Below, in pieces: positions 1-64,000 of a stretch of 64,000 nucleotides of DNA. Position 1 is the stretch's first letter, and every line of letters begins with the position of its first letter. Origin of the DNA: Candidatus Omnitrophota bacterium (GTDB lineage Bacteria > Omnitrophota > Gorgyraeia > Duberdicusellales > 4484-171). The position numbers and the translations under genes were made by a program. Where the stretch lies: NCBI GenBank assembly GCA_021735655.1, contig JAIPGM010000001.1:161728-225727 (forward strand), in the 5' to 3' direction. The notes under the pieces are model-generated. The model had not been told where the DNA came from. It ran no database searches and saw only the letters and a program-made list of their open reading frames with translations.

Positions 1-1
1 C

Positions 2-1240
2 CGTCTTGATCCAGTACGGGATAAATTACTCTATGACTATCTTTTAAAGCGTTTAATGAGAGAGGGTATGATTGGAGCAGCAGTTGATTTTGAACAAATG
101 ATGCAGGCTAATTCCCTTTCGGTTAATCTTGCCCAAGTTGCGACTAGAAGATTGTTGGCCGATATAGCTATTTATCACACCGAAGAATTTGCTTTAGGAT
201 TACATCTCCAAACTAAAGGCGTGCCAACCTTTATTATGCCTCCGGCAATTAACCCTTTTAGTTATAAAAATATTCCCCTAGCTGATAATTTTATTCGGGC
301 AACTATGGTTAAATATGGTTTAGATCCCAATAAATTTACGGTTGTTGAAATATCACGTTTCGATCCTTTTAAGGGGCCGCTGGAGGCCATTCAGGCTTTT
401 GTGCGTTTATTTTTGGATAATCCGGGATTGCAGAATGATTTACAATTTGTTTATGCCGGAAATATGGCTGACGATAACCCTAAGGGAAAACGCGATTTTG
501 AAAAGATCGATGCCTATTCTCGCTATCTTAGAAAGAAATTTCCTAAACTTAGGAAAGCCTTGTTTTTGCTCGGTCTTGGGAATAAACCCGGGACAGTAGC
601 CTTAAATTGGGCCCAGAGACGCAGCTTGCGTGTTGGTGGTCAGTTTGCTCGGCCATTTTCTCGGAAAGAGATAGGTCGACTCAACGGTGTTGAGATAAAT
701 GCTCTTGAGGTTAATGCTTTACAGCAACAACTTGAGATGGAAAAAAGAGACGGTAGGTTAGTTATTTCTTTACCGCGTAAAATAGCAATACAGCCTTCAT
801 CAAAAGAAGGTTTTGGCTTAGTGGCGGCTGAGGCTACCGGAAAAGGTACTCTGGTTATCGCTTCTTTGATCGGTGGCCTTAAAGCGCAATTAAAGGATTT
901 GCTTGCGCAAGCTTCTTGGTTGGGCATTAACTATACGCCGGAGGAAATTAGTCAATCTTTAGAGGTGTATGACTCAATGGATTCTGATCAGCATAGAGGT
1001 GTTGTTTTCGATGTGGCTTATTTGGAAAGAATTAATTTATATCAACGGCTTAATCAACGAGAATTCGTTTTGGGTTTAGCTACCTCTCTGCGGGTGGCTT
1101 ACGAACTGGCTCATAAAAATCCAGATGTCTATCGAGAGCTCGGTTTAGCTGCACGTTGCCAGACTTTAGATAAGTTTATTACTCTAGCTAATGTTGAGAA
1201 CCGCTTAGCCGCCGCTTCCTTGATTGTTGATAATCAGCAG
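2..1240 (+). other. Polyprotein unit S0: C-terminal half of a GT4 glycosyltransferase, trehalose synthase (TreT)-like
   Basis: EISRFDPFKGPLEAIQAF, NMADDNPKGKRDFEKI and SSKEGFGLVAAEATGKGTLVIASLIGGLKAQL match the remembered TreT/GT4 C-terminal Rossmann motifs (SRFDPWKG; EGFGLxxxEAxxKGxPVI). The N-terminal GT domain is not in the window. Confidence 0.6.
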
Positions 1241-4200
1241 CCCTTGGATAATGGTAAGCCAGAAGTTCCGATGCCTTCTTCTTATTGGATCGATCATAGC
1301 CTTCTTCATGAAATTGATAATGTTTGGGCTAACTTGGATTGGATTAATCCCGGGCCAAGTTTAAGCATAGCTCGCCAGATTGAGAAAAATTTTAAGCCAG
1401 CACAAGAGCCAGGTTTTTTAAGAGTTAGCATAGATGCCTTTGGTCCGCTTAACGGATTTAAAAATCAAGTATTAGCTGAACATGAGCAGTATTTTGATTC
1501 CGAGGTTTATAAAGATTATCGAGCTGGCATAATTCATGCTATTGATAATCTTTGGCAACACGGCGGAAAGTACGGTGCCTTATTTTTGATGGCTCAGCTT
1601 AGAGGACGAACCGTACGCTTTACTTATTGTTTGCTAGATCGCGGTGATGGTTTTATTAATGACGATTACAACCATGTTCGTTTAGAAGAAGCCGTTCAGG
1701 CACATAGAACATTTAAACGAGCCGGCAAGAATGGTATGGGCCTTTATTATATGGCGATAAAGCCGGATTATTTTTCAATCACCGCGGTTAATTGCTACCG
1801 GGCTGTTGCCACAACTCAAGCTCACTATTGGGAAACTGGCTACACTAAAGAATGGCCGTTTTGCCCGCAACAAACTCCGGTTAACAAGGGGGTGCGGGTG
1901 ATTTCGGTAAAGGATGTAGCTTTAGGCCTTTTGCCATTTTCGAATATGCAGCCGTTAGATAATGGCCGTCGAACTGATGAAGAACGCCTGGATTTTATCG
2001 GATTTTTAGTTGAGTCATATTTAGAGGCTTTATTTACTTTCCGGAGGTTAAGAGCAAATAACAGCGAAGTAGCCGAGATGTATCTGCCAGCAATTTCCGA
2101 AACTGCCGTTAGAAAGAAACGAGCCAAATGGGTAGTTACAGCTGTTGAGGTTGCCCGTGAGGCATTTCAGGTTATGGCTCGAGCTGATTTTCGACATTCA
2201 TCCGGCTTAACCATTCGTTCAATCTTTGATTCAATTTTGGCTTCTGGCGGTCGCAACCAAGCAGCTAATGATCTAGGAGTCGATCGCGCTAGCCTTACTC
2301 GCTGGATGCATAGCTTACCTAATGATTTATTAGGTGGGTTAGATCCAGAATTAGCAGTCTTCAAACAAAGAATCCTTGATTTATTTGATGAAAACAATAC
2401 TCGACCCCTAGACAACGGTAAAGAAAATATAGATTTATTAGCGGTTACAGCAGTTAAAAGAGAGGACACCTCACCGTGGCTGGCGGGCCCTCTCTCTGCT
2501 GTAGCCCCTATATATATAGGTAAACAGCAGGGGCCGCTAGATAACGGCCGAGCGCCTTTGGATAATGGCCAGCCAGCTAACTTTTGGAAAGTTTTGCATT
2601 CTGGTATATACGTACTTCCGATATATTACACTCGACTTTTCGATACAGCTAAAGACGCAGGAATTGGAAAATATACTTATGTAGTGCCGTTTGTTCGTGA
2701 TCATGTATTGTCTTTAGGCCATCAAGCGATACTTTTCTTACCGTTTTCTTTGCAGTTACCTTGGTCGCAATCTCCTTATGATGCGGCTGATTGGCGTTAT
2801 TTTAATACTGATTATATTGATTGGGGGCTTATCCCTGAGGCTCAACCTTTTCTAGGTAAGTTCGATTATTACGGTCATTCACAGCGTAGCGTTGATTTTC
2901 GATCAATCCGGCCACGTGAATTATTAATCGGAAAGGCCGCCTTTCTTAATCTCAGAGACAATCGAGAAAAACAATACCGCCAGCGCTGGGAAGATTTTCA
3001 AAGGTTTGTTAACAATCAGCGAAGTAGAGGGCCGGAGTGGGATTTAACCCATCTTGGTCATTACCGGGCCTTCAATGATGTCTTGGGTAATGATTTTGGT
3101 TTATGGGTTCATGAAGGGATGTATTGCCCTAGGCAGGATACCCATCCAGATGTTATCAAGTACAACGTTGCTGAGCAAAATAAAAATATGCAATATTCAG
3201 ATTTAATTCAGTTCTATCAATACCAGCAATGGATTGCTTTCGGCCAGGCTCGCGATATGCTTGAAGGTTTGCGCAATATTGGTGTCTTTTATCTTTTAGA
3301 TAATCCTTTCTTTCATGCTAAGGGTGGTATTAATTTTTGGACCCAAAACATCATTTCAAGAGATAGGCATTATGAATTTTTTGATCGTTCACCCGGTGTA
3401 CCCGGAATCGGTAGTGACCCTGAACAATTCTGGACATCTTTGGTTCCTTGGAATTGGCCTAGATTAAGAGAGTTGGACTATGAACCTTTCTTAAACCCTT
3501 ATCATTATTATTTAGGTGATTTGGGCGCTCAGGGAGTTCGGGCTGATGCTATTCATTTTCTTTTTCCTTGGATTCATTGGGAACGCGGTCCTTATGCTGC
3601 TAATTTTCAGAGTTGGGAGTCCCCGGGTCATGATTTACTTTGGAGATTAGACAACGTTTTTAATTCTTATGGAGCTTTCAGGCTTGGCGAGTTACTTGGC
3701 CCGGGTTTTGAAAGTATTCAGAGAATGGGCTTTGATAATTATCACTGGCATTTCTATCGGATGTGGAAATGGGGTGGCGGACCTGATTTAAATCCGGGTT
3801 GGAACGCAAAAGCTTTAGAGTTACATGATGGGCCGCGGGTTTGTGTTGACCATGAACACGGGTTCTATCCTTATGCCGGACACGCTTATTTACGGCATCG
3901 TTTGGAGGGCCCGGGCGGTCTAAAAGAATTAAATAGTCGTTTCCTTTTAGGCAGTTCGGATATAGCTATGGTTTATGCCGGAGATGAAGTAGCCGACAAC
4001 TGGTGGATAAATAACCCTAATCTGCCTGAGTGGATGATGGATCGTAATTGGGCCACTCGAATGCCAATGCAGGGCGATCAGGATTTTGATCTTTCAGTAG
4101 CCTTGTCCATGCTTGAGCATCGCCGTTGGATTGGCCAGCGTCTAATTGAGCGGACGCCTTTGGATAATGGTAAGCAAGAGTTTAATCATCTTAGCTTGGT

Positions 4201-7200
4201 TGAATCTAACGGTGAACAAAAGTTATACTCAGCCAGTAGTTTAGTAATATCTCAAAGGGGAGTCTATTTAAGCCCGACATCAACCGGGCCGAAAGAGGTA
4301 ATTTCTCAGATTCAACTTAGCCCAAGCGGAATTAAAGTTTCCGGGGAGTTAACTAGCCAGGAGCCAAAATCCCGGCCAATAGATTATCGTCACTCTTATG
4401 AAATTAACTTTTATTTTGAAAAATTAGCTAAAGCCTATGGCCGCGGTTTGTTTGTCGGTATCAATGACGTACAGCTTTGGATTCGTCTTAGCCAGGCTTT
4501 GGGTGATTTTTTATGGGGCGTTTTGCGTCTTGAAACAGGGATTTTTGATATTCCCGATAGAAAATTACGACGCCTGGTGATTCAGGAAGCGCTTTATCAT
4601 GAGGTGATGACTAGTGCCTTGGGGCTTTCAGTGGCTAATCGCGGCTTGCGTGAGTTTTTTGCAACCATTTTAAGTGTCAGCCATTTTTGCTATCTTAGCG
4701 AGATAGCTAAAGATCAGGATAAGCTTAATTATCGTTTAGGGATTCTGCAAGCTCTTGATCGGGGTTTAATCCAGATGAGTGATTCACTGGCTGGGCTATA
4801 CCGTCAAATTGCCGAGTCTGGCAGTTTACCTGATCCAGCAACCTTGGTAAAAGCAGTTATAACCCATATTAATGAAGAAGAACGATACCATAGTGACCGG
4901 CGTTCATTTAGGGATTATGTTCGAACTAAGTCCGAGAATTTTAGCGGACGCTTTACAGTCGGAAATCTTACCCAGGCGGTATTAAATGATTCAGCTTTAC
5001 AGTTAGAGTTACAGGCAGAGTGGACAAATTTCTTGGGATTTTTAGCTAATTCACAAACCGTAGCCCGTGCCTGGCAGCCGAAAATTAAATTTATAAGAGG
5101 TCCGCGGGGCATAAAGGTTATTAATCCCCAAGGCGTACCGGATCAAGGCGGCTATCAATTCCAGCTGCAAAGTTTCCGGGCAATTTTTGACTGTTTGGGT
5201 TTGCCTAATCCGCTTAGTGAGCCAGCTGCCCTAAATAGATATTTAGGTTTTCTGCCTGAGCCTCCTGAGTATGACTCCCAAGCCGTAAATTTACCGGAGT
5301 TAAACATCAGTCAAATTTTACCCGGAGTAGCTGTTGTTTATCCGGATAGTTTGGAAGCTAATCAATTAGCGGTAAGGCGAGCTTTGTATGAATTGATGAA
5401 TTTTCGGGTTTGGAAGTTAGCCGTTGAAATACGTGGCGCCTTAGGTACAGAAGATGCTTTGTTTTTTGATCAGCATTGTCAGGTACATTCCTTTGTTGAT
5501 GTAGCCCAAGGGTGGATGTTAGATTTAAATCCCCAAAGCCCGATAGTCTATGATGATGTTTTACCCGGCGGCCAAGCTTACGAAGCGCCGGAGCAGCCGG
5601 ATTTAGCCGAACATGAGCGATTGCATCAAAAGGCTCAGGCAGTTTTTTCAAAAGTTTGGGCAATCACTATGAACAGGTTCTTGCGGGATCAGCGGATGTT
5701 TGGCGGTGAAGCCGTGGGTTTAGTTGGCTTTACTACAACCGTACCAATATTATATCGTTACATACAGCAATGTAAGCATTCTGAGCCGGAATACTCACTA
5801 CAGCGACCTTTGAATAATGGCCTAGGCATACTTCAATATTTACAATCTTTACGTCGTAGCCAGGAAACCGAGGCTGCTAGAAGGGTTAGTCTAGACCAAG
5901 GCTTTGGGCAATTAAAAAGTTTATTAGTTGAAAAATTACAGTCGATTGATTCAACCACTTTAAGCATTGCAAATCTTGATCAGGCTTTGAATGAAGATAG
6001 CCAGGCGATATTTTTAACCTTAGAGCAATTAAGAGAGGCACGCTTTCAGGCTGAGAGCTTTCGTAATGGGCAGGTAAGTATGTGTGATCTTGCTAGCCTA
6101 GCTTTGGCCGCTGCCAGCGAAGAAGTTTTTGGCCAGAGACACTTAGTTAAAATAGTTGTTGGCTATTATCGGGTTGATGAGCAGCTATATAAAAAACATT
6201 ATTGGGTTGTGATTGATGAAACATTGTTGATTGATATAACTTATGGTCAGTTTGATCCGGACCATCTCAATCGTATTTTAGTTGCTACAGTAGATGATTA
6301 CTTGAGATTAAAATTAGAATATGGTACAGAGTTAGAGCCGCTTGATAATGGAAAACAAACTCAAGTTCAGCCTACTTGTTTAGAGGCTAGGTGGTGGAAT
6401 AATTATTATCCCGGGGTTATCGAAGGAACTGGAATAAGGCCGACTGCCCGCTCACTTAGCTTTGAGCAGATCGAAGAAGTGGTTTGTCTATTACTTCTCG
6501 ATCAAGCCGGCCAGGAATTGGTAGCTAAAATAATAAATAGAGAACTGCCCGATGTATATCCTTCGGTTCGAAGAACCGCTCTTAAAGCTATGGTCAGGTT
6601 CGATCATTACGAACTTTTTGGCCCGAAGATAATTACTTGTTTGCAGGATGTAGTCAGAGATGGAGCTGAGATGTATCAGCCTTTTGCTCTTTATGCTTTG
6701 GCTCAGACCCCGGCTTTTAATGGCCCGGTTGCCAATAGATTTGCCGAGGAAGCACTTAAGGGGACCCTTAAACCAAGCCCAAGAAAGCCTACCGCAGCCG
6801 AAAAAACTGCCTTACAGGAAGGGTTAGAGCCAAATACTCAAGCGATTAGATTTAAATCCCGGCTTGCTTCAGTTGAATATTTAAAAGGAGTTTTAGCTCA
6901 ACGTCAAGGTTGGGCTCGGGTTTGCCTCGGAACAGTACCACATTTTAGTCGGGTTAGCAATCGCGCTTTAATCAATAAATTTGCTGCTCAGGTATTAGCA
7001 GCTGATAAAAAGCTTTCTTCTAGTTCAGCTCAGCGACGCCAGAAAGATAAGTCAGAATTTTGGGGTCTTGAGCAAGCTGAGTTTATTCATCCAGCTACTG
7101 GCCATGAAGCTTTGGTTGAGCTGGCCAATGATCCGGAGTTATCATCTAGTGATGAAAGTCCTTTGGTTGATCAAATACTACATCAGATGGAGGAATTAGG

Positions 7201-10200
7201 TTATGTGCCGATATTGCGACCCAGTAAATTTCAGCTTACTGAGCCAGCTCAAGGTCAGGAAGCTGAAATTGATCGCGAGGCGCTTTGGACCAAGGATGCT
7301 GTTTTGATGATTTCTACTAAATTCGGAATAGTTCCGGTTTCTTCAGCATTAGCCAATCTTAAGGGCGGTGAGTTCGTCAGTGGCTATGGTAAGCGCGGCA
7401 GCTTTATGATTATTCCGGCAGCCGCTCTAAATTCAAAACAGCAGCTATCTGATATAATTCCCGAGGTTCCGATTCATGTATTTCCTTCGGGATTTTTGGT
7501 GATCAATGATCAGGGCGTAATTCGTTTAAGAGGAACCTCGCATATTGACACTTCTTTAGGAGCAATTCCGATTATGGCCCGGCCAGAATCAGGCCAGTTG
7601 ATGTTAATCGATCCTTTGTTGCATCAGGTTGCCCGTACACACCCTCGCTATCGCGATCACTATCAATCAGTAGTTCAAGAAGATGGAGTGCGTTTTATTG
7701 ATGTGCCCGAGCCTGAACGTCATTTAAATCCTGCTAATTTTGGTATTCTTCCCGGTGGAGAAATATTTATGCCTTATGCGCCGCGGACTAAACAAGTTTT
7801 AATTGAGGCTGGGGTTAATGAGCAGTATATAATAATGTTACCAAGTGAATTTAATAAGTATTTACCAACCCTTCATGTTTTGGCGGGGAGTATTGGCTGT
7901 TTAGTGGCCCAAGCTTTTCATCCGGTTGAGAAGCGAGAGCCGCTCGACAATGGCCATGAAAAAGAAAAACGGCAAACTAGATCCCGAGCAATAGATATAT
8001 CAACCAAAGGTGCTGAAGATTTATTGTTTACTGAGCTTCAAACAGGGAGTTTAGTTAGTTTAGTGGTTGATGGCCTTGAGTATTGGCTTAGCCTTGACCA
8101 GGGCGATGAAGTTTGGTTTGATTTATATCGGCCTAAAGATGATATCATTGGCTATATTTATTTTCGAAATGACGCAATGCCAGCCAGAAAAATAGCCAAT
8201 TTTGGCGGCCCGAGCATTGTTCCGGCTTACCGGGGCAGGCATTTGTCGCGAGTTCTTTATTTTGTTTATTTTCGTTATCTTTGGCGCAATAATTATATCC
8301 CTGAAGAAGACTGTTTGACTATCGATGATCGATTGGCCCTAAAGCTTTATCATGAAGCTAAAAAGTTTTATTACGATCAAGACCATACCTTTACTCCGTT
8401 TCAGATTATTCCCCGAGCCGAAAAGACTAAAGCTGCAAAACCTTTAGATAATGGCCACGATATGGTTCAAAAACAATTATTTGAGTTAATTAAGCGTAAG
8501 TCAGATTCGATTAAAACTTTCTTAGAGCCGTTTGAAGCTTGCCTTGCTTACAATGGAGTGTTAGCTTTGCTGATTCGAGGAAGGCCTGACTTGAGCGTTA
8601 AATTTTTGCTTAAGAAGATTGGCTCGGCTGAGCATTGGTTTTTACTGGCTGAAACTGTTTTAGGAAATCATCAGTTTGTGGTTGATATTTCGCCGCAAGG
8701 AAAGATGTTTACCGATATTGAGGTGCTGGTTGTAGATTGTGCTGAAGCCGGAAAAATAAATTATCTATATGAAGATTATACTGTAGTTAGCGATCAAGAA
8801 ACCGAAAACTTATTGCGAGCCTTAGCAAGACAAAAAGGGATGAATGAGTTCTTGCATTTAGTTCATCAATTACCAGAAGAAAAATGGATAGGTAGGTTAC
8901 CGGATAGTGACCAGTCGATGCCACTTGATAATGGTAAATTAATCAATGAAGGTTCAGAAAGTTCTTTTTCCGATATAACTAATTCGATGCGGGTGACTTT
9001 TGTTATGCCGATGTACAATGAACAGCAACGCTTACTTCCCAAGACTTCTGATAATCCCTATGGTGAAGATGCTTTAAGGGTTAAAGTAAGTCAATTTAGA
9101 GAACTCGAGCAAGAAAATCCTAATTTCCAGTGGCGGCTAATTGCCGTAGATGACGGAACTCCCGGGTTTGCTTCAGCCAAATGCCTTGAGCAGATTTTGG
9201 CTGAGATTGATGCCCAGAATCGGGAATTTAATATCTATTCTAAAGTTTTCGTAGTGGTGATAACTGAACAAGAAAAGAAACTCCTAGGCAGCCGAAAGGG
9301 TGGAGCGGTTTTGCGTGGCTTTCAAGAGGCCCTAAGCCACGGTTGGGCTGATTATATCGGGATTACTGATACTGATATTTCCAGTAATGTTAACCAAACT
9401 AAAGATTTGATTTTGGCTCTTCGCAAAGGTGCTGGAGTAGCCATTGGTTCACGCCGCCAAAGCGGGGCCGAAGCTCGCGGCATACCGCTTTTAGGGAGAG
9501 TTAGCACAGTTATTTATAATTGGTGCATTCGTTTGATTTTGTGGCCGCTTTTTTCAATTCGTGATACCCAGCGCGGTTTTAAACTTTTTCAAAAAGAAGT
9601 AATTGTCAGAATATTACCCTATGCTCGCGATCACCATCTTTCTTTTGATACTGAACTGTTACTTTTGTCGCGTTTAGCCGGATACCAAATAGCTGAGGTG
9701 CCGATTGTCTGGATTGATTCAGCTGAGGCAACTACTTTGGTTATGTCTAAAGATGCTCCAGCGATGCTCTGGCGAGTGATTAAACAAGCCCGCCATATTT
9801 TTAATAATCCTTTTCGCGGCCAAAAGCCGCTCGATAACGGCCGAAAAATAAATCTATCAGTTAGAATGCTCAGAAAAGCTAGATTAATTACTGTTCATGT
9901 TGATGCTGGAGATTGTCCAGCCGCCTTAGCTAGCGCGATTGATAAATTAGTTTCGGGTTTAGGGCAAATCCAAGTAAGCCGTAGTAATATTGTCTTAAAC
10001 ACCGCCCATCAGAATAGCCCTATGGATATTGTTTCGTCGGTAGGCTCTCTCTCAACTGAACAGATAACAACTTTATTTCCTGAAGCTGTTTTTCTGATTG
10101 CTGGCGGCAATGTGTTTAAATGCTTAAGAAATCTAGTTGAGTCATTGGCTGTCGGCTCAGTGAACAAGCGAACTGTTAGGATTTTTGTTCTTTACGATTA

Positions 10201-13200
10201 TACCTATGGCCAAGGCTCTAATTATAGCCCTGAGCAATTAGCCGGTGAATATTATGATTATTTTAGCGATATGCTTTCAGTCTATAGTGATAGGTTTAAT
10301 CTAGCTGTATTTTATCTTGCTCAGAATCAATTCGAGCAGGAAATTTACGGTAAAAATTTATCCGGGCCCAATTTATCTTTAGCAATTATTGAAAAAGAAG
10401 CTTTAGCTAGTCAAGTACCTTTAGATAATGGGCGTAGTCTTGGGGAGTTAACTGCCGAAGGCTACAACTTAAAGTTTCTAGCCCGCAGTTCTGATTTAAG
10501 AATGACTGCCCATTGCCGAAGAGATGTAAGTTTTAATAGTTATCTTTATGATTATCGCCTGGATCCAGAGCATACTTATCGTCAAGCCCAATTAGTTCCT
10601 TTAGTTGCTCGATCGGTTAAGGAAAATGCTTTTAGAAAGTCTTCTGATTGGCAATACTTGCCGCAGCATTTGAAAGATTTATACGATTCCGGTAAAGTTT
10701 TGATGATTGCTTCCCGAGCCCAAGCTAAAGCTAAGCCTAGCCGGTATTCAGCCTTAGTAATTTCTGGCAGGACTGAGGCTTTTAGCGGCCGGATGGGTAT
10801 TTTACTCTATGACAATCGGCCGATCATTGTTTCAATTTTAGATAAGCCTTTTTTCATTGAAGCTAAAGGAATCGGGGTTGCTCAAGGAGGTTTTAGCTCA
10901 GTGCATCGGCGCTCGGGCCATAGATATGAAGTTACCGGGGCTCAGCGTTGGCAAGCTTCCTTAAAAGAATTTACCAGTTTAGAGCTTGAGCGAAAAATCA
11001 GCCGATTTTTTGGAACAGCTGATACCCCACGCGCCTTAGCGGCGATAGTCTATAAATATCCTCAAATGGATCAGTTAATTAGTGATAGCCTAACTAGCCA
11101 GGCTGAGCGAAGAGAAGCTAAAGAGCAGTTAGGCGATAGTTTAGGGATAATGTTGCGGCTTTCGCCTTCGAGCCGCCGCTTTGCTTATAATTTAGAACAG
11201 CGTCACATTAGAATGCTTGGTGAAGCTTCAGCCCGCCTGCTTTGTTCTTATCTTCCCCGAGTGCATACTTCGCCGCATTTTGAAAATCTTCTGGAGTGGG
11301 CCGAAGGCAGTGAATTCTCTTGGTCAGACTATGGAGATATTGAAGTGTTATTTGCTCAAAGTAGTTATCACTGGTCAAGGTCACTGATTAATGCCCGTCG
11401 GATATTAATGTCTTATTTGGAAACTAGTATTAGCTGGAATGTAAATTTATTAAAAAAACTGGGAATAATCGAAACCGAAGCAGAATTTATCAGCGAATAC
11501 CTAGCTGGCTTTGTTGCTTATGCTGAAACTTTAGACTGGATAACTCCTGAGGCAATCGAACGTTTAGCCCGAGTCCGCTCGCCTAAGGAGTTTGTTGACG
11601 TAATGATTTTTGAAGTATTCGCTTTAAATGCTTACAACGTGTTTAAAAAACAAACTTATGAAACTATAGTTGAAGTTAATCAGAATAATTTAGTAGAAGA
11701 ACTTTTAAGCTCGGCTTTAACTATTGCCCAGCGGCAAGAGAAAGCTCAACTTGTTGCTGAGTTAAGTGGACATATTGAAGCAGCTAAACAAGGAGAGGCT
11801 TTTTTAGGTTGTCGAATAAAAAAATCTCAAGCTAATCAAGGGGTGCTTACGCCGGTAGCTCAGCCGGTTAAAAATAGTTCTTGGGCTAATCCCTTTTTTG
11901 ATCAATTCGCTTATGATTTATGGCATGCGCTACTTTTTGATGATCATAACCTTTATGATTATGTTCAGGCTAAATGGGATTATACTGTTGGTGAAGAAGG
12001 GGCTTTTAACGTGGCCGGATTTTATCTGCTTGATGCTCATTATCTTGGGTTGTTGCGTTCGCGCACCAGCATGCATAATATACCGGAAAAATTATATATG
12101 TGTTCAGCTGGATATGAAATGACTGCTAATATCAACAAATTATTGACTGCGATTAATCGAGTTAGTTTGTGCCCTCAGGAAAATACCTTGGTGCGTTCAA
12201 CCGTACGTAACACCTTACAACATGCGATTTCCCAGCGCCTAAGTAAGTGGCGCCTGGCTCGGGCTTTAATATTAGTCGTTGAATCTAACGGCGAAGTTCT
12301 TGCCGGAGACGACAGCACTTATGTTTATATTATGGATTCTGGTCCGGGCATGCCGATTGATGCGGTAATGCAAGGCGATTGGCGAAGACATAGTACGATG
12401 TTTGGTACGGATTTAAAAGGTTTTCGTGAATATAGGGACGTTGAATGGATTCTTGATTCTTGGTCAAGCAAAGCCGGCGGACCGCAACGTTGGGATGGTC
12501 TAAGAGGGGGGCTGGTTGAGGGAGCTTTAGTACCGGACAACATGCCTTTATTTGGTACTTTATTCGGTATGCGGCTTAAGCATGGCTTAGAATCGAGTAG
12601 CAAACCTTTAGACAACGGTAGAGATTCTCGGTCAAAAGGACAAAATCTTGGTAGTTTAGGAACGGCTAATAAGGCCCCTCCGGTAAAAACTTACAATGTC
12701 GAGAGTCCTTTTAATCGGTTTTCGCTGCGCCTTTTAGATTTAATTCTAACCTTATCTTTCTTGCCTCTGATTATTCTAGCTAGCCTACCCATAGCTATAT
12801 TTGTTAAATATCAGATTTTTAAACACAAGACTGGACAGTCAGTTATTTTTAAAGAGCAGAGATTCGGCTATAAGGGTAAACCGTTTATCATGTATAAATT
12901 TCGTACTTATATCGGCGATAAAGATAATCCTAAGGCAGTTTTACTGAGCTTGCGTTGTTTGGGGCTAGATGAGTTACCGCAGTGGTGGAATATCTTAAAG
13001 GGCGATCTTTCAATTTGGGGAGTGCGCCCTAAGTTACAAGATGATCCCAGCTCTGACAGTGATTTCCAAGCACACCTGGATCAGATCAATGATTTACGCA
13101 AGCCGGGAATAATTAGTTTAGCTACGGCTGATGTGCACGCTGAGATGGAGCATGTTTCTTTTTCAGCCGAGCATCGCGATCGTCAGATCGCCTTTGATCT

Positions 13201-16200
13201 TTATGAAGCAGAGTATTGGTCATTCTTTTTAGCTTTTAAAATTGTTGTTTTGAATATCTTTGCTCAATTTAAAGAAGCAGCCAGGATTGTATTCCGAAAT
13301 AAAATTTTAGTTATTGTTGCCGTGCATATTCCGCAAGCCGAGCAGCCAAAAGCCGGCCCAATTTTAAATATTTTAGAATACTTAAGCCAAAGATTCCCTT
13401 CGAAATATTATAGTGTCTTTGTTGGTTTTCCGGATTCAGGAAATCCCAATTTAAATTTAGATTTAGCTATTCCTCAAGGCTTAACCATTGGCTTAGGTGA
13501 AGGCGATGAATACAACATAGTTAATTCTCAAGGCCTTAAACTTAAATTTAGCTGGCAGTTTGAGGGGCCAGACGATTTAAGCCAAAGAACTTTAAAAATT
13601 GGACGCCACAAGTTATTAATGCCATTGTGCGCTGAAAGTTCTCTTCCGGTATTTTCCGGAGCTAAGAAAAAAATTCCCCATAAGGCTATCTTCATTCCCT
13701 TTATTGCTTTTCGTCCATGTATTGTTACCTGTATGAATGATTTAATATTTCTCAATCTTCCGATAATTGGATTAGATACCGCTAATGGCATATTTTTGTT
13801 TGTTCCCGGCTCAACCCAGATTGATATAGTCGGTACAAACAAGCTTCTGGCCGTAGCAATTAATCATTCCGGCAGGGTGATGGGCAGTTCATTTAAAGAT
13901 TTGGACCAAGTCGTTCCTTTAGATAATGGACGTCAAACCATTTCCCACTTCCGAAGTGGGGAAGGTCAGAGCCGGACCGGCCCGACATCCCGTAATTTCC
14001 CCCTGGATAACGGCGGCCGGAATAATGAAGCTATCGAAAACAATCGGTTTTCATTCGCTAATCGTCTAGGAAAAGTTTTAGTTGCTACTGTTATCGGTGG
14101 AATTTCTTTAGGGTTATTGTATTTATTCGGCGGCCTTGATTGGTATACAAATATAAAAAATAGTATTCCTTTAGGGGCAGTGATTTTCTGGCCGGGGGCT
14201 TTCCTGGATATGGTTACCGGTGTTTTGATCTGGTTAATTTCCGATATCGTCGGTCAATATCTTAATCAGGGTAGAAGCATTCGCTATCGGCAAAGTTTTA
14301 AAGTTGGTGCTTGGGGAGTATTTCAAGGGTTGGCTACTCACATTTTGTATAATTTAGTTGAACTGCTTCCGGTTGTGCCTTTACCTTTAGCGCAAGCAAT
14401 GTTTCGAACTATTTTTACTCTTTTTGGCGGACTGACTATTAACATTTTCTATACCGTGGTTGTAGCCCGGGCTCGTAAAGCATCTAAGGCTGAAGGTTAT
14501 AGCGGCCTAAAGGAGCGCCACAAGGCTTATGATGTTATTTTTAGTAAGTTTATCGTCGCCCCAATCAAAACTTATTTTATAGTTAATCTATTACCTCCGG
14601 CAACGCGGGTTATTAGCGAGCAGGCTTGGGAATACTTAATGAAAGTTTTTGATGCTTATTTGATGAACCGTAAAGATTCACTTTTTTCTAGTTATATTCT
14701 AAATTTATTATCTAGAAAAAAACCTTTAGATAACGGCCGCTCCGGGCAGTCGGATGATCAAATAACTTTGGTTTCTGATAATCTGGTTGACTCATTTAGA
14801 AATGTTAGACAAAGGCTGGTAGTAACTGTTAGGCGCGCACAGATGTCTAGATTGGATTTTAAGCCGGGGATAGTGTCACTTCAGAATATGAGCCCAAAGG
14901 TAGATTATTTCTGCCTTTCTTCAATATCTGAACGCCAAGAAGATATCCAAGCCTATAGGCAAGTTCCTTTAGTACAGGATGGTGCTAGTTTTGGAGAAAG
15001 TTACAGTGAAAAATATCTTATTGCTCAGGAACCGGATACCTTAGTTTTAGTTGAGGGTGATGAAGGGTTGATTGCCAGTTTTGATTATTCGCTTTGTGGT
15101 TGTCTAGTCATTCGGGCTAGAAATCTTTTTGGCATGGCCCACTTAAGTCCATTTATAGATTTTTCGGATGAAGAGATGGAAATTGAAAATGATCGGATTT
15201 ATTATAAATATTTATCAGTTTTAGATTATTTCAAATTACAGGGATATAAAGATGTTCAAATTTTTCTCAGTTTGAATGAGCTGCTTCAGGGATTTAAAAC
15301 TTTAAAAGCTAGGCTTTGGTCGGCTGGTGATAGCGATGCGACTAATCGTCAGAGAGTGGTAGATCTTCTTGGGATTGAGGCTAGGCAACGCGGCATAGCT
15401 GTTGTTGATCGCCGCCTTCGACAAAAGTCTGAGGTTCTAGATGTCCTGGGTTTTCCGAGAAAAATGATTAGCCGTCAATGGCTTAATCGCGGCACAAAAC
15501 CCGAAAGTTTTGAAATAATATTTATTGAGACTAGAGATGAGTTGCCAGTAGCCATAAACTCAGAGACTCAACAACCCGAGATTGAATACTTTCAATTCGC
15601 TTGGCCTGTTGTGATACCTCTCGATAATGGCCGCCGGAAACTACCAAATGATGACTGGATTTGGGTTAATGGAGAGAGTTTGCAATTTGTTGGCCGGGAC
15701 GGTTTATTGATAACAGGAATGGAGGGCCGGGGTAAAAGTTTTTTGGCCAGAAAAATATACGATAGCGATGATAGATGGAAAGTCGTATCCTGCGGAGCTA
15801 CTCATGTATGTATAAGGAATGAATTAGCAGAAAGAGCGCTTTTAGGCAGACGTTTATCCGAAAATAATCTTTTATATTCCCGGCTGTCAGGAACAATCCC
15901 GGTAGAACTATCGTTAGATGTAGTTGTTAGGTTGAACTGGGTTATGGCCTTAGACGATCTATACCGAGAAATTTTAGGGGGATTGTTGGCCGATGCCGGG
16001 CAAAGAGAGTCTTTGGGCCTCAAAATTATAGATATGAGCGATCTAGACGTAACTCGGCAATGGCCGAAAGTGTTGAAGTTCATCAATGCGTCTATTGTGA
16101 AACCAGAGACTTACGATAAAGGAAATAGTTTATTTCAAGTCCCTCTTGATAATGGTAGACGAGCTCAAGTTGAACAGGAACGGGAATTTTTGATCCAGAC

Positions 16201-19200
16201 AATCATAAATGTTTTTAGCCAAGGTGAAGGATTATGCCTGGAGCCGGCGCAGATAGAGGCAGCTATTGCTGTAGATACATCATTTGATGAATACAGGATA
16301 GCTAGAAACTTGCCGATAGTTATTGGCCTAAAGGGTAATATTTATGAAAATTGTCCTTTGGCTAGCAAGCCTCTTCTTCTTGTGTTTACCGGCAGAGGAA
16401 GCATAACTAAACCAGAGCTTATCTTCAATGCCTACACCCAGCAAGGTTTAGTCAGAGAAGCAAGCCGTTTAAGTCGTTCGATGGAAACTAAAAATGCAAT
16501 TTGGGAGATACCTTATCATGGCAAGAAGACGGCTTTCATATTGGAAGATAAAAATAACTGGATTGCTTTGGCGGCAGTTTATGGTCCTGAAGATATTTAC
16601 CAACAAGGACTATTGATCTGTAAGGGTGGAGATAGGATAACCAGGTTAGGTACAGAAATTTCTCAAGCCGCTGGTGAGGCAGATGAGGAAGCTATATTTT
16701 CTGATTATTCCCGGGCCTTAGTGGTTGCTCGTCTTTTAGGATTTTCTATCCTTGATGGTCCAGATATGATGCGCCGGGTTAACCGGCGGATGAGCGCTAT
16801 GATCGCGGCAGCAAAAGAGACTGTGGCCGATATCAATGAGTTTGCTAAGGCATACCCTGGTTATGAGGCTGTTGATACACATCACATACTTAAACCTACT
16901 ACCAGTAATCCGGTGGAAGAGGGAGGTTTCCCGCACACTGAATGGATGGTGACTAGTCGAGGGGTTGTTCAGGGGACGGTTACTGCTTTGCGTTGGCTTA
17001 GACAGGTTCTTGACGTTGGAGAGAATAGGTACCCTGAGGAAGTGGTAAGATTTGTTAAAAATTTGAATATATTTGGAAGTCCGATGAGCTATATTGTCCA
17101 AGGCTTTGGTGATGTTGGCAGCGGCATCACTAAGCTTTTTTTGACTATTTTTAAGATTTTTGGGTTTCAGGCCAGGGGTTTTAATAACCGTTACTTTGCA
17201 ATTTATCGCCGCGAAGGATTACCTAAACCATTTTTAGTTGAGGCGCGGGAGATCGTTGAAGTTTCTCCTGATGCTTTAGATCTAGGGAGATTACTGGCAA
17301 TGAAGAGTTTTGATGACCAATTACAGGGGGCGGTGGTTTGGATAGCTAATCCAATTAACCCGAAAACTAAAGAGCCAGTATTTGGTCCTGCTGATGTGGA
17401 CAGAGTAAATCAAGCTCTTGCTGAAAGAGGTGTTACTGCTATTTGGGGTGATCAGACAGTAGTAAATGAACTAATTTATCAAAAGGCAACCGTGCTTTTT
17501 CTGGCTGCAACCGCTAATGTTATTAGTGAACTTTCTCAGGTTGAAAGATTGCAGGTTAAGATTATTTCTGAGGGAGCTAATAATGCAGTTAAACCTGAGT
17601 TAAGAGAGCCTTTAAGAAAAGCTAATGTATTTTATATTCCTGGTGAGCTTCTTAACGGCGGGGGCATATATGCTTCTAAGGAAGATATTCGGCATAACCA
17701 TACCGATGGATCAGAATTAATAAGGCAACATCGGCAATACTATTATATACATGTAACTGATGAGATCGACACATTGGCTCTTCACCGAATGATTTCTTTC
17801 CTTGAGATTTGGGCTGAGTCAGCAGGAAATTTTTCTTTTGATTTAACCGTCCATGTAGAAAAAGTTGCCGGCCGGATTTTTGAAGCAGCTGATAATTTGG
17901 TAAGAACCAATAATACACGTTTGAGAAAATTTACCCAAATTGATCAAAAGAGAACCTTTGATCATCAAGCCGGCCGGCCGACTTTGCCTTGGCGTCATAG
18001 TCTTTATGAAATTGCCATTGAAATGGCACCAATGGGAATACTTTATCATTTGCGGGATGTCGGTAGACACTTATCTTTACTTAATAGATTTAAGGTTGCA
18101 ATAAAGGAAGATGGTCAGATAGATAATTATCATATATGTCGTCTGCGTTTTGCTTTATTTGAGTTGACCAAGCTAGGCTATTATTTAAAAAGTAACCAGC
18201 GCAGAAGGTTAATCGGCCTTCTTCCTGGAATAATTACCGATGAAAAGTGTGATGGCCTATTAAGGAAAGATGCCATGTTTTGTTTGGCAATGGCAATTAG
18301 GTGGCAGGAAGAAGAATCCTGTAAATCTGAGGTAGATCGGGCAAGAAAATTATATTTAGGCATATTACAAAATCCCCTTGAAAGTGCTCAGCTGCATACC
18401 TGGGCTCAGCATTGTCTCTATAGGATTTTCGGAGAAAATTACTTCCGGCGGATAAGCGCTGATTTTGATCGCTTAAACGGAGTTAACTTACCCAAGCCGC
18501 TTGATAACGGTCGGGATAGTTCGGTCGGGATTACCTCAGAACCGTTAAGAATTTTAGCCGAGCTAATTTCGAATAGTTATCGGACTAAGGCTTTAGTAGA
18601 ATTTTTGCAGCCTTTCTTAGATTGTGAATCTGTTAATTATTTACAAGAAGAGATAGCAAAGCATTGCCAGCTACCGGCCTGGGGTGTTGTTTCTTCTAGC
18701 CATTATCTTGATGAAGGGTATTTCTATTATGGTTTAAAATCCGGTATTGATCGCTGTCTCGAAAGAGGAGTTATGGTTGAGAATGACGGTAACAGATTAT
18801 ACGTTACTAAAGATTCAGAGGATACCGTAAAATATAGCGGCCTTGACGAAACTCAAGAAAACCAGTGGGGAATTTTTATTTTTCCAAGCGAGTATTTCAA
18901 TCAGGCTATCAATTGCGGTTATGCCGAGGCCGGCTTAAGGCTTTCACATAACCGCTTAGGCATAACTACTTATCCATACTTCAAAAGTTCTTTATCGCTT
19001 GCGCCGGCACGCTTTCTGATAATTGATAGATCTAAGGCAGATGAACATAGGCACCTGGAAGGCCAGCCGAAGCTAAAAGATAAACTTCAAGCCTTGACCG
19101 AAGCAGGATTGAAGGTTCTATGGTTGCCGGATTCTTCCGGCCCATTCTTTGACCCTGATTTCCAATATGCTTTCGGGGAGTTGTTGTTTAGTAATGATAT

Positions 19201-22200
19201 TCCGGAAACCAATCGCTTTCTTTTTTATCCGTCCGCAGATACTCAAGATCTTACAAAAATCATCTGGTGGGTTTTACAGTCGTTAAGAATGAGTAGTATA
19301 AAAAATCGGCTATTACATAATATGGAGTTAGCTCGGCAATTTAAAAAAATCGGCCCCTTTGATAATGGGCGAGCTGATTTTACAACAGCAGACGAACAGA
19401 TCGGTAATCTTTTTGCTGAGGCAGTTATTACAGGAGATAATGTTTTAATTGAGACTCATTGGGATGCTGTAGCGGCTAAGAGAGGCGGCAGTTTGAATAT
19501 TTTAGAACATGCTGGCTTAAGGATTACAAGAAGTTTAGCTTTAGGAATTGTACCGCGGGCTGGTGAATGGCCGGATAGGGTTGAAACCGATCAAATCATT
19601 CTGAGTTCATCTCGCTATGGTTGGATCGATTCTGAAAGAGATATTGAGCATTTGTTAAGCGGCTTTGATCAAGCCAGATTGCTTAATTCGTTTAATCTTG
19701 GCCATTATTATCAGGGTTGTCACTATCGAAGTTTCCTAAGCTGGCTAGCGGTTTTAAAGAGTAGTCATTTCCCGGCAGTTATTTTTCATTTCATAGGTGA
19801 GCTAATTAATTCTTGGGGTATTAAGCCAGCTGCTAAGAGTGATTTTCCAGTTTTGGCCAGTCGAAGGGATATCTTTTCTTTCGTTAGCGTGCCTTATGTT
19901 TCAGATATAGAAAAATTAGATTTGCCAGTTGCAGTGTTTTTTGATGGTAAGCTTAGTTCGCTTAGGCGTGGCGATAGCCGGAAACAGCCAACTTTAATAT
20001 TAGCTTATTGGCAAGCTTTGAATGGTTTTATTGGTTTTAAAGAACAGATAGCTAGGGAAACAGCAGAATTTCAGAATACCCCTTTAGATAATGGCCGCAA
20101 AGAGCATGACATCTCTGATAGTACGGTAATCCAATGGCCGCTTAATGTAATTGTTAAAGATATGCGCGGTTTATCCAAAGGCGAGATATTAGCTGTTGTT
20201 AAAACCGGTAAAATATTTTGGGGAAGGGAAATAGTAGGAGCTATTTTTTCTGACCGCAATATTGTTTTTGGTAAAGTGGTCGATGATAAGTTTATAGTAT
20301 TTGATGATTGGTTAATTGAAAGAATTCCTGGAGGATTGTTAGAGGGGTTGCGGAGAAGCATTTTATTTTTGCCTTATTTAGGAAGTATTTTAAGAAACAA
20401 GACATCGTCAATAAATAAACCCCTGGATAATGGCAAGAAATATAATTATCGGCAAGTCCTAGAGATGGTTGACTGTTTTGATAGTGCAAGGTTAGAGGCT
20501 CACTTATTTAGAGCTCTTGGCAGAGTTGAGACTGAAGCCGTATCTATAGCTGGTGATATTATTAGGGCGGCTAGAAAATTTGAACGGATAACTAAAGCAG
20601 TAAAATCTCTTTATAGGAAAACTTACGGCAAGCTACCTAATTTTACTCTTGCTTTCGATCCTTCCGGTCAAGGTATGTATGGGGCGTATCAGGAGGATGA
20701 TACAGCCGGATTTTTTGATCATATTGGCGTAGCTCCAGAAGATGTGCTGCTTGAGGTAGGCAGCGGCGATGGAAGCATTTCGGATTTCATGGCCCATATG
20801 TTTGGGATTAAGGCAACTGGGATTGAGGTTTGGGAGCCATATTATCATTACGCAGTTTTCTTAAGAGATGAAGCAGTAAGAAGAAGATTCATTCCAGAAG
20901 GTAAAGTAGATTTTTTAAATAATAATTTAGTAGATGTTGATTTTTCAAAGTATTCTTTAGTGTACTACGCTGCTCTTGGCACAAGAAGAAAAAGTGAGCT
21001 GGCTGCTAGATTGCTTGGGGTAAGAGAAAAATCCAGGATATTAATTCGGGGTTCACCTGATGAGTTAGTGGAAGGGATTATCGCATCACATCCTGATTTT
21101 AGCTTAAGGAAGCTTGAGATAGAAGTTAATGAAAACCTTACTGGAATTAAGGCAAGGGTTTATACTCGAGAGACAATTACCAGTTACCAGCCGGTTCTCG
21201 ACGTTCCTCTAGATAATGGCCGAAAAAATAACCCTCAGATGGTCAGAGCGCGCTTAGCCGCATTTGAAAAATCAATCGAGGGCATCGTGCCTAGGGCAGA
21301 TCCGCTTTATGACCATTTAATTCGTTTTTATCAATATCCTTTGAATAATTTGGGTGAACCTGACGAAGAGACCTATGTAAGGAATAATACCAAGGAGCAG
21401 GAGCGGGAGCTTCTTAGATTCTGGGCCGGCCATTTCGGCCTTCCTAAAAATTACGGCGGTCATGTGACTATCGGAATCGGTCAGGCTGAATATTATGCCA
21501 TGTACGTGGCTAGCAATCGATTTCCCAAGGCTATATTTTATATTTCTAATCAGGTCGATAGCCTTCTTTATGATACTTTACAGGTGTTGGGCATTGATCA
21601 AGGAAGAATAAAGTTAATTAGGTCTTTAGAGAATGGCGAGATCGACTATGGTGATTTAAAGAGAAAGATTAGGGAGAATTCATCATGGCCGGCGGTGGTC
21701 TGCTTGACTGCTGGCAGATTCCTGGGGGCGGTTGATGATTTAGGAAAAGTGGAAGGAATTTTAGGGAGCCTGGGCCTAAAGCATAAACATATTCATTGCA
21801 GCATGTCACCGTTAAGTATAGGCCAGTCGTTTTTGGAAGATGCGGCAAAGATAGATTTTCAACATGGCTTAGATAGCATGAGTCTACCGTTGTATCATTT
21901 TGTAAGGTGTCCGATGCCAGGAGTCATCGTTCTTACCAGAAGGAAATACCTTCAGAACATTGCTTGTAGTCAAAAAGCAGCTGAGTATGTTAACTCTAAC
22001 GACACCACTAATTCTGGATCACGTAGTGGTCATGCTCCGCTTTATCTTTGGTTTGCTACAAAAGTTATTGGGACTAAAGGATTTAAGGCTCAGGCTGAGC
22101 GGGCCAGGGAAGTTTGTGTTTCTATTAAAGCTCTATTTGACCGTTACGGTTATCCTTGCCGGTTCACCGCGCAAAAAAATACAATAATCTTTGAGCCACC

Positions 22201-25200
22201 ATTTTATGAGTTGCGTCAAAAATGGGGCTTATTATCACACGGGCAATGGTCCTGTTTTGAGATTGTACCTTATTTGACCCCGGTTGAGATAGCCGAATTT
22301 GTAAGTGATCTTTTAGGTGATCATTCTCAAGCGGTAGCCGCCCCGGTAGAAACCGTATTTCCGGAACGGATTGTCTATGAACCGTCTCCGGAAGTCTTAG
22401 ATGTTTTGGATCAATTAGAAGCAAGGATCCAAATTTTGATGGAAAGATTTTTAGGATTTCCGGCAAATATCGCCGGCAATGAGACATCTTTTGCTGCCTT
22501 GAGCAGCTTGTTTAAATACACCTTGAGAAAAAAGGATGTGGAAGGTTTTCGACACGAAGCCTTGAAATTTTTTACTGATCTTTACGGTTTAAGGTACGAA
22601 GATTTTTACTGCGGCATAACTGCTGGAGGAACCTGGGGAAATCGGGTTGGCCTATTAGTTGGCCGGGAAAATTTTCCCGGCGGGATACTTTATTACAGTC
22701 AGGATTCGCACTACTCGATTGATAAAGTGGCCAGGAGCCTTAACATGGAAGTAAGAAAGGTCGCCTCTTTGTCTAACGGCCAAATTGATTATGATGAATT
22801 AGCCGAAGCCATAGAGGAAAATCGTGGCCGCCCGGTAATTGTAAATCTTAACATCGGCACAACTATGAAAGGCGCTATCGATAATCCCCAAAGAGTTATT
22901 GAAATATTAAGAGAACAGGATGTTACTGATTACTATATCCATTGTGATGCCGCGCTTTTTGGTATGATTTTACCGTTTCTCGAGGCTGCGCCAAAAATTG
23001 ATCTGGCTAACGGCGTCCATAGTATTGCCATATCCGGACATAAATTTCTCGGCCTACCGATGCCTTCGGGCATATTCATGGTTCGGAAAAATTGTGCTAG
23101 GGATAGATTGATAACTATTTCGGATCGATTATTGACTGCCCAAACTGGCCATGTCATTTTGTATTTTTGGCAGGCTGTTGCTAGCCGAGGGTATGAGGGT
23201 TGCAGAGAAGAAGCTATGGCTTGTGTGGATAATGCCCAATATCTTTATTACAGATTACAGGAAAGGGGATTGCCTTCGGAGGTAAACCCTTTTTCCAATA
23301 TAACAATGTTTTCCCGGCCATCGGGTAGCCTAATTGACACTTGGCAGTTAGCGCCTTGCGGGGACCGCGTCCACGTAGTGGCCATGCAGCATGTTACCAG
23401 AGATAAGATTGATGCTTTTGTCCAAGAGTTAACTAGGGATATGCAGCAAGGGCAGATAGAACTAGCTAGTTCTATGCAGCCTCTTGATAATGGTAGACGG
23501 CGCAAAGCATCGCTAGTGCCAGAGGTAGGCCTTGATGAATTAGTTGAAAAACATTTAGGAAACTTGAAGTTGATATCTTCTGAGTATGGAAAAAGCGTAG
23601 GCATGTTATCTACTATTTTAAGACGACCAGACAATGAGAGCCTTCAACAAAGAGCAGAGGAGTTGAGGAAGATTGGTCCTGGCCGTCTGGCCTTAGCAGC
23701 TGACTTAGGCGAATTCGGAGTAGATAGTTTGAAAATTGGTCAGAAGTATGGCGTTGGCCGAAGAACAGCGGCTAGTTGGCTTGTTAATAATGGATTTGGC
23801 GATAGGGTTAATAGCGCTAGATATAGTCGAAGTAGAACATTAAGACGTCAAAAAATAGCTCAGGAATATGAGCCGATTGCTCGCTTATTAGATGGTGAAG
23901 GCAATCTTTTACAGACATTTTATACCCATATTTCTTGGAAAGAGGTATCTGCTTATCCTTTCGCTGTTTTAGATGAATTAGAAATCCAAGCTACCGAAGT
24001 TTTAAGTTATGGTGGTAAGCAATGGGGTCAGTTTAAGGGGCATGCTGGCCATAGAGCTCGGATAACATTGGAGTGGGGCTATCCAATAGAAGTTGCTATG
24101 TCTAGCAAAAGAGGAGTTGATCAAGGTAGCTATAGAGCCATGCAGCTTAGGACCTATCAGTCAACTCTTTTTGATAGAGAGGGGGAACTCTTAGATACTG
24201 CTTTTTTCGTTTTTGGTTACGATGAAGATTTATGTCGGGGAACAACAAAAGTTGTTAACTATCAATTAACCAAGGCTGGAAGAATTAGTATTTTTGGTGA
24301 TGAACAAATACAGCTAATAAAACATAAACAAGCCTGGGCTAATTTAGTTGCAGTGGATGGAAAGGTGGTCAGGGCTACCATTCTTGATAGAGAGGGCGGG
24401 AATGAGGTTATTACTTATAATTTTTCTCGAGTGTATGATGAAAACAACCGAGTAATTTACACTTTTACTGGAGGTTTAGAGTTTAAGCAAAGCAGTGTGC
24501 CGCCTGCGTTGTTGAAATCTTTAGCTAGAGGAAGAATTGAAGGTATTTACCTAAAAGGTGGTCGTGGCAACTTAACTATTGGCGGCAGAACTTGGGTTGT
24601 TTTAAGTGACTATAAAAATTATCCATGTAGGGCTTATATTGAAGAAGGGCTTGTGGTCAGAGTAGAGGTTTTAGGTGAAGAAGGAGAGGCTGTTTTTACC
24701 AAGCATTCTCACCGCCTTTATGATAGAGAAGATAACTTTGTCGAAGTATTTTATGATTCTATTTCACCAGAGCGACTTAACCAGGTTGGTTTGTGTCGTA
24801 GCAGTCCACTTATTGTGACTCCTTCAGGAGAGTTATGCTTATCTGGAAATCGTTATACTTTTGAAAATGAAGGCGGCTCTAAGGCTATTGTTTGGATTGA
24901 ACCCGGAGTTAAGTTCACCAGAAATAGAAAGCCGGATGGTAAAGCAGTTAGAATTGATTTTTATGATCAATATATGCATTATAAGCATACCCGTTATGCA
25001 GTCAGAATCTATGAAGATGAAGGAGTTTTAATTGATACTTTTTTTGGTCCAGGATATGCTGAGAAGCTAAAGATTTTTGGTGATGTAATTGGCTTTGCTC
25101 AACTCGATACGTTAGGTTCTCTTAATATTGGCTACACAACCCATACCTTTACTAAATATGGTGACCCTCGACATTTTGTTAGATTTAGTCTACACCAGGC

Positions 25201-28200
25201 TCAAGTTCTGGATGTAGATGTTCTTGGCCATGACTATTGTCATATCGATAGAGTTGGCTTTGACGCTTGGCCTGATATGGCTATCGATCACTTTGAAATG
25301 GCCCGAATTGTTGATGAGCAGGATCAGCTATTACACACTTTTTGGTACGGTGTTTATTCAGAACGGATTCCCAATAGAGGTAGAGCTAGAATTTTAGGGG
25401 CGACTTTTACTGCCGGAGGTCACCTGCGACTTGGTAACGAAGATGTTTATCATGATGCGAACTTTCCCGAAGCTAGAGTAAATGTTACTTATATTGACGG
25501 AGAAGTAAGTGAGATATTAATTTATCAGGATGCTCAAGGCAACTCAGTAAATTATCATTATACTAAAAAGCAGATAGATAATTATAAGCGCAGAGTGCAA
25601 TATTATAATCTGCGCGGTCATGTATTCGAGCATGCTTTAAGAGTTGCCTTACCTTTTTTAAGCGACTGCCCTTTTGATTATCAAAAGCGCATTGGTGGTG
25701 AAGTTGATGGGTGGGTTGATGGTGAAGCTGAACCAAAGCCAGCTGATTCCAGATCACTTAAACGTCCAGATTTTACTAGTCCTTTTAGCTGGGCAATGAG
25801 TGAAGGGGTATTGTGCTATATTGATGCTAAATTCAATCTTAGAATTAAGTTTTTAATAGAATATCTAGAGGCAATTAAAGAGACTTTAAGAACTGATTAT
25901 TTTACTGATTGTGATGCCCCAGTTGAAACACATTTTGTAGGAAGAGTTATATTTGAGATAGTTTATTTAGGCAGAGTAAGTGAAGCTAATGTAGAGGCAA
26001 AGTTAGCTGGTCATCAGAGAAATTTTTCAGCTACCAATTCTGAGATGCTCACCTTGAAACCAGTTAGCTTTCTTGATGAGTACGGAGATAGGCTTAAGAC
26101 CGCTGGTCAGGATACTTTAGTAAGGTTTCTGAGACATCTGAGAGTTTTTCATTATAAGCCAGGTCGCAAGAAAGCCTTAGATAGCTATTTAGCCCAATTA
26201 GAACAGGATAAAATTCCCGAGATAGCCGATGAGCAGACTAATCTTTTTTCAAGGCCGCTGGATAATGGCCGAGAAAGATTATTGGTTAGTAGCGGTAATA
26301 GTCATTTAAAAAGTTTTCGTGAGGCGAAAGGTTTATTAGCAAAATTAAAATGTACAGACATTTTTGGGGTTGTCATGGGTTATCGCGCTGCCTTAGCTGA
26401 TAGAGATAATTATCAGAGAGTATTTGCTCGTGATTCTGTTTGGATGGGGTTAGCCGAAATGCTTTCCGGCTGTAAAGGTAGTTTAGCTTTAACATTAAGC
26501 GTATTAAAACATCATCAATGTCGGTACGGACAGAGACGCGGGGCTATTCCGAGTAACATTTCAAGGTATCATCGGGTAAGTTATGGGACAACTAGCCCAA
26601 GAATTGATCCAACCCTTCTTTATATTGTTAGTTCTGGCCAATATTATCGGTCCAGACCAGCCTATTTTCAAAAACAGTTTCTCGTTGAAAATTTATCGCC
26701 GCTACAAAAAGCTATAGCATATTTAGAAAGACAATGGGTTATGGATAACGGTTTATTGTTTATTCCGATTGCCGGAGATTGGGCTGATGAATATTTTCAA
26801 CAAGGCCTTGTTTTGTATGATGAAGTTTTATGGTATATGGCACTTTCAGAGTATGCCTACCTTTTAGCTGAAGATAATAATTCTAATTCAGAAGTTTATC
26901 AAGCTAAGGCTGCTTGGGTAAAGAATATAGTCAGATCCAAATTTTGGATAAATAAAAATCCCGGTCAAGGCAATTTGGGGCATTTCCGTCATTTTTTCAA
27001 TCAATTACAAAGCCCGAATCAGGCAGCGACATTTGGCTGTCCCTATGATAGCTTTGATGCTTTTGGTAATATTTTGGCAATTCTTTCCGGCGTGGCTACA
27101 GAGGAGCAAACTGCTCAGATAATTAAATATATTGATGTAATTTCAGAAAATAATCAGCCATTACTGGTGCCGGCACATTATCCGGCAGAAGAAGTTGAAC
27201 ATTTTGTTCACACAGGTGCTCCGTATCGGTATCAATTTAAGAATAATCCCGGGTGTTATCATAATGCTGGTTTATGGTCATGGTATACAGGTTTATATGT
27301 TGCGGCATTAGTGAAAGCCGGCCGATTAGACCGGGCGGCTAAATTTTTAGAAGGGGTACAGCTAGCCAATGAAGCTAAGGACTCAAATGGCCGGGGGTAT
27401 CATGAGTACCATACTAATATTCCCGGTCAATTGAGTAGGCCGGGTGGAGTTAGCAATTTAGGTGTCAGCGCTGCTGGTTATATAATAGCTCACCAAGCAT
27501 TTTTTAAAAATAAGATTGTTTTTGGTCAGAATCATCCTTTAGACAACGGCCGTCAGATGCCTGATTATTTTTCTCCGGTTGGAGACGTCAATGTAACTCT
27601 TAATAGTTCTTCAGAAAAAGCCCCCCTTGATAACGGAAGAAATTATTCCAGTTCGCCAATATTTCAAGAGACAACCTTTACCTATTGGTTAAGAGTGAGT
27701 TTATATTTATTAAGATTTTTGCTTAGTGCACCTTATTATTTTATTATTACTTTAGTTGTATCAAGAATGATGAAAGGAAAAAACATTTTATTTGTATCTT
27801 ACCGTATTAATGAATTTGCTTTAGATGGAGTATCTTTAGAAATAAAAGAGTGGCGAAATCTTTTATATCGATTGGGCGCACATATTTTTCTATTTTCTGG
27901 TCATAGCAAAATTGTTCAGGATGGAAGTATCACCGGTCAGGCTCCGGATTGCATTGAGAGTGATTTTCTTGCTGAACAGGCAACAAAAATAAGAGAGAAG
28001 ATTGAAAGAGAGGGAAAGCTAGATGCTGAAGATTTTGAATTAATTCATAGAGCAAAAGAGATAATTAAACGCAATCTGCGTAAGTGTATCTTGGAAAATA
28101 ATATTCACTACATTGTTTCGGAAAATGTATTTTGTCTACCGGGAAACCTCGCTCTTGCCGAGGCACTTATAGAACTTGCCGAAGAGTTTCCTCGGTTAGG

Positions 28201-29311
28201 TTTTATTTCTCATAACCATGATTTTTGGTGGGAACGATCCCGCTATTCAAAACATATTCGCACTGATTGTGCTAGTTACTTAGATAACCTTCATAATCGA
28301 ATCCGTCGCCAAACAGTCGTTGTTATAAATCAAGGCCAGTTGAGAAATATTTCAGATCATCTCGATGCTGGTTTGCACAAAGTATTTATTGTTCCGAACG
28401 TAAGAGATTTTTCCCGAAAGCCAAAAGTAGATCATTCGTGCGTAGCTAGGCTTAAGACTTATCTAAGACAGAGGCACGGGATTACTGAAGATTGCCATGT
28501 ATTTTTAGCACCGGTAAGGCCCGTTTATCGAAAGAATTTAGAACATGCTATTGATGGTTTGGCTAAAGTTCAGGAAGAAATGGGGGAACCTTTGCTATTT
28601 GTTGTAAGCCATAGCGCCCAAGATTCTCAACCAGGTTACGTTGACCAACTAAGAGCTCGGGCTGAAAGCCAGGGTCTTAAATTTGTTTATCTGGGTGAAG
28701 AAGTGCTTTCCGGTCAGTTTAGCTTAGAGACGATATATGCTTTTTGTGATATGGTCATTGTTACTTCTACCTGGGAGGGTTGGGGTAATGCCACGCTTGA
28801 AGCATTTTATTACCAGAGACCAGTTATTGTCTGGCCGTACCAGGCTTACCAAACCGAGATAAAGCCTGTAGGGCTAAGTTGCTTAGAGGCGCCTGAATTT
28901 TCTTCTGAGGTCATTACTTCGATAATTACGGTTTTACGATTTACTTGGTTGAGAAAAAGAATTGCTAGAGGGAATTATTGGTTAGCTAAATTACATTTTT
29001 CTTACCGAAGGCTTACAAGAGTATTTTTTAAAGTATTTAATAATTTAGAATCTGCCGAAACCAAAACACAACAATTTCCGCTTGATAATGGTAAAAAGGG
29101 TGAGGGTTCTAAACCAAAACAAAAATTATCTCCTTTCGAGAGATTTAAACAAGACATAGACGAGCTTCTTAGCAATCCCCAAATCAGGCAAGTAAGCGTA
29201 GACAGTATTCTTCAATTTTACGGCCCACGGCTGAAACGCGATGTTGTTGAGGCCCATCTTAAAAGTAAGGGTTTCCAACGCCGGGATAGAGACACCTATT
29301 TAATTCCCTGA
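2..29311 (+). CDS. Giant multi-enzyme polyprotein-like ORF (5' end open at window edge; at least 9,769 codons)
   Basis: Frame 2 has no stop codon from nt 2 to TGA at 29309-29311. The ORF track starts at the first ATG (nt 56), but codons 2-55 (RLDPVRDKLLYDYLLKRL) are also open and read as part of the same GT4-like domain. All overlapping other-frame and antisense ORFs are under 130 aa. It contains at least 15 recognisable, mutually unrelated folds separated by a recurring PLDNG peptide. Confidence 0.9.
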   Translation, partial: RLDPVRDKLLYDYLLKRLMREGMIGAAVDFEQMMQANSLSVNLAQVATRRLLADIAIYHTEEFALGLHLQTKGVPTFIMPPAINPFSYKNIPLADNFIRATMVKYGLDPNKFTVVEISRFDPFKGPLEAIQAFVRLFLDNPGLQNDLQFVYAGNMADDNPKGKRDFEKIDAYSRYLRKKFPKLRKALFLLGLGNKPGTVALNWAQRRSLRVGGQFARPFSRKEIGRLNGVEINALEVNALQQQLEMEKRDGRLVISLPRKIAIQPSSKEGFGLVAAEATGKGTLVIASLIGGLKAQLKDLLAQASWLGINYTPEEISQSLEVYDSMDSDQHRGVVFDVAYLERINLYQRLNQREFVLGLATSLRVAYELAHKNPDVYRELGLAARCQTLDKFITLANVENRLAAASLIVDNQQPLDNGKPEVPMPSSYWIDHSLLHEIDNVWANLDWINPGPSLSIARQIEKNFKPAQEPGFLRVSIDAFGPLNGFKNQVLAEHEQYFDSEVYKDYRAGIIHAIDNLWQHGGKYGALFLMAQLRGRTVRFTYCLLDRGDGFINDDYNHVRLEEAVQAHRTFKRAGKNGMGLYYMAIKPDYFSITAVNCYRAVATTQAHYWETGYTKEWPFCPQQTPVNKGVRVISVKDVALGLLPFSNMQPLDNGRRTDEERLDFIGFLVESYLEALFTFRRLRANNSEVAEMYLPAISETAVRKKRAKWVVTAVEVAREAFQVMARADFRHSSGLTIRSIFDSILASGGRNQAANDLGVDRASLTRWMHSLPNDLLGGLDPELAVFKQRILDLFDENNTRPLDNGKENIDLLAVTAVKREDTSPWLAGPLSAVAPIYIGKQQGPLDNGRAPLDNGQPANFWKVLHSGIYVLPIYYTRLFDTAKDAGIGKYTYVVPFVRDHVLSLGHQAILFLPFSLQLPWSQSPYDAADWRYFNTDYIDWGLIPEAQPFLGKFDYYGHSQRSVDFRSIRPRELLIGKAAFLNLRDNREKQYRQRWEDFQRFVNNQRSRGPEWDLTHLGHYRAFNDVLGNDFGLWVHEGMYCPRQDTHPDVIKYNVAEQNKNMQYSDLIQFYQYQQWIAFGQARDMLEGLRNIGVFYLLDNPFFHAKGGINFWTQNIISRDRHYEFFDRSPGVPGIGSDPEQFWTSLVPWNWPRLRELDYEPFLNPYHYYLGDLGAQGVRADAIHFLFPWIHWERGPYAANFQSWESPGHDLLWRLDNVFNSYGAFRLGELLGPGFESIQRMGFDNYHWHFYRMWKWGGGPDLNPGWNAKALELHDGPRVCVDHEHGFYPYAGHAYLRHRLEGPGGLKELNSRFLLGSSDIAMVYAGDEVADNWWINNPNLPEWMMDRNWATRMPMQGDQDFDLSVALSMLEHRRWIGQRLIERTPLDNGKQEFNHLSLVESNGEQKLYSASSLVISQRGVYLSPTSTGPKEVISQIQLSPSGIKVSGELTSQEPKSRPIDYRHSYEINFYFEKLAKAYGRGLFVGINDVQLWIRLSQALGDFLWGVLRLETGIFDIPDRKLRRLVIQEALYHEVMTSALGLSVANRGLREFFATILSVSHFCYLSEIAKDQDKLNYRLGILQALDRGLIQMSDSLAGLYRQIAESGSLPDPATLVKAVITHINEEERYHSDRRSFRDYVRTKSENFSGRFTVGNLTQAVLNDSALQLELQAEWTNFLGFLANSQTVARAWQPKIKFIRGPRGIKVINPQGVPDQGGYQFQLQSFRAIFDCLGLPNPLSEPAALNRYLGFLPEPPEYDSQAVNLPELNISQILPGVAVVYPDSLEANQLAVRRALYELMNFRVWKLAVEIRGALGTEDALFFDQHCQVHSFVDVAQGWMLDLNPQSPIVYDDVLPGGQAYEAPEQPDLAEHERLHQKAQAVFSKVWAITMNRFLRDQRMFGGEAVGLVGFTTTVPILYRYIQQCKHSEPEYSLQRPLNNGLGILQYLQSLRRSQETEAARRVSLDQGFGQLKSLLVEKLQSIDSTTLSIANLDQALNEDSQAIFLTLEQLREARFQAESFRNGQVSMCDLASLALAAASEEVFGQRHLVKIVVGYYRVDEQLYKKHYWVVIDETLLIDITYGQFDPDHLNRILVATVDDYLRLKLEYGTELEPLDNGKQTQVQPTCLEARWWNNYYPGVIEGTGIRPTARSLSFEQIEEVVCLLLLDQAGQELVAKIINRELPDVYPSVRRTALKAMVRFDHYELFGPKIITCLQDVVRDGAEMYQPFALYALAQTPAFNGPVANRFAEEALKGTLKPSPRKPTAAEKTALQEGLEPNTQAIRFKSRLASVEYLKGVLAQRQGWARVCLGTVPHFSRVSNRALINKFAAQVLAADKKLSSSSAQRRQKDKSEFWGLEQAEFIHPATGHEALVELANDPELSSSDESPLVDQILHQMEELGYVPILRPSKFQLTEPAQGQEAEIDREALWTKDAVLMISTKFGIVPVSSALANLKGGEFVSGYGKRGSFMIIPAAALNSKQQLSDIIPEVPIHVFPSGFLVINDQGVIRLRGTSHIDTSLGAIPIMARPESGQLMLIDPLLHQVARTHPRYRDHYQSVVQEDGVRFIDVPEPERHLNPANFGILPGGEIFMPYAPRTKQVLIEAGVNEQYIIMLPSEFNKYLPTLHVLAGSIGCLVAQAFHPVEKREPLDNGHEKEKRQTRSRAIDISTKGAEDLLFTELQTGSLVSLVVDGLEYWLSLDQGDEVWFDLYRPKDDIIGYIYFRNDAMPARKIANFGGPSIVPAYRGRHLSRVLYFVYFRYLWRNNYIPEEDCLTIDDRLALKLYHEAKKFYYDQDHTFTPFQIIPRAEKTKAAKPLDNGHDMVQKQLFELIKRKSDSIKTFLEPFEACLAYNGVLALLIRGRPDLSVKFLLKKIGSAEHWFLLAETVLGNHQFVVDISPQGKMFTDIEVLVVDCAEAGKINYLYEDYTVVSDQETENLLRALARQKGMNEFLHLVHQLPEEKWIGRLPDSDQSMPLDNGKLINEGSESSFSDITNSMRVTFVMPMYNEQQRLLPKTSDNPYGEDALRVKVSQFRELEQENPNFQWRLIAVDDGTPGFASAKCLEQILAEIDAQNREFNIYSKVFVVVITEQEKKLLGSRKGGAVLRGFQEALSHGWADYIGITDTDISSNVNQTKDLILALRKGAGVAIGSRRQSGAEARGIPLLGRVSTVIYNWCIRLILWPLFSIRDTQRGFKLFQKEVIVRILPYARDHHLSFDTELLLLSRLAGYQIAEVPIVWIDSAEATTLVMSKDAPAMLWRVIKQARHIFNNPFRGQKPLDNGRKINLSVRMLRKARLITVHVDAGDCPAALASAIDKLVSGLGQIQVSRSNIVLNTAHQNSPMDIVSSVGSLSTEQITTLFPEAVFLIAGGNVFKCLRNLVESLAVGSVNKRTVRIFVLYDYTYGQGSNYSPEQLAGEYYDYFSDMLSVYSDRFNLAVFYLAQNQFEQEIYGKNLSGPNLSLAIIEKEALASQVPLDNGRSLGELTAEGYNLKFLARSSDLRMTAHCRRDVSFNSYLYDYRLDPEHTYRQAQLVPLVARSVKENAFRKSSDWQYLPQHLKDLYDSGKVLMIASRAQAKAKPSRYSALVISGRTEAFSGRMGILLYDNRPIIVSILDKPFFIEAKGIGVAQGGFSSVHRRSGHRYEVTGAQRWQASLKEFTSLELERKISRFFGTADTPRALAAIVYKYPQMDQLISDSLTSQAERREAKEQLGDSLGIMLRLSPSSRRFAYNLEQRHIRMLGEASARLLCSYLPRVHTSPHFENLLEWAEGSEFSWSDYGDIEVLFAQSSYHWSRSLINARRILMSYLETSISWNVNLLKKLGIIETEAEFISEYLAGFVAYAETLDWITPEAIERLARVRSPKEFVDVMIFEVFALNAYNVFKKQTYETIVEVNQNNLVEELLSSALTIAQRQEKAQLVAELSGHIEAAKQGEAFLGCRIKKSQANQGVLTPVAQPVKNSSWANPFFDQFAYDLWHALLFDDHNLYDYVQAKWDYTVGEEGAFNVAGFYLLDAHYLGLLRSRTSMHNIPEKLYMCSAGYEMTANINKLLTAINRVSLCPQENTLVRSTVRNTLQHAISQRLSKWRLARALILVVESNGEVLAGDDSTYVYIMDSGPGMPIDAVMQGDWRRHSTMFGTDLKGFREYRDVEWILDSWSSKAGGPQRWDGLRGGLVEGALVPDNMPLFGTLFGMRLKHGLESSSKPLDNGRDSRSKGQNLGSLGTANKAPPVKTYNVESPFNRFSLRLLDLILTLSFLPLIILASLPIAIFVKYQIFKHKTGQSVIFKEQRFGYKGKPFIMYKFRTYIGDKDNPKAVLLSLRCLGLDELPQWWNILKGDLSIWGVRPKLQDDPSSDSDFQAHLDQINDLRKPGIISLATADVHAEMEHVSFSAEHRDRQIAFDLYEAEYWSFFLAFKIVVLNIFAQFKEAARIVFRNKILVIVAVHIPQAEQPKAGPILNILEYLSQRFPSKYYSVFVGFPDSGNPNLNLDLAIPQGLTIGLGEGDEYNIVNSQGLKLKFSWQFEGPDDLSQRTLKIGRHKLLMPLCAESSLPVFSGAKKKIPHKAIFIPFIAFRPCIVTCMNDLIFLNLPIIGLDTANGIFLFVPGSTQIDIVGTNKLLAVAINHSGRVMGSSFKDLDQVVPLDNGRQTISHFRSGEGQSRTGPTSRNFPLDNGGRNNEAIENNRFSFANRLGKVLVATVIGGISLGLLYLFGGLDWYTNIKNSIPLGAVIFWPGAFLDMVTGVLIWLISDIVGQYLNQGRSIRYRQSFKVGAWGVFQGLATHILYNLVELLPVVPLPLAQAMFRTIFTLFGGLTINIFYTVVVARARKASKAEGYSGLKERHKAYDVIFSKFIVAPIKTYFIVNLLPPATRVISEQAWEYLMKVFDAYLMNRKDSLFSSYILNLLSRKKPLDNGRSGQSDDQITLVSDNLVDSFRNVRQRLVVTVRRAQMSRLDFKPGIVSLQNMSPKVDYFCLSSISERQEDIQAYRQVPLVQDGASFGESYSEKYLIAQEPDTLVLVEGDEGLIASFDYSLCGCLVIRARNLFGMAHLSPFIDFSDEEMEIENDRIYYKYLSVLDYFKLQGYKDVQIFLSLNELLQGFKTLKARLWSAGDSDATNRQRVVDLLGIEARQRGIAVVDRRLRQKSEVLDVLGFPRKMISRQWLNRGTKPESFEIIFIETRDELPVAINSETQQPEIEYFQFAWPVVIPLDNGRRKLPNDDWIWVNGESLQFVGRDGLLITGMEGRGKSFLARKIYDSDDRWKVVSCGATHVCIRNELAERALLGRRLSENNLLYSRLSGTIPVELSLDVVVRLNWVMALDDLYREILGGLLADAGQRESLGLKIIDMSDLDVTRQWPKVLKFINASIVKPETYDKGNSLFQVPLDNGRRAQVEQEREFLIQTIINVFSQGEGLCLEPAQIEAAIAVDTSFDEYRIARNLPIVIGLKGNIYENCPLASKPLLLVFTGRGSITKPELIFNAYTQQGLVREASRLSRSMETKNAIWEIPYHGKKTAFILEDKNNWIALAAVYGPEDIYQQGLLICKGGDRITRLGTEISQAAGEADEEAIFSDYSRALVVARLLGFSILDGPDMMRRVNRRMSAMIAAAKETVADINEFAKAYPGYEAVDTHHILKPTTSNPVEEGGFPHTEWMVTSRGVVQGTVTALRWLRQVLDVGENRYPEEVVRFVKNLNIFGSPMSYIVQGFGDVGSGITKLFLTIFKIFGFQARGFNNRYFAIYRREGLPKPFLVEAREIVEVSPDALDLGRLLAMKSFDDQLQGAVVWIANPINPKTKEPVFGPADVDRVNQALAERGVTAIWGDQTVVNELIYQKATVLFLAATANVISELSQVERLQVKIISEGANNAVKPELREPLRKANVFYIPGELLNGGGIYASKEDIRHNHTDGSELIRQHRQYYYIHVTDEIDTLALHRMISFLEIWAESAGNFSFDLTVHVEKVAGRIFEAADNLVRTNNTRLRKFTQIDQKRTFDHQAGRPTLPWRHSLYEIAIEMAPMGILYHLRDVGRHLSLLNRFKVAIKEDGQIDNYHICRLRFALFELTKLGYYLKSNQRRRLIGLLPGIITDEKCDGLLRKDAMFCLAMAIRWQEEESCKSEVDRARKLYLGILQNPLESAQLHTWAQHCLYRIFGENYFRRISADFDRLNGVNLPKPLDNGRDSSVGITSEPLRILAELISNSYRTKALVEFLQPFLDCESVNYLQEEIAKHCQLPAWGVVSSSHYLDEGYFYYGLKSGIDRCLERGVMVENDGNRLYVTKDSEDTVKYSGLDETQENQWGIFIFPSEYFNQAINCGYAEAGLRLSHNRLGITTYPYFKSSLSLAPARFLIIDRSKADEHRHLEGQPKLKDKLQALTEAGLKVLWLPDSSGPFFDPDFQYAFGELLFSNDIPETNRFLFYPSADTQDLTKIIWWVLQSLRMSSIKNRLLHNMELARQFKKIGPFDNGRADFTTADEQIGNLFAEAVITGDNVLIETHWDAVAAKRGGSLNILEHAGLRITRSLALGIVPRAGEWPDRVETDQIILSSSRYGWIDSERDIEHLLSGFDQARLLNSFNLGHYYQGCHYRSFLSWLAVLKSSHFPAVIFHFIGELINSWGIKPAAKSDFPVLASRRDIFSFVSVPYVSDIEKLDLPVAVFFDGKLSSLRRGDSRKQPTLILAYWQALNGFIGFKEQIARETAEFQNTPLDNGRKEHDISDSTVIQWPLNVIVKDMRGLSKGEILAVVKTGKIFWGREIVGAIFSDRNIVFGKVVDDKFIVFDDWLIERIPGGLLEGLRRSILFLPYLGSILRNKTSSINKPLDNGKKYNYRQVLEMVDCFDSARLEAHLFRALGRVETEAVSIAGDIIRAARKFERITKAVKSLYRKTYGKLPNFTLAFDPSGQGMYGAYQEDDTAGFFDHIGVAPEDVLLEVGSGDGSISDFMAHMFGIKATGIEVWEPYYHYAVFLRDEAVRRRFIPEGKVDFLNNNLVDVDFSKYSLVYYAALGTRRKSELAARLLGVREKSRILIRGSPDELVEGIIASHPDFSLRKLEIEVNENLTGIKARVYTRETITSYQPVLDVPLDNGRKNNPQMVRARLAAFEKSIEGIVPRADPLYDHLIRFYQYPLNNLGEPDEETYVRNNTKEQERELLRFWAGHFGLPKNYGGHVTIGIGQAEYYAMYVASNRFPKAIFYISNQVDSLLYDTLQVLGIDQGRIKLIRSLENGEIDYGDLKRKIRENSSWPAVVCLTAGRFLGAVDDLGKVEGILGSLGLKHKHIHCSMSPLSIGQSFLEDAAKIDFQHGLDSMSLPLYHFVRCPMPGVIVLTRRKYLQNIACSQKAAEYVNSNDTTNSGSRSGHAPLYLWFATKVIGTKGFKAQAERAREVCVSIKALFDRYGYPCRFTAQKNTIIFEPPFYELRQKWGLLSHGQWSCFEIVPYLTPVEIAEFVSDLLGDHSQAVAAPVETVFPERIVYEPSPEVLDVLDQLEARIQILMERFLGFPANIAGNETSFAALSSLFKYTLRKKDVEGFRHEALKFFTDLYGLRYEDFYCGITAGGTWGNRVGLLVGRENFPGGILYYSQDSHYSIDKVARSLNMEVRKVASLSNGQIDYDELAEAIEENRGRPVIVNLNIGTTMKGAIDNPQRVIEILREQDVTDYYIHCDAALFGMILPFLEAAPKIDLANGVHSIAISGHKFLGLPMPSGIFMVRKNCARDRLITISDRLLTAQTGHVILYFWQAVASRGYEGCREEAMACVDNAQYLYYRLQERGLPSEVNPFSNITMFSRPSGSLIDTWQLAPCGDRVHVVAMQHVTRDKIDAFVQELTRDMQQGQIELASSMQPLDNGRRRKASLVPEVGLDELVEKHLGNLKLISSEYGKSVGMLSTILRRPDNESLQQRAEELRKIGPGRLALAADLGEFGVDSLKIGQKYGVGRRTAASWLVNNGFGDRVNSARYSRSRTLRRQKIAQEYEPIARLLDGEGNLLQTFYTHISWKEVSAYPFAVLDELEIQATEVLSYGGKQWGQFKGHAGHRARITLEWGYPIEVAMSSKRGVDQGSYRAMQLRTYQSTLFDREGELLDTAFFVFGYDEDLCRGTTKVVNYQLTKAGRISIFGDEQIQLIKHKQAWANLVAVDGKVVRATILDREGGNEVITYNFSRVYDENNRVIYTFTGGLEFKQSSVPPALLKSLARGRIEGIYLKGGRGNLTIGGRTWVVLSDYKNYPCRAYIEEGLVVRVEVLGEEGEAVFTKHSHRLYDREDNFVEVFYDSISPERLNQVGLCRSSPLIVTPSGELCLSGNRYTFENEGGSKAIVWIEPGVKFTRNRKPDGKAVRIDFYDQYMHYKHTRYAVRIYEDEGVLIDTFFGPGYAEKLKIFGDVIGFAQLDTLGSLNIGYTTHTFTKYGDPRHFVRFSLHQAQVLDVDVLGHDYCHIDRVGFDAWPDMAIDHFEMARIVDEQDQLLHTFWYGVYSERIPNRGRARILGATFTAGGHLRLGNEDVYHDANFPEARVNVTYIDGEVSEILIYQDAQGNSVNYHYTKKQIDNYKRRVQYYNLRGHVFEHALRVALPFLSDCPFDYQKRIGGEVDGWVDGEAEPKPADSRSLKRPDFTSPFSWAMSEGVLCYIDAKFNLRIKFLIEYLEAIKETLRTDYFTDCDAPVETHFVGRVIFEIVYLGRVSEANVEAKLAGHQRNFSATNSEMLTLKPVSFLDEYGDRLKTAGQDTLVRFLRHLRVFHYKPGRKKALDSYLAQLEQDKIPEIADEQTNLFSRPLDNGRERLLVSSGNSHLKSFREAKGLLAKLKCTDIFGVVMGYRAALADRDNYQRVFARDSVWMGLAEMLSGCKGSLALTLSVLKHHQCRYGQRRGAIPSNISRYHRVSYGTTSPRIDPTLLYIVSSGQYYRSRPAYFQKQFLVENLSPLQKAIAYLERQWVMDNGLLFIPIAGDWADEYFQQGLVLYDEVLWYMALSEYAYLLAEDNNSNSEVYQAKAAWVKNIVRSKFWINKNPGQGNLGHFRHFFNQLQSPNQAATFGCPYDSFDAFGNILAILSGVATEEQTAQIIKYIDVISENNQPLLVPAHYPAEEVEHFVHTGAPYRYQFKNNPGCYHNAGLWSWYTGLYVAALVKAGRLDRAAKFLEGVQLANEAKDSNGRGYHEYHTNIPGQLSRPGGVSNLGVSAAGYIIAHQAFFKNKIVFGQNHPLDNGRQMPDYFSPVGDVNVTLNSSSEKAPLDNGRNYSSSPIFQETTFTYWLRVSLYLLRFLLSAPYYFIITLVVSRMMKGKNILFVSYRINEFALDGVSLEIKEWRNLLYRLGAHIFLFSGHSKIVQDGSITGQAPDCIESDFLAEQATKIREKIEREGKLDAEDFELIHRAKEIIKRNLRKCILENNIHYIVSENVFCLPGNLALAEALIELAEEFPRLGFISHNHDFWWERSRYSKHIRTDCASYLDNLHNRIRRQTVVVINQGQLRNISDHLDAGLHKVFIVPNVRDFSRKPKVDHSCVARLKTYLRQRHGITEDCHVFLAPVRPVYRKNLEHAIDGLAKVQEEMGEPLLFVVSHSAQDSQPGYVDQLRARAESQGLKFVYLGEEVLSGQFSLETIYAFCDMVIVTSTWEGWGNATLEAFYYQRPVIVWPYQAYQTEIKPVGLSCLEAPEFSSEVITSIITVLRFTWLRKRIARGNYWLAKLHFSYRRLTRVFFKVFNNLESAETKTQQFPLDNGKKGEGSKPKQKLSPFERFKQDIDELLSNPQIRQVSVDSILQFYGPRLKRDVVEAHLKSKGFQRRDRDTYLIP
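1256..1951 (+). other. Polyprotein unit S1 (232 aa): GHKL/Bergerat ATPase-like (anti-sigma-factor kinase-like)
   Basis: IIHAIDNLWQHGGKYG resembles an N-box and LLDRGDGF resembles a DxGxG G1 box. Confidence 0.35.
1967..2404 (+). other. Polyprotein unit S2 (146 aa): small helix-turn-helix protein
   Basis: GGRNQAANDLGVDRASLTRWMHSL resembles the Fis/NtrC-type C-terminal HTH. Confidence 0.4.
2420..2533 (+). other. Polyprotein unit S3: 38-aa inter-junction peptide, followed by a tandem junction (PLDNG-RA-PLDNG, 2534-2569)
   Basis: KENIDLLAVTAVKREDTSPWLAGPLSAVAPIYIGKQQG lies between sites 2405-2419 and 2534-2548. Confidence 0.6.
2570..4156 (+). other. Polyprotein unit S4 (529 aa): GH77 4-alpha-glucanotransferase (amylomaltase)-like
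   Basis: Four stretches follow the remembered MalQ order. GIGKYTYVVPFVRDHVLSLGHQAILFLPF...SQSPYDAADWRYFNTDYI matches GIGdfg...LP...SPY..S.f..Np. YQQWIAFGQARDMLEGLRNIGVFYLLDNPF matches fQW.f..Qw...GI.ligDlp. GVRADAIHFLF matches lRiDH. LGELLGPG and LHDGP follow. Confidence 0.55.
4172..5806 (+). other. Polyprotein unit S5 (545 aa): unknown function
   Basis: Bounded by site 4157-4171 and the degenerate PLNNG site 5807-5821. I recognise no family motif. Confidence 0.3.
5822..6337 (+). other. Polyprotein unit S6 (172 aa): transglutaminase/papain-like Cys-His-Asp module (candidate cysteine peptidase)
   Basis: GQVSMCDLASLALAAA (Cys codon 6083-6085), VVGYY, HYWVVIDE (His 6197-6199) and LLIDIT (Asp 6233-6235). 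This matches the remembered transglutaminase-like core G.C..fA ... GY ... HaW.ev ... W...D.t. Confidence 0.4.
6353..7939 (+). other. Polyprotein unit S7 (529 aa): HEAT-like N-terminal region plus guanidino-modifying-enzyme fold (amidinotransferase/arginine deiminase/DDAH-like)
   Basis: The N-terminal part (PSVRRTALKAMVRF...) is helical-repeat-like. The C-terminal part has GTSHIDT, NPANFGILPGGEIFMP and a terminal HVLAGSIGCLVAQ that resembles the catalytic Cys motif of this superfamily. Confidence 0.4.
7955..8440 (+). other. Polyprotein unit S8 (162 aa): GNAT acetyltransferase-like
   Basis: IGYIYFRND...IVPAYRGRHLSRVLYFVYF resembles GNAT motif A (V.P.yRG.G....L); the size is typical. Confidence 0.35.
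8456..8920 (+). other. Polyprotein unit S9 (155 aa): second Cys-His-Asp papain/transglutaminase-like module
   Basis: FEACLAYNGVLALL (Cys 8540-8542), AEHWFLLAE (His 8633-8635) and FVVDIS (Asp 8684-8686). The order and spacing match S6. Confidence 0.35.
8936..9826 (+). other. Polyprotein unit S10 (297 aa): GT2 polyprenyl-phosphate glycosyltransferase (DPM1/ALG5/GtrB-like)
   Basis: Carries VTFVMPMYNE, LIAVDDGTPG, RKGGAVLRGF, ITDTDIS, RDTQRGFKLF and SFDTELLLL, the classic GT-A GT2 motif series. An internal Met (MRVTFVMP) sits where a free-standing gene would start. Confidence 0.8.
9842..10417 (+). other. Polyprotein unit S11 (192 aa): unknown function
   Basis: Bounded by junction sites 9827-9841 and 10418-10432; no motif recognised. 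Confidence 0.3.
10433..12604 (+). other. Polyprotein unit S12 (724 aa): unknown, C-terminal GHKL-like ATPase motif
   Basis: The C-terminal VVESNGEVLAGDDSTYVYIMDSGPGMP resembles a D.G.G ATP-lid region. The rest is unrecognised. Confidence 0.25.
12620..13915 (+). other. Polyprotein unit S13 (432 aa): bacterial sugar transferase (phosphoglycosyl transferase, WbaP/PglC-type) plus unknown C-terminal domain
   Basis: A hydrophobic re-entrant helix (LLDLILTLSFLPLIILASLPIAIFV) is followed by FKEQRFGYKGKPFIMYKFRT and LRCLGLDELPQWWNILKGDLSIWGVRP. This is the hallmark KFRTM...DELPQ..NVL.G.MS.VGPRP series. Confidence 0.8.
13931..13999 (+). other. Polyprotein unit S14: 23-aa inter-junction peptide
   Basis: RQTISHFRSGEGQSRTGPTSRNF lies between sites 13916-13930 and 14000-14014. 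Confidence 0.6.
14015..14722 (+). other. Polyprotein unit S15 (236 aa): polytopic integral membrane protein (possibly Mpv17/PMP22-like)
   Basis: At least four long hydrophobic stretches: VLVATVIGGISLGLLYLFGGL, GAVIFWPGAFLDMVTGVLIWLI, AWGVFQGLATHILYNLVELL and IFTLFGGLTINIFYTVVVA. Confidence 0.6.
14738..15616 (+). other. Polyprotein unit S16 (293 aa): unknown, with a CheD-like Cys/His motif
   Basis: DYSLCGCLVIRARNLFGMAHLSPF (about 15080-15150) resembles the CheD deamidase motif LGSCV.v...D....gG.aH.mLP. Confidence 0.25.
15632..16141 (+). other. Polyprotein unit S17 (170 aa): P-loop NTPase, HPr kinase C-terminal-like
   Basis: LQFVGRDGLLITGMEGRGKSFLARKI contains a Walker A (GxxGxGKS) in an HprK-like context. 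Confidence 0.4.
16157..18496 (+). other. Polyprotein unit S18 (780 aa): Glu/Leu/Phe/Val dehydrogenase-like core flanked by unknown and helical-repeat regions
   Basis: LLICKGGDRI is a K-G-G catalytic-Lys-like motif and TSRGVVQGT follows it. YIVQGFGDVGSGITKLF matches QGFGNVG, ISEGANNAVKPE matches ANgP.t, and GGGIYASKEDIRHN is also present. Confidence 0.5.
18512..20419 (+). other. Polyprotein units S19 (281 aa, 18512-19354), S20 (237 aa, 19370-20080), S21 (108 aa, 20096-20419): unknown functions
   Basis: Delimited by junction sites 18497-18511, 19355-19369 (PFDNG), 20081-20095 and 20420-20434. No family motif recognised. Confidence 0.3.
20435..21205 (+). other. Polyprotein unit S22 (257 aa): class I SAM-dependent methyltransferase
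   Basis: Motif I VLLEVGSGDGSISDF, then ATGIE, and an acidic post-II region (FLNNNLVDVDFSKYSLVYY). Confidence 0.65.
21221..23479 (+). other. Polyprotein unit S23 (753 aa): tandem group II PLP decarboxylase (histidine decarboxylase-like); N-terminal copy lacks the PLP lysine
   Basis: Copy B (about 22330-23479) has YYSQDSHYSIDK, NIGTTMKGAIDN, HCDAALFG and HSIAISGHKFLGLPMPSGIFMVRK (Lys codon 23042-23044). Copy A (21221 to about 22320) aligns, but has DSMSLPLYHFVRCPMPGVIVLTRR at the equivalent place. Confidence 0.75.
23495..26254 (+). other. Polyprotein unit S24 (920 aa): HTH-like N-terminus, six ~95-100-aa internal repeats, C-terminal PD-(D/E)xK nuclease-like motif
   Basis: The repeats occupy about 23880-25600 and open with RLLDGEGNLLQTFY, TLFDREGELLDTAFF, RVYDENNRVIYTF, RLYDREDNFVEVFY, RIYEDEGVLIDTFF and RIVDEQDQLLHTFW. 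The C-terminal motif is LKRPDF...17 aa...YIDAKF. The N-terminal YGVGRRTAASWLVNNG is HTH-like. Confidence 0.4.
26270..27535 (+). other. Polyprotein unit S25 (422 aa): (alpha/alpha)6-barrel glycoside hydrolase, GH100 neutral invertase / glycogen-debranching GDE_C-like
   Basis: NYQRVFARDSVWMGLA, RGAIPSNIS, LYDEVLWYMAL and YHNAGLWSWYTGLYVAALVKAGRLDRAAKFLE match remembered neutral invertase/GDE_C motifs (dY.qvFiRD; YHNGG.WP...W....A.iK.gR). Confidence 0.6.
27551..27622 (+). other. Polyprotein unit S26: 24-aa inter-junction peptide
   Basis: RQMPDYFSPVGDVNVTLNSSSEKA lies between sites 27536-27550 and 27623-27637. Confidence 0.6.
27638..29077 (+). other. Polyprotein unit S27 (480 aa): membrane-anchored GT4 glycosyltransferase
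   Basis: An N-terminal hydrophobic helix (WLRVSLYLLRFLLSAPYYFIITLVV) is followed by ILFVSYRINEFALDGVSLE and the E-x7-E region TSTWEGWGNATLEAFYYQRPVIV. Confidence 0.7.
29093..29311 (+). other. Polyprotein unit S28: 72-aa C-terminal tail unit and TGA stop
   Basis: KKGEGSKPKQKLSPFERFKQDIDELL...RDTYLIP follows the last junction (29078-29092). Function unknown. Confidence 0.4.
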
Positions 29312-29314
29312 AGG

Positions 29315-29343
29315 TTGCTTTAAGACAAGCCTTAAGGTATAAT
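29315..29343 (+). promoter_or_regulatory. Candidate sigma70-type promoter for the ABC importer operon (TTGCTT-17 nt-TATAAT), implying a near-leaderless transcript
   Basis: TTGCTT at 29315-29320, a 17-nt spacer, and a perfect TATAAT at 29338-29343, 8 nt before the ATG at 29352. Pattern match only. Confidence 0.3.
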
Positions 29344-29351
29344 TACTTTCA

Positions 29352-31070
29352 ATGAAGGCAATTAATGGTTTTTTTCTTGTGCTTTTATTACTTTTTCAAC
29401 CTTTCCTGACTTATGCCGAATGTCCCTGTGCAAAGAATAAGCCTAAGCATGGCGGAGATTTGGTGTTGTCTACGATAACTGACCCTAAATCATTTAATCC
29501 GATAGTTTCTAAAGAGGCTAATGTTGGGGCGGTTATGGGGTTAGTTTTTGAAGGGCTAACCCGTACTAATGGTGTGACAACTGAAGTTGAACCTAATCTT
29601 GCTTTGAACTGGGAAGTAGATGAAACCGGCAAAGTTTGGACCTTTAAGTTACGTGAAGATGTAAGCTGGGTAGATGGAGAACTATTTACTGCTGACGATG
29701 TTGTGTTTACCTTTAACCAGCTTATCTATAATCCGGATATCGATACCAGCGCTCGAGATATCTTTACTATTGAAGGGAAAATTTTTAAGGTTGAAAAAAT
29801 CGATAAATTTACCGTAAGATTTACTTTGCCGGTTAAGTTTGCTCCCTTTTTGCGTTCAATGGGCCATGAGATTATGCCAAAGCATCTCTTAGAAGATGTG
29901 GTTAAACAAGGAAAATTTAACTCTCATTGGGGCTTGGACGCTAAACTTGAAACTATTGTTGGGACCGGTCCCTATATGCTTTCAAAGTACTTACCTAGTG
30001 AGCGGATAATTTTAATTAGGAATCCCAACTACTGGCGAAAGGATAAACAGAAAAAAAGATTGCCCTATATTGAAAAAATAACTTACTTAATCGTTCAAAA
30101 TCAAGATGTAGCTCTCCTAAAGTTTCAGCAGGCTGAGATTGACTACTATGGCCTTCGTGGTCCTGATTATCCAATTTTAAAGCCTCAGGAGAAGGAAGGT
30201 AATTTTACGGTTTATAATACTGGACTGGGCTTTAGTACTAATTTTTTAGTTTTTAATCAAAATCCTGGAAAAAATCCAAAAACTAAACAGCCTTATCTTG
30301 CCCCGGATAAATTAAAATGGTTTAGTGATGTAAAGTTTAGAAGAGCGGTTGCACACGCTATTGATAAAGAGTCGATAGTTAATATTGTAATGAATGGCCT
30401 AGGCGCTCCTCAATATTCGGCGATGAGCCCATCAAGTGGATTTTTCCATAATCCTAATGTAGAAAAGTACGATTATAGCTTGGCGAAAGCCAAAGAGTTA
30501 CTTAAAGAAATCGGCATAGTAGACCGCGACGATGATGGTAAAGTTGAAGATTCAAAAGGTAATAAAATCCAGTTCAACCTCTTTACTAATGCCGAGAATA
30601 CTCAAAGGATAACAATAGCTAATATTATCAAAAAAGATCTTGAGCAGCTTGGCTTTATAATAAATTTTGTACCGCTTAGTTTCAATCAGCTAGCTAGTAA
30701 ATTTGATTCTACTTACGACTGGGATGCAATAATTTTAGGGTTTACCGGCGGAATCGAACCGCATTTTGGAAGTAATGTTTGGCAGTCAAGTGGGCATCTC
30801 CATGCTTGGTATCCAAAACAGAAAAAACCAGCTACAAAGTGGGAAGCTGAAATTGATGATATTTTTAATCAAGGGGTTCAGGAATTAGATCGGGAGAAAC
30901 GAAAAGTTTTTTATGATCGCTGGCAGGAAATAGTTGCCGAGGAGTTACCGTTGATCTATACAGTACTACCTTCAAGCATATTTGCCGTAAGAAATAAGTT
31001 TGGCAATTTAAATCCTACTCCTTATGGAGGAGCTTTTCATAACTTAGAAGAAATCTATATAAAAAAATAA
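29352..31070 (+). CDS. ABC transporter substrate-binding protein, family 5 (Opp/Dpp peptide/nickel type)
   Basis: 572 aa with the N-terminal signal peptide MKAINGFFLVLLLLFQPFLTYA. The length and sequence character are those of family-5 SBPs. It is followed by two permeases and two ATPases. Confidence 0.85.
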   Translation: MKAINGFFLVLLLLFQPFLTYAECPCAKNKPKHGGDLVLSTITDPKSFNPIVSKEANVGAVMGLVFEGLTRTNGVTTEVEPNLALNWEVDETGKVWTFKLREDVSWVDGELFTADDVVFTFNQLIYNPDIDTSARDIFTIEGKIFKVEKIDKFTVRFTLPVKFAPFLRSMGHEIMPKHLLEDVVKQGKFNSHWGLDAKLETIVGTGPYMLSKYLPSERIILIRNPNYWRKDKQKKRLPYIEKITYLIVQNQDVALLKFQQAEIDYYGLRGPDYPILKPQEKEGNFTVYNTGLGFSTNFLVFNQNPGKNPKTKQPYLAPDKLKWFSDVKFRRAVAHAIDKESIVNIVMNGLGAPQYSAMSPSSGFFHNPNVEKYDYSLAKAKELLKEIGIVDRDDDGKVEDSKGNKIQFNLFTNAENTQRITIANIIKKDLEQLGFIINFVPLSFNQLASKFDSTYDWDAIILGFTGGIEPHFGSNVWQSSGHLHAWYPKQKKPATKWEAEIDDIFNQGVQELDREKRKVFYDRWQEIVAEELPLIYTVLPSSIFAVRNKFGNLNPTPYGGAFHNLEEIYIKK

Positions 31071-32036
31071 ATGACTGCTTATATTATCCGTCGCCTGCTT
31101 CTATTTATCCCATTACTTTTAATAATTACCTTTATCGGCTTTGCTTGTATTAATCTTGCTCCCGGTAATTACTTTGATAGCTTAAAGCAAAATCCCCAAG
31201 TATCCGAAGATACAATTAAGCAGTATGAAGCTAAATATCATTTAGACAAGAATGTTTTTATTCAGTATTATTATTGGTTAGCTAATGTAGCTCGGCTTGA
31301 CTTTGGATACTCTTTTACTTATAAGATACCGGTTTTTAAGCTCTTGAAGCTACGGATGTTTAATACAATCATTTTGTCGCTCTCGGTGCTTATTTTCAGT
31401 TGGTTAATTGCTATACCTTTGGGAATTTATTGTGCGGTTAATCAATATAAGTTTAGCGATAAGTTTTTTTCTTTTCTTTCATTCATCGGTCTTTCAATTC
31501 CTAATTTTTTCTTTGCTCTCTTACTTTTATATCTAGCTTCGGTAACTGGAATATTACCTTCAGGCGGAATGCATTCCTTGGGTTATGAAAATCTAAGTCG
31601 CCTCGGAAAGATTTTTGATGTACTTAAACATTTAATTATTCCAACCTTAGTTATTGGTACGTCAAGTATTGCCGGACTGCAGCGTCTTATGCGGGGAAAT
31701 ATGCTCGAAGTCCTTAGAGCTCAGTATATTACAACAGCCAGAGCTAAAGGCTTGCCAGAGCGCAGAGTCATCTATGTCCATGCAGTAAGAAATGCTATTA
31801 ATCCGATGGTTACTATGTTTGGCGGAACTTTAGCCGGGCTTTTAAGCGGTGCAGCCTTAACCGAGATAATCTGCAGCTGGCCGGGGTTGGGTCAGTTGAT
31901 GCTTGAAGCAGTAAGGAGCCAGGATTTATTTTTATTCGTTGGGGATCTGTTGATGATTAGTTTTCTTTTGATTACTGGATATTTAATTGCCGATATATTA
32001 TTAGCCTGGGTAGATCCGCGAATTCAGTATCAATAG
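31071..32036 (+). CDS. ABC transporter permease (OppB/DppB-like)
   Basis: 321 aa and polytopic. The BPD-transporter EAA-like loop is ITTARAKGLPERRVIYVHAVRNA. The ATG directly abuts the upstream TAA. Confidence 0.85.
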   Translation: MTAYIIRRLLLFIPLLLIITFIGFACINLAPGNYFDSLKQNPQVSEDTIKQYEAKYHLDKNVFIQYYYWLANVARLDFGYSFTYKIPVFKLLKLRMFNTIILSLSVLIFSWLIAIPLGIYCAVNQYKFSDKFFSFLSFIGLSIPNFFFALLLLYLASVTGILPSGGMHSLGYENLSRLGKIFDVLKHLIIPTLVIGTSSIAGLQRLMRGNMLEVLRAQYITTARAKGLPERRVIYVHAVRNAINPMVTMFGGTLAGLLSGAALTEIICSWPGLGQLMLEAVRSQDLFLFVGDLLMISFLLITGYLIADILLAWVDPRIQYQ

Positions 32037-32064
32037 AACGATAAGTTAAGATTGAACAATAAAG

Positions 32065-33159
32065 ATGAAAAAAGAAAATTCCAGCAATTTAACTAAAGGA
32101 ATTCGCAAATTAAAAAGACACGGCTTGGCCATGGTTGCCTTTTGGACCATAGTGGCTTTATATCTATCGGCTGTCTTTGCCGGGTTTATTGCTCCTTATC
32201 ATTATGATAATGAGGAAAGAACTTTAAGCTATGCTCCGCCGGTAAAAATTCACATTATTGATCAAAGCGGTCGCTTGCAGAGACCGTTTGTCTATAAAAG
32301 AACTTTTGAGTTTGACGAGTTTTATAATCGTGTATATAAGGAAGATAGAGCTAAAATGTATCCGATTAAATTTTTTACCAAAGGAGATAAATATAGCATT
32401 CTTTGGTTAGTTAAGAGCAACCGGCATCTTTTTGGCGTTGAAAATGAGGCGAGAATTTATCTTTGGGGTGCTGATTCACGCGGTCGGGATATTTTTTCAC
32501 GCATATTCTACGGTGGACAAATCTCTCTTTCGATTGGTTTTGTCGGAGTGATCATCGCTTTATTATTGGGTTTGTTTTTTGGCGGAATTTCCGGTTACTT
32601 TAGGGGAAAGACCGATACGATTATCATGCGGGTCTGTGAAGTTATTATGATGATTCCGGGATTTTATTTGATGCTGTCTTTGCGGAGTATATTTTCCTAT
32701 TCTTTGACTTCTCTACAGATTTACTTTGCTTTGGTTTGCATAATGTCCTTTATCGGCTGGCCGGGCTTAGCCCGGGTTATCCGGGGGATGAGTCTTTCTC
32801 TGCGTGAGCGGGAGTTTGTTTTGGCGGCTAGGGCTTTGGGAGTTTCTGACTTGAAAATTATTTGGCGCCATATTATCCCGCATACCTTTTCTTATTTAGT
32901 AGTTGCAGTATCACTCTCAATACCAGGATATATTTTAGGTGAATCAGCGATAAGTTTATTAGGTTTGGGTATTCAAGATCCTTACGCCAGCTGGGGAAAT
33001 ATGTTAAGTGAGTCAATGGCTATTGCTCAGATTAAATTTCACCCTTGGATATTAATACCGGGTGTATTTATTTTTATTACCGTAATGGCCTTTAATCTTT
33101 TGGGTGATGGTTTGCGTGATGTTTTTGATCCGAAGATGACTATTGGTCGGAAATTTTAG
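32065..33159 (+). CDS. ABC transporter permease (OppC/DppC-like)
   Basis: 364 aa and polytopic, with GADSRGRDIFSRIFYG and VLAARALGVSDLKIIWRHIIPH, typical of OppC/DppC. Confidence 0.85.
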   Translation: MKKENSSNLTKGIRKLKRHGLAMVAFWTIVALYLSAVFAGFIAPYHYDNEERTLSYAPPVKIHIIDQSGRLQRPFVYKRTFEFDEFYNRVYKEDRAKMYPIKFFTKGDKYSILWLVKSNRHLFGVENEARIYLWGADSRGRDIFSRIFYGGQISLSIGFVGVIIALLLGLFFGGISGYFRGKTDTIIMRVCEVIMMIPGFYLMLSLRSIFSYSLTSLQIYFALVCIMSFIGWPGLARVIRGMSLSLREREFVLAARALGVSDLKIIWRHIIPHTFSYLVVAVSLSIPGYILGESAISLLGLGIQDPYASWGNMLSESMAIAQIKFHPWILIPGVFIFITVMAFNLLGDGLRDVFDPKMTIGRKF

Positions 33160-33174
33160 CTTTTTAATTTTAAT

Positions 33175-34140
33175 ATGGAAAATATATTAGAGATCAAGAA
33201 TCTGCACACTTATTTTTACACTGAAGACTCAGTCGTTAAGGCGGTAGAGGGGTTGAACCTTTCGGTGAAGAGGAACGAGGCTTTGGGCTTGGTCGGTGAA
33301 TCAGCCTGCGGAAAAAGTGTTACCGCTAGTTCAGTGATGCGCTTGATTCAGCCACCGGGTAAGAGTGTTAACGGCGAAATTATTTTTGAAGGGAACGATA
33401 TTCTAAAGCTATTTCAAAATCAGATGCAAAAAATTAGAGGTAAGGATATCGCGATTATCTTTCAAGAGCCGTTTATGGCATTGAATCCGGTATATCGAAT
33501 TGGTTTTCAAATTGGCGAGGCTATTGGCTTTCATCAAAAAGGGGTATCAAAGGAGACCAAAGAGAAAAAAGTTATTGATCTTTTGAACAAAGTTGGAATT
33601 CCTGATCCAAAGTCAAGGCTAAATGATTACCCGCATAATTTAAGTGGCGGCCAAGCTCAAAGAGTAGTAATCGCAATGAGCCTATCTTGTGAGCCTAAGT
33701 TAATTATTGCCGATGAACCAACTACCAGCCTAGATGTAACCATCCAGGCTCAAATAATGGAGCTTTTGCTTAAGTTAAAAAAAGAGAGTAATTTTACTTT
33801 TATTTTAATAACCCACAATCTAGCTCTTTGTTCAGAGGTAGTTGACCGGATAGCAATAATGTATGCTGGCCGGATAGTTGAATTGGCTAAAACAGAAGAA
33901 ATATTTAAAAATCCCTTACATCCTTACACTCAGGCTTTGTTTTCATCTATCCCCAGGGGTGATTGTATTAAAAAGAAACTAAAAGTTATTGAAGGTTCAG
34001 TGGCAGATCCGGCTAGTAAACCTTTAGGCTGTCATTTCAATCCGCGTTGTCCAAAGAAAAAAGATAATTGTCTAAGCCAGTATCCGGAATATAAAGAGAT
34101 TAGTCCAGGGCATTGGGTGAGTTGTCACTATGTGAAGTAG
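33175..34140 (+). CDS. ABC transporter ATP-binding protein (OppD/DppD-like)
   Basis: Walker A GESACGKS, signature LSGGQAQRVVIA, Walker B IIADEPTTSLD, and the C-terminal oligopeptide-type extension (HPYTQAL...C..C). Confidence 0.9.
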   Translation: MENILEIKNLHTYFYTEDSVVKAVEGLNLSVKRNEALGLVGESACGKSVTASSVMRLIQPPGKSVNGEIIFEGNDILKLFQNQMQKIRGKDIAIIFQEPFMALNPVYRIGFQIGEAIGFHQKGVSKETKEKKVIDLLNKVGIPDPKSRLNDYPHNLSGGQAQRVVIAMSLSCEPKLIIADEPTTSLDVTIQAQIMELLLKLKKESNFTFILITHNLALCSEVVDRIAIMYAGRIVELAKTEEIFKNPLHPYTQALFSSIPRGDCIKKKLKVIEGSVADPASKPLGCHFNPRCPKKKDNCLSQYPEYKEISPGHWVSCHYVK

Positions 34141-34146
34141 TAGACT

Positions 34147-35115
34147 ATGAGTGCAATATTAGAAGTTAAAAATTTAAAGAAATATTATCCGATCAAAAGA
34201 GGTTTGTTTTATAAGACGGTTGGTTGGCTGAAAGCAGTTGATCGGGTGAGTTTTTCTCTTGAGCGGGGGAAAACTTTAGCTTTAGTCGGTGAGTCTGGTT
34301 GTGGAAAAACCACTCTGGCTAGATCAATAGCTAAGCTAATTGAGCTGGACTCAGGCGAGATTAACTTTCTCGGTCATCAAATAACTAATATGACCGCAAG
34401 CCAGATGAGGCCGTTGCGTCGAGATTTGCAGATTATTTTTCAAGATCCGTTTAACTCTTTAGATCCCCGTTTTACGGTAGCTAAAATTATTCAGGAAGGG
34501 CTAGCTGCTTTACATAGCGTAAAATCAAAACAGGAGATACTTGATTTATCAAAGAAGATGCTTGATCGGGTGGGTTTACCAGAGAATTGTTTAACTCTTT
34601 ATCCGCATGAGTTTAGTGGCGGACAGCGCCAAAGAATTAGTATTGCCCGTTCATTAATTCTTAATCCGCAACTACTTATTCTTGATGAACCAGTTTCAAG
34701 TTTGGATGTTTCTATCCAGGCCCAGATCATTAATTTATTGCTAGAGTTACAGGAAAGGTTTAAACTTACTTATTTATTTATTGCCCATGATTTAAATGTA
34801 GTTAGGTGCGTCAGCGATGAGGTATGTGTGATGTATTTAGGAAAAATAGTTGAGCGAGCTCAGTCAAAAGAGTTGTTTGGGAATCCACTACATCCCTACA
34901 CTGAGACTTTGCTTGCGGCATCACCGCAGCTAGAGGTTAAGAAAATAAAAAGAGTTCATATTGCTAGTGACACTAAGGATCAGCCAAGGTCAAAAGGGTG
35001 CTCATTTTATTCTCGTTGCAGTTTTCGTTCTGATGGCTGTCGCAAAAAGCCACCGGAGTTAAGAGAGGTAAGTAGCGGCCATTGGCTTAGTTGTTTTAGG
35101 TCAAGCTTGCCATAA
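34147..35115 (+). CDS. ABC transporter ATP-binding protein (OppF/DppF-like)
   Basis: Walker A GESGCGKTT, signature FSGGQRQRISIA, Walker B LILDEPVSSLD, and C-terminal HPYTETL. Confidence 0.9.
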   Translation: MSAILEVKNLKKYYPIKRGLFYKTVGWLKAVDRVSFSLERGKTLALVGESGCGKTTLARSIAKLIELDSGEINFLGHQITNMTASQMRPLRRDLQIIFQDPFNSLDPRFTVAKIIQEGLAALHSVKSKQEILDLSKKMLDRVGLPENCLTLYPHEFSGGQRQRISIARSLILNPQLLILDEPVSSLDVSIQAQIINLLLELQERFKLTYLFIAHDLNVVRCVSDEVCVMYLGKIVERAQSKELFGNPLHPYTETLLAASPQLEVKKIKRVHIASDTKDQPRSKGCSFYSRCSFRSDGCRKKPPELREVSSGHWLSCFRSSLP

Positions 35116-35187
35116 AACCGCGCCTTTTTCAGGACTTTTCTTTTTATTCTATTGATTTTTTTCCTTCGCTATTGATTTGTAATTTGG

Positions 35188-35215
35188 TTGGAATTCATTG
35201 AATTTAATGTATAAT
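35188..35215 (+). promoter_or_regulatory. Candidate sigma70-type promoter (TTGGAA-16 nt-TATAAT) in the only sizeable intergenic gap
   Basis: TTGGAA at 35188-35193 and TATAAT at 35210-35215, inside the 143-nt AT-rich gap 35116-35258 upstream of the glycan/rSAM cluster. Pattern match only. Confidence 0.3.
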
Positions 35216-35258
35216 AATTAAGATAATATCAATAAGGCTTTCTAAAGGGGCCTTTGTC

Positions 35259-36566
35259 TTGAAATTACCAATGAAAAGAAAGAGAATCCTGATTGTCGGA
35301 GGCGGGTTAGCCGGCTTAAGTGCTGCCTATTTTTTGGGTAAGCAGGGCCAAGCGGTATCTGTCTTTGAAAGAGAGAAAGAATGTGGAGGATTGTGCCGTT
35401 CAATAAAAAAGAATGGCTTTACCTTTGATTTTGGAGGTCATCTTCTGCACTTCCGAAGAAAGGATATTTTTCTGCTGGTCAAGAGACTTCTTAAGGGCAA
35501 TTTGCTAAAACATAAAAGAAGTGCCTGGGTTGATACTCATCAACGTTTATTGCCTTATCCGTTTCAGGCTAATCTTTTCGGTCTGCCTAAAAATATAGCT
35601 GCAGAATGCCTTCAAAACTTTATTGAGGTTAATACTAATGGACAAAAAACTGCTAAAACCAATAATTTTCGGGATTGGATAGATAGCAATTTTGGTAAAG
35701 GGATTGCCAGGCATTTTATGGTTCCTTATAACCTTAAATTTTGGAAAATGCCCTTAGAAAACCTTTCTTATGAATGGGCAGAGCGATTCGTAGTTCTTCC
35801 TTCGCGTAAAGATGTTGTTGAGGGGGCCATTGGAAGCCGAAGTAATAATTTAGGGTATAATTCCTTTTTTTGGTACCCTAAGCAAGGCGGAATAGAAGAG
35901 TTGATAAAGTCTTTTTCCGGTAGGGTGGATGATATTTTTTTAAATTCCGAAGCAGCAGAAATCGACCTAAAGAATAAAGCAGTAAGGTTTAAGAATGGTT
36001 CCAAAGAGAAATTTGACATTTTAGTTTCTACCATACCTTTACCCGAGCTTGGCAAAATTATTAAAGGATTGCCAAAAGATATTTTATCTGAATTTAGAAG
36101 ATTAAACTGGCTATCTATTTATAATATAAATCTAGGGGTAAAAGGAAATATTAGGCCAGGACAACACTGGATTTACTTTCCGAGAAAAGATAGTTCCTTT
36201 TTTAGAGTCGGATTTTTTAATAACTTTTCATCGCAGCTTGCGCCACGAGGCATGAGCTCTTTATATGCCGAAGCTTCATATCTCGGTGGTTCTGCGATAA
36301 GTAAGTCAAGGCTTGCCACGGCGATAAAAAAAGATTTAGCCAGAGCCGGAATTCTCGGAAAGGATAATTCTACTTGTTGCGAATACACGAATGATATAGA
36401 TTACGCTTATCCGATTTATGATAAGAATTATAGGACAGCCAGGCATAGAATTTTTAAGTTTTTGTCGAAAAACAAGGTTGTTTCGGTCGGCCGTTATGGC
36501 GGTTGGCAATACCTATCTATGGAGGATGTTATTTTGGAGGCCCAAGCTACGGCTAGGAGTATATAA
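35259..36566 (+). CDS. FAD-dependent oxidoreductase (amine oxidase / UDP-galactopyranose mutase-like)
   Basis: Has the N-terminal dinucleotide fold ILIVGGGLAGLSAAYFL...FERE..CGG and a C-terminal VGRYGGWQYLSMEDVI. The track uses a TTG start at 35259; an ATG at 35271 is an alternative. Confidence 0.6.
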   Translation: MKLPMKRKRILIVGGGLAGLSAAYFLGKQGQAVSVFEREKECGGLCRSIKKNGFTFDFGGHLLHFRRKDIFLLVKRLLKGNLLKHKRSAWVDTHQRLLPYPFQANLFGLPKNIAAECLQNFIEVNTNGQKTAKTNNFRDWIDSNFGKGIARHFMVPYNLKFWKMPLENLSYEWAERFVVLPSRKDVVEGAIGSRSNNLGYNSFFWYPKQGGIEELIKSFSGRVDDIFLNSEAAEIDLKNKAVRFKNGSKEKFDILVSTIPLPELGKIIKGLPKDILSEFRRLNWLSIYNINLGVKGNIRPGQHWIYFPRKDSSFFRVGFFNNFSSQLAPRGMSSLYAEASYLGGSAISKSRLATAIKKDLARAGILGKDNSTCCEYTNDIDYAYPIYDKNYRTARHRIFKFLSKNKVVSVGRYGGWQYLSMEDVILEAQATARSI

Positions 36567-37349
36567 ATGAAGTTTAGAAAAAGAATAAAAAATGTATTTT
36601 TCCATAAATCCATTTTGTGGGAGATGTCGATTAAGCAGCTTAAGGCAAAGTATTCTGGTTCTATGTTGGGTATTTGGTGGGCAGTGGCGACCCCTCTTAT
36701 TCTGGCTGTAAGTATTAATTTTATTTTTACTAATGTATTTAAGGTGGGTATTGAAAATTTTACCTTTTTTGTTTTATCAGGGATAGTCCCTTGGCTATTG
36801 TTCTCTAATGCTATAAACGAAGCCGCCGGGTCTTTTATTGCCAATTTTTCGGTATTAAGGCAGGCCATTTTTCCTCGAGAGTTTGTTCCAATGACTTCGA
36901 TTATCTCTAATTTTTTAATTTTTCTGATCGGTTTATTGATTCTGCTTCCTTTTTTTATTGTTTCTAATCCGAGGGTAATTACGGTTTTGCCGTTTCTGTT
37001 GGTAGTTTTATTTTTTTATTTATTTTTTCTTGTCGGGCTTGCTATGATTTTTTCATCTTTAAATGTTTTCTTTCGTGATGTATCCCATCTTTTAGCTATC
37101 GGGTTAATGGTTTGGTTTTGGGTTACGCCTATTTTTTACTCTTTGGATATGTTACCGGCTTCATTTCGCTGGATCTGCTTAAGTAATCCAGTTACTTACT
37201 ATGTAGTTTCTTATAGATTAATTTTGTTTGAAGCGAAGCCGTTATCCCTTCCAATTTTGTTAACTTTATTTTTTATTTCCTTTACGTCATTCATCGTTGG
37301 TTATGCCTTTTTCCTTAAAAATGAAAATAGTTTATTAAAACGAGTATGA
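36567..37349 (+). CDS. ABC-2 type polysaccharide exporter permease (Wzm/TagG-like)
   Basis: 260 aa with six hydrophobic segments and an N-terminal LKAKYSGSMLGIWWAVATPL typical of ABC-2 permeases. It overlaps the next gene by ATGA. Confidence 0.75.
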   Translation: MKFRKRIKNVFFHKSILWEMSIKQLKAKYSGSMLGIWWAVATPLILAVSINFIFTNVFKVGIENFTFFVLSGIVPWLLFSNAINEAAGSFIANFSVLRQAIFPREFVPMTSIISNFLIFLIGLLILLPFFIVSNPRVITVLPFLLVVLFFYLFFLVGLAMIFSSLNVFFRDVSHLLAIGLMVWFWVTPIFYSLDMLPASFRWICLSNPVTYYVVSYRLILFEAKPLSLPILLTLFFISFTSFIVGYAFFLKNENSLLKRV

Positions 37350-40300
37350 GGATAATAGAATTTAATAATGTTTGGGAGAAGTACCGGATTAAATTTGTAA
37401 GGGACAGGAAAGTTTCTTGGGAAGAAATTTGGGCTTTAAGCAATATAGACTTTACAGTTAATAAGGGTGAAGTTATAGGAATAATTGGTGAAAATGGTGC
37501 CGGAAAAACTACTTTATTAAAATTAATCGCTGGCATGTTTGCTCCGGATAGAGGAGATATATCTGTTCGAGGAAAGGTATCGGTATTGATGGAGCTAGGG
37601 GCTGGTTTTAATCCTGAGTTTACCGGGAGGGAAAATGTTATTCTTAATGCCCGTATCTACGGGTTAGATACAGACATAGTTGAACAGCAAATGGAGAAAA
37701 TCGTCGAATTTGCTGATATTGGTAAATTTATCGATGCCCCGGTTAAATATTATTCACAGGGCATGTATACCCGTTTAGCATTTGCTTTGGCTATATTTGT
37801 AGAGCCGGATATTCTTTTAATTGATGATATTCTATCGGTAGGCGATGCTGACGCACAAAAGAAATGTATTGATAAAGTATTCAAGTTAAAGGAATCGGGA
37901 AAGACTATTATTTTAGTAAGTCATGACATGCATATGATAAGTAGGCTGTGCGATCGAGTTATCCTTTTGGATAAAGGTAAACTTATCGACAGAGGTAATC
38001 CCGCTGAGATTATCTATCATTACCTAGAGACTGTTGGGGATAAAAGTGGTATTGCAGTTTTAGAAAAGGATAAATTAAGATTAGTATTTAATAATGGGAG
38101 AATTACTTTTAGCTACGCAGGAGTGCCCCTTACTAAAGAATTTGGTGGTTATGTGGCTTATTTTGTTTCTTCCCTTGGTAGTTGGCTTTCTTCTTTTGAT
38201 TTATTCTGGAAGATAAGCCATTTTTCAGCTAATAAAATTGTTGCTGAGGGAGAATATAAAGGTAGAGGGCCTTCTCAGGTTTGGGTTTTGGAATTTTCTG
38301 AAAGCAGATTATGTTGGCAGGTGAAGATAAAAGACAAAGATGTAAGAGATCCGCATATAGATTTATTGCTTAACCCTCAATATAAAAAATGGTTAAATTT
38401 AGACCAAGGCGGGGGTTTTCCTTCCTTTATTTCTAAATCTACTTGGCAGAATTTGGGTTTAGCTAATTTTCCCCAAGCTATGGTCGGTTTAACCGCAGAC
38501 TTGGAAGTTAAGAGTTGTCCTTCTTTTGTTTTGACCGCAGAGGATAAGGATACTCAGATTAGACTTTTCAATACAGGTTATGACCAGGAAGGACGCATTA
38601 TTCAGTTGGATTTAAAGTTAGCCGGAGACAATCTATTTTTTCTTAAAATATTTCCTGAGAAAAATATATTTGAAGAGTATATTAAAAAAGAGAAAGATAT
38701 ATTTGAAGAGAGCATTAAAAAAGTAAACCAGCAACTAGCTTTAGAGAAAGAAGCGCAACAGGTCAGATTGCGGGATTTATCAACTTTTGCTTGGGGCAAT
38801 TTTAGTCTTTTTGCTGATAAGGAGGAAAAGTCTTTAAAGCTATACTTTAAGAATAAAGAAGTCACCAAAAAAGAAGGATTCCATATATCTTTTTTGATCA
38901 ATAATATCTGGTACGATACTACTTCTGCGGATTGGCAGATAACTAAAGAAAAGGAAGTTTTCATAATTAAACTATTTTGGAAAGTGTTTGATTTTAAACA
39001 AACTTGGAAATTTTCAGTTAAGAATGGGGGGCTTCTTTGGAATTTAAATTCCATCGTAAAGAAAACCTTCAATCCAGAGATTATGAAAATCGGTTTACTA
39101 TTAATAAGTGAGTACAAAACTTTCTTTTGCGGTTATCAGCAGGAAGATTTTCCAGATAAATTCAGCTCTTGGCAGGATATGTCTCTCAAAGACCCGAAAG
39201 CAAGATGTTTTGGTTTAAGAAAACAAACATCGTTACCGGCGATTGCTTTAGATAACAATGAAAGTTTTGATTGTATTGTACAGAACAGCGATGAAGAAAA
39301 TTCCTGTCGGGTACTACAGCTAAGCCTTCCCAGGCAAAGTTTTATTCAAAAAAATACATCTTTTGGTGTTCAACTTAGCCTGCTTGAAGAGGAAAGTCCC
39401 ATTGATCATTACCTTAAACAAGAAAGACAGGACCATTTACTTAGGCAACAAGAAGCAAAAAGATTGCTTAGCGCTAAAAGTACTATATCAAAAGATAATT
39501 TTCGTTTTTTTGTTGATAAGGAAGAAAAATCTTTAAGGATATACTTTAAGGACAAAGAGATTACTAAAGGGGCCGGTCTACATAGTTCATTATGCGTTTT
39601 CGGGAAGTGGTTTCATAGGGAGGAAACTAGGTGGCAGACAAAAAAGATTTCCGATGAAGAAGTAGTTTTAATTTTAAGTTATGACTCACTACCGCTTTTA
39701 CAAATTTTTTCTCTTAGTTTCAAAAGAAAGGGTATTCTAAGAGTTAAAGTCGAAATGGAAATAAGCGAGCAGATTCATTTGTCTGATCATCATCTGAAGC
39801 TTGAGCTTCAAGATGACTATAATAATTGGGATACTGGCTATGAGCAAGGCAATTTTTTTATTGATCGATATGTGGATGAGATCGGTCCGATTAGACTAAA
39901 AGATAATAGAATTTCGAATATACTATTGAGATCAAACAATGAAAGTAAAATTCCAAAAATGCTTTTGAAAATTATTTCCCAAATTGATAGACGAATTATA
40001 AACCTTTATAAGCGAAGAAGTGAAGATGGAGAATGCGTTGGCCTTTGCTCTCCTTTGATTGTATCTAAAAAAGAAGAACTGGTTAAACCTGGAAAGTATA
40101 CTTATTTCGAAGGAGAAATCATATTTGGAAAAGAAGCTAAATTAGAAAGAGAAGCTTCTAGGGTAGATATTGTCGAGCTTAAAAAAGATGATATAAGATT
40201 TGTTTTTGATCGTGGCAGAGTTAAAATTTTCTGGAAGGAAGAAGAGTTAACTTCGGAATTAGGAATTTATACCTCATTGCGTTCAAAAGGAATCTGGCAG

Positions 40301-40813
40301 GATTCTTACCAGGCAGCTTGGGAAATAGAGCATAAAGCTAAGGAAAAAATTGTGGCAACTGGAGGTTGGCCTTACCTTCCCATTTCTCAAACATGGAAAT
40401 TAGAGTTGCTCGGCAAGAATTCAATATCTTGGCAAGTTGACATGGAGATTTACGGTGAAGTTAATTTAGAGATAGAACAGGCTAGTGTAATGATTTCTTC
40501 TAAATACAGGAATTGGGAAATTCCCAGTTTTAACAGCGGTAAATTTCTTGATGTCTATGTTAAGAATCACGATATTCTACCTTTTAGATTTTGGTCTGGG
40601 GATGCAAACAAGATAGCTGCTGTTTCAGAATGTTTTCCCTCGATAATTTTTAAAAGCGAAAGACAAGATAAAGAAATGCAGGCGGTTATAGAAAATACAG
40701 GTATTTTATATAGGGCAAGGTTGTTGCAGTATCAAAGTACAAGTAATAATGCAATTTTGCCAGGTAAATATCCATACTTTAGGGGGATGATAGAAATTGA
40801 GACTAGGAAGTAA
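37346..40813 (+). CDS. ABC exporter ATP-binding protein (Wzt/TagH-like) with ~900-aa C-terminal extension of four repeated uncharacterised domains
   Basis: The N-terminal ~235 aa have Walker A GENGAGKTT, the Wzt-type signature YSQGMYTRLAFA and Walker B LLIDDILSVGD. The tail holds four paralogous ~200-235-aa modules. Confidence 0.8.
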   Translation: MRIIEFNNVWEKYRIKFVRDRKVSWEEIWALSNIDFTVNKGEVIGIIGENGAGKTTLLKLIAGMFAPDRGDISVRGKVSVLMELGAGFNPEFTGRENVILNARIYGLDTDIVEQQMEKIVEFADIGKFIDAPVKYYSQGMYTRLAFALAIFVEPDILLIDDILSVGDADAQKKCIDKVFKLKESGKTIILVSHDMHMISRLCDRVILLDKGKLIDRGNPAEIIYHYLETVGDKSGIAVLEKDKLRLVFNNGRITFSYAGVPLTKEFGGYVAYFVSSLGSWLSSFDLFWKISHFSANKIVAEGEYKGRGPSQVWVLEFSESRLCWQVKIKDKDVRDPHIDLLLNPQYKKWLNLDQGGGFPSFISKSTWQNLGLANFPQAMVGLTADLEVKSCPSFVLTAEDKDTQIRLFNTGYDQEGRIIQLDLKLAGDNLFFLKIFPEKNIFEEYIKKEKDIFEESIKKVNQQLALEKEAQQVRLRDLSTFAWGNFSLFADKEEKSLKLYFKNKEVTKKEGFHISFLINNIWYDTTSADWQITKEKEVFIIKLFWKVFDFKQTWKFSVKNGGLLWNLNSIVKKTFNPEIMKIGLLLISEYKTFFCGYQQEDFPDKFSSWQDMSLKDPKARCFGLRKQTSLPAIALDNNESFDCIVQNSDEENSCRVLQLSLPRQSFIQKNTSFGVQLSLLEEESPIDHYLKQERQDHLLRQQEAKRLLSAKSTISKDNFRFFVDKEEKSLRIYFKDKEITKGAGLHSSLCVFGKWFHREETRWQTKKISDEEVVLILSYDSLPLLQIFSLSFKRKGILRVKVEMEISEQIHLSDHHLKLELQDDYNNWDTGYEQGNFFIDRYVDEIGPIRLKDNRISNILLRSNNESKIPKMLLKIISQIDRRIINLYKRRSEDGECVGLCSPLIVSKKEELVKPGKYTYFEGEIIFGKEAKLEREASRVDIVELKKDDIRFVFDRGRVKIFWKEEELTSELGIYTSLRSKGIWQDSYQAAWEIEHKAKEKIVATGGWPYLPISQTWKLELLGKNSISWQVDMEIYGEVNLEIEQASVMISSKYRNWEIPSFNSGKFLDVYVKNHDILPFRFWSGDANKIAAVSECFPSIIFKSERQDKEMQAVIENTGILYRARLLQYQSTSNNAILPGKYPYFRGMIEIETRK
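38060..40810 (+). repeat. Four tandem copies of an uncharacterised ~200-aa protein domain (also at about 40935-41600 and 50265-50906 in two radical SAM genes)
   Basis: Copies start at about 38060, 38786, 39491 and 40178. The alignable cores are LRLVFNNGRITFSYAGVPLTKEFG..., LKLYFKNKEVTKKEGFHISF..W.DT..ADWQI...QTWKFSV..GGLLWNL, LRIYFKDKEITKGAGLHSSL and VKIFWKEEELTSELGIYTSL..W.DS..AAWEI...QTWKLEL...SISWQV. Confidence 0.75.
38657..38722 (+). repeat. In-frame tandem duplication of a 33-nt unit (EKNIFEEYIKK / EKDIFEESIKK)
   Basis: Unit 1 (38657-38689) and unit 2 (38690-38722) differ at 2 of 11 residues. They sit in the linker between domain copies 1 and 2. Confidence 0.8.
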
Positions 40814-43163
40814 TTATCAAAAGTTTCGAAATCATCTAAGCGCGGGGGGTTTGATTTATGCTGTCTATAGAGGTATAAAATATTTTATTTATTTGCCGCA
40901 GAGGAGAAATTGTAAGCGTAAACAAAAACAAATAATGCTTATTAACGGCAAGCTAAGAATAGATTATTTGGATAAAGGGATTGGCATGTCTTGGAATAAT
41001 TCCCCAATTACCGAAAATGTACACTTTAATGTCGGGCTTAATACTTTAGGATTATGGACAGATTCTTCAAAGGCTCATTGGCAAATTATGGATCAAGGAG
41101 AAGATTATCTCAAGGTCAAGGTAATTTTCCAGGAGTTACCTTTGAGCCAGAATTGGCTAATAAAGTTAGAGGGCGACCACCAAATATACTGGAAGATAGA
41201 TTTAGAAATAGAAGAGCATCTTCATATTGATGAATTCCGGATGGTTTGCGGAGTTAACCGTAAGTATAAAACTTGGATTAATAGCTTTCAGGAGAAAGTT
41301 TTTCCCCGGCTTAATCAATATTGGCAAGATTTATGTCTAGATAATGTTTTTACTTCTTTTGTGGGAGTAAGGTTTCCTACTGGAAACACTCTCTTGCCTT
41401 CATTGGTATTTGAATCTTGCGATGATAGCAGAGTTTTTTCCCCCCTTGTTCAAAATACCCCTTTAGATATTAATACCCATATTATAGGATTTAGAAAGAT
41501 TAATCACGAAGATGAAAGGGATTATCCGCCGGGTTGTTATCAGCTTTTTGCTGGCAGAATAAAATTATACGAAGACAATTATCTGTTAGATAAGAAAATA
41601 GAAGATGTGCGTCAAGATTACTTTAAGTCTACAATGAAACGAGTAAGTGCTATTTCCGAAGCCAAAGAATTAAAAGTTATGCTAGTAAATCTACCTTGGC
41701 AGAATAACGGGGTAGGGGGAGTAAGGGCTGGCTCTCGTTGGCCGCACATGAAAGATTTAAGCGAAGGAAATTACTTACCATTTCCTTTTTTTCTTGCTTA
41801 CGCCACCTCTCTTTTAGAAAAAAACGGTATCAAGGCTGACTTAGTTGATGCTATCGCAGAATGTTTATCCGAAGATAAGTTTATCGAGCGGCTTTTAGGA
41901 GCTAATTGTAATGTTTTAGTTGTTGAGACCTCTGTGCCTTCATTTTACCATGATCTGCAGCTATTAAGGAAGTTATCAAATTTTGGTTTTACAATAATTT
42001 TATGCGGTCCAAATTCTGAAATTTATAAATTTGAATTTTTAAAAGAAAATAGATTCATTAATTATGTTTTATTCGGAGAATATGAATTTACGCTTTTGGA
42101 ATTGACGAAGATTATTTCTAAGGGCAAAAAAGATCTTACTTTTGTAAAAGGCCTTATTTGGAGAGATGAAAAAGGTAATATTATTAAGAATCATCCTCGG
42201 GAGCCTTTTGATATAAATTGTTTACCTTGGCCTCACAGGGATAAGCTTCCGATGGAAAAATATTGGGATTTACCTGGTGATATTCCTCATCCTTCGGTTC
42301 AAATAGTTGCCTCGCGGGGTTGTCCTTTTGGTTGCAGTTTTTGCCTTTGGCCTCAGATTCTTTTTGGCGGAAAGACCTATAGAGTGAGGGACGTAACTGA
42401 TTGCATTGATGAAATGGAGTACTTAGTAAGAGAAAAAGGCTTTAAATCAGTCTATTTCGATGATGATACTTTTAATGTCGGAAAAGCTAGGATGCTTGAT
42501 TTTTGCAATGAGATTATAAAGAGAAAGCTAGATAATGTCCCCTGGGCAATTATGGCTAAAGCCGACCTTATGGATGAGGAGATTTTAGATAAGATGAAGG
42601 AGGCTGGGTTACATGCGGTAAAGTATGGAGTAGAGAGTGCTTCGCAAGAGTTAGTGGATAGGTGTGGAAAATGTCTAGACCTTAAAAAAGCAGAGCAGAT
42701 GATTAAATATAGCCAACATTTAGGCATAAAGGTTCATTTGACTTTTTCCTTTGGTCTTCCTGGAGAAACTAAGGAGACAATTAAAAAAACAGTTGATTAT
42801 GCTTTAAAATTAGATCCACAGTCAGTTCAATTTTCAATTATTACACCTTTTCCAGGCACAACTCTTTTTGAAGAGCTAGATAAAAAGGAAAAAATTCTTA
42901 CTAAGAATTGGTCTTTGTATGATGGTCATTATAGTTGTGTTTTCCAGCCGGATAACCTTTCTTTGGGAGATTTAGAAGAATCAAAACAACATGCTTACAG
43001 GTTGTGGCTAGATTATCAAAGGAAAAAAAGAGGATTGCTGGGTGATCTAAAAAGGTTCTATAATTATGCACAAAAAGATGGTTTAGGCAATGCAGTTAAG
43101 AAGACTAAAGATTACTTGAATTATTCTATTTTTCATAGAAAGAAGTTTATCGGTAAGATATGA
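40797..43163 (+). CDS. B12-binding-domain radical SAM enzyme (class B) with N-terminal copy of the Wzt-tail domain
   Basis: The radical SAM triad CPFGCSFC is at 42321-42344, preceded by a B12-binding-type Rossmann region (KVMLVNLPW...). The N-terminal domain (about 40935-41600) is LRIDYLDKGIGMSWNNSPITENVHFNVGL..W.DS..AHWQI...QNWLIKL...QIYWKI. The track start is a TTG at 40797; an ATG at 40935 is an alternative. Confidence 0.8.
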   Translation: MRLGSNYQKFRNHLSAGGLIYAVYRGIKYFIYLPQRRNCKRKQKQIMLINGKLRIDYLDKGIGMSWNNSPITENVHFNVGLNTLGLWTDSSKAHWQIMDQGEDYLKVKVIFQELPLSQNWLIKLEGDHQIYWKIDLEIEEHLHIDEFRMVCGVNRKYKTWINSFQEKVFPRLNQYWQDLCLDNVFTSFVGVRFPTGNTLLPSLVFESCDDSRVFSPLVQNTPLDINTHIIGFRKINHEDERDYPPGCYQLFAGRIKLYEDNYLLDKKIEDVRQDYFKSTMKRVSAISEAKELKVMLVNLPWQNNGVGGVRAGSRWPHMKDLSEGNYLPFPFFLAYATSLLEKNGIKADLVDAIAECLSEDKFIERLLGANCNVLVVETSVPSFYHDLQLLRKLSNFGFTIILCGPNSEIYKFEFLKENRFINYVLFGEYEFTLLELTKIISKGKKDLTFVKGLIWRDEKGNIIKNHPREPFDINCLPWPHRDKLPMEKYWDLPGDIPHPSVQIVASRGCPFGCSFCLWPQILFGGKTYRVRDVTDCIDEMEYLVREKGFKSVYFDDDTFNVGKARMLDFCNEIIKRKLDNVPWAIMAKADLMDEEILDKMKEAGLHAVKYGVESASQELVDRCGKCLDLKKAEQMIKYSQHLGIKVHLTFSFGLPGETKETIKKTVDYALKLDPQSVQFSIITPFPGTTLFEELDKKEKILTKNWSLYDGHYSCVFQPDNLSLGDLEESKQHAYRLWLDYQRKKRGLLGDLKRFYNYAQKDGLGNAVKKTKDYLNYSIFHRKKFIGKI

Positions 43164-46100
43164 AGAATTATCTAGTCACCTGGGATAAAATATGTAAGGG
43201 TATAACTAAGCAAAAGAAGATATTTTGTGGCCCACACACTGTCCAAATAGATTTAACCGACAAATGCAATAGTAGCTGCGTTGCTTGTTGGATTCACTCA
43301 CCTTTAGTTGAGGAAAAAAAATCATTTCCAGAAGGCAAAAAACAACTTTCTTTCGAATTAGTTAAAAGTTTGATTAATGATTTGTCTGATTTAGGAACTC
43401 AGGAGGTAATTTTATCCGGATCAGGGGAGCCATTTTTATATCCAGAAATAAAAGAGGTTATAAAAAATATAAAGTCAAAAAATATGTATCTAAATATAAT
43501 TACCAATGCTTCTCTTATCGATGAGGAAATGGCAGAGCTGTTAGTAAAATGCAAAGTCGATTTAATTACTGCCAGCATATGGGCCGGTGATGCTGAAACT
43601 TACAGCTTAACTCATCCAGGAAAAAGCGAAGCTGATTTCGAAAAAATAAAGAGTAACTTAAAGAAATTGGCTTTTTATAAGAAGCGGTATGGTTCATTGG
43701 AGCCGCATTTAAAATTATATAATGTAATTTGCAGTAAAAATTATAGAAATATTGAGGAAATGGTTGATTTTGCTAAATCAATGGATGCCGATTCTTTAGA
43801 GTTTCAGGTTGTTGATATAATTTCTGGGAAAACAGATCATTTGGCCCTGAAAGATGCCTATAAGAGCGAGATAGTAAATCAATTGGACAATATAAGAAAG
43901 CGAAAAGATTTAATATCTTTTAATACGCCTAAAGAAATGCCGATAGATAGTTTTATTGATGAGGAATTTTTTGATTTTGGAAAGATTTGGAAAAATTACA
44001 AAAACGGCTTTTGCGTTTCTCAGTGTAGCAGTTCTTTGGTTTGCAAAAAAGATCACGAGATAAAAGATAAGAGAATTATTGTTTCAGAGTCGACATCAAC
44101 CAGAGGGACTCGTCCGGTTGCATTTTGGTATAAATTTGAAAATAATATATGTAAAACTTGCGAGGAAAATATTGAGTGCGTTGACGATGAAAATGCAGTG
44201 AGCATAAAATTGTTGAATATGTTGGGTATTGGTTCATTTTTGAGGAGATTATTGCGCTCTGATTTAGAGAGAGGGATATATGAAAAGCAAATAAATAGCA
44301 TCCCATGTTATATAGGGTGGTATTATTCTCGTATTTTAGCTAATGGTGATGTTATCCCTTGTTGCAAGGCAGGTAAGTTATCTTTAGGTAATATTAAGAA
44401 AAGAACTTTTTCTAAAATTTGGCATTCCTATCGATATAAAAAGTTTCGGCTTAACGCTAAGAATTTAACTAAGCATCATAAGTATTTTTCTAACATCAAT
44501 TGCATCAAGAGTTGCGATAATTGGGGAGTAAATTTAGAAATCGACGGGAGATTGAAGGAATTTGAAAATAAAGAGAAAAAAAAGGAGCCTTACCTTTTAA
44601 CTATCAAGAATAGCATTATAAAGGGTAGGGTTGAGGATACGCTTGCAAAAATTACTCGTAATATTAAACCGAATAATTTAAAAAAGAGATATTCAGAAAT
44701 TTTAGGTGTATTTGATGGTGAACATGGTTATAAAGGTCCATTCCACGTTCAGATAGACTTGACTAATGATTGCAATAACACTTGCATTGCTTGTTGGTGC
44801 AATTCACCTCTTTTGAAAGAGAAACGATTATCGGCTGATAAAAAAAATCAATATTTACCTTTAGGAATGGTAAAGGAATTATTGGATGAGATTACTAATA
44901 TGGGTGCTACTGAGGTCTATTATTCAGGAAGTGGTGAACCATTTATGCATCCAGCGATTATGGAGATTCTCGATTATTCAAAAAAGAAAGGTTTAATCTG
45001 TCACGTAAATACTAATTTTACTCTTCTTAATCAAGAAAAGATAGATTGCTTAATCGATATGGAGGTTGACCATCTTACGGTGAGTGTTTGGGCGGCTACG
45101 GCCGAAACTTATGCAAAAACTCATCCTAATAAAACCGAGGCTGACTTTCAACGGATAAAAGAGAATTTACTATATCTGAACTTACGAAAGAAAAGTAAGC
45201 CCTGTATAAAAATTTATAACGTTATTTTTAACATGAATTACCTTGAAGTTGAGAAGATGCTTGATTTTGCCGTTGAGACTAAATCTGAATCTTTAGAATT
45301 TACCCTTGTAGATACTATGCCTGGGGCTACTGATATGCTTGCTTTAAATCAAGGACAGTTGGATGAGCTTAATGATTTATGCAGGAAAATAAAATTAAAA
45401 TTAGATAAAAATTACATAATTAGGAGTAAAAAGGTATTGCTTTTTCAGTTTGAGCAGTTTTTGAGAAGGATTTCTGTTTCTCAAGATGTCCAGGAGGCAA
45501 AATACGATAGAGGTGTTATTGATAGTATGCCTTGTTATATTGGTTGGCTTTTTGCACGAATAATTCCTAACGGGGAAGTTCATTCTTGTCTTAAGGCGCA
45601 TAGAATTCCGACCGGTTCTTTGTATAAAGATAGATTTTTCGAAATTTGGAATAGTGCTAAACAGGCACATTTTCGTAAAAAGACTTTAGTTTGCAGAAAA
45701 GATGATCCTTTCTTTAGGTTGATTGGCAACGATCCCAATACAAAGGAGGCCGGTTGTTACAAGAGTTGCGATGATATCGGGAGGAACACTTGGATGCATA
45801 ACAAGATGAATATGTTGACGCCACTGGGAAGGCTGACACTTAAGTACGTAGCTAAAGCCATGAAGCCTCTAAGGAGGCTTAGGTCCAAAAACGATAATTT
45901 TAAGAATTACCACAGTGACCCTTTAATTGCCGGGGTCATCCATGGCCGGAAGGCTTTTTTGGGACCCGAACAAGTAGTAATTGATCCGACCAATAAGTGT
46001 AATTTGCAATGCATTTCTTGTTGGATGTATTCGCCATTATTGAAAAAAAATAAACCAGCTTTGGATTTATTGAAACAAGAATTATCTAAAGAGGTACTTA

Positions 46101-47014
46101 TTAAATTAATCGATGATTTAGCTGATTTAGGAACAAAGCGTATTAGGTTCACTGGTGGCGGAGAGCCTTTTATGCATAAAGATTTGATGACAGTAATAGA
46201 GCATGCCCGAAAAAAGAATATTTTAGTTGCGGTAACTACGAACTTTGGTTTGGTCTCTAGACAGGATATTCTTAGATTGTGTGATTTGGGATTGGAGGAG
46301 TTATGCATAAGCATTTGGGGTTCTTCATCGAGAGTCTACAATTTGGTTCATCCTGGTACCGGTGAGGATTATTTTAAGAAATTAAAAGAAAATCTTTCTT
46401 ATTTGAAAGGGCTAAATAAGTATAAACCGCGGACTACCTTTGCTAATGTAATCATGAATAATAATTTCACTGATTTTGAAGCAATGTATGATTTTGCTTT
46501 AGATCATGGAGCTGATGCAGCCTATTTTACCTTGGTTGATATTATTTCCGGTCAAACCGATAAGTTCTTGTTGAATAAAGATGAACGAAGCGAATTGCTA
46601 AAGAGAGCTCTTATGGTTCAGCAACGAAATAAAGATAACAAGCTGCAGCTTGAATTTTTTGAGAATTTTCTAAAAAGAGTATCTAGTTTCCAAGGAGACT
46701 TTGAAAAAGGAGAATATGATAAATCGAGCATTGATCAATTGCCTTGTTATGCCGGCTGGATTTTTTCAAGAGTTTTGGCAGACGGAAGCGTTGCGCCCTG
46801 CTGCCGGGGGGTTAAAAAAATAATCGGCAACATCAAGACTAAATCTTTTAAAGATATTTGGTTTTCGCCCGAATACAATGAGTTTAGAGTTAAAGCAAAG
46901 TATTTATCGAAAAGCAACGCTTACTTTAAGGATATAGGCTGTATAAAAGAATGTGATAATTTGATGCATAATCAGGAGTTTCATAAAAGAATAAATCTAA
47001 AAGAAGGAGGTTGA
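43160..47014 (+). CDS. Triple-module radical SAM/SPASM-like fusion protein (1,284 aa)
   Basis: Three paralogous modules carry CNSSCVAC (43265-43288), CNNTCIAC (44771-44794) and CNLQCISC (45998-46021). Each is followed by SGSGEPF/TGGGEPF and a Cys-rich auxiliary-cluster region (PCYIGW...PCC...C.K.CDN). The start overlaps the upstream stop by ATGA. Confidence 0.8.
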   Translation: MKNYLVTWDKICKGITKQKKIFCGPHTVQIDLTDKCNSSCVACWIHSPLVEEKKSFPEGKKQLSFELVKSLINDLSDLGTQEVILSGSGEPFLYPEIKEVIKNIKSKNMYLNIITNASLIDEEMAELLVKCKVDLITASIWAGDAETYSLTHPGKSEADFEKIKSNLKKLAFYKKRYGSLEPHLKLYNVICSKNYRNIEEMVDFAKSMDADSLEFQVVDIISGKTDHLALKDAYKSEIVNQLDNIRKRKDLISFNTPKEMPIDSFIDEEFFDFGKIWKNYKNGFCVSQCSSSLVCKKDHEIKDKRIIVSESTSTRGTRPVAFWYKFENNICKTCEENIECVDDENAVSIKLLNMLGIGSFLRRLLRSDLERGIYEKQINSIPCYIGWYYSRILANGDVIPCCKAGKLSLGNIKKRTFSKIWHSYRYKKFRLNAKNLTKHHKYFSNINCIKSCDNWGVNLEIDGRLKEFENKEKKKEPYLLTIKNSIIKGRVEDTLAKITRNIKPNNLKKRYSEILGVFDGEHGYKGPFHVQIDLTNDCNNTCIACWCNSPLLKEKRLSADKKNQYLPLGMVKELLDEITNMGATEVYYSGSGEPFMHPAIMEILDYSKKKGLICHVNTNFTLLNQEKIDCLIDMEVDHLTVSVWAATAETYAKTHPNKTEADFQRIKENLLYLNLRKKSKPCIKIYNVIFNMNYLEVEKMLDFAVETKSESLEFTLVDTMPGATDMLALNQGQLDELNDLCRKIKLKLDKNYIIRSKKVLLFQFEQFLRRISVSQDVQEAKYDRGVIDSMPCYIGWLFARIIPNGEVHSCLKAHRIPTGSLYKDRFFEIWNSAKQAHFRKKTLVCRKDDPFFRLIGNDPNTKEAGCYKSCDDIGRNTWMHNKMNMLTPLGRLTLKYVAKAMKPLRRLRSKNDNFKNYHSDPLIAGVIHGRKAFLGPEQVVIDPTNKCNLQCISCWMYSPLLKKNKPALDLLKQELSKEVLIKLIDDLADLGTKRIRFTGGGEPFMHKDLMTVIEHARKKNILVAVTTNFGLVSRQDILRLCDLGLEELCISIWGSSSRVYNLVHPGTGEDYFKKLKENLSYLKGLNKYKPRTTFANVIMNNNFTDFEAMYDFALDHGADAAYFTLVDIISGQTDKFLLNKDERSELLKRALMVQQRNKDNKLQLEFFENFLKRVSSFQGDFEKGEYDKSSIDQLPCYAGWIFSRVLADGSVAPCCRGVKKIIGNIKTKSFKDIWFSPEYNEFRVKAKYLSKSNAYFKDIGCIKECDNLMHNQEFHKRINLKEGG

Positions 47015-47020
47015 AGTTAA

Positions 47021-47839
47021 TTGAATATGGCGGGTAAAGTGGGTGCTATCGATTTTCAATTATTTTTAAGAAAAATCAGCCTTGAGCGTTTTTTTCAAAG
47101 TTTTTATTATTTTAAATGGTTGGAATACCCTTTAGTCTACAATAACCTTGAACTAAAAGCAGGTGAACAGTATCTCGATATCGGTAGTGGAAAGTCCATT
47201 TTTCCTCTATTTGTCGTAGCGAAAAATAACTGTAACGTGCACGTATTTGATGATCAGTCCATTATAAAAGACAGTATTACTTATTATCAGAGCAATATTA
47301 GAAAGATGGGGTTATGCAATATTTCTGGAAAAAATTTCTTGATTCACGAAGCTACAGAGAAAGGACAGCTCGATTTTCCTGATAATTACTTTGATAGAGT
47401 TTCTTGTATTTCGGTATTAGAGCATATTAAGGGCAATGGTGATAGTGTAATGATGCAGGAAATATCAAGAATTTTAAAAAAAGGCGGGAGGGCTGTGATA
47501 ACTTTTCCGTTTAATGGCAAGGATTATATAGAAGAAGATAACCCAGAAGGGGTAGGATATTTCCAGCGGAAGTATAGTGTAGCGGCGATTAAAGAGCGGA
47601 TAATTGATCCAGCCAATTTAAAGGTTAAGAAGGTTATATATTTTGGAGAACGTTATATAAGTTTTGGGGAACAATACTTGCAGAATAAATTTAGAAAAAT
47701 AAATTGGCTCATACCTTTATTCGCGCCTATTTTATGGAGGGTGTGCCATTATTATGAAGGTGAATATCGCAATTTTTATGAGCGAGCAATAGATAAAAAA
47801 GGTACTGGCGTAGCGTGTATTGTTTTTGATAAGATTTGA
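47021..47839 (+). CDS. Class I SAM-dependent methyltransferase
   Basis: Motif I YLDIGSGKS, then ISVLEHI and LKKGGRAVITFP. The track start is a TTG at 47021; an ATG at 47027 is an alternative. Confidence 0.7.
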   Translation: MNMAGKVGAIDFQLFLRKISLERFFQSFYYFKWLEYPLVYNNLELKAGEQYLDIGSGKSIFPLFVVAKNNCNVHVFDDQSIIKDSITYYQSNIRKMGLCNISGKNFLIHEATEKGQLDFPDNYFDRVSCISVLEHIKGNGDSVMMQEISRILKKGGRAVITFPFNGKDYIEEDNPEGVGYFQRKYSVAAIKERIIDPANLKVKKVIYFGERYISFGEQYLQNKFRKINWLIPLFAPILWRVCHYYEGEYRNFYERAIDKKGTGVACIVFDKI

Positions 47840-47864
47840 ATAAGCAAAATTGTGAAAATTTAAG

Positions 47865-48737
47865 ATGCTGACTTTTCCTAAATATCTTTCAATCCAAACT
47901 ACTTCTCTATGCAATGCTTCTTGTGTATTTTGTCCCTATAAAGATATAAAAGATGTAAGGTTCAAGACAATAATGGATAGAGGCCTTTATGAAAAAGTTA
48001 TTAATGAATGCAGTAACCATAAAGATATTGAATGCATTATAGTTTACATGAATAACGAGCCCTTAACTGATCCTTGCATAGTTGAGAGAATAAATTATGC
48101 CAAAGATAAAGTTCCTTGGGCTAGTGTGCATATCTTGACCAATGGAGCCTTACTTAGCGATGACCTGGCTGATAAACTTATTGATTCTCGTCTAGACTGG
48201 ATCGGGGTAAGCTTTCATGGGATCAGAAAAGAAACTATAGAGCGGGCAATGGGCATTCCTTATGAGATCAGCTTGAAGAGAATAACCAATTTTATCGAAA
48301 AAGCAAAAGCGAAGAAAAATATAAAGAACTATTTTATGCTAACTTTTTTGCGCCATGTATATTTGACTCCTCAAGAGCGGGAAGAGGCTATTAGTTTTTG
48401 GAGAAAACTGGGGATAGAAAGAATAAGCTATTTTGACGGGCCCATATCTCGGGCCAGCAATGTAACTAATTTACCAAAAGTCTACCATCAAGGCAAGATC
48501 AGTGGATGTAATTCTATCTGGGCTGATGAGATGCTTCATGTGGTAGAGGATGGTAAGGTTATTTTGTGCTGCATGGATTGGCGAAGAGAAGTAATTTTAG
48601 GCGACCTAAACAAACAAAGCATCCATGAAATATGGAATGGCAAAAGAAGAAAGATTTGGGATATGATTCGTGGAACAGGAGAGGTTCCTGAAGGATTTTT
48701 GTGCCGCAGGTGCGAAGAGGCTAAGCAAGAGATTTAA
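47865..48737 (+). CDS. Radical SAM protein with C-terminal SPASM/twitch-like Cys cluster
   Basis: CNASCVFC at 47910-47933, and C-terminal CNSIW...LCCMDW...FLCRRCEEA. Confidence 0.75.
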   Translation: MLTFPKYLSIQTTSLCNASCVFCPYKDIKDVRFKTIMDRGLYEKVINECSNHKDIECIIVYMNNEPLTDPCIVERINYAKDKVPWASVHILTNGALLSDDLADKLIDSRLDWIGVSFHGIRKETIERAMGIPYEISLKRITNFIEKAKAKKNIKNYFMLTFLRHVYLTPQEREEAISFWRKLGIERISYFDGPISRASNVTNLPKVYHQGKISGCNSIWADEMLHVVEDGKVILCCMDWRREVILGDLNKQSIHEIWNGKRRKIWDMIRGTGEVPEGFLCRRCEEAKQEI

Positions 48738-48740
48738 AGG

Positions 48741-50909
48741 ATGCTCATGAAAAATGAAAATTGCGAATTAATTTTTGTAATGACTCCGCCTTGGCAGACA
48801 AAGATGCCGCCTTTAGGCTTGGCCTATTTAGCCAGTTTTTTGAAGTCAAACAATATTAACGTAGATGTCATAGATTTGAATGTGGATCTTTTTAATAATG
48901 CTCAAGAATGCCATAAATATTTTTGGGATATAGAAACAATAAGTAATTTTGGTTCGCTTCGGATTGCCCAAGATTTTATTAAGGCATTCAATAAAGAACT
49001 TGAAAATTTTGTTGATCGAATCTGTAGTCATCCTGCAAAGTTGGTCGGTTTTTCTACTACGGTAGCTAGTATAAATATCGCCACCTACCTTACTCATCGG
49101 ATAAAATCAAAAGATCCTTCGAAAATAATTATTTTAGGCGGGCCAGGATGTTTTTTGGATACTTGCAATATAGATCCTGAAAGGGTGGTAGATATTTTTG
49201 TCATTGGCGACGGAGAGCTGCCTTTATTGGATATAGTTAAAAGATTTAAAGATAAACAGTCTTTGTCTGATTTGTTGGAGGTTCCTGGGACAATAATTTG
49301 TCTAGATAAGAAATATCATGACTTTTCACCGGCGAATCCTGTTAAGCAGATAAACGATATTCCTTTTCCTACTTTTTCGGAGTTCGAGCTGGATGAATAC
49401 CATAAAGAACATGTTTACAAACCAATTCCAATTATTACCAGCAGAGGCTGTATAAATAAATGCAGTTTTTGCGTAGACCATAAGCTCAGTAATCCTTTTA
49501 GATTTCGAAATCCGCACAAAATATTTGAAGAGATAAAATACCATGTAGAAAATAATTGTAAAAAAGAGTTTGAGTATAACGATCTACTATGTAATGGAAA
49601 TTTAAAGCAATTGGAGCAGCTTTGCGACCTGATCATTGAAAGCGGCCTGTCTATAAAATGGACAAGCTATGCGGCCATAAGGAAAGGTATGAGTTTAGAG
49701 TTATTTCAGAAGATGCAGAAGGCGGGATGCAGATTTTTATGTTATGGTATGGAGTCAGCTTCAGATTTAGTTTTAGATAAGATGAATAAAAGATATAATT
49801 CTCATACGGCAGAGGATGTTATTAGAAAAACCCATTCCTCAGGTATCGAGACAGGAATCAACATTATAGTTGGCCACCCCGGTGAGTCGAATAAAGAATT
49901 TAACCAAACTTATAGATTTATCAAAAGAAACAAAGACTACATTGATCAAATCACAAACCTGTCTACTTGTTTTTTAATACCGACTTCGGATTTAGCTGAG
50001 AATATGAGCAATTTCGGTATTTATTTTTATTCTCCTTTGAAAAGGATGCCAAAATTCTTATTTCGAAATAAAGAGCTTGAGCCTAATTATGAAAATTTCT
50101 GCGCCTATCCTCATAATACTCCTGCGATTAGAGCAAAACGAGCCAGAAAAATTATAACTCTTGCTTCAAAGATAGCTATACCGATTACTATTTTGAACTA
50201 TCAAAAGCAGCACGATATGGGTATGGGGGATTTTCTAGTCCAAACTCAAGAAGCGGAAAAAGTTTTTCGTTGTAAGAAGTTAAAGATAGACTTTAGTCAA
50301 AAAGGAAGCGGTAGGTTATATTATGACAATAAGGCCTTAACTAAAGACGTAGGCCTAAATGCTTCCTTTCATGCCAATGGGCGATGGTTTGATTCTTCTT
50401 CGGCAAAGTGTCGGGTAGCCAGATCCAACAGAGGCTTGGAAATAAGAATGAGTTGGCCGGAGATTTCTTTGTTTCAATGCTGGACGATAAAAACAGAAGG
50501 TGATTCTTCTGTCGAATGGCGGGTAAAAACAGAGTTTAAAAGGTCTTTGGAGCTATCTCAATATAAGATCGGCATTATCTTGTCACAGGAATACGATAGT
50601 TGCCAAGTTAATGGTGAAGAACACCGATTCTCCGATAATTTTACCGAGAACTGGGAGGAAGCATTGTTTTTGAAGCTTGATTCGATAAGCATCGGCTCTA
50701 AGGGATTTTTACCGATGATGACCCTGAAGGAAGAATCCAAGGGTGGTGTGTTCGTGCAGGTCCATAATACCCCGCTTCACTTGCATACTCGAATGATTAA
50801 TTTTTGCCGTTTTGGCGAGAACCTTAAAGATGACCACAGCACTGAATCTTTATTGATCAAAAAAGGTGATGTTTGGAAAAATAAGCTAAAAATAAAATTA
50901 AAGGTTTAA
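48741..50909 (+). CDS. B12-binding-domain radical SAM enzyme (class B) with C-terminal copy of the Wzt-tail domain
   Basis: The N-terminal LIFVMTPPWQTKMPPLGLAYLASFL is B12-domain type. CINKCSFC is at 49449-49472. The C-terminal domain (about 50265-50906) is LKIDFSQKGSGRLYYDNKALTKDVGLNASF..W.DS...FQCWTIK...SVEWRV. Confidence 0.8.
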   Translation: MLMKNENCELIFVMTPPWQTKMPPLGLAYLASFLKSNNINVDVIDLNVDLFNNAQECHKYFWDIETISNFGSLRIAQDFIKAFNKELENFVDRICSHPAKLVGFSTTVASINIATYLTHRIKSKDPSKIIILGGPGCFLDTCNIDPERVVDIFVIGDGELPLLDIVKRFKDKQSLSDLLEVPGTIICLDKKYHDFSPANPVKQINDIPFPTFSEFELDEYHKEHVYKPIPIITSRGCINKCSFCVDHKLSNPFRFRNPHKIFEEIKYHVENNCKKEFEYNDLLCNGNLKQLEQLCDLIIESGLSIKWTSYAAIRKGMSLELFQKMQKAGCRFLCYGMESASDLVLDKMNKRYNSHTAEDVIRKTHSSGIETGINIIVGHPGESNKEFNQTYRFIKRNKDYIDQITNLSTCFLIPTSDLAENMSNFGIYFYSPLKRMPKFLFRNKELEPNYENFCAYPHNTPAIRAKRARKIITLASKIAIPITILNYQKQHDMGMGDFLVQTQEAEKVFRCKKLKIDFSQKGSGRLYYDNKALTKDVGLNASFHANGRWFDSSSAKCRVARSNRGLEIRMSWPEISLFQCWTIKTEGDSSVEWRVKTEFKRSLELSQYKIGIILSQEYDSCQVNGEEHRFSDNFTENWEEALFLKLDSISIGSKGFLPMMTLKEESKGGVFVQVHNTPLHLHTRMINFCRFGENLKDDHSTESLLIKKGDVWKNKLKIKLKV

Positions 50910-50919
50910 AAATTTACAT

Positions 50920-53900
50920 ATGAATCTAACAGATAAAATTTTATTAGTGGGTCTTGCTCCTTGGGGAGTAGATACGCCACCCCTAGCCTTAGCTTGTTTA
51001 AGTACCTCTTTGAGGAATGCAAATATTAGCACTGAAGTATTTGATATGAATATTGAGCTTTACAATGCCGTTAATGAGCAAAGTAAATATTTGTGGAGTA
51101 TGAATTATTCTCATTGGTGGCGAGAGCCAGAAAGATATTCTGATATTAGAAAGGAATTAGATGTTTACATAGAACCTTTAATAAAGAAAATTTTAAGTTT
51201 TAAGCATAAGATAGTTGGCTTTTCACTTTCTACTAATTGCTCTGACCTTTTGTTGGAGGAGATAGTAAAAAGAATAAAAACTAGCGATCCCGATAAGGTA
51301 ATAATTCTAGGTGGTGTTTCAATTTCAATAAATGAGCAGAGAAATGATTTAATTAGGAAGTTAAGGACGCAGATAGATTACTGTGTGATTGGAGAAGGAG
51401 AAGAGGTACTTGTCGAATTGGTAAAGAAAATAGCTAGCAATAAGCTAGAAGATATAGGTCGATTGCCAGGCATAATTAAGAAGGGTGAGTTTGAAGGAGT
51501 TAAACAGAGGGCAGAGATCAAAGATTTTAATTCGCTGCCATTTCCTACATTTGAAGAATTCAATTTAAAAAAATATAAAGCACCCGTGAGCTTACCTATG
51601 GAATTTTCTCGTGGCTGCGTAGGTAGTTGTCCTTTCTGCGATTTTAAAAGCGTTTCTTCTGCCTTTAAGTCAAAAGCACCTTATTATATTATAAGCCAGA
51701 TAAAATTCTATAAAGAAAAATACAATATTATTCATATGAGCCTATCTGACCCAGCAGTAAATGGAGATATTAGGGTTCTTGAGCAAATATGTGATTTATT
51801 AATCGAAGCTAACCTTTCTGTAAATATAAATTCTCTGGCAATTCCCCGCAAGGAAATGACCTTAGAACTATTAGAGAGAATGAAGAAAGCAGGTTTTTAT
51901 CGTTTGGAGTATGGTCTAGAGAGCGGTTCGAATAAGATTCTCAAAGCAATGAGGAAAATATTTACTGTCGAAATTGCCGAGAAAGTTATCCGAGATACTT
52001 ATCAAGCAGGGATAAAAACATATCTCTATTTAATTGTGGGTTATCCACAGGAGACAGAGGATGATCTCAATCAGACCAAAGATTTTTTGAATAGAAACCG
52101 TCAGTATATTTCCATGATAAAGTCTATCAACCCTCTTTATGTAATGGCCGGTTCAGAGATATTTTGCAATCCCGATAAATATCAAGTCACATTACCGGCT
52201 AAAGATAGTGACAAGAGATGGTTTATTGGTGATAAGAATACATATTCTTTGCGAAAAGCCCGGATATTTGAACTTAAAAAAGTAGTTGCTAGTTTAAATA
52301 TTCCCTTTACCGAAGAGGCGGAATCTTTAGAGTTTACTGGAAACTCTTTAAATAAACAACAAGGAATCGTTGTAGGTGGAGGCAATCCATACGATAAAGA
52401 TGAGTCAACTACAGAAAATAAAATTATGTCTAGAGGATATGCAGAACAAAAAACAGATAAATATAGAGATAGTTTTTTATTAATTAATTTGCCCCCTTGG
52501 GGTCAAGAAAATCCTCATATCGGAGTAGGCTATGTGTGTAGCTATCTTCGTCATAAAGGCTTTAAGCCATCGGTCTTAGACTTGAATAAGAAATTTTATT
52601 TGAGTCAGCCAAATTTTCAAATGCTCTGGCATGTAGAAAATAAAAACTTTTGGTCAAATCAAGATTCTTTTCCTTTGATTTTAAAATTATTTAAGAAGGA
52701 AATAGATAAGGCAATAAATGATATTTTGTCTTCAGGTTGCAGCCTATTAGGTTTCTCGGTAGTTGACCCTAAAGAAAAAATAACTATAGAGTTCATTAGG
52801 AGAATAAAACGTAGGGATAAAAGTAAAAAGATAATTTTAGGTGGTCCGGCAACTTCTACTTATGAGCAGAGAAAGATATTTTTGGATAATGTTGAGGAAG
52901 AGATAGATACTTTTGTGATCGGCGAAGGCGAGCAAACTTTGTTTAAGGTAGTAGACCGAATTTTAAAGAAAAAAGAGCTTAAAGGTATCGAGGGTTGTTG
53001 CAGCCGGGATAATGGTAAGTGGGTTTGTCGAGAAAGCGGTGAGATTGTTTCTTTAGATAAGATTCCTTTCCCGACCTATGAGGAATTTGATTTGAGTCTA
53101 TACGGTAAATCTTTCCTTGTTGAATGGTCAAGAGGCTGTAGGAGTAAATGCGCTTTTTGCAAAAATTATCGGCTTTTTTCTTCTTATCGGTCAAAGTCAG
53201 CTGAATCGGTTATGAAGGAATTGAGATATCATAAGCAAAAGTATAATGTAGATGAATTCACTGTAGTCGATAATATTTTGAATGGTGATCTAAATACCTT
53301 GAATGATATTTGCGACAGGATAATAAAGGAAAATCTTCAAATTAGATGGACTGGGCAAATTGCCCCCCGCAAAGATATGAATTTTGAATATTTCCAAAAA
53401 ATGAAGCAGGCCGGATGTTTTAAACTTCAAATTGGCCTTGAGTCTGGTTCGAACAAGGTGTTAAAGTTAATGCATAAGAGCTTTACGGCAGAGATTTCTG
53501 AAAAAAATATAATTTTTGCTAAGAAAGCAGGCATTGAGACAGAAATTTTTACAATGATTGGTTTTCCCGGGGAGGCTGAGAAAGATTTTCAAGAAACTTA
53601 CGATTTTATAAAAAGAAATGCAAAATATCTGGATACCATAAAATCGATAAACACCTTACATCTAATAGCCGGAACTGAAATCTATGAGCAGAGAGAGCGT
53701 TTTAAAATAAAGCCTTTACCTCAAGAAAACTGGCATTATTTATGGGAAACTTATGAGGGAAATACATACAAGGTACGGGAAGAAAGAGCTAAGCGTATTC
53801 TAGGGTTAGCTTGCGATCTTAAGATTAAAGTTATGGAGACTAATATTATAGAGGGAAAAGAGCAAAAAGTTTTGCTTGAAAATCTCGGCTTATTGGAAAA

Positions 53901-54078
53901 ATCCCTGAATTCTTTGCAAGAGTTACCAGAAAAAGAAGAATTTAAGCTAAAAAGAAGAAATATTAATAAATGGTTAATCCTGATTTTTGTTTCTTTTTAC
54001 ACATTTTTTTATATTATTTATTTTTGGGTATTTATGATTTTTAGAAATAAAGTTCTCTTGGGGGGAAGAAAAAAGTGA
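50920..54078 (+). CDS. Double-module B12-binding radical SAM fusion protein with C-terminal transmembrane helix
   Basis: Module 1 (50920 to about 52360) has CVGSCPFC at 51616-51639. Module 2 (about 52473-53900) has CRSKCAFC at 53137-53160. Both open with a B12-domain-like LxxPPWG...P.lG motif. The C-terminal WLILIFVSFYTFFYIIYFWVFMIF is a TM helix. Confidence 0.8.
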   Translation: MNLTDKILLVGLAPWGVDTPPLALACLSTSLRNANISTEVFDMNIELYNAVNEQSKYLWSMNYSHWWREPERYSDIRKELDVYIEPLIKKILSFKHKIVGFSLSTNCSDLLLEEIVKRIKTSDPDKVIILGGVSISINEQRNDLIRKLRTQIDYCVIGEGEEVLVELVKKIASNKLEDIGRLPGIIKKGEFEGVKQRAEIKDFNSLPFPTFEEFNLKKYKAPVSLPMEFSRGCVGSCPFCDFKSVSSAFKSKAPYYIISQIKFYKEKYNIIHMSLSDPAVNGDIRVLEQICDLLIEANLSVNINSLAIPRKEMTLELLERMKKAGFYRLEYGLESGSNKILKAMRKIFTVEIAEKVIRDTYQAGIKTYLYLIVGYPQETEDDLNQTKDFLNRNRQYISMIKSINPLYVMAGSEIFCNPDKYQVTLPAKDSDKRWFIGDKNTYSLRKARIFELKKVVASLNIPFTEEAESLEFTGNSLNKQQGIVVGGGNPYDKDESTTENKIMSRGYAEQKTDKYRDSFLLINLPPWGQENPHIGVGYVCSYLRHKGFKPSVLDLNKKFYLSQPNFQMLWHVENKNFWSNQDSFPLILKLFKKEIDKAINDILSSGCSLLGFSVVDPKEKITIEFIRRIKRRDKSKKIILGGPATSTYEQRKIFLDNVEEEIDTFVIGEGEQTLFKVVDRILKKKELKGIEGCCSRDNGKWVCRESGEIVSLDKIPFPTYEEFDLSLYGKSFLVEWSRGCRSKCAFCKNYRLFSSYRSKSAESVMKELRYHKQKYNVDEFTVVDNILNGDLNTLNDICDRIIKENLQIRWTGQIAPRKDMNFEYFQKMKQAGCFKLQIGLESGSNKVLKLMHKSFTAEISEKNIIFAKKAGIETEIFTMIGFPGEAEKDFQETYDFIKRNAKYLDTIKSINTLHLIAGTEIYEQRERFKIKPLPQENWHYLWETYEGNTYKVREERAKRILGLACDLKIKVMETNIIEGKEQKVLLENLGLLEKSLNSLQELPEKEEFKLKRRNINKWLILIFVSFYTFFYIIYFWVFMIFRNKVLLGGRKK

Positions 54079-55235
54079 AAATACTAATGGTGCACCCCCA
54101 TGATTTATTTGATCGGTCTGAACCTTGGACGATAAGAATTAAGAGTATAGCCAGAGAATTTGAGAAAAAGGATCACAAGGTTAAATTGTGTTATTTCCCT
54201 TTAACTATAAATGAAAAACATTATCCTAAAAATATGGGATCTATAGAACTGATCCCCTTAGATCGAACACCTTCTCCGAAAGCTTTTATTATAAATATAA
54301 TTAAACTTATAAAATTGTGTAAATGGGCGAATATCGTCCACTTGCAGAAATGTCATCATTACTCTTCAATCCCTACGGTAATTGCTGCCTATATTGCCGC
54401 TAAGCCTCTTCATTATGACTGGGATGATTGGGAGGAGAAAATTTGGTATGAATCCTGCGGTAGAGGTTTACATTCCCGTTTCATCGGTTTTTCATTTAAA
54501 GTATTAGAGAGATGGCTTCCGGTTTTAGCTGATTCAACTTCTTGTGCTAGCAAGTGTTTGAGAAACTTAACTTATAAGTTTGGAGTAAAAAAAGAATACA
54601 TATTTGATACTCCGGTAGGAGCTGATCTAGATAAATTTAAGCCTAGCCTAAATGGTCAATGGGTTAAGAAAAAATTCAATATTAGTTCAGATTTAGTTTT
54701 ATATATTGGTCAGTTACACGGAGCCCAATACGTAGATATATTTATAAAAGCGGCCAATATCCTTTCTTCTGAGCGGCCGGATGTCAAATTTATGATTGTT
54801 GGTGAAGGTTTTTCGGAACATTCATTGAAACAGCTTACTTATGATTTAGGCTTAAAAGATAAAGTTATTTTTACCGGGAGCATACCTTATGGTGATATTC
54901 CCGATTATGTTAATGCTGCATCAGTATGCGTGGCACCCTTTAAAGATACTGAGGTAACTCGTTGCAAGAGTCCTTTAAAAATTGCAGAGTATTTAGCCAG
55001 CGGTAAACCAATAGTGGCAAGTTTAGTAGGTGAAGTAAGAAATATGATCGGCGGCTGTGGAGTTTTAGTCAAGCCGGGGGATCATCATTCTTTAGCTGAA
55101 GGAATTCTGCGCCTAGTTGAAGATAAAGAATTAAGAGGTAAATTATCTAAGCATGCACGTAAGCGGGCTGAGAGAAAGTATAACTGGACCAACACGGCAG
55201 ATTCCTTAATTTGCGCCTACAAAAAGATACTGTAA
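54075..55235 (+). CDS. GT4 family glycosyltransferase
   Basis: 386 aa with a GT-B type C-terminal domain (YIGQLHG...VGEG...SPLKIAEYLASGKPIVAS). The GTG start overlaps the upstream TGA. Confidence 0.8.
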   Translation: MKILMVHPHDLFDRSEPWTIRIKSIAREFEKKDHKVKLCYFPLTINEKHYPKNMGSIELIPLDRTPSPKAFIINIIKLIKLCKWANIVHLQKCHHYSSIPTVIAAYIAAKPLHYDWDDWEEKIWYESCGRGLHSRFIGFSFKVLERWLPVLADSTSCASKCLRNLTYKFGVKKEYIFDTPVGADLDKFKPSLNGQWVKKKFNISSDLVLYIGQLHGAQYVDIFIKAANILSSERPDVKFMIVGEGFSEHSLKQLTYDLGLKDKVIFTGSIPYGDIPDYVNAASVCVAPFKDTEVTRCKSPLKIAEYLASGKPIVASLVGEVRNMIGGCGVLVKPGDHHSLAEGILRLVEDKELRGKLSKHARKRAERKYNWTNTADSLICAYKKIL

Positions 55236-56335
55236 TGAAGTTTGTATTTATAACTCGAGAAGGCCTTGAGAATCCGGGAGCCAGAACCCGTTGTTATAGT
55301 TTATCGGCTAAACTAAGGCAAAAAGGACTAAGGGCTGATGTTTTTTCTTTTTCCGATAGGTTGGGTGCTAAATCAGGAAAAGATGAAATTGATTTTACTT
55401 TTTTTGAGAAGTTTAAGCATATTTATAAGGGATTTAAGTTACTCTCAAAAGAAAAAGATAAGCCGATCTTTATCGTAAATCGCTTTAATTATCATACAAT
55501 TCCGGCATGGCTAGTTTCTAAGCTTAAAAAGATACCTTTGGTGTTTGATATGGATGATTGGGAGGCAAGAGAAGATATAGGGTATTATTTTGGACTATTC
55601 CCTAAGTCAAAAGCCGAATACCTTGCTGGTTTATTTGCAAAGAACAGCATGTTTTGTATTGCGGCTAGTAATTATTTAAGAGATTATCTTTTGCAGTTTA
55701 ACAAGAAGGTTTATTATCTGCCCACCGGAGTAGATACTGATAAATTTAAGTCCCTTGGTCGTAAAGACAAGAAAGATTTTATTTTTTCATGGCATGGTTC
55801 GGTGAATAGGATAGAGGTTTTAAAATATATAAAATTTATCATTGATTGCTTTTTGGCTATTCGTAAAAAATATCCTTTTATTAAGCTGGTTATTGCCGGA
55901 GACGGTATTTTCGGAAATGAATTGCGAAAATTAGTCAAAGCTTCGAGTTCTAACAGTATAATATATGCTGGGTGGATTAATTATCGGAGTATTCCCAGTC
56001 ATCTAGATAGTATTGATGTTGGATTGGTACCGCTTTTGGATAAGACCCGGTTTAATTTATCAAAAAGCCCGGTTAAATTATTTGAATATATGGCTATGGC
56101 CAAGCCAACCATCTCTAGTAATATCGGAGAAGCAGCCAGTATTATTGATAATGGCGAGAATGGATTTTTAGCTGGAACCGAGGAAGAATTTTTAGAAAGG
56201 ATGGAAGCTCTGATTAAAGATAAAGATTTGGGTAAAAAGATAGGGGATAATGCTCGTAAAACAGTAGAGAAGCAATACTCTTTAGATGTCGTTAGTGAAT
56301 CAGCCTATGAAATATTGGCTGGTATCAATGCTTAG
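55235..56335 (+). CDS. GT4 family glycosyltransferase
   Basis: MKFVFITREG...SWHGSVN...IAGDG...SPVKLFEYMAMAKPTISS. The track begins at a TTG (55211). The ATG at 55235 forms a TAATG overlap with the upstream stop and is the more likely start. Confidence 0.8.
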   Translation: MKFVFITREGLENPGARTRCYSLSAKLRQKGLRADVFSFSDRLGAKSGKDEIDFTFFEKFKHIYKGFKLLSKEKDKPIFIVNRFNYHTIPAWLVSKLKKIPLVFDMDDWEAREDIGYYFGLFPKSKAEYLAGLFAKNSMFCIAASNYLRDYLLQFNKKVYYLPTGVDTDKFKSLGRKDKKDFIFSWHGSVNRIEVLKYIKFIIDCFLAIRKKYPFIKLVIAGDGIFGNELRKLVKASSSNSIIYAGWINYRSIPSHLDSIDVGLVPLLDKTRFNLSKSPVKLFEYMAMAKPTISSNIGEAASIIDNGENGFLAGTEEEFLERMEALIKDKDLGKKIGDNARKTVEKQYSLDVVSESAYEILAGINA

Positions 56336-56380
56336 AATTTTCACAGTTGCTATAACTTAAGGAATAAAGGAGAATTTGAT

Positions 56381-57058
56381 TTGGGTTATCTTGTTGAGAC
56401 GCATCAACTAACTAAAATATTTAAGCCACACAAAGGCATTGGTGAGAAGCTTAGAGGCTCAGCAGCTCGAACCGAGGTAAAGGCTGTAGATAGAGTTAGT
56501 TTTTCTTTAGAAGCAGGTTCCACCATGGCTATTATGGGTCCTAATGCTGCCGGAAAAACAACTCTTTTAAAACTAATCGCTTCTTTAATTATTCCAACCA
56601 GTGGTCGGATTTCGGTTAAAGGTACAATTGGTTTGGTTACCGGGGAAGAGAGGAGTTTTTACTGGCGCTTGAGCGGTCAGCAGAATTTAGAGTTTTTTGC
56701 TGCTTTGTACGGTTTGGGAAAATCCGAAGCCAAGAGGCGAATCCAGCAGTTGGTTGAATTGCTGGGCATCGAGGATATGAGTGATGTTCTGGTTCAAGAG
56801 TATTCCTCGGGATACAAACAGAGGCTGGCTATTGCTAGAGGATTATTGCATGATCCGGATATCTTGCTTTTAGATGAACCCACTAAAAATTTGGATTCTT
56901 CTCACGCTGAACATTTAAGAATTTTTATAAGAGAAAACTTAGGTAAAGAAAGCAAAAAGACAGTTATTTTTACTAGTCATAACTTAGAGGAAGCTTCGTT
57001 TTTAGCGAATAAATTAGCAGTAATGGATAAGGGTTGCCTAAGGCAACAGGATAGTTGA
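56381..57058 (+). CDS. ABC transporter ATP-binding protein (ABC-2 subfamily)
   Basis: Walker A GPNAAGKTT, signature YSSGYKQRLAIA, Walker B LLLDEPTKNLD. The TTG start is preceded by AAAGGAG at 56366-56372. Confidence 0.85.
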   Translation: MGYLVETHQLTKIFKPHKGIGEKLRGSAARTEVKAVDRVSFSLEAGSTMAIMGPNAAGKTTLLKLIASLIIPTSGRISVKGTIGLVTGEERSFYWRLSGQQNLEFFAALYGLGKSEAKRRIQQLVELLGIEDMSDVLVQEYSSGYKQRLAIARGLLHDPDILLLDEPTKNLDSSHAEHLRIFIRENLGKESKKTVIFTSHNLEEASFLANKLAVMDKGCLRQQDS

Positions 57059-57059
57059 T

Positions 57060-57863
57060 ATGGGAAAAATTATAGCATTTATTAAGAAAGATTTTCAAAT
57101 TTTTTTAAGTTATAAGCTATTTTTCATGTTGCGTTGGGCGGGTATTGTTATACCGGTTGTTACTTTTTATTTTATATCTAAGTTTATCGACCAGCAGGGG
57201 AATATTGCCTTCAGCGAATATCGAGGAGGGTACTTCCCTTTTGTGGTTATAGGCTTGTCAGTATACGGCTATCTTCTTGTCTTGTTGCGTTCAGCTTCTG
57301 AAGGTATGCGGCAGGAGCAGATGTACGGAACTTTAGAGGTTATTTTTGCTACCCCGGTAAAAAGTAGTATCGTAGCAATTTCGGCAGGTTTGTGGAATAG
57401 TCTTATTGCTTTAGTTGCTATGGTGGTATGTTTGGTAACCGGAATTTTATTGTTTAAGGAGGGCATTGTTGCTTTGGATTGGTTTGCCTTATTTTTAACT
57501 TTAATTATGATTGTCGTTAATTTTTTAAGCATAGGTATATTGGCTGCTGCAGTAATAGTGGTTTGTAAAAGAGGTGATCCGATTGCTTGGTTTGCTAGTA
57601 CATTCTTTGCTTTTTTTGGCGGAGTTTATTATCCAGTGAGTGTTTTGCCTAAAGGGTTTCAGAAAATATCTCAGTTTTTACCGATCACTTATGCTGTCAG
57701 GGCTTTGCGTAAAGTTATACTTGCCGGGGCAACATCTGTCGAGATAACTAACGAGTTAGTTGTGTTGTTTATTTGTGCAGTATGTTTGTTGCCTTTATCT
57801 TTAATTATTTTTAGTTATGCTGTGCGGCGAGCTAAGATGAGCGGTAGCTTATCTTATTATTAG
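57060..57863 (+). CDS. ABC-2 type transporter permease
   Basis: 267 aa with six hydrophobic segments, immediately downstream of its ATPase. Confidence 0.75.
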   Translation: MGKIIAFIKKDFQIFLSYKLFFMLRWAGIVIPVVTFYFISKFIDQQGNIAFSEYRGGYFPFVVIGLSVYGYLLVLLRSASEGMRQEQMYGTLEVIFATPVKSSIVAISAGLWNSLIALVAMVVCLVTGILLFKEGIVALDWFALFLTLIMIVVNFLSIGILAAAVIVVCKRGDPIAWFASTFFAFFGGVYYPVSVLPKGFQKISQFLPITYAVRALRKVILAGATSVEITNELVVLFICAVCLLPLSLIIFSYAVRRAKMSGSLSYY

Positions 57864-57870
57864 GTAATGA

Positions 57871-59217
57871 TTATTCACTTAAATTGTTGGTAATATTTTG
57901 CTGGGCATAAACTTCATTAACATAAATTCCTAGCCCTTCTGGGGAGAATCGCTTTTTTGGAACAATGCGTATACACCCTTTATATTTTTCAATTACATCT
58001 TTTCGAATCATTTTTTTAAATGTTTTTAAACTTTTGTTGTAGTCGTGGCTCGGCCAGAAATTGTATTTTTTATTTAGGCGGGAGTAATTTAAAAAACGAT
58101 CCGGGTTAGATATTATTTTTTCCAGATCGCAGTTAAACCGGTCATTGAAATAATCTATATTTATTCCCTCGGGTAATAGAAGCTGTAGGTAGATAGCACG
58201 TAGAAGGCTCCAGTAAAATGGTTTGTCGTTAGAGAGAAGCGCTTTGGTTTGGCTGAGAGGATTTTTGATGTACTCTTTGATATTTATTGAATTCATGCCG
58301 TCCCAGCCTATGGCTCCGGCGCCAAGGCCCATAAAGGGAACGCAGAAAACAAAGATTAGTTCTGATAGAAACTCTTTTCCTTTTTTGGCAAAATAAGTAT
58401 GAAAATAATTAGGATATCCATTGTTAGATAAATAGTCGTAGGCATGGAGGATTAAATCTAAATTGCCCGCTATCAAGTTCATTCGGTATGGGTTGAATAT
58501 TTTTTTTTCGATTATGTTCGTTGATTTATCAAATAAGGGGCCAGGCACCGGGAGTAAGGTGGCATAAGACATGTGGTCTGGTTCCATGCTAACAGCAATT
58601 TTTAAGTCATCTTTGCATTCGGAAAACGTCTGGCCTGGAAAGTTGCATAGCAAGTCAAGGTTTACGTTTTTAAAACCAACCTTACGTATGCGATCGTAAC
58701 TAGAATAAATATCCTTTGCTCGGTGGTCGCGGTTTAAGCCTGAGAGGATTTTGTTATTAAAAGTTTGCACCCCGATACTTATTCGGTTAAACCCTATAGA
58801 TTTTAAGCCGCGGACTTTTTGGTCAGTTAAAGAATCAGGAGTTGCTTCTATGCTTATTTCTACGATGTCGCTTCTATTTTGTCCGGAGCAGGAAAGTATT
58901 GAAGAAATTATCTTATCCAGTTCTTTTACCGAGAGTAAAGACGGAGTTCCTCCGCCAAAATAAATTGCTTTTAGCTTTGTTTTTCGGTTTTTTTCGGAAC
59001 AAAAGCTTTTTACCGCGAGCTCTTTTAAGAGAGCTTTGATGTAAGGGGTTTTTAGTTCTTTTAAGGCTAGAAAATCATTATTATACCTGCGGCAGAAACA
59101 ACAGAAGTGACATTTGTATTTACAAAAAGGGATGTGGACATATACTAGTGATAAGTCATTGGATTGTCGTAACTGCGGTATGGTAAGAGTTGCTTTGGAT
59201 TTTTGTAGATTGCCCAT
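57871..59217 (-). CDS. Radical SAM protein, HemN/HemW (oxygen-independent coproporphyrinogen oxidase-like) family
   Basis: YVHIPFCKYKCHFCCF (CxxxCxxC), YFGGGTPS, and a HemN-like C-terminal domain. This is the only minus-strand gene, convergent with 57060-57863 across a 7-nt gap. Confidence 0.75.
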   Translation of the reverse strand: MGNLQKSKATLTIPQLRQSNDLSLVYVHIPFCKYKCHFCCFCRRYNNDFLALKELKTPYIKALLKELAVKSFCSEKNRKTKLKAIYFGGGTPSLLSVKELDKIISSILSCSGQNRSDIVEISIEATPDSLTDQKVRGLKSIGFNRISIGVQTFNNKILSGLNRDHRAKDIYSSYDRIRKVGFKNVNLDLLCNFPGQTFSECKDDLKIAVSMEPDHMSYATLLPVPGPLFDKSTNIIEKKIFNPYRMNLIAGNLDLILHAYDYLSNNGYPNYFHTYFAKKGKEFLSELIFVFCVPFMGLGAGAIGWDGMNSINIKEYIKNPLSQTKALLSNDKPFYWSLLRAIYLQLLLPEGINIDYFNDRFNCDLEKIISNPDRFLNYSRLNKKYNFWPSHDYNKSLKTFKKMIRKDVIEKYKGCIRIVPKKRFSPEGLGIYVNEVYAQQNITNNLSE

Positions 59218-59337
59218 GATTGGAAGTTATTATATCTCTTGTAACTAAACCGGGCAATGCTTTTCTTGGTGGTGTTTTACTGATTGGAAGCAAATTCGTG
59301 CGATAATTCATGATTTTAGATAATAAACAGCGTATAT

Positions 59338-60477
59338 ATGAGTTGGAAAAAGCTAAATCATAAGACGGTTCCCGGCAACAAAGACTTAAACCTGACAACA
59401 TGGAAATTTAGTCCGGTTTCGGGAGACAAACATGGGGTTATTTCTTTGGAGCGAATCAGAGATAAAGCAAGCACAAAGGCAAAATCTACTCTTCTTTATT
59501 TACCGGGAACCTGGGGAAATTCTACTTTAATTGATTATCGGGAGAACTACGAGTTTCGTATTTATCTTGCTCGGAACCAGGTAGACATTTTTAGCTTAGA
59601 TTATCGGACCCACAGTGCTGATATCCAAGACCAAGATAATTTATCGTTTATGGCCGATTGGACTTATGGGGTATTTTTGGAAGATATTAAAAAAAGCGTC
59701 GATTTTATCAAGAAAATTACCAAAACAGATAAAATATTTATTGCTGGGATGAGCAGAGGTGGGACTCTGGCTTATTATTATGCTTGTCGTAATTGGTTTA
59801 GCGATCTTGCCGGTTTGATTATCCTCGACGGCTCTCTTTGGTGGGATTATTTTTCCTTTGATCACAAAATTACCTTAAAAGAGGCCTTAGATTCTTTTCG
59901 TATTCAGGCAGCTTTTCAAGAAGAGACAGCTTCCCGAGAACAATTAATGAATGTTGGACGGTACTCTATTAATCTTAATTTTACTAAGCAGCTAATACAG
60001 CAAGCGATTGATAACCCCAATGCTCCTAGTCCAGTTGAGGGGCCTAAGAATTTAGCGGAATATATGGCCGAAAGGATACATAACAGTCGAGGGCCTTGCT
60101 GGGGGTCTAAAGGTATAGCTAATCTATTTGAAGGGTATAATAATATTGAAATTTTGCTAGCTTGGCTGCTGTCTAAGGATCCTTACTGGCCTATTGTTCA
60201 GATTGCTGAATCAATATCTTTGCACAGCCAAGGTATAGGGTCTTCTGAGATAACTTATGCAAATCAAATAAATGAGGTAGATGTGCCAGTAATTGCTTTT
60301 TTCTCTCAATGGTACTATTCTTTAGATGAAAAACTAAAGGCAACAAAATATATAGGCAGTCGCGATGTTACAACGCAGATATTAAATAACTGGGGGCATG
60401 CTGATATTCTTTTTGGTGAATATGCACATAAAAAAGTCTTTAAGCCAATGTGTAGATGGTTAAAAGAAAAGGTATAG
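59338..60477 (+). CDS. Alpha/beta hydrolase fold protein
   Basis: Nucleophile elbow IAGMSRGG (GxSxG) and C-terminal NWGHADILFG (His of the triad). Substrate unknown. Confidence 0.55.
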   Translation: MSWKKLNHKTVPGNKDLNLTTWKFSPVSGDKHGVISLERIRDKASTKAKSTLLYLPGTWGNSTLIDYRENYEFRIYLARNQVDIFSLDYRTHSADIQDQDNLSFMADWTYGVFLEDIKKSVDFIKKITKTDKIFIAGMSRGGTLAYYYACRNWFSDLAGLIILDGSLWWDYFSFDHKITLKEALDSFRIQAAFQEETASREQLMNVGRYSINLNFTKQLIQQAIDNPNAPSPVEGPKNLAEYMAERIHNSRGPCWGSKGIANLFEGYNNIEILLAWLLSKDPYWPIVQIAESISLHSQGIGSSEITYANQINEVDVPVIAFFSQWYYSLDEKLKATKYIGSRDVTTQILNNWGHADILFGEYAHKKVFKPMCRWLKEKV

Positions 60478-60544
60478 ATGTTAAACTGTATTCATGATAA
60501 AATAGTTTTCATTTTACTGGAAAGGAAGGGATTAAGGGCAAACA

Positions 60545-61783
60545 ATGAATATATGTATATTAGGTAAATATCCTCCGATACAAGGAGGGGTTTCAACTTG
60601 CAATTATTGGTTGAGCAAGGCTTTAGGGCAACGTGGACATAAGGTTTTTGTTGTAACCAATGCTGAAGAAGCTGGTTTTGAATATAGAGAGCAGATTTAT
60701 CCTTCTGATGCCCGTCAGCTTGAGCCAAAAAATGTAAGAGTATTCAGTACGCAGCCTTTGAGTAGGCGTTTTATCCCTCAGTATCAGCCGTTTATTGCTA
60801 AGCTTGCCAGCATGGCAATAGAAATTGTGAAAAAGAATAAAATAGATGTGCTTTACTCAAATTATCTGCTTCCTTATGGGGTTGCTGGTCTTTTGGTTAA
60901 GCAAGCTACGGGTGTGCCTTGGTTTTTAGATCATGCTGGCAGTGACATTACTAATTTATTTGATGAGCCAGAGCTTAGGCCTATTTTTCTTGAGCTGTTT
61001 AAAAATGCAGATTTGGTAGTTAATTCGCCCCAGGTCAAAAGCCGGTTGGTAGATTCAGGGGTTATCCCTGAAGATAAACTATCACCTTCTATTGGAAAGA
61101 TGTCTTACACTAGGGCTCTAGACGATAGTTTTCACCCTCAAGCAAAACCTTTTGATTTAAGTGATTATTTTGATCGGTTTAACAGACGCTTACCAGTTTT
61201 TACTTTTCTAGGAAAGATTTCTCCCCTCAAAAAAACTTTTGCCTTTGTTGAAGCTGCAGCTAAATTGCCTAAAGGTAAGTTTTATCTTTTGTTTGTTACC
61301 GAAAAAGGGCGGATGCGGATTCATTTGAGGAATTTAATAAGAGAAAAGGGTTTGTTGCCTTACACTTGCCTGTTGGATTTTAAGCCGCCTTGGCTGGTAC
61401 CTTCTATCATTACCGCTTCTACGGCAGTGGTTGCCCCAGAAAGCGAAGAGACTCCTTATTTGCCTGAAGGCACTCACGGATCCAAAATAGGTTTAGAGGC
61501 AATGCTTTGTGGGCGTTGTGCGGTAATCGGAAAAGGAATGAGTAAGAAAGCTTTTTATTATGGTTGTAAAGATAAAGAACACTTTTTGGTGGTTGATCCT
61601 CATAATATTAATACTTTTGCTAAAAAACTTAAGCTTATTGTAGATGATCCTGGTTTAGCTTATAAAATTGGAAAAAAAGCCAGGGCTGTTTGGACTGCCA
61701 GACGGAATTTTTTTGAGGCTTCCCTAGACTTGTTTGTTAAAAATTTCAAAATAGCTATCCTAAAGAATTCATGCCTAAGGTAA
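60545..61783 (+). CDS. GT4-like glycosyltransferase
   Basis: The N-terminal MNICILGKYPPIQGGVSTCNYWLSKALGQRGHKVFVVTN is typical of the GT-B GT4 N-domain. The C-terminal domain is divergent. Confidence 0.6.
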   Translation: MNICILGKYPPIQGGVSTCNYWLSKALGQRGHKVFVVTNAEEAGFEYREQIYPSDARQLEPKNVRVFSTQPLSRRFIPQYQPFIAKLASMAIEIVKKNKIDVLYSNYLLPYGVAGLLVKQATGVPWFLDHAGSDITNLFDEPELRPIFLELFKNADLVVNSPQVKSRLVDSGVIPEDKLSPSIGKMSYTRALDDSFHPQAKPFDLSDYFDRFNRRLPVFTFLGKISPLKKTFAFVEAAAKLPKGKFYLLFVTEKGRMRIHLRNLIREKGLLPYTCLLDFKPPWLVPSIITASTAVVAPESEETPYLPEGTHGSKIGLEAMLCGRCAVIGKGMSKKAFYYGCKDKEHFLVVDPHNINTFAKKLKLIVDDPGLAYKIGKKARAVWTARRNFFEASLDLFVKNFKIAILKNSCLR

Positions 61784-63264
61784 TACTTATAAGTATTGAT
61801 GGGGCTTGTTGGCCGGCAATGAATCACTTGTTTAAGAAAGGTGATTTACCGGTTTTAAGCCGCTTAGTAGACCAAGGGGTCAGCGGGACTCTTAATAATA
61901 TTAATATGCTTGAGGCTGATCTTTGGGAGATTTTTGATATATACCGAGAGTATATCAAGAAGATCCCTCGTTTAGGGAGCCATTCGGATTTATCGGATTG
62001 GTTGACTTCAATGACTGGTTTTTTACCTAAGGTTCATGGAGTTATTTCCTCAACCGAAAAAGATTCACGTGGCAGAGAAATACCAGCTTCTCGAAGGACC
62101 AGGAAACGTCCGGTAGCATGGGAGATCTTGGCAAATAAAGGCAAAACAATAGGGGTAATTGGCTGTATGGGTGATTGGCCCCCGATAGCTTTGCCTCATT
62201 ATAATGTATCTAGATTTTACAATGTTGATGATATTTATTTTCGCAAAGCTAATAAGGATGCTGACAGTGGCTGGAAGCTAAACTTAGATAATCTGCATTC
62301 CCGGTTAACTTACCCGGCTAACTTAGCAAAAGAGCTGCTTAAGTTTAAGCCGGATAGTCAAATAGAGTCATTCATTCAGAGAGGTAAGCCTTATATTAGA
62401 GGGGCTTTGTCTTATAAATTACGCTACGATAGTTTGTATTGCCAATGGGCTAAATATCTTCTTAAACGTTTTCCTCAGCCTGATTTTTTTGCCCTTTCTT
62501 TGCATGAAATACATTCCTTGTCACATCTTTTCTGGGATTGCCTGCCTCTGGCCAAGAAAAGATTTAAGGGCGCGGTTCATCGGCGTCGACAAAAAAAGTA
62601 TGGCGGGATAATTGAGGATTATTATCGTTACATTGATAAAAATATTGGCGAAGTATTGAAACTGAGCGATAGTGATTCTACGGTTATGATTCTTTCTCAC
62701 TACGGCATGGTCGATTCACGAATATTTAAGAAGTACATATTTATGGATAAAATTTATCATAAATTAAATTTTTTCTTTTATGATGACGGTATTGATTGGG
62801 ATCGAACCAGCGTGTATGATAATGTTAATCCTTGGGGTATATACGCTGTACGAAAGGGTTTTATCCGCGGACGCAACCCCCAAAAAATATTTTTATCTTT
62901 AAGCAGGAAAATGAAAAAGATAATCACCAATAAAGGTGAGCCTTTGTTTTTGGATATATCATTTGAAAAACAAGATAATTCATTTAAAGTAGTGCCGAAT
63001 TACAAGGCCATAAACTATTCGACAAAGATATTAATCAAGGGCGAGGAGATACCAGTAAAGGAGTTAGTAGATTTTAAACCGCATTATTCTATACATAATC
63101 CTGAAGGGGTTTTCATTGTCTCAAGTCGCAAGAGACAATCTTTAAAGGTTATCAAGGATAAAGTTGATTTTTTGGACATTTTGCCTACGATTTTTTCCTT
63201 TTATGGGATAAAAAAAGATCCTAAAATGTCCGGTGAGGTATTTGTAGACAGAAAAAGGAGGTAA
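61771..63264 (+). CDS. Alkaline phosphatase superfamily protein (type I phosphodiesterase/nucleotide pyrophosphatase-like)
   Basis: The N-terminal VILISIDGACWPAM resembles the metal-ligand/nucleophile region, and MILSHYGM resembles the SDHG region. Weak, motif-level only. Confidence 0.45.
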   Translation: MPKVILISIDGACWPAMNHLFKKGDLPVLSRLVDQGVSGTLNNINMLEADLWEIFDIYREYIKKIPRLGSHSDLSDWLTSMTGFLPKVHGVISSTEKDSRGREIPASRRTRKRPVAWEILANKGKTIGVIGCMGDWPPIALPHYNVSRFYNVDDIYFRKANKDADSGWKLNLDNLHSRLTYPANLAKELLKFKPDSQIESFIQRGKPYIRGALSYKLRYDSLYCQWAKYLLKRFPQPDFFALSLHEIHSLSHLFWDCLPLAKKRFKGAVHRRRQKKYGGIIEDYYRYIDKNIGEVLKLSDSDSTVMILSHYGMVDSRIFKKYIFMDKIYHKLNFFFYDDGIDWDRTSVYDNVNPWGIYAVRKGFIRGRNPQKIFLSLSRKMKKIITNKGEPLFLDISFEKQDNSFKVVPNYKAINYSTKILIKGEEIPVKELVDFKPHYSIHNPEGVFIVSSRKRQSLKVIKDKVDFLDILPTIFSFYGIKKDPKMSGEVFVDRKRR

Positions 63265-63267
63265 GTT

Positions 63268-63561
63268 ATGAAAGCCGACCAGTTAAAGGGCAAGTGCATG
63301 ACTATTAACGAAGAAATTATTTCTTGGCGAGAGATCGACAAAGAGGTAGTATTTCTTAATAAACAGGAAAAAAGTTTTTACGAATTAAACAAAACAGCTG
63401 AGATCATTTGGCGCCAGTTAGCCAAAGGCGGTAAACTGACTCAGGTAATTTCTCAGGTTCAAAAGAAATATAAGAAAGTAGGTAAGCAAGACATAGAAAG
63501 AGATGTAATTGCTTTTATTGCAGATGGAATTAAGAAAAAAATATTTATTGTTAATAAATAA
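63268..63561 (+). CDS. PqqD-family protein (RRE-type peptide-binding chaperone-like)
   Basis: 97 aa. VVFLNKQEKSFYELNKTAEIIWRQL...QDIERDVIAFIADGIKKKIF follows the PqqD pattern. It is TAATG-coupled to the downstream radical SAM gene. Confidence 0.6.
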   Translation: MKADQLKGKCMTINEEIISWREIDKEVVFLNKQEKSFYELNKTAEIIWRQLAKGGKLTQVISQVQKKYKKVGKQDIERDVIAFIADGIKKKIFIVNK

Positions 63562-64000
63562 TGGCTAAGAAAAAACATTTTCTTCAAAATCCATTTTTTA
63601 TTATCCAATGGCATATAACTGAACGCTGTAATTGGCAGTGTAAGCATTGCTATCAGGACAAGGCGCCGGTGCCTGAACTGCCTTTTGGCAAGCTAGAAGG
63701 GGTTCTTGGCCAATGTATGGAACTGTTTAAGACTCTAAACGTTCCCGCTAAGCAAGCTTACATGCATATAGGGGGAGGAGAGCCTTTCTTGCGGAAGGAT
63801 TTTTTTAAATTCTTAAAGTTGCTGAGCGTGCATAATGATTATTTAAGAATTCAGATAATGACTAACGGCTCATTACTTACGCAGTCGGTAGTTAAAGAAT
63901 TAAAAAGAATGAAGGTGAACGCAGTGCAGGTTAGCTTAGAAGGATTTGAGCAAACTAATGATCAAATAAGAGGTCCGGGAAGTTTTAATAAGGCTTTGCG
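63561..64000 (+). CDS. Radical SAM protein (PqqE/SPASM-maturase-like), 3'-truncated by window end
   Basis: An ATG at 63561 opens MAKKKHFLQNPFFIIQWHITERCNWQCKHCYQ (CxxxCxxC at 63627-63650), then GGGEPFL and MTNGSLL. The frame is open to nt 64000. It is not in the ORF track because no stop is reached. Confidence 0.8.
   Translation, partial: MAKKKHFLQNPFFIIQWHITERCNWQCKHCYQDKAPVPELPFGKLEGVLGQCMELFKTLNVPAKQAYMHIGGGEPFLRKDFFKFLKLLSVHNDYLRIQIMTNGSLLTQSVVKELKRMKVNAVQVSLEGFEQTNDQIRGPGSFNKAL

What the first reader, a model, noticed from the sequence alone, without database searches (positions are those of the whole stretch)
1241..29092. A 29-fold recurring P-L-D-N-G-[R/K] junction peptide conserved at the amino-acid level, not the nucleotide level
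Seen in sequence: 27 exact PLDNG sites plus PLNNG and PFDNG, all in frame, with non-conserved flanks. Codon usage at the sites is free. Pro uses CCT 14, CCG 8, CCC 6 and CCA 1. Leu uses all six codons (TTA 8, CTT 7, TTG 4, CTA 3, CTC 3, CTG 3). Asp uses GAT 24 and GAC 4. Asn uses AAT 20 and AAC 9. Gly uses GGC 15, GGT 9, GGA 3 and GGG 2. Selection is therefore on the peptide, not on a DNA or RNA element. The next residue is R or K in 24 of 29 sites. Sites fall at fold boundaries and not inside multi-domain units; for example, none lies between the two decarboxylase copies of S23. Established knowledge: Asn-Gly is the most succinimide-prone dipeptide. Asn-cyclisation backbone cleavage drives intein C-terminal cleavage, FlhB/YscU NPTH autocleavage, SPATE autotransporter Asn-Asn cleavage and nodavirus capsid Asn-Ala maturation. 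Inference: PLDN|G could be (a) an autocatalytic Asn-cyclisation cleavage site with the adjacent Asp assisting, (b) the recognition site of a dedicated protease, (c) a bacterial translational stop-go element, or (d) merely a fixed beta-turn linker. The first three would be new.
Basis: partly seen in the sequence, partly recalled or inferred. Interest (0 to 1): 0.93.

Follow-up and report, generated by a model that had tools for sequence, protein, structure and literature searches.

The report
Junction peptide in bacterial giant polyprotein
One bacterial reading frame of more than 9,750 codons strings about 30 complete enzymes, membrane proteins and regulators together, and every joint carries the same five-residue peptide (PLDNG); this peptide is most likely the cutting mark that releases the individual proteins, a virus-style polyprotein strategy not yet described for bacteria.

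Summary
There are 27 PLDNG sites plus PLNNG and PFDNG, all in one ORF (nt 2-29311, more than 9,769 aa, open at the window's left edge). Composition predicts 0.008 such sites, and the other 22 ORFs have none. Codon use at the sites matches the rest of the ORF and the flanks are unrelated, so selection acts on the peptide.

The sites mark whole-protein boundaries. Free-standing Omnitrophota homologues of one segment start and stop within 0-8 residues of its two junctions. All family hits lie inside segments. An AlphaFold model puts three motifs in low-confidence coil.

Two other metagenomic polyproteins share two junction-bounded modules with this ORF but use variants of the motif: SLDNGG[RK] (15 sites) and [FE]TNGG/SLDNGA. 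Only Asn-Gly is invariant. In one relative a twin-arginine (Tat) signal peptide begins 10 residues after a junction, and a sigma-70 factor and a multi-pass membrane glycosyltransferase sit in the same chain.

Best reading, probability about 0.55: these are processing sites of a bacterial polyprotein, read by a dedicated endopeptidase that co-evolves with them. No protease was found. Spontaneous Asn cyclisation, ribosomal stop-go and an uncut linker are less likely. The two papers on Omnitrophota giant proteins that I read do not mention such junctions.

The parts
2..29311 (+). Giant ORF (at least 9,769 codons; open at the window's left edge; TGA stop at 29309-29311). It encodes about 30 junction-separated segments of 7 to 925 aa.
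   Evidence: the same gene lies on Logan contig SRR12088349_9023
1241..1258 (+). junction 1, PLDNGK
1952..1969 (+). junction 2, PLDNGR (upstream edge of the helix-turn-helix-like module)
2405..2422 (+). junction 3, PLDNGK (downstream edge of the helix-turn-helix-like module; aligns with SLDNGG in P0002)
2534..2551 (+). junction 4, PLDNGR (first of a tandem pair)
2555..2572 (+). junction 5, PLDNGQ (second of the tandem pair, 7 aa after junction 4)
4157..4174 (+). junction 6, PLDNGK (end of the 534-aa 4-alpha-glucanotransferase segment)
5807..5824 (+). junction 7, variant PLNNGL
6338..6355 (+). junction 8, PLDNGK
7940..7957 (+). junction 9, PLDNGH
8441..8458 (+). junction 10, PLDNGH
8921..8938 (+). 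junction 11, PLDNGK
9827..9844 (+). junction 12, PLDNGR
10418..10435 (+). junction 13, PLDNGR
12605..12622 (+). junction 14, PLDNGR (about 26 aa before the position that aligns with residue 1 of the solved sugar-phosphate transferase PglC)
13916..13933 (+). junction 15, PLDNGR
14000..14017 (+). junction 16, PLDNGG (28 aa after junction 15; followed by a multi-pass membrane segment)
14723..14740 (+). junction 17, PLDNGR
15617..15634 (+). junction 18, PLDNGR
16142..16159 (+). junction 19, PLDNGR
18497..18514 (+). junction 20, PLDNGR
19355..19372 (+). junction 21, variant PFDNGR
20081..20098 (+). junction 22, PLDNGR
20420..20437 (+). junction 23, PLDNGK
21206..21223 (+). junction 24, PLDNGR
23480..23497 (+). 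junction 25, PLDNGR (13-18 aa after the end of the histidine/serine decarboxylase match)
26255..26272 (+). junction 26, PLDNGR (aligns with the Met starts of the free-standing homologues P0011-P0017)
27536..27553 (+). junction 27, PLDNGR (aligns with the stop codons of the free-standing homologues)
27623..27640 (+). junction 28, PLDNGR (29 aa after junction 27; a transmembrane helix follows)
29078..29095 (+). junction 29, PLDNGK (before the 73-aa C-terminal module shared with P0002)
1964..2416 (+). Segment 3: 151-aa all-helical module containing a sequence that resembles a helix-turn-helix. It is 63-65% identical to P0002 aa 668-825 and is also present in P0006.
26267..27547 (+). Segment 27: 427-aa protein related to glycoside hydrolase family 100 (invertase-like). 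It corresponds end to end with free-standing Omnitrophota proteins.
29090..29308 (+). Segment 30: 73-aa C-terminal module, 50% identical to an internal, junction-bounded module of P0002 (aa 368-441).

Best explanation
The ORF is a bacterial polyprotein. An operon's worth of complete proteins is translated as one chain of more than 9,700 residues. They include glycosyltransferases, glycoside hydrolases, a PglC-type sugar-phosphate transferase, a dehydrogenase, a PLP decarboxylase, a methyltransferase, small membrane proteins and helix-turn-helix-like modules. Each boundary carries an exposed P-L-D-N-G-[R/K] peptide.

Shown here: the motif is under peptide-level selection. It lies at whole-protein boundaries, in hydrophilic stretches that the model does not fold. 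Homologous modules in other polyproteins are bounded by a lineage-specific variant that keeps only Asn-Gly.

Inferred: the peptide is the recognition site of a dedicated endopeptidase that releases the individual proteins. The protease may be encoded elsewhere in the genome or in the unseen N-terminal part of the ORF. The scissile bond is probably Asn|Gly, that is P1 Asn as in legumain-type enzymes. That cut would leave stable Gly N-termini. Cleavage after Gly would expose Arg or Lys, which are destabilising N-terminal residues in bacteria (my own knowledge of the N-end rule). Tandem junctions and the 7-43 aa inter-junction peptides are read as remnants of lost modules.
For: 1. There are 29 sites against 0.008 expected, and none in 11,146 aa of neighbouring proteins.
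2. Synonymous codons are free and match the ORF background; the flanks are random. The same holds for the SLDNGG sites of P0002, where Ser uses both TCN and AGT codons and Leu both TTA and CTN.
3. Segments equal whole proteins. The Met starts of P0011-P0017 align 0-8 aa after one junction and their stops 0-4 aa before the next. The 534-aa segment 6 matches a 529-position MalQ profile. The ends of the PglC, decarboxylase, invertase and mannosylglucosylglycerate synthase matches fall within about 10-50 aa of junctions. No family hit spans a junction.
4. In the AlphaFold2 model, motif residues 47-51, 474-478 and 503-507 fall within or directly beside stretches with pLDDT below 50 (residues 31-48 and 472-518). 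The 10 residues on each side of a junction are more hydrophilic than the ORF mean (-0.72 and -1.19 against -0.24).
5. Segments 3 and 30 recur in P0002 in a different order, bounded by junctions in both proteins. P0002 has 15 [SN][LF][DN]NGG sites (mostly SLDNGG). P0006 has SFDNGG, SLDNGA, FTNGG and ETNGG.
6. Some products need their own ends or location. In P0002 a Tat signal (DRRDFLK) begins 10 aa after a junction. P0002 also holds a sigma-70 factor and a multi-pass membrane glycosyltransferase. In the window, segments 15, 17 and 29 have transmembrane helices near their starts.
7. West-Roberts et al. propose cleavage of Omnitrophota giant proteins but state that cleavage points are unknown.
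Against: No peptidase family was detected in any of the 30 segments or the 22 neighbouring ORFs by Pfam, NCBIfam or PDB sequence search. The only modules shared with P0002 and P0006 are two small helical modules, not a protease. Cleavage itself is not shown, and no proteomic data were available. Only three carriers of the Asn-Gly junction were found in very large collections. Co-occurrence with a protease family therefore could not be tested. P0001 and P0005 are multi-enzyme giants with no recurring motif, so fusion without marked junctions also exists.
Confidence: 0.55

Rival explanations
1. The chain is not cut. PLDNG is a fixed turn or linker, or a tag bound by some partner such as a scaffold, a chaperone or a modifying enzyme. 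The chain works as one beads-on-a-string mega-enzyme, as the 2026 Omnitrophota preprint implicitly assumes.
For: No protease was found. Other giants (P0001, P0005) fuse enzymes without any motif. The same window holds genuine multi-domain fusions without junctions: a 1,284-aa ORF with three radical SAM-SPASM units and a 1,052-aa ORF with two B12-radical SAM units. The preprint treats such proteins as single polypeptides.
Against: A passive linker does not need five invariant residues at 29 sites while synonymous positions drift. The Tat signal after a junction, the sigma factor and DNA-binding-like modules tethered to multi-pass membrane proteins, and the exact match of segments to whole free-standing proteins all argue for release. 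By my own knowledge of peptide chemistry, an exposed Asn-Gly is the most deamidation-prone dipeptide and so a poor choice for a permanent linker.
Confidence: 0.2
2. Autocatalytic cleavage. The junction Asn cyclises to a succinimide, helped by the preceding Asp, and breaks the Asn-Gly bond without any enzyme. This would be a minimal asparagine peptide lyase.
For: Asn-Gly is the only part of the motif invariant in all 29 + 15 + 4 junctions across three lineages. An acidic residue precedes the Asn in most sites. No protease was found.
Against: All known asparagine peptide lyases cleave only in cis, inside a folded domain that positions an Asp or Glu (PMC3207474). Here the flanks are unrelated and the model shows coil. 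The Asp is replaced by Asn or Thr in several junctions. By my own knowledge, free Asn-Gly mainly deamidates to Asp/isoAsp, and chain cleavage is favoured with Asn-Pro instead. Chemistry alone would not require the lineage-specific P/S, L/F and G/GG positions.
Confidence: 0.08
3. Co-translational separation. The nascent PLDNG peptide makes the ribosome release the upstream chain and continue, a bacterial analogue of viral 2A stop-go.
For: The conservation pattern resembles 2A, with a short conserved C-terminal motif and variable upstream sequence, and both contain Asn and Gly. No protease is needed.
Against: No D(V/I)ExNPGP motif is present. The single NPGP (aa 431) lies inside a segment. One junction follows another by only 7 residues, too short a nascent chain to engage the exit tunnel. 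The motif differs between related lineages although the ribosome core is conserved. By my own knowledge, 2A is inactive on bacterial ribosomes.
Confidence: 0.04
4. The motif is a scar of a DNA-level process, such as cassette insertion or a recombination site, or the translation of an RNA element, with no role as a peptide.
For: Modules are shuffled as junction-bounded units between polyproteins.
Against: All six Leu codons and all four Pro and Gly codons are used. Third-position identity among sites is 45%, and only 2 of the 15-nt motif sequences recur, each twice. Amino acids are kept while codons drift. P0002 shows the same pattern.
Confidence: 0.02

Closest known systems
Viral polyproteins cut at short consensus sites by a cognate protease (picornavirus 3C at Q|G, potyvirus NIa, coronavirus Mpro and PLpro)
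   Same: One long ORF encodes many complete proteins. A short peptide recurs at each boundary in exposed linkers, and the site sequence differs between lineages.
   Different: This is a cellular, metabolic gene set (glycan and sugar enzymes, transporters nearby). There are no virus hallmark genes and no relatives in viral contigs. No protease has been identified. The junction core Asn-Gly matches none of the classical viral protease sites known to me.
Omnitrophota giant 'multi-enzyme metabolic' proteins (bioRxiv 10.1101/2023.11.21.568195 and 10.64898/2026.06.07.730766)
   Same: Many unrelated enzyme families tile one polypeptide. The closest homologues of the segments come from Omnitrophota. 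The first paper speculates on cleavage by C39 or S8 domains.
   Different: Term searches of both papers found no mention of a junction or cleavage motif. The first paper states that cleavage points are unknown. No C39 or S8 domain occurs in this window. The related contig of P0002 is labelled Planctomycetia.
Legumain / asparaginyl endopeptidases (MEROPS C13) and their Asn|Gly sites in plant cyclotide and seed-protein precursors
   Same: These enzymes have a strict P1 Asn with a small P1' residue (often Gly) and little requirement elsewhere. Their multi-copy precursors have units that start with Gly and end with Asn.
   Different: No C13 domain was found here. Those substrates are small secreted peptides, not cytoplasmic enzymes. 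The resemblance is recalled from knowledge and was not tested.
Double-glycine leader cleavage by C39 peptidase domains
   Same: P0002 (NGG) and P0006 (NGG, NGA) junctions end in GG or GA like double-glycine sites. C39 domains are common in Omnitrophota giants.
   Different: The window's sites have a single Gly followed by Arg or Lys. No conserved leader-like hydrophobic pattern lies upstream. No C39 domain occurs in the window.
Asparagine peptide lyases (MEROPS N1-N11: nodavirus and tetravirus coats, YscU/FlhB NPTH, Tsh, inteins)
   Same: Cleavage would be C-terminal to an invariant Asn, with an acidic residue nearby.
   Different: Those enzymes are folded self-cleaving domains with one site each (PMC3207474). 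Here 29 sites sit in unstructured, unrelated contexts, and there is no NPTH or HN[CST] motif.
Cellular repeat polyproteins (polyubiquitin cut after GG, prohormones cut at dibasic sites, nematode polyprotein allergens)
   Same: A short consensus recurs between units and is read by a dedicated processing protease.
   Different: Those precursors repeat one unit or a few peptides. Here about 30 unrelated full-size proteins are joined.

Membership tests
Protease-processed polyprotein (viral type) | A single ORF encodes several complete, otherwise free-standing proteins | tested here: met
   One ORF of at least 9,769 codons. Segment 27 matches free-standing homologues end to end. Family hits are confined to segments.
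Protease-processed polyprotein (viral type) | A short consensus peptide at each boundary, in an accessible linker | tested here: met
   29 sites. Coil with pLDDT below 50. Hydrophilic flanks.
Protease-processed polyprotein (viral type) | A cognate protease is encoded | tested here: inconclusive
   None was detected in the window. However, the ORF is truncated at its 5' end and the rest of the genome is unavailable. P0002 carries a Peptidase_M23 segment scoring just under the Pfam cut-off.
Protease-processed polyprotein (viral type) | The products are actually separated | not testable with these tools
   This needs proteomics or expression experiments.
Asparagine peptide lyase (MEROPS N families) | A folded self-cleaving domain places an Asp or Glu next to the scissile Asn | tested here: not met
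   The flanks are unrelated. The motif lies in low-confidence coil. There are no NPTH or HN[CST] motifs. The requirement is taken from PMC3207474.
2A / stop-go peptides | D(V/I)ExNPGP consensus at the separation point | tested here: not met
   The regex finds none. The one NPGP lies inside segment 2, away from any junction.
C39 double-glycine processing | GG, GA or GS at positions -2/-1 of the site, and a C39 peptidase domain | tested here: not met
   The window's sites read N-G-[RK], with GG at only one site. No PF03412 hit. The relatives P0002 and P0006 do show GG or GA.
Legumain-type (C13) processing | An invariant P1 Asn at the sites, and a C13 peptidase in the genome | tested here: inconclusive
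   Asn is invariant in all 48 junctions of three lineages. No C13 domain occurs in the window, and the genome is not available.
Omnitrophota multi-enzyme giant proteins (class 1 of 10.64898/2026.06.07.730766) | Many distinct Pfam families tile one very long polypeptide with none dominating | tested here: met
   GT1, GH77, GT2, Bac_transf, ELFV_dehydrog, a methyltransferase, Pyridoxal_deC and GH100, each once or twice.
Omnitrophota multi-enzyme giant proteins (class 1 of 10.64898/2026.06.07.730766) | The organism belongs to phylum Omnitrophota | tested here: inconclusive
   The best homologues are Omnitrophica/Omnitrophota proteins. The only related genome contig is labelled uncultured Planctomycetia. 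No marker gene lies in the window.

The most novel reading that the evidence does not exclude
The junction needs no protease. A five- or six-residue Asn-Gly peptide would by itself separate neighbouring proteins, either by enzyme-free Asn cyclisation or by a ribosome-level stop-go event in a bacterium. That would be a minimal, portable, genetically encoded self-separating element for prokaryotes. The failure to find any protease in the polyprotein, and the absolute invariance of Asn-Gly across three lineages, leave this open.
Probability: 0.12. Interest if true: 0.96.

Novelty: new variant of a known kind. Interest (0 to 1): 0.82.

Why it matters
If the junctions are processing sites, some PVC/Omnitrophota bacteria express operon-scale gene sets as virus-like polyproteins. 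Bacterial gene expression is not thought to use that mode at this scale.

The finding would also supply the missing cleavage points for Omnitrophota giant proteins. These 10-150 kAA ORFs could then be split informatically into real products for annotation and structure prediction. It would also change how claims of the "largest proteins" and of membrane topologies with hundreds of helices are read.

The motif makes the question directly testable by N-terminomics or reporter fusions. It also points to an undiscovered Asn-Gly-specific protease, or to a self-separating peptide, with clear use as a tool for stoichiometric multi-protein expression in bacteria.

Tried and rejected
1. A search for a protease with Pfam (E up to 1), NCBIfam and PDB sequence search found none. 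It covered all segments of 43 aa or more (two 28-29 aa inter-junction peptides were screened only within larger pieces) and all neighbouring ORFs. Simple catalytic-motif greps gave only isolated chance hits.
2. More carriers were sought. Word-indexed protein searches with both halves of the ORF gave 4 and 1 hits. An exhaustive HMMER search with the shared segment-3 module gave only P0002 and P0006. The genome-contig scan found only the P0002 contig. Two metagenome scans and two viral scans found nothing.
3. Walking beyond the window's right end failed. Five look-ups of ORFs in the last 7 kb of the window were not on record.
4. The fold of the conserved module (segment 3) was modelled at pLDDT 66. 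It is all-helical and has no significant PDB match.
5. An out-of-frame TAATG inside GAT-AAT-GG was considered as a hidden stop/start. It occurs at 18 sites against 19.5 expected from codon bias, so it was rejected.
6. An altered genetic code was considered. Neighbouring ORFs end in TAA, TAG and TGA, so it was rejected.
7. Depletion of non-junction NG dipeptides is not convincing: 19 against 27.7 expected in the giant ORF, and 30 against 34.4 elsewhere.
8. Literature searches for PLDNG, and for Omnitrophota together with polyprotein, found nothing relevant.
Full report
**Observation**

The window holds one ORF listed as 56..29311 (9,751 aa). Its frame is in fact open back to nt 2. The gene therefore runs off the left edge, and its first segment, which resembles trehalose synthase TreT, is N-terminally truncated.

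Six-frame translation finds 27 PLDNG, all in this frame. With PLNNG and PFDNG there are 29 sites between nt 1241 and nt 29092.

- Composition predicts 0.008 PLDNG.
- The other 22 ORFs (11,146 aa) contain none.
- There are no near-miss copies inside the giant ORF.
- Codon choice at the sites does not differ materially from the rest of the ORF (chi-square p = 0.03 to 1).
- The 30-nt flanks are about 27% identical, and only two 15-nt versions occur twice.
- Neighbouring genes use all three stop codons, so the 29-kb stop-free frame is real under the standard code.
- The same gene is present on an independent Logan assembly contig.

**What the sites separate**

Cutting at the motif gives 30 segments of 7-925 aa. 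The family hits are a GT1/TreT-like protein, a 4-alpha-glucanotransferase, a GT2, a PglC-type sugar-phosphate transferase, an ELFV-type dehydrogenase, a methyltransferase, a histidine/serine decarboxylase, a GH100-like hydrolase and a mannosylglucosylglycerate-synthase-like GT1. All lie within single segments, and about half the segments have no known family.

Segment lengths match whole proteins. The 534-aa segment 6 corresponds to a 529-position MalQ profile. The decarboxylase, invertase and GT1 matches end 3-18 aa before the next junction.

The sharpest test is segment 27. Seven free-standing homologues (P0011-P0017, 519-546 aa; the two that carry a source name are Omnitrophica/Omnitrophota) are 41-43% identical to it by BLASTP. 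Their initiator Met aligns 0-8 residues after the upstream PLDN|G. Their stop codon aligns 0-4 residues before the downstream PLDNG.

An AlphaFold2 model of aa 8688-9243 (mean pLDDT 64.6) folds the hydrolase core. It leaves all three motifs it contains (model residues 47-51, 474-478, 503-507) in or directly beside stretches with pLDDT below 50. The ten residues on either side of a junction are markedly more hydrophilic than the ORF average.

Segments 15, 17 and 29 carry transmembrane helices close to their starts, as free-standing membrane proteins do.

**Relatives**

Word-indexed searches returned only other giant proteins.

P0002 is 5,131 aa and sits on a 28.8-kb contig labelled uncultured Planctomycetia. 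It shares just two modules with the window's ORF:

- Segment 3 (151 aa, 63% identical).
- The C-terminal 73-aa segment 30 (50% identical).

In both proteins each module is bounded by junctions, but the modules stand in a different order.

P0002's junctions read [SN][LF][DN]NGG followed mostly by R, K, Q or S. There are 15 of them, again with free codon use, including both Ser codon classes.

An exhaustive profile search with the segment-3 module found one more carrier, P0006. It is a 2.5-kb metagenome contig fragment with SFDNGG, SLDNGA, FTNGG and ETNGG.

Across 48 junctions in three independent sources only Asn-Gly is invariant. The surrounding positions are uniform within a lineage and differ between lineages.

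P0002 also shows why separation is needed:

- A twin-arginine signal (DRRDFLK plus a hydrophobic stretch) begins 10 residues after a junction (Pfam TAT_signal, E = 0.0065).
- A sigma-70 factor forms the last segment.
- A 1,033-aa multi-pass membrane GT2 forms another segment.
- One segment is an M23 peptidase scoring just under the Pfam cut-off.

Two Omnitrophica giants (P0003, P0004) lack the Asn-Gly motif. They carry [AT]SS[SP][PLVF] peptides next to the edges of MFS, TreT, LpxC and APH modules. Two others (P0001, P0005) have no recurring peptide.

**Mechanism**

The most economical reading is a polyprotein whose junction peptide is recognised by a dedicated endopeptidase. A single trans-acting reader explains two things. 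It explains why five or six residues are held constant at every boundary of one genome while codons drift. It also explains why all sites of another lineage carry a different version.

The invariant Asn-Gly suggests P1 = Asn and P1' = Gly, as in legumain-type enzymes. That comparison rests on my own knowledge and was not tested. Cleavage at Asn|Gly would give Gly N-termini. Cleavage after Gly would expose Arg or Lys in 24 of 29 products, and these are destabilising N-terminal residues in bacteria (my own knowledge of the N-end rule). The scissile bond is therefore inferred, not shown.

No protease was found in the window by Pfam, NCBIfam, PDB sequence search or motif greps. It may lie in the unseen 5' part of the ORF or elsewhere in the genome.

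Tandem junctions occur in the window (PLDNGRAPLDNGQ) and in P0006 (SFDNGGRSSRSLDNGA). With the 28-, 29- and 43-aa inter-junction peptides, they are read as leftovers of module loss during shuffling.

**Rivals**

- *Enzyme-free Asn cyclisation.* This fits the Asn-Gly invariance. However, all ten known families of asparagine peptide lyases cleave in cis within a fold that positions an acidic residue (PMC3207474). Here the context is unstructured and unrelated, and the Asp is replaceable by Asn or Thr. Free Asn-Gly mainly deamidates (my own knowledge).
- *2A-like ribosomal event.* This lacks the 2A consensus. It would have to work 7 residues after a previous event. It would also have to change between lineages that share a conserved ribosome.
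- *Uncut linker or binding tag.* This cannot be excluded without proteomics. It does not explain the strict conservation, the Tat signal or the sigma factor.
- *DNA or RNA element.* This is excluded by the codon data.

**Comparison and novelty**

The closest functional analogue is viral polyprotein processing. The closest relatives by descent are the multi-enzyme giant proteins of Omnitrophota. One paper on these speculates that C39 or S8 domains cleave them but states that cleavage points are unknown. The other treats them as single polypeptides. Term searches of both found no mention of a junction motif. Searches for PLDNG and for Omnitrophota together with polyprotein found nothing relevant.

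I rate this a new variant of a known kind: a site-marked polyprotein, but in a bacterium, at operon scale, with a new junction peptide. It would be categorically new if the peptide turns out to be self-separating.

**Limits**

- No cleavage is demonstrated.
- Only three carriers of the Asn-Gly junction are known.
- The taxon is not fixed (Omnitrophota or another PVC lineage).
- The transmembrane-helix calls are crude hydropathy estimates.
- The AlphaFold alignment had only 8 sequences.

Noticed in passing
window 1-60: The giant ORF's frame has no stop back to nt 2. The gene therefore continues upstream of the window. Its first segment starts in the middle of a TreT-like glycosyltransferase (profile position about 175 of 412).
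   Followed up: partly
window 29352-63561: Downstream lies an Opp-type peptide ABC importer, then an amine oxidase, two ABC-2 exporters, five glycosyl- and methyltransferases and seven radical-SAM ORFs. Several of the radical-SAM ORFs are internal fusions: 1,284 aa with three radical SAM-SPASM units and 1,052 aa with two B12-radical SAM units. A PqqD-like protein follows at 63268-63561. The set looks like peptide (RiPP)-type maturation machinery. None of these fusions carries the PLDNG junction.
   Followed up: partly
window 2417-2566, 13928-14011, 27548-27634: Short peptides of 43, 7, 28 and 29 aa lie between two junctions. They may be remnants of lost modules. Given the neighbouring radical-SAM and PqqD genes, they could conceivably be released peptides.
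   Followed up: no
P0002 (contig CAZFML010000001.1; L002 463-12904): A second polyprotein has 15 [SN][LF][DN]NGG junctions (mostly SLDNGG). One segment starts with a Tat signal, one is an M23 peptidase scoring just below the Pfam cut-off, one is a 1,033-aa multi-pass membrane GT2, and the last is a sigma-70 factor.
   Followed up: partly
P0003 and P0004 (Omnitrophica giants): A different recurring peptide, [AT]SS[SP][PLVF] (for example ASSSPL, ASSSF), sits next to the edges of MFS, TreT, LpxC and APH modules. This may be another lineage's junction peptide, or merely Ser-rich linkers.
   Followed up: partly
alignment A3 (window 26117-27784 against P0011-P0017): The free-standing GH100-like homologues carry an insertion of about 95 aa that is absent from the window's segment 27. 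In several of them the precomputed annotation lists PF00381 (PTS HPr).
   Followed up: no
window 37946-40813: The 1,155-aa ABC ATPase ORF has a C-terminal extension of about 950 aa with no Pfam match.
   Followed up: no
window 1964-2416 and 29090-29308: The only modules conserved among the Asn-Gly-type polyproteins are two small helical modules. One contains a sequence resembling a helix-turn-helix (GRNQAANDLGVDRASLTRW). A model (pLDDT 66) gave no significant PDB fold match.
   Followed up: yes

What the first reader, a model, noticed from the sequence alone, without database searches (positions are those of the whole stretch)
2420..2569. Tandem junction (PLDNG-RA-PLDNG) and three mini-units of 23-38 aa between junctions
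Seen in sequence: a 38-aa unit (2420-2533) is followed by two junctions only two residues apart (2534-2548 and 2555-2569). There are also a 23-aa unit (13931-13999, RQTISHFRSGEGQSRTGPTSRNF) and a 24-aa unit (27551-27622, RQMPDYFSPVGDVNVTLNSSSEKA). Inference: if junctions are cleaved, these are released as free peptides. They could be remnants of former intergenic spacers or small ORFs, or functional peptides. If the junctions are only linkers, doubling them makes little sense. The tandem site therefore argues mildly for a recognition or cleavage role.
Basis: inference. Interest (0 to 1): 0.55.

Follow-up and report, generated by a model that had tools for sequence, protein, structure and literature searches.

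The report
Mini-peptides inside a punctuated bacterial polyprotein
A bacterial gene of at least 9,751 codons strings about 30 unrelated enzymes together, each pair separated by the same five-residue motif (PLDNG), and one of the tiny peptides caught between two such motifs is conserved in the only close relative, so these motifs look like processing sites that nobody has described.

Summary
Window 56-29311 is one ORF, still open at the window's 5' edge. It carries 27 exact PLDNG copies plus 2 one-residue variants (expected by composition: 0.008), all in one frame, with synonymous codon variation. The segments between junctions are unrelated, complete enzymes.

The mini-units are real: 38 aa, 2 aa (RA), 23 aa and 24 aa. 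The only close relative is P0053/P0002, which uses sLDNGG[RK] junctions. It shares seven junction-bounded modules in a different order, including the 38-aa mini-unit. That unit's core, PWLAGPLSxxxPxY(N)IGKQ, is 14/19 identical, and it is again followed by junction, tiny unit (16 aa), junction. So this mini-unit is not a drifting spacer, and RA looks like the remnant of the second tiny unit. The 23- and 24-aa units have no homologue anywhere, so they are untestable.

Other giant relatives, some from Omnitrophota MAGs, place different motifs (SSSP[LV], RSExR) at the same module boundary and also show tandem junctions.

Cleavage is inferred, not shown. A Tat signal follows one junction in the relative. 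No protease was found in the window, and a test for N-terminal signal enrichment after junctions was negative.

No description of such junction motifs was found in the searchable literature.

The parts
56..29311 (+). Giant ORF of 9,751 aa from the first in-window ATG (the frame is open from nt 2). It has 29 junctions and 30 units.
   Evidence: There are 0 stops in this frame against 704 and 1,137 in the other two frames. Pfam shows unrelated enzymes in separate units: GT4, GH77-like, GT2, Bac_transf, ELFV dehydrogenase, PLP decarboxylase, GH100-like, GT4.
1967..2404 (+). Unit seg3 (146 aa): all-alpha module with an HTH-like C-terminus, shared with P0053 unit u14 (64% identity).
   Evidence: AlphaFold2 predicts 8 helices at pLDDT 73. 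There is no significant fold match, only weak HTH hits.
2405..2419 (+). Junction PLDNG(K) upstream of the 38-aa mini-unit.
2420..2533 (+). Mini-unit seg4 (38 aa).
   Evidence: It is homologous to junction-bounded unit u4 of P0053. AlphaFold2 gives no confident fold.
2474..2527 (+). Conserved core of seg4: PWLAGPLSAVAPIYIGKQ, matched by PWLAGPLSDATPVYNIGKQ in P0053.
2441..2510 (+). Strong local RNA/DNA hairpin (11 + 7 bp) inside seg4. Its 3' arm overlaps the conserved peptide core.
   Evidence: GC-corrected z = -3.7, rank 3 of about 2,900 windows in the ORF. GC3 is normal. Its function is unexplained.
2534..2548 (+). First copy of the tandem junction: PLDNG.
2549..2554 (+). Two-residue unit RA. 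It aligns with the end (…RG) of the 16-aa unit u5 of P0053.
2555..2569 (+). Second copy of the tandem junction: PLDNG(Q).
   Evidence: It differs from the first copy at 4 of 15 nt.
2570..4156 (+). Unit seg6 (529 aa), a GH77-like 4-alpha-glucanotransferase module. Its N-terminal boundary coincides with the junction motifs of other lineages.
13916..14014 (+). Junction, 23-aa mini-unit seg15 (13931-13999), junction.
   Evidence: No homologue was found. GC is 0.58, at the 99th percentile of the ORF, and there is a 10-bp local stem, but the overall fold is not significant.
27536..27637 (+). Junction, 24-aa mini-unit seg26 (27551-27622), junction.
   Evidence: No homologue was found, and there is no unusual RNA structure or composition.
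5807..5821 (+). Degenerate junction PLNNG, inside what was counted as seg7.
   Evidence: P0053 tolerates the same D-to-N change (SLNNGG).
19355..19369 (+). Degenerate junction PFDNG followed by R, inside what was counted as seg20.
   Evidence: P0053 tolerates the same L-to-F change (SFDNGG).
29093..29308 (+). C-terminal 72-aa unit seg28, 50% identical to the internal, junction-bounded unit u12 of P0053.
63268..63561 (+). PqqD-type peptide-binding protein, followed by a radical-SAM enzyme that runs from 63561 to the window end. This is context for the speculative idea that released peptides are substrates.
   Evidence: (PF05402, E = 4e-11, above the curated cutoff).

Best explanation
The ORF is a 'punctuated polyprotein'. 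An operon-sized set of about 30 unrelated, complete proteins has been fused into one reading frame, and every former gene boundary now carries a short, lineage-specific peptide motif. Here that motif is [P]-[L/F]-[D/N]-N-G-[R/K].

The most likely function of the motif is as the recognition site of a sequence-specific endoproteolytic step that releases the units. I favour cleavage between Asn and Gly. That leaves a stabilising N-terminal Gly and puts the scissile bond at the centre of the invariant residues.

On this reading the mini-units are simply very short units, and they are not all alike:
- seg4 (38 aa) is a conserved cassette under selection, released as a peptide of about 43 aa.
- RA is the collapsed remnant of a second, spacer-like tiny unit that travels with seg4.
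- seg15 and seg26 are lineage-specific short peptides or decayed remnants.

What is shown: the motif statistics, peptide-level selection, modularity and shuffling, boundary equivalence across lineages, and conservation of the seg4 core.

What is inferred: that cleavage happens, where it happens, and that the peptides are released.
For: - There are 27 exact and 2 variant junctions against 0.008 expected, with synonymous codon variation at every position. The same holds for 13 junctions read from P0002's DNA.
- Flanking residues are not conserved, except for a basic residue at +1 (24 of 29).
- The units are unrelated full-size enzymes.
- Seven units are shared with P0053 in a different order, and homology stops at the junctions.
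- At the N-terminus of the GH77-like module, the free-standing homologue P0008 has its start Met 14 residues upstream. Six giants carry their own motif 0-17 residues upstream of the same point: PLDNG, SSPV, SSSPV, RSELR, RAEVR, RSEIR.
- In P0053 one unit begins with a full Tat signal (RRDFLK, hydrophobic region, AxA) 11 residues after a junction. Another unit is a sigma-70 factor, and another is a 1,028-aa polytopic membrane protein. All of these are hard to reconcile with an uncleaved chain.
- The seg4 core is 14/19 identical to P0053 u4, and the arrangement junction, mini-unit, junction, tiny unit, junction is kept.
- Tandem junctions and mini-units recur in P0044, P0037, P0004 and P0003; 11 of 102 internal units across the punctuated giants are 60 aa or shorter.
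Against: - No protease-like module or gene was found in the window. The only candidate is an M23-like unit in P0053, which scores below Pfam's cutoff and has no counterpart here.
- Signal-peptide-like or TM-like N-termini are not enriched after junctions: 4 observed against 3.0 expected, p = 0.33. The Tat signal is therefore a single case.
- There are no proteomic data.
- seg4's conservation rests on one relative whose DNA could not be obtained. A strong hairpin overlaps the core, so RNA-level constraint cannot be excluded.
- seg15 and seg26 have no comparative support at all.
Confidence: 0.45

Rival explanations
1. The junctions are uncleaved structural linkers. P-L-D-N-G-[K/R] contains a canonical Asn-Gly type I' beta-turn (my own knowledge) and could be a fixed hinge or docking motif in a megadalton multi-enzyme protein. 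The mini-units would then just be longer linkers.
For: - Giant multi-enzyme proteins are reported as single polypeptides in Omnitrophota without any mention of cleavage.
- No protease was found.
- The mini-unit region has no predicted fold.
- N-terminal signals are not enriched after junctions.
Against: - A passive linker does not need an invariant pentapeptide at 27 sites, nor a different invariant motif in each lineage at the same boundary.
- The Tat signal, the sigma factor and the polytopic membrane units in P0053 need free or separate chains.
- By a crude hydropathy scan, seg16 has an odd number of TM helices (3), which would place about 4,300 residues of cofactor-dependent enzymes on the wrong side of the membrane.
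- Doubling a hinge 2 residues apart has no obvious use.
Confidence: 0.25
2. The mini-units are neutral relics: decayed genes or translated former intergenic spacers trapped between two junctions. The tandem junction is a deletion scar. None has a function of its own, whether or not the junctions are cleaved.
For: - RA (2 aa) cannot be functional and aligns with the end of a 16-aa unit in P0053.
- Tiny units in other proteins share no similarity with one another.
- seg15 and seg26 have no homologues.
- No fold is predicted.
- seg4 and seg15 contain hairpins that could be relict terminator stems.
Against: - The seg4 core is as conserved as the best quarter of windows in the shared enzymes, while its N-terminal half has diverged completely. 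That is the signature of selective constraint.
- P0003 keeps the same mini-unit of about 24 aa at both ends of the protein.
- GC3 of seg4 is ordinary for the ORF, and terminator and promoter signals are at chance level.
Confidence: 0.2
3. seg4 is constrained at the RNA/DNA level. The 18-bp hairpin at 2441-2510 would be an mRNA processing, pausing or stability element, and the apparent peptide conservation would be a by-product.
For: - The hairpin ranks third of about 2,900 windows (z = -3.7) and overlaps the conserved core.
- Six of the ten most stable distinct windows lie within 150 nt of a junction, against about 30% expected. This is a weak trend.
Against: - The 5' arm encodes the part of the peptide that is not conserved in P0053.
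- Windows centred on junctions are not unusually structured: mean z = +0.37.
- There is no Rfam match.
- There is no second copy of the element in the window or in L002.
Confidence: 0.08

Closest known systems
Viral polyproteins with protease-specific cleavage sites (picornavirus 3C Q|G, potyvirus NIa, coronavirus Mpro/PLpro), including their small products (VPg, 6K, 2K, nsp11) and retroviral Gag spacer peptides SP1/SP2. This comparison is from my own knowledge.
   Same: - One ORF encodes many unrelated proteins.
- A short motif, specific to the lineage, sits at every boundary.
- Very short products or spacers lie between neighbouring sites.
   Different: - This is a cellular, chromosome-like biosynthetic locus, not a virus. 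No relative was found in viral contigs.
- The units are metabolic enzymes.
- No cognate protease is identified.
- Cleavage is not demonstrated.
Giant 'multi-enzyme metabolic cluster' proteins of Omnitrophota (Nielsen & Lui 2026 preprint, 10.64898/2026.06.07.730766) and the giant genes of West-Roberts et al. 2023 (10.1101/2023.11.21.568195)
   Same: - A very long ORF is tiled by many distinct enzyme families.
- The closest homologue of the GH77-like unit (P0004, 46% identity) and P0019 come from Omnitrophota MAGs.
   Different: - Neither paper mentions junction motifs, linkers or cleavage sites. West-Roberts et al. say cleavage points are unknown.
- The window's organism is not identified, and its closest polyprotein relative is labelled Planctomycetia.
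Multi-core RiPP and peptide precursors whose cassettes are flanked by conserved recognition sequences: cyanobactin PatE, KEX2-processed repeat peptides, and plant cyclotide precursors cut after Asn by asparaginyl endopeptidase. This comparison is from my own knowledge.
   Same: - Short peptides are bounded on both sides by a repeated recognition motif.
- An N|G scissile bond would resemble asparaginyl endopeptidase sites.
- PqqD and many rSAM/SPASM enzymes lie downstream.
   Different: - The three mini-units are unrelated to one another and sit among enzymes of 100-900 aa.
- There is no leader peptide, and no dedicated protease or macrocyclase.
- The maturase-like genes begin more than 11 kb downstream, and the PqqD gene lies 34 kb downstream.
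Engineered 'fuse-and-cleave' polyproteins for pathway expression (TEV-site nif polyproteins, PMC6130400)
   Same: Pathway enzymes are fused into giant genes and separated by one repeated protease site, to give stoichiometric expression.
   Different: That system is synthetic and uses a known viral protease. This would be a natural counterpart with an unknown protease.

Membership tests
Protease-processed polyprotein (viral type) | A single ORF encodes several unrelated, complete proteins. | tested here: met
   Pfam assigns different enzyme families to separate units. Unit boundaries match the termini of free-standing homologues.
Protease-processed polyprotein (viral type) | The same short motif sits at every boundary and is conserved as peptide. 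| tested here: met
   There are 27 exact and 2 variant PLDNG copies, with synonymous codon variation.
Protease-processed polyprotein (viral type) | A cognate protease is encoded within or next to the polyprotein. | tested here: not met
   No peptidase family hit in any unit or downstream ORF. Only P0053 has an M23-like unit, which scores below the curated cutoff.
Protease-processed polyprotein (viral type) | Mature products with termini at the motif are observed. | not testable with these tools
   This needs proteomics or N-terminomics. The only indirect hint is the Tat signal after a junction in P0053.
Omnitrophota giant multi-enzyme proteins | An ORF of many thousands of residues is tiled by many distinct enzyme Pfams, with none dominating. 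| tested here: met
   The class is described in the 2026 preprint.
Omnitrophota giant multi-enzyme proteins | The protein is encoded by a member of phylum Omnitrophota. | tested here: inconclusive
   The source genome is absent from the GTDB representatives and is seen only in Logan run SRR12088349. Relatives carry Omnitrophota labels (P0003, P0004, P0019) or a Planctomycetia label (P0002 contig).
Multi-core RiPP precursor | Short core peptides are flanked by conserved recognition sequences. | tested here: met
   seg4, seg15 and seg26 are each bounded by PLDNG on both sides.
Multi-core RiPP precursor | A small precursor carries a leader and related or repeated cores. | tested here: not met
   The mini-units are unrelated to one another and are embedded in a 9,751-aa enzyme array.
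Multi-core RiPP precursor | Dedicated maturases lie in the same cluster. | tested here: inconclusive
   PqqD and at least 9 rSAM domains are present downstream, with no free-standing precursor gene. No link to the mini-units is shown.
2A / StopGo ribosome-skipping peptide | Motif D(V/I)ExNPG followed by an obligatory Pro. | tested here: not met
   The +1 residue is R or K in 24 of 29 junctions and never Pro. There is no NPG.
Intein / Hint or N-to-O/S acyl-shift autoproteolysis | A Ser, Thr or Cys nucleophile lies immediately after the scissile bond, and a Hint-type fold is present. | tested here: not met
   There is no S, T or C at +1 in any of the 29 junctions, and no Hint or intein Pfam hits.
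Asn-cyclisation self-cleavage (intein C-terminal Asn, autotransporter N|N, T3SS NPTH) | An invariant Asn sits at the scissile position. | tested here: met
   Asn is invariant in 29 of 29 window junctions and in all 24 P0053 junctions.
Asn-cyclisation self-cleavage (intein C-terminal Asn, autotransporter N|N, T3SS NPTH) | A surrounding fold activates the Asn. | tested here: inconclusive
   The flanks are not conserved and the junction region has no predicted structure. This argues against the feature but does not exclude it.
Double-glycine leader / C39 peptidase processing | A Gly-Gly (or GA/GS) sits at -2/-1, and a C39 domain is present on a neighbouring ABC exporter. | tested here: not met
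   The window motif has a single Gly followed by R or K. There is no Peptidase_C39 hit on any ABC protein here. P0053 does have NGG.

The most novel reading that the evidence does not exclude
The punctuation motif might be a self-sufficient processing signal, for example Asn-driven self-cleavage at N|G, that lets PVC/Omnitrophota-type bacteria express whole pathways from one ORF. The junction-bounded mini-units (seg4 above all) might then be released as free peptides that serve as substrates of the PqqD/radical-SAM machinery encoded downstream in the same gene array. A RiPP-like precursor would thus be hidden inside an enzyme polyprotein.
Probability: 0.08. Interest if true: 0.9.

Novelty: new variant of a known kind. 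Interest (0 to 1): 0.62.

Why it matters
Whether the giant proteins of Omnitrophota-like bacteria work as single chains or are cut into pieces is an open question. West-Roberts et al. state that the lack of known cleavage points blocked their analysis.

An invariant motif at every module boundary gives explicit, testable candidate processing sites. So does the finding that different lineages put different motifs at the same boundary.

The mini-units are the sharpest test. If the junctions are cut, defined peptides must exist: about 43 aa from seg4 and a 7-mer from the tandem site. The conserved seg4 core suggests at least one of them has a function.

If confirmed, this would be a natural cellular counterpart of the viral and synthetic-biology "fuse-and-cleave" strategy.

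Tried and rejected
**Searches that found nothing**
- Literature searches for PLDNG, LDNGG, polyprotein plus Omnitrophota/Planctomycetota, and the accession numbers gave nothing relevant.
- The homologue search with the first half of the ORF returned only three giant proteins. The second-half search timed out. The seg25-28 search returned only distant free-standing enzymes.
- The profile of the mini-unit with its junctions found nothing among 5.8 billion proteins or in the metagenome contigs.
- The seg3 probe found only the P0002 contig in the reference genomes. It found nothing in the metagenome contigs or the viral contigs. P0053's DNA could therefore not be obtained, and dN/dS and hairpin covariation could not be tested.
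- Three exact look-ups meant to extend the contig past the window's 3' end failed.

**Ideas tested and rejected**
- seg3 as the protease: it is all-alpha, HTH-like, with no fold match.
- An M23 counterpart in the window: none.
- Enrichment of signal-like N-termini after junctions: not significant.
- Mini-units as a repeated DNA element, a known RNA family, or a promoter/terminator: no support.
- 2A, intein, sortase and double-glycine readings fail on defining residues (see the membership tests).
Full report
**1. Observation**

The window contains one ORF from 56 to 29311 on the + strand, 9,751 aa long. The frame is already open at window nt 2, so the true start may lie upstream. The same DNA appears in a Logan assembly of run SRR12088349, where the gene is cut by the contig end. 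The coding frame has no stop over 29 kb, while the other two frames have 704 and 1,137.

- PLDNG occurs 27 times, all in this frame and nowhere else in the six frames of the window. Composition predicts 0.008.
- Two one-mismatch copies, PLNNG at 5807 and PFDNG-R at 19355, bring the total to 29 junctions.
- All six Leu, four Pro and four Gly codons are used. The residue after the motif is R or K in 24 of 29 cases. The flanks are otherwise unconserved. The constraint is therefore on the peptide.
- The two tandem copies differ at 4 of 15 nt, so they are not a recent duplication.
- Unit sizes are bimodal: 2, 23, 24 and 38 aa against 108 aa or more.

**2. What the ORF is**

The units between junctions are unrelated, enzyme-sized proteins: GT4, GH77-like glucanotransferase, GT2, Bac_transf, Glu/Leu-type dehydrogenase, a methyltransferase-like unit, a PLP-dependent decarboxylase, a GH100-like unit and another GT4. 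About a dozen units have no family match.

Downstream, on the same strand, lie an Opp-type ABC importer, an amine oxidase, ABC-2 exporters, two GT4s, at least nine radical-SAM domains (SPASM and B12 types, some fused two- or three-fold) and, at the window's end, a PqqD protein followed by another rSAM. The context is a large biosynthetic cluster. No peptidase was found in it.

**3. Relatives**

Very few relatives exist. A full HMMER search of 1.84 billion representatives with seg3 to seg6 gave only 50 hits. Most homologues of the GH77-like unit sit inside proteins of 1,500-7,300 aa.

The only close relative is P0002, and the longer P0053 from the same cluster (7,587 aa). P0002's contig is labelled an uncultured Planctomycetia MAG.

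- P0053 has 24 junctions of the related form [S/N]-[L/F]-[D/N]-N-G-G-[R/K...]. The 13 junctions readable on P0002's contig again vary synonymously.
- It tolerates the same L-to-F and D-to-N substitutions as the window's two variant junctions.
- Seven units are shared with the window at 30-64% identity. Their order is different, and each alignment ends at the junctions.

Other giants carry different recurring motifs. SSSP[LV] occurs in P0003, P0004 and P0019, which are Omnitrophota MAGs. R[SA]E[LVA]R occurs in P0037, P0033 and P0020. Others of similar size have no motif.

The key comparison is the N-terminus of the GH77-like module. The free-standing homologue P0008 has its start Met 14 residues upstream of the conserved WW[KR]D start. 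Six punctuated giants carry their own motif 0-17 residues upstream of that same point. The junction therefore marks a former gene boundary, and the motif is a lineage-specific, interchangeable piece of punctuation.

**4. The mini-units**

- **seg4 (38 aa).** P0053 contains a homologue, unit u4 (53 aa), bounded by junctions. The core PWLAGPLSAVAPIY-IGKQ matches PWLAGPLSDATPVYNIGKQ at 14 of 19 residues, while the N-terminal halves are unrelated. Only 27% of 19-column windows in the three well-conserved shared enzyme modules are that conserved. The neighbouring units differ in the two proteins, so seg4 behaves as an independent cassette.
- **RA.** In P0053, u4 is followed by junction, 16-aa unit u5, junction. 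This mirrors the window's junction, RA, junction, and RA aligns with the ...RG end of u5. RA is best read as the remnant of a shrinking spacer-like unit.
- **seg15 and seg26.** No homologue was found in any search, so nothing can be said about them.
- **Recurrence.** Tandem junctions and tiny units occur elsewhere: P0044 (SFDNGG-RSSR-SLDNGA), P0037 (16 and 15 aa), P0004 (8 aa) and P0003 (36 and 44 aa, the same mini-unit at both ends of the protein). Across the punctuated giants, 11 of 102 internal units are 60 aa or shorter.
- **Fold.** The seg4 region has no confident predicted fold (single sequence, so weak evidence).

**5. Cleaved or not**

Evidence for cleavage:
- The motif is invariant and differs between lineages.
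- P0053 has a complete Tat signal 11 residues after a junction, a sigma-70 factor as its last unit, and a 1,028-aa polytopic membrane unit.

Evidence against, or missing:
- No protease is present in the window. P0053 has an M23-like unit, but it scores below the Pfam cutoff and has no counterpart here.
- The shared module seg3 is an all-alpha, HTH-like protein, not a protease.
- Signal-like N-termini are not enriched after junctions (4 against 3.0 expected, p = 0.33).

I favour N|G as the scissile bond. The reasoning is inference from general knowledge of protease sites and the bacterial N-end rule: Asn and Gly are the invariant centre of the LDNG class, a small P1' residue is typical of protease sites, and N-terminal Gly is stabilising whereas N-terminal Arg or Lys is not.

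The 2A, intein or acyl-shift, double-glycine/C39 and sortase readings all fail on defining residues (see the membership tests).

**6. A side signal**

seg4's DNA contains an 11 + 7 bp hairpin at 2441-2510. Its GC-corrected stability ranks third of about 2,900 windows in the ORF (z = -3.7), and its 3' arm overlaps the conserved peptide core.

GC3 is normal, there is no repeat family, no Rfam match, and promoter and terminator signals are at chance level. RNA-level constraint cannot be separated from peptide-level constraint, because no DNA for P0053 could be found.

**7. Literature and novelty**

Giant multi-enzyme proteins in Omnitrophota are described. Post-translational cleavage has been proposed, but cleavage points are stated to be unknown. 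Neither paper mentions junction motifs or linkers, and no paper in the searchable library uses PLDNG or LDNGG in this sense.

The closest analogues in logic are viral polyproteins with their small products and spacer peptides, multi-core RiPP precursors, and engineered TEV-site polyproteins (PMC6130400). I rate this a new variant of a known kind. It is a polyprotein architecture with boundary motifs, in a cellular biosynthetic locus, with processing still unproven.

**8. Verdict**

- The 38-aa unit is a conserved cassette and is likely functional.
- The tandem junction is most simply a scar of a shrunken second unit.
- The other two mini-units are undetermined.
- The junction is very likely a recognition site, and probably a cleavage site. 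My confidence in the composite explanation is about 0.45.

Noticed in passing
window 1-58: The giant ORF's frame is open from nt 2 (RLDPVRDKLLYDYLLKRL before ATG-56). The polyprotein may start upstream of the window and be longer than 9,751 aa.
   Followed up: partly
window 5807-5821 and 19355-19369: There are two degenerate junctions, PLNNG and PFDNG-R, inside units that were counted as single. P0053 tolerates the same substitutions, which suggests a shared recognition code [P/S]-[L/F]-[D/N]-N-G.
   Followed up: yes
window 2441-2510: A strong 11 + 7 bp hairpin sits inside the 38-aa mini-unit's coding DNA. It ranks third of about 2,900 windows (z = -3.7) and overlaps the conserved peptide core. 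Its function is unknown.
   Followed up: partly
window 37346-40813, 43160-47014, 50920-54078: Some downstream ORFs are also enzyme fusions but carry no PLDNG-type motif: an ABC ATPase plus an rSAM-like region, three rSAM+SPASM repeats, and two B12-rSAM repeats.
   Followed up: partly
window 63268-64000: A PqqD-type peptide chaperone (E = 4e-11) is followed by a radical-SAM enzyme at the window edge. The tiny intergenic gaps of the cluster leave no room for a free-standing precursor-peptide gene.
   Followed up: partly
window 1-64000 (2-kb composition bins): GC is 0.39-0.43 across the giant ORF and 0.34-0.39 in the downstream genes. GC skew is positive throughout.
   Followed up: no
L002 17-466 and 463 onward (P0002 contig CAZFML010000001.1): In this MAG contig the polyprotein's ATG overlaps the stop of a GyrA C-terminal fragment. 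In P0053 the same methyltransferase unit is internal (u10). This is either a chimeric assembly or a different architecture.
   Followed up: no
P0053 units u20, u23, u24, u25 (residues 4546-5573, 6420-6728, 6734-7048, 7054-7587): The related polyprotein contains a 1,028-aa polytopic GT2 membrane unit, a unit that starts with a Tat signal, an M23-like peptidase unit (E = 4e-6, below the curated cutoff) and a sigma-70 factor as its last unit.
   Followed up: partly
P0003 residues ~160-187 and ~4358-4385: The same mini-unit of about 24 aa (TSLQRGSSPGSIRDVA[D/N]) precedes an SSSPV junction near both ends of this Omnitrophica giant protein.
   Followed up: no
P0037, P0033, P0020, P0030 and P0003, P0004, P0019: There are two further punctuation classes, R[SA]E[LVA]R and SSSP[LV], each enriched 10-fold to 30-fold over expectation within single giant proteins. 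Other giants of similar size have none.
   Followed up: partly

Follow-up and report, generated by a model that had tools for sequence, protein, structure and literature searches.

Uncultivated bacteria are a source of giant multi-enzyme proteins, best known from Omnitrophota, that are suspected of being split into functional parts. For the Omnitrophota proteins post-translational cleavage is suspected and the cleavage points are unknown, and C39 and S8 peptidase domains, which are frequent in such giant proteins, have been proposed to process them (bioRxiv 10.1101/2023.11.21.568195). The protein analyzed here, encoded by a member of the same phylum, resembles them in architecture, with surroundings rich in GT, GH, methyltransferase, GNAT and radical SAM enzymes, and it poses the same question, i.e., whether giant multi-enzyme bacterial proteins get cut up. 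Viral papain-like and 3C-like proteases and the MARTX cysteine protease domain are likewise embedded in a very long multi-module chain with uniform inter-module motifs, by which they, like the candidate thiol enzymes here, are themselves flanked. In our case, however, the host is bacterial, cleavage is putative, and the two modules in question, termed S6 and S9, share no detectable homology with the processing proteases of viruses and MARTX and belong to families that occur in proteins devoid of the motif.

The window, i.e., the whole stretch of 64,000 nucleotides that was analyzed, carries a giant open reading frame (ORF) on the forward strand (2..29311, +) whose frame stays open as far back as window base 2 and which yields 9751 amino acids when positions 56-29311 are translated as one frame from the ATG at 56. 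The match of its first module in the window to TreT is limited to residues 195-284, and the ORF therefore probably starts upstream of the window. Twenty-nine junctions of the form P[LF][DN]NG, here called PLDNG sites, split the ORF into 30 segments. The motif does not occur elsewhere across all six frames, and about 0.008 occurrences are expected from composition. The codons used at the sites differ synonymously, which indicates that the motif is kept as a peptide and not as DNA; together with the continuous frame, this variation speaks against a DNA-level origin of PLDNG, and both a repeat element and a TAATG stop-start overlap were rejected on these grounds. The residue after the junction Gly is Arg or Lys at 24 of the 29 sites.

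Within the window, the remainder of the ORF encodes metabolic enzymes, and the modules surrounding S6 and S9 are of the glycosyltransferase, GNAT-like, methyltransferase and decarboxylase types. Genes located downstream on the same strand encode an Opp ABC transporter, an amine oxidase, ABC-2 exporters, fused radical SAM enzymes, glycosyltransferases and a phosphodiesterase. The genomic setting is bacterial, not viral. With flanking genes of this kind and no viral relatives in IMG/VR, the viral polyprotein premise of the first-pass annotation had to be given up. Neither sister polyproteins nor close relatives of the polyprotein were found in genome, metagenome or viral collections, and a search of the literature on PLDNG, bacterial polyproteins and YunG returned nothing relevant.

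The S6 module (5822..6337, +; aa 1923-2094, 172 aa) is an inter-junction segment. It is directly preceded by the degenerate junction PLNNG (5807..5821, +), the sole junction with Asn in place of Asp, after which Leu follows and not Arg or Lys, and it is bounded downstream by a PLDNG junction (6338..6352, +). A conserved helical N-terminal half (about residues 1-85) precedes a Cys-His-Asp core (residues 86-157), and the module contains, all on the forward strand, the motifs VSMCDLASLALAAA (6074-6115), VVGYY (6155-6169), HYWVVIDE (6197-6220) and LIDIT (6227-6241). The proposed nucleophile, Cys88 (TGT, 6083..6085, +), is the only cysteine of the module and invariant in all six family members. His126 (CAT, 6197..6199, +), the proposed general base, is kept in five of the six and replaced by Gln in the protein P0006, while Asp138 (GAT, 6233..6235, +), the proposed third triad residue, is invariant throughout. 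Asp132 (6215-6217) is likewise invariant and is an alternative candidate for the third triad position.

The S9 module (8456..8920, +; aa 2801-2955, 155 aa) has PLDNG on both sides (8441..8455 and 8921..8935, both +). It consists of a short helical N-terminus, a Cys-His-Asp core (residues 27-98) and a conserved C-terminal part ending P-x-x-x-W-I-G. Its motifs, again on the forward strand, are EACLAYNGVLALL (8534-8572), EHWFLLAE (8630-8653) and VVDIS (8678-8692). Cys29 (TGC, 8540..8542, +), His60 (CAT, 8633..8635, +) and Asp77 (GAT, 8684..8686, +) are invariant in all four family members, and neither the second cysteine of the module, C95, nor its other four histidines are conserved. In both modules, the conserved Cys and His are the sole conserved residues of their kind.

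The motifs, module coordinates and cysteine codons given in the first-pass annotation agree with the sequence, and so does the signature itself: no member of either family lacks the Cys or the Asp, and the His is invariant in the S9 family and kept in five of the six S6-family sequences. The annotation had also ascribed the same order and spacing to the two modules, and here the order of Cys, His and Asp is indeed shared, whereas the spacing is similar without being identical (38 and 12 residues from C to H and from H to D in S6, 31 and 17 in S9, with C-to-D distances of 50 and 48). S6 and S9 show no significant similarity to each other by BLASTP or hhalign; in a MAFFT alignment, the cores of the two families are collinear, with C, H and D in shared columns. 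A loose C-H-D regular expression matches just at the S6 and S9 cysteines in the 9751 residues (mean in shuffled sequences, 0.09), a weak test since the expression was composed after both modules had been seen. Conservation among the relatives is a stronger test, and it too places the pattern beyond chance. Two of the three pre-specified S6 residues fall among eight invariant columns (p about 0.006) and all three of S9 among 25 (p about 0.004), statistics that are coarse with families as tiny as six and four sequences. Hydrophobic moments computed for the predicted helix and strands gave no useful information.

Word-indexed homologue searches with S6 and with S9 gave no matches. An exhaustive HMMER scan of 1.84 billion representatives retrieved five sequences related to S6 and three related to S9; the S6-family profile, used as a query, brought up P0006 once more and nothing else. 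The relatives of S6 align across its residues 19-169, i.e., the whole inter-junction segment, and those of S9 across residues 1-151, so that module boundaries, PLDNG junctions and limits of homology coincide. All eight relatives are parts of other proteins from bacteria, the majority of them giant and composed of multiple enzymes, and neither PLDNG nor any recurrent short motif or linker is present in their host proteins. As judged from these comparisons, S6 and S9 represent two rare, previously unannotated module families with a conserved Cys-His-Asp signature.

Profile searches with Transglut_core and peptidase families had been suggested as a check of the transglutaminase/papain-like assignment, and neither S6 nor S9 obtained a significant family in sequence and profile searches of Pfam, NCBIfam and PDB. 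No member of the Peptidase_CA clan was listed in Pfam at E<=10 for S6, S9, any of the ten family members or the two consensus sequences, and none was found in NCBIfam. The best Pfam match of S6 is YunG (PF24585), which is sub-threshold (13.7 bits, E 0.069). Four of the six S6-family members match YunG individually, with a best E of 0.0022 and all under the gathering score, and the S6-family consensus reaches 22.8 bits (E 1.1e-4) against a gathering threshold of 27 bits, over a span that includes the His and Asp strands and excludes the Cys helix. S9 does not match YunG. The single-sequence AlphaFold models of S6 and S9 are poor (pLDDT 53 and 37), and fold searches with them therefore returned noise and no usable structural match. 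In the low-confidence S6 model, a helix at residues 87-97 starts at Cys88, and strands at residues 123-131 and 135-141 carry His126 and Asp138.

What stood of the transglutaminase/papain-like assignment is that both modules are autonomous units whose Cys-His-Asp signature has the expected order, spacing and local context. Like Transglut_core (PF01841) and the papain-like proteins of the Peptidase_CA clan, S6 and S9 have the order Cys...His...Asp conserved across relatives; the Cys of S6 is placed by the low-confidence model at the N-terminus of a helix, an aromatic residue follows the His in a hydrophobic strand, the Asp lies in the next hydrophobic strand, and C-to-H and H-to-D distances of 31-38 and 12-17 residues are within the range of small members. 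Unlike clan members, S6 and S9 lack a clan match at any threshold in Pfam, NCBIfam and PDB, which leaves the likeness in fold putative, and they are small (155-172 aa) with family-specific N- and C-terminal extensions. The triad spacing also nearly equals that of the arylamine N-acetyltransferase (NAT) NhoA from E. coli (39/15 in NhoA, 38/12 in S6, 31/17 in S9), a helical region precedes the Cys in each case, and by eye both NhoA and S9 show C-x-x-x-N-G-V and H-x-x-L-L-x-E. NATs, however, are larger, at about 280 aa, and have a third domain, which is missing from S6 and S9. Membership in the NAT family (PF00797) was not supported in view of this size difference, the lack of a Pfam match and non-significant hhalign comparisons with NhoA: P values were 0.69, 0.046 (off-target segment) and 0.086 (Cys helix only), the last being the best local alignment, which sets the family Cys on NhoA Cys69. 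YunG, a family of uncharacterized small proteins from Bacillota, is the only one matched repeatedly by the S6 family, albeit below threshold.

A Cys-His-Asp triad is also found in acetyltransferases, transglutaminases, amidases and deamidases, and the signature therefore does not imply a peptidase. We tentatively favor a reading in which S6 and S9 serve as cargo, namely as thiol-enzyme modules of the papain/transglutaminase/NAT-like type, and not as a dedicated PLDNG-cutting enzyme; it counts for this reading that the modules end where the homology to their relatives ends. Fold, catalytic role and cargo role are what we infer here. Each module would most likely adopt a small alpha+beta fold as in thiol enzymes of the papain, transglutaminase or arylamine N-acetyltransferase type; the nucleophilic Cys would be located at the N-terminus of a helix, and the two or three beta-strands that follow would carry His and Asp. 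The His-Asp pair would activate the Cys thiolate, which could attack an amide or thioester carbonyl, and the resulting acyl-enzyme may be resolved either by water, as in an amidase or peptidase, or by an amine in an acyl- or transglutaminase-type transfer. As cargo, S6 and S9 would be comparable to the glycosyltransferase, GNAT-like, methyltransferase and decarboxylase modules adjoining them. The cargo role is argued mainly from the non-co-occurrence of the families with PLDNG, an observation with which a protease of host-specific specificity is compatible as well.

Against a function as thiol enzymes, it may be argued that Cys, His and Asp are structural or bind a ligand or metal in a small fold of another kind, such as that of a binding or regulatory domain. 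Neither profile nor structure searches matched the modules to a Cys-His-Asp enzyme, the comparison with NhoA is not significant, one S6-family member lacks the His, and YunG, the sole weak relative, has no assigned function in its Pfam entry. On the other hand, the triad was predicted before relatives were known and then turned up among the few invariant positions of two independent families, and its order, the C-to-D distance of 48-50 residues and its surroundings, with small residues before the Cys, an aromatic one after the His and the Asp inside a hydrophobic strand, fit the superfamily pattern. We consider it unlikely that the modules are not thiol enzymes. Less probable still is the proposal that S6, S9 or both act in cis or in trans as cysteine peptidases and cleave the giant protein at PLDNG. 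The conserved signature is in line with it, as is the junction-flanked position, which does not discriminate since it applies to every module in the ORF. The S6 and S9 families also appear confined to very large multi-domain proteins, in which internal processing would be useful, and cleavage at points as yet unknown is just what is suspected for the giant proteins of Omnitrophota (bioRxiv 10.1101/2023.11.21.568195). Yet the families occur apart from the site, which is absent, like any recurrent motif, from the hosts of all eight relatives; a uniform site calls for one protease, but there are two unrelated modules; and neither of them matches a peptidase family. Positive support for S6 or S9 as the enzyme cutting PLDNG was thus not obtained.

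A further argument for processing by S6 or S9 had been that no other protease fold is visible in the ORF. At the sensitivity of sequence searches this holds for the 9751 visible residues, in which no protease domain or signature is recognizable, neither a C39 nor an S8 peptidase is detectable, and the classical signatures (GxSGG, GTSxAxP, HExxH, Q...CG) are represented by a lone HERLH at aa 1853, likely by chance. S6 and S9 themselves differ from C39 enzymes, in which Cys and His are about 80 residues apart. For the whole ORF, which is truncated at the left end of the window, the argument cannot be made: a protease could lie upstream, where comparable giant proteins often have C39 or S8 domains, or a cellular protease could be encoded anywhere in the genome. 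That canonical proteases may occur in such proteins is illustrated by P0001, in which the S9-like module lies just downstream of an apparent trypsin-type Ser-protease motif (E 0.09). It appears fairly probable that PLDNG is resolved without S6 and S9, i.e., by a protease elsewhere, by autocatalysis at Asn-Gly or by a translational skip, or that it is an uncleaved structural or docking linker. The 29-fold conservation of the motif as a peptide, the preference for Arg or Lys after the Gly, the truncation of the ORF at the window edge and the lack of the motif in the relatives of S6 and S9 all agree with this. No sequence forms succinimides more readily than Asn-Gly, and asparagine peptide lyases cut at Asn; a five-residue motif in variable context is, however, unlikely to self-cleave efficiently. 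The C-terminal residue of 2A peptides is Gly, but 2A-type skipping is not known from bacteria.

Were S6 and/or S9, improbable as we consider it, founding members of new cysteine peptidase families processing giant bacterial polyproteins at the 29 PLDNG sites, they would make up, with these sites, the first defined pair of protease and site for the post-translational dissection of giant bacterial multi-enzyme proteins and reveal a natural bacterial metabolic polyprotein strategy. The ORF offers 29 explicit candidate junctions, and with S6 and S9 there are two concrete candidates open to mutational testing. If they are cargo only, the finding is a modest one, namely two further orphan thiol-enzyme-like domains. 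Even without a part in processing, they add two new Cys-His-Asp module families that recur in giant proteins and are unannotated in current databases. Within the window, each module is the sole copy of its family, and the sequences retrieved so far place both families just in proteins of bacteria, which for the most part are giant multi-enzyme proteins. The proteins harboring the relatives range in size from 2200 to >6400 aa and contain GNAT, metallophosphatase, methyltransferase and PLD modules next to them, and one relative is encoded on a bacterial chromosome fragment adjoining recA, recX, alaS and his genes.

The Cys-His-Asp modules S6 (nucleotides 5822-6337, plus strand; residues 1923-2094, 172 aa) and S9 (nucleotides 8456-8920, plus strand; residues 2801-2955, 155 aa) both reside in one giant open reading frame. 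All motif strings quoted for them in the first-pass annotation, as well as both cysteine codon positions (6083-6085 in S6, 8540-8542 in S9), were verified by a sequence check. Word-indexed searches returned no relatives of either module. With S6 and S9 joined into a single query, an exhaustive phmmer search of 1.84 billion cluster representatives yielded five relatives of S6 (P0003, P0004, P0005, P0006 and P0011; E 2.5e-10 to 7e-4) and three of S9 (P0001, P0002 and P0009; E 1e-21 to 7e-4), with alignments spanning residues 19-169 of S6 and 1-151 of S9. Three more matches were repeat proteins and were judged spurious. The S6 family has only eight invariant columns, among them those of Cys88, Asp132 and Asp138; His126 is present in five of the six sequences and is replaced by glutamine in the divergent P0006. 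All S9-family sequences share Cys29, His60 and Asp77, and the second cysteine and the four other histidines of S9 are not conserved. The cysteine, histidine and aspartate residues had been named before any relatives were discovered; they would fall in invariant columns by chance with a probability of about 0.006 in S6 and 0.004 in S9. The two modules are thus confirmed, and their signatures proved to be conserved, which could not have been known at first reading; judging from these alignments, S6 and S9 each stand for a rare module family that is unannotated and has a conserved Cys-His-Asp signature. The cores of the two families are collinear in MAFFT, with C, H and D sharing columns and an extra conserved hydrophobic strand 15 residues past the aspartate in both; relatedness between the families was not significant by BLASTP or hhalign.

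The transglutaminase/papain-like reading originally put forward for the modules holds in part: the signature and its conservation favour such a thiol enzyme, but no match to a named family is significant. Pfam profile searches at E≤10 with S6, S9, ten family members and two consensus sequences retrieved no clan-CA family. The sole repeated signal was the uncharacterised YunG family (PF24585), matched by four of the six S6-family members (S6 itself with E 0.069) and by the S6-family consensus with E 1.1e-4 and 22.8 bits, which is below the gathering score of 27 bits; the matching region comprises the strands that bear the histidine and the aspartate. Searches of NCBIfam and PDB by sequence and by profile were empty. 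Single-sequence AlphaFold2 models reached pLDDT values of 53 (S6) and 37 (S9). In the low-confidence S6 model, a helix (residues 87-97) begins at Cys88 and is followed by strands at residues 109-117, 123-131 (containing His126), 135-141 (containing Asp138) and 149-156, an order that would, at low confidence, correspond to the topology expected for a papain/transglutaminase-like fold. A likeness to arylamine N-acetyltransferases (NAT) is apparent by eye: the spacing is 39/15 in E. coli NhoA, 38/12 in S6 and 31/17 in S9, and S9 and NhoA both have C-x-x-x-N-G-V and H-x-x-L-L-x-E. An hhalign comparison of the families with NhoA was not significant, and its best local alignment set the family cysteine on Cys69 of NhoA (P 0.086). 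Signature and conservation together argue for a thiol enzyme of the papain/transglutaminase/NAT-like superfold, and we consider it probable that S6 and S9 are enzymes of this kind, which would act by thiol-based acyl-enzyme catalysis. That they are non-catalytic appears rather unlikely.

The giant open reading frame extends on the plus strand from an ATG at position 56 to a stop at 29311 (9751 aa, a single ORF), and no other ORF of at least 60 aa overlaps 5822-8920 on either strand. Its start very likely lies upstream of the window, because the first module (1-1240) aligns only to residues 195-284 of the trehalose synthase TreT and the frame is open back to base 2. A Logan assembly contig of run SRR12088349 also carries this gene, which extends past the contig's end at about window position 2497; the window thus stems from another, longer record. 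The recognisable modules are metabolic enzymes, i.e., TreT-like GT4, GH77-like, GT2, PglC-type phosphoglycosyl transferase, Glu/Leu-dehydrogenase-like, SAM methyltransferase, serine/histidine-decarboxylase-like PLP enzyme, GH100-like and GT1 modules, and about half of the segments are without annotation. This architecture fits the giant proteins of the 'multi-enzyme metabolic cluster' class known from Omnitrophota.

The giant ORF contains 29 copies of the pentapeptide P-[LF]-[DN]-N-G (1241-29092), against about 0.008 expected from amino-acid composition; the motif is absent from all other frames of the 64 kb. It divides the ORF into 30 segments, includes the variants PLNNG (5807) and PFDNG (19355), and is followed by Arg or Lys at 24 of the 29 sites. 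Its codons differ synonymously between sites, and the conservation is therefore one of peptide rather than DNA. Mini-segments of 23-38 aa lie between junctions at 2420-2533, 13931-13999 and 27551-27622, and a tandem PLDNGRAPLDNG is located at 2534-2569. No mention of the motif was found in the literature searched. Since the homology of S6 and S9 to their relatives fills the entire stretch between junctions, the junctions fall at the borders of modules that are mobile in evolution. How, or indeed whether, the PLDNG junctions are resolved is a more remarkable feature of the locus than S6 and S9 themselves.

The eight relatives belong to other proteins, which range from 270 to more than 6429 aa; several are cut by contig ends, and three have N-terminal signal- or TM-like sequences. 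PLDNG is missing from all of these host proteins, and a scan with degenerate k-mers detected no recurrent linker in them; the motif therefore does not accompany the S6 and S9 families. The neighbours of the S6- and S9-like modules are GNAT and metallophosphatase modules (P0004, P0005), a SAM methyltransferase module (P0001, P0009), a PLD module (P0011) and a TPR module (P0003), which from the sequences looks like a shuffled enzyme toolkit. P0004 is encoded on a bacterial contig next to recA, recX, alaS and his genes. In the 6429-aa protein P0002, a unit opening with (A/G)GG(L/M)S(I/V)D(A/G)LER(I/Y)A occurs at least four times within residues 3430-5100 and resembles a repeated domain rather than a short linker.

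The first-pass annotation had proposed that S6 or S9 cuts at PLDNG. We found no positive evidence for this and some to the contrary, and we regard it as quite unlikely that they are dedicated PLDNG-processing peptidases. The absence of the motif and of any recurrent linker from the relatives' hosts speaks against this role, as do the various other enzymes found as their neighbour modules, and a uniform site needs one protease only, while S6 and S9 are not significantly related to each other. The statement that the ORF holds no other protease is fair for its visible part, in which neither a Pfam or PDB match to a protease nor a classical signature, except one isolated HExxH, was found; however, half of the segments are unannotated and the ORF is cut at the window edge, and in published giant proteins peptidase domains of families C39 or S8 tend towards the N-terminus (bioRxiv 10.1101/2023.11.21.568195). 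In addition, the P0001 fragment (L002, 1-300) carries a GGWSGGPVI..GKVVAILFAA stretch upstream of its S9-like module; its sole PDB matches are to the catalytic-serine region of a membrane-associated trypsin-like protease of M. tuberculosis (E 0.09, not significant), which hints that canonical proteases may occur in such proteins. We tentatively favour S6 and S9 as cargo enzymes of a multi-enzyme protein. They are legitimate first candidates for a PLDNG protease, testable by mutation and not yet supported.

The reasoning by analogy with viral polyproteins does not suit the genomic setting, which is not viral: neighbours are transporters, radical SAM enzymes and glycosyltransferases. Tightly packed downstream of the giant ORF and on the same strand are genes for an Opp-type ABC importer, an amine oxidase, ABC-2 exporters, several fused radical SAM/SPASM/B12 enzymes, a methyltransferase, glycosyltransferases, an alpha/beta hydrolase and a phosphodiesterase. 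Within 40797-54078 the downstream genes encode multi-enzyme fusions in their own right, among them three fused radical SAM/SPASM units (43160-47014) and two fused B12-binding radical SAM units (50920-54078). These have no PLDNG, so fusions with and without the junction motif occur at one locus. GC content is about 0.43 over the first 8 kb of the giant ORF and drops to roughly 0.34-0.37 in the radical SAM region; GC skew stays positive across the window (1-64000), and the plus strand carries nearly all genes.

Several other segments of the giant ORF deserve mention. Segment 14738-15616, without a Pfam match at E≤1, has SLCGCLVIRARNLFGMAHLSP, which by eye is like the Cys/His motif of CheD-type deamidases, and is possibly another Cys-His enzyme. 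Segment 19370-20080 (no Pfam match at E≤10) has YYQGCHYRSFLSWLAVL, with a possible cysteine at a helix N-terminus. Between S6 and S9, the 162-aa segment 7955-8440 has no Pfam match and shows a GNAT-like motif by eye (IVPAYRGRHLSRVLYFVYFRYL); GNAT modules also adjoin the S6-like modules of P0004 and P0005. The 529-aa segment 6353-7939, without a significant Pfam match, terminates in LHVLAGSIGCLVAQAF, which by eye is like the C-terminal catalytic-cysteine motif of guanidino-group-modifying enzymes (amidinotransferase/deiminase).
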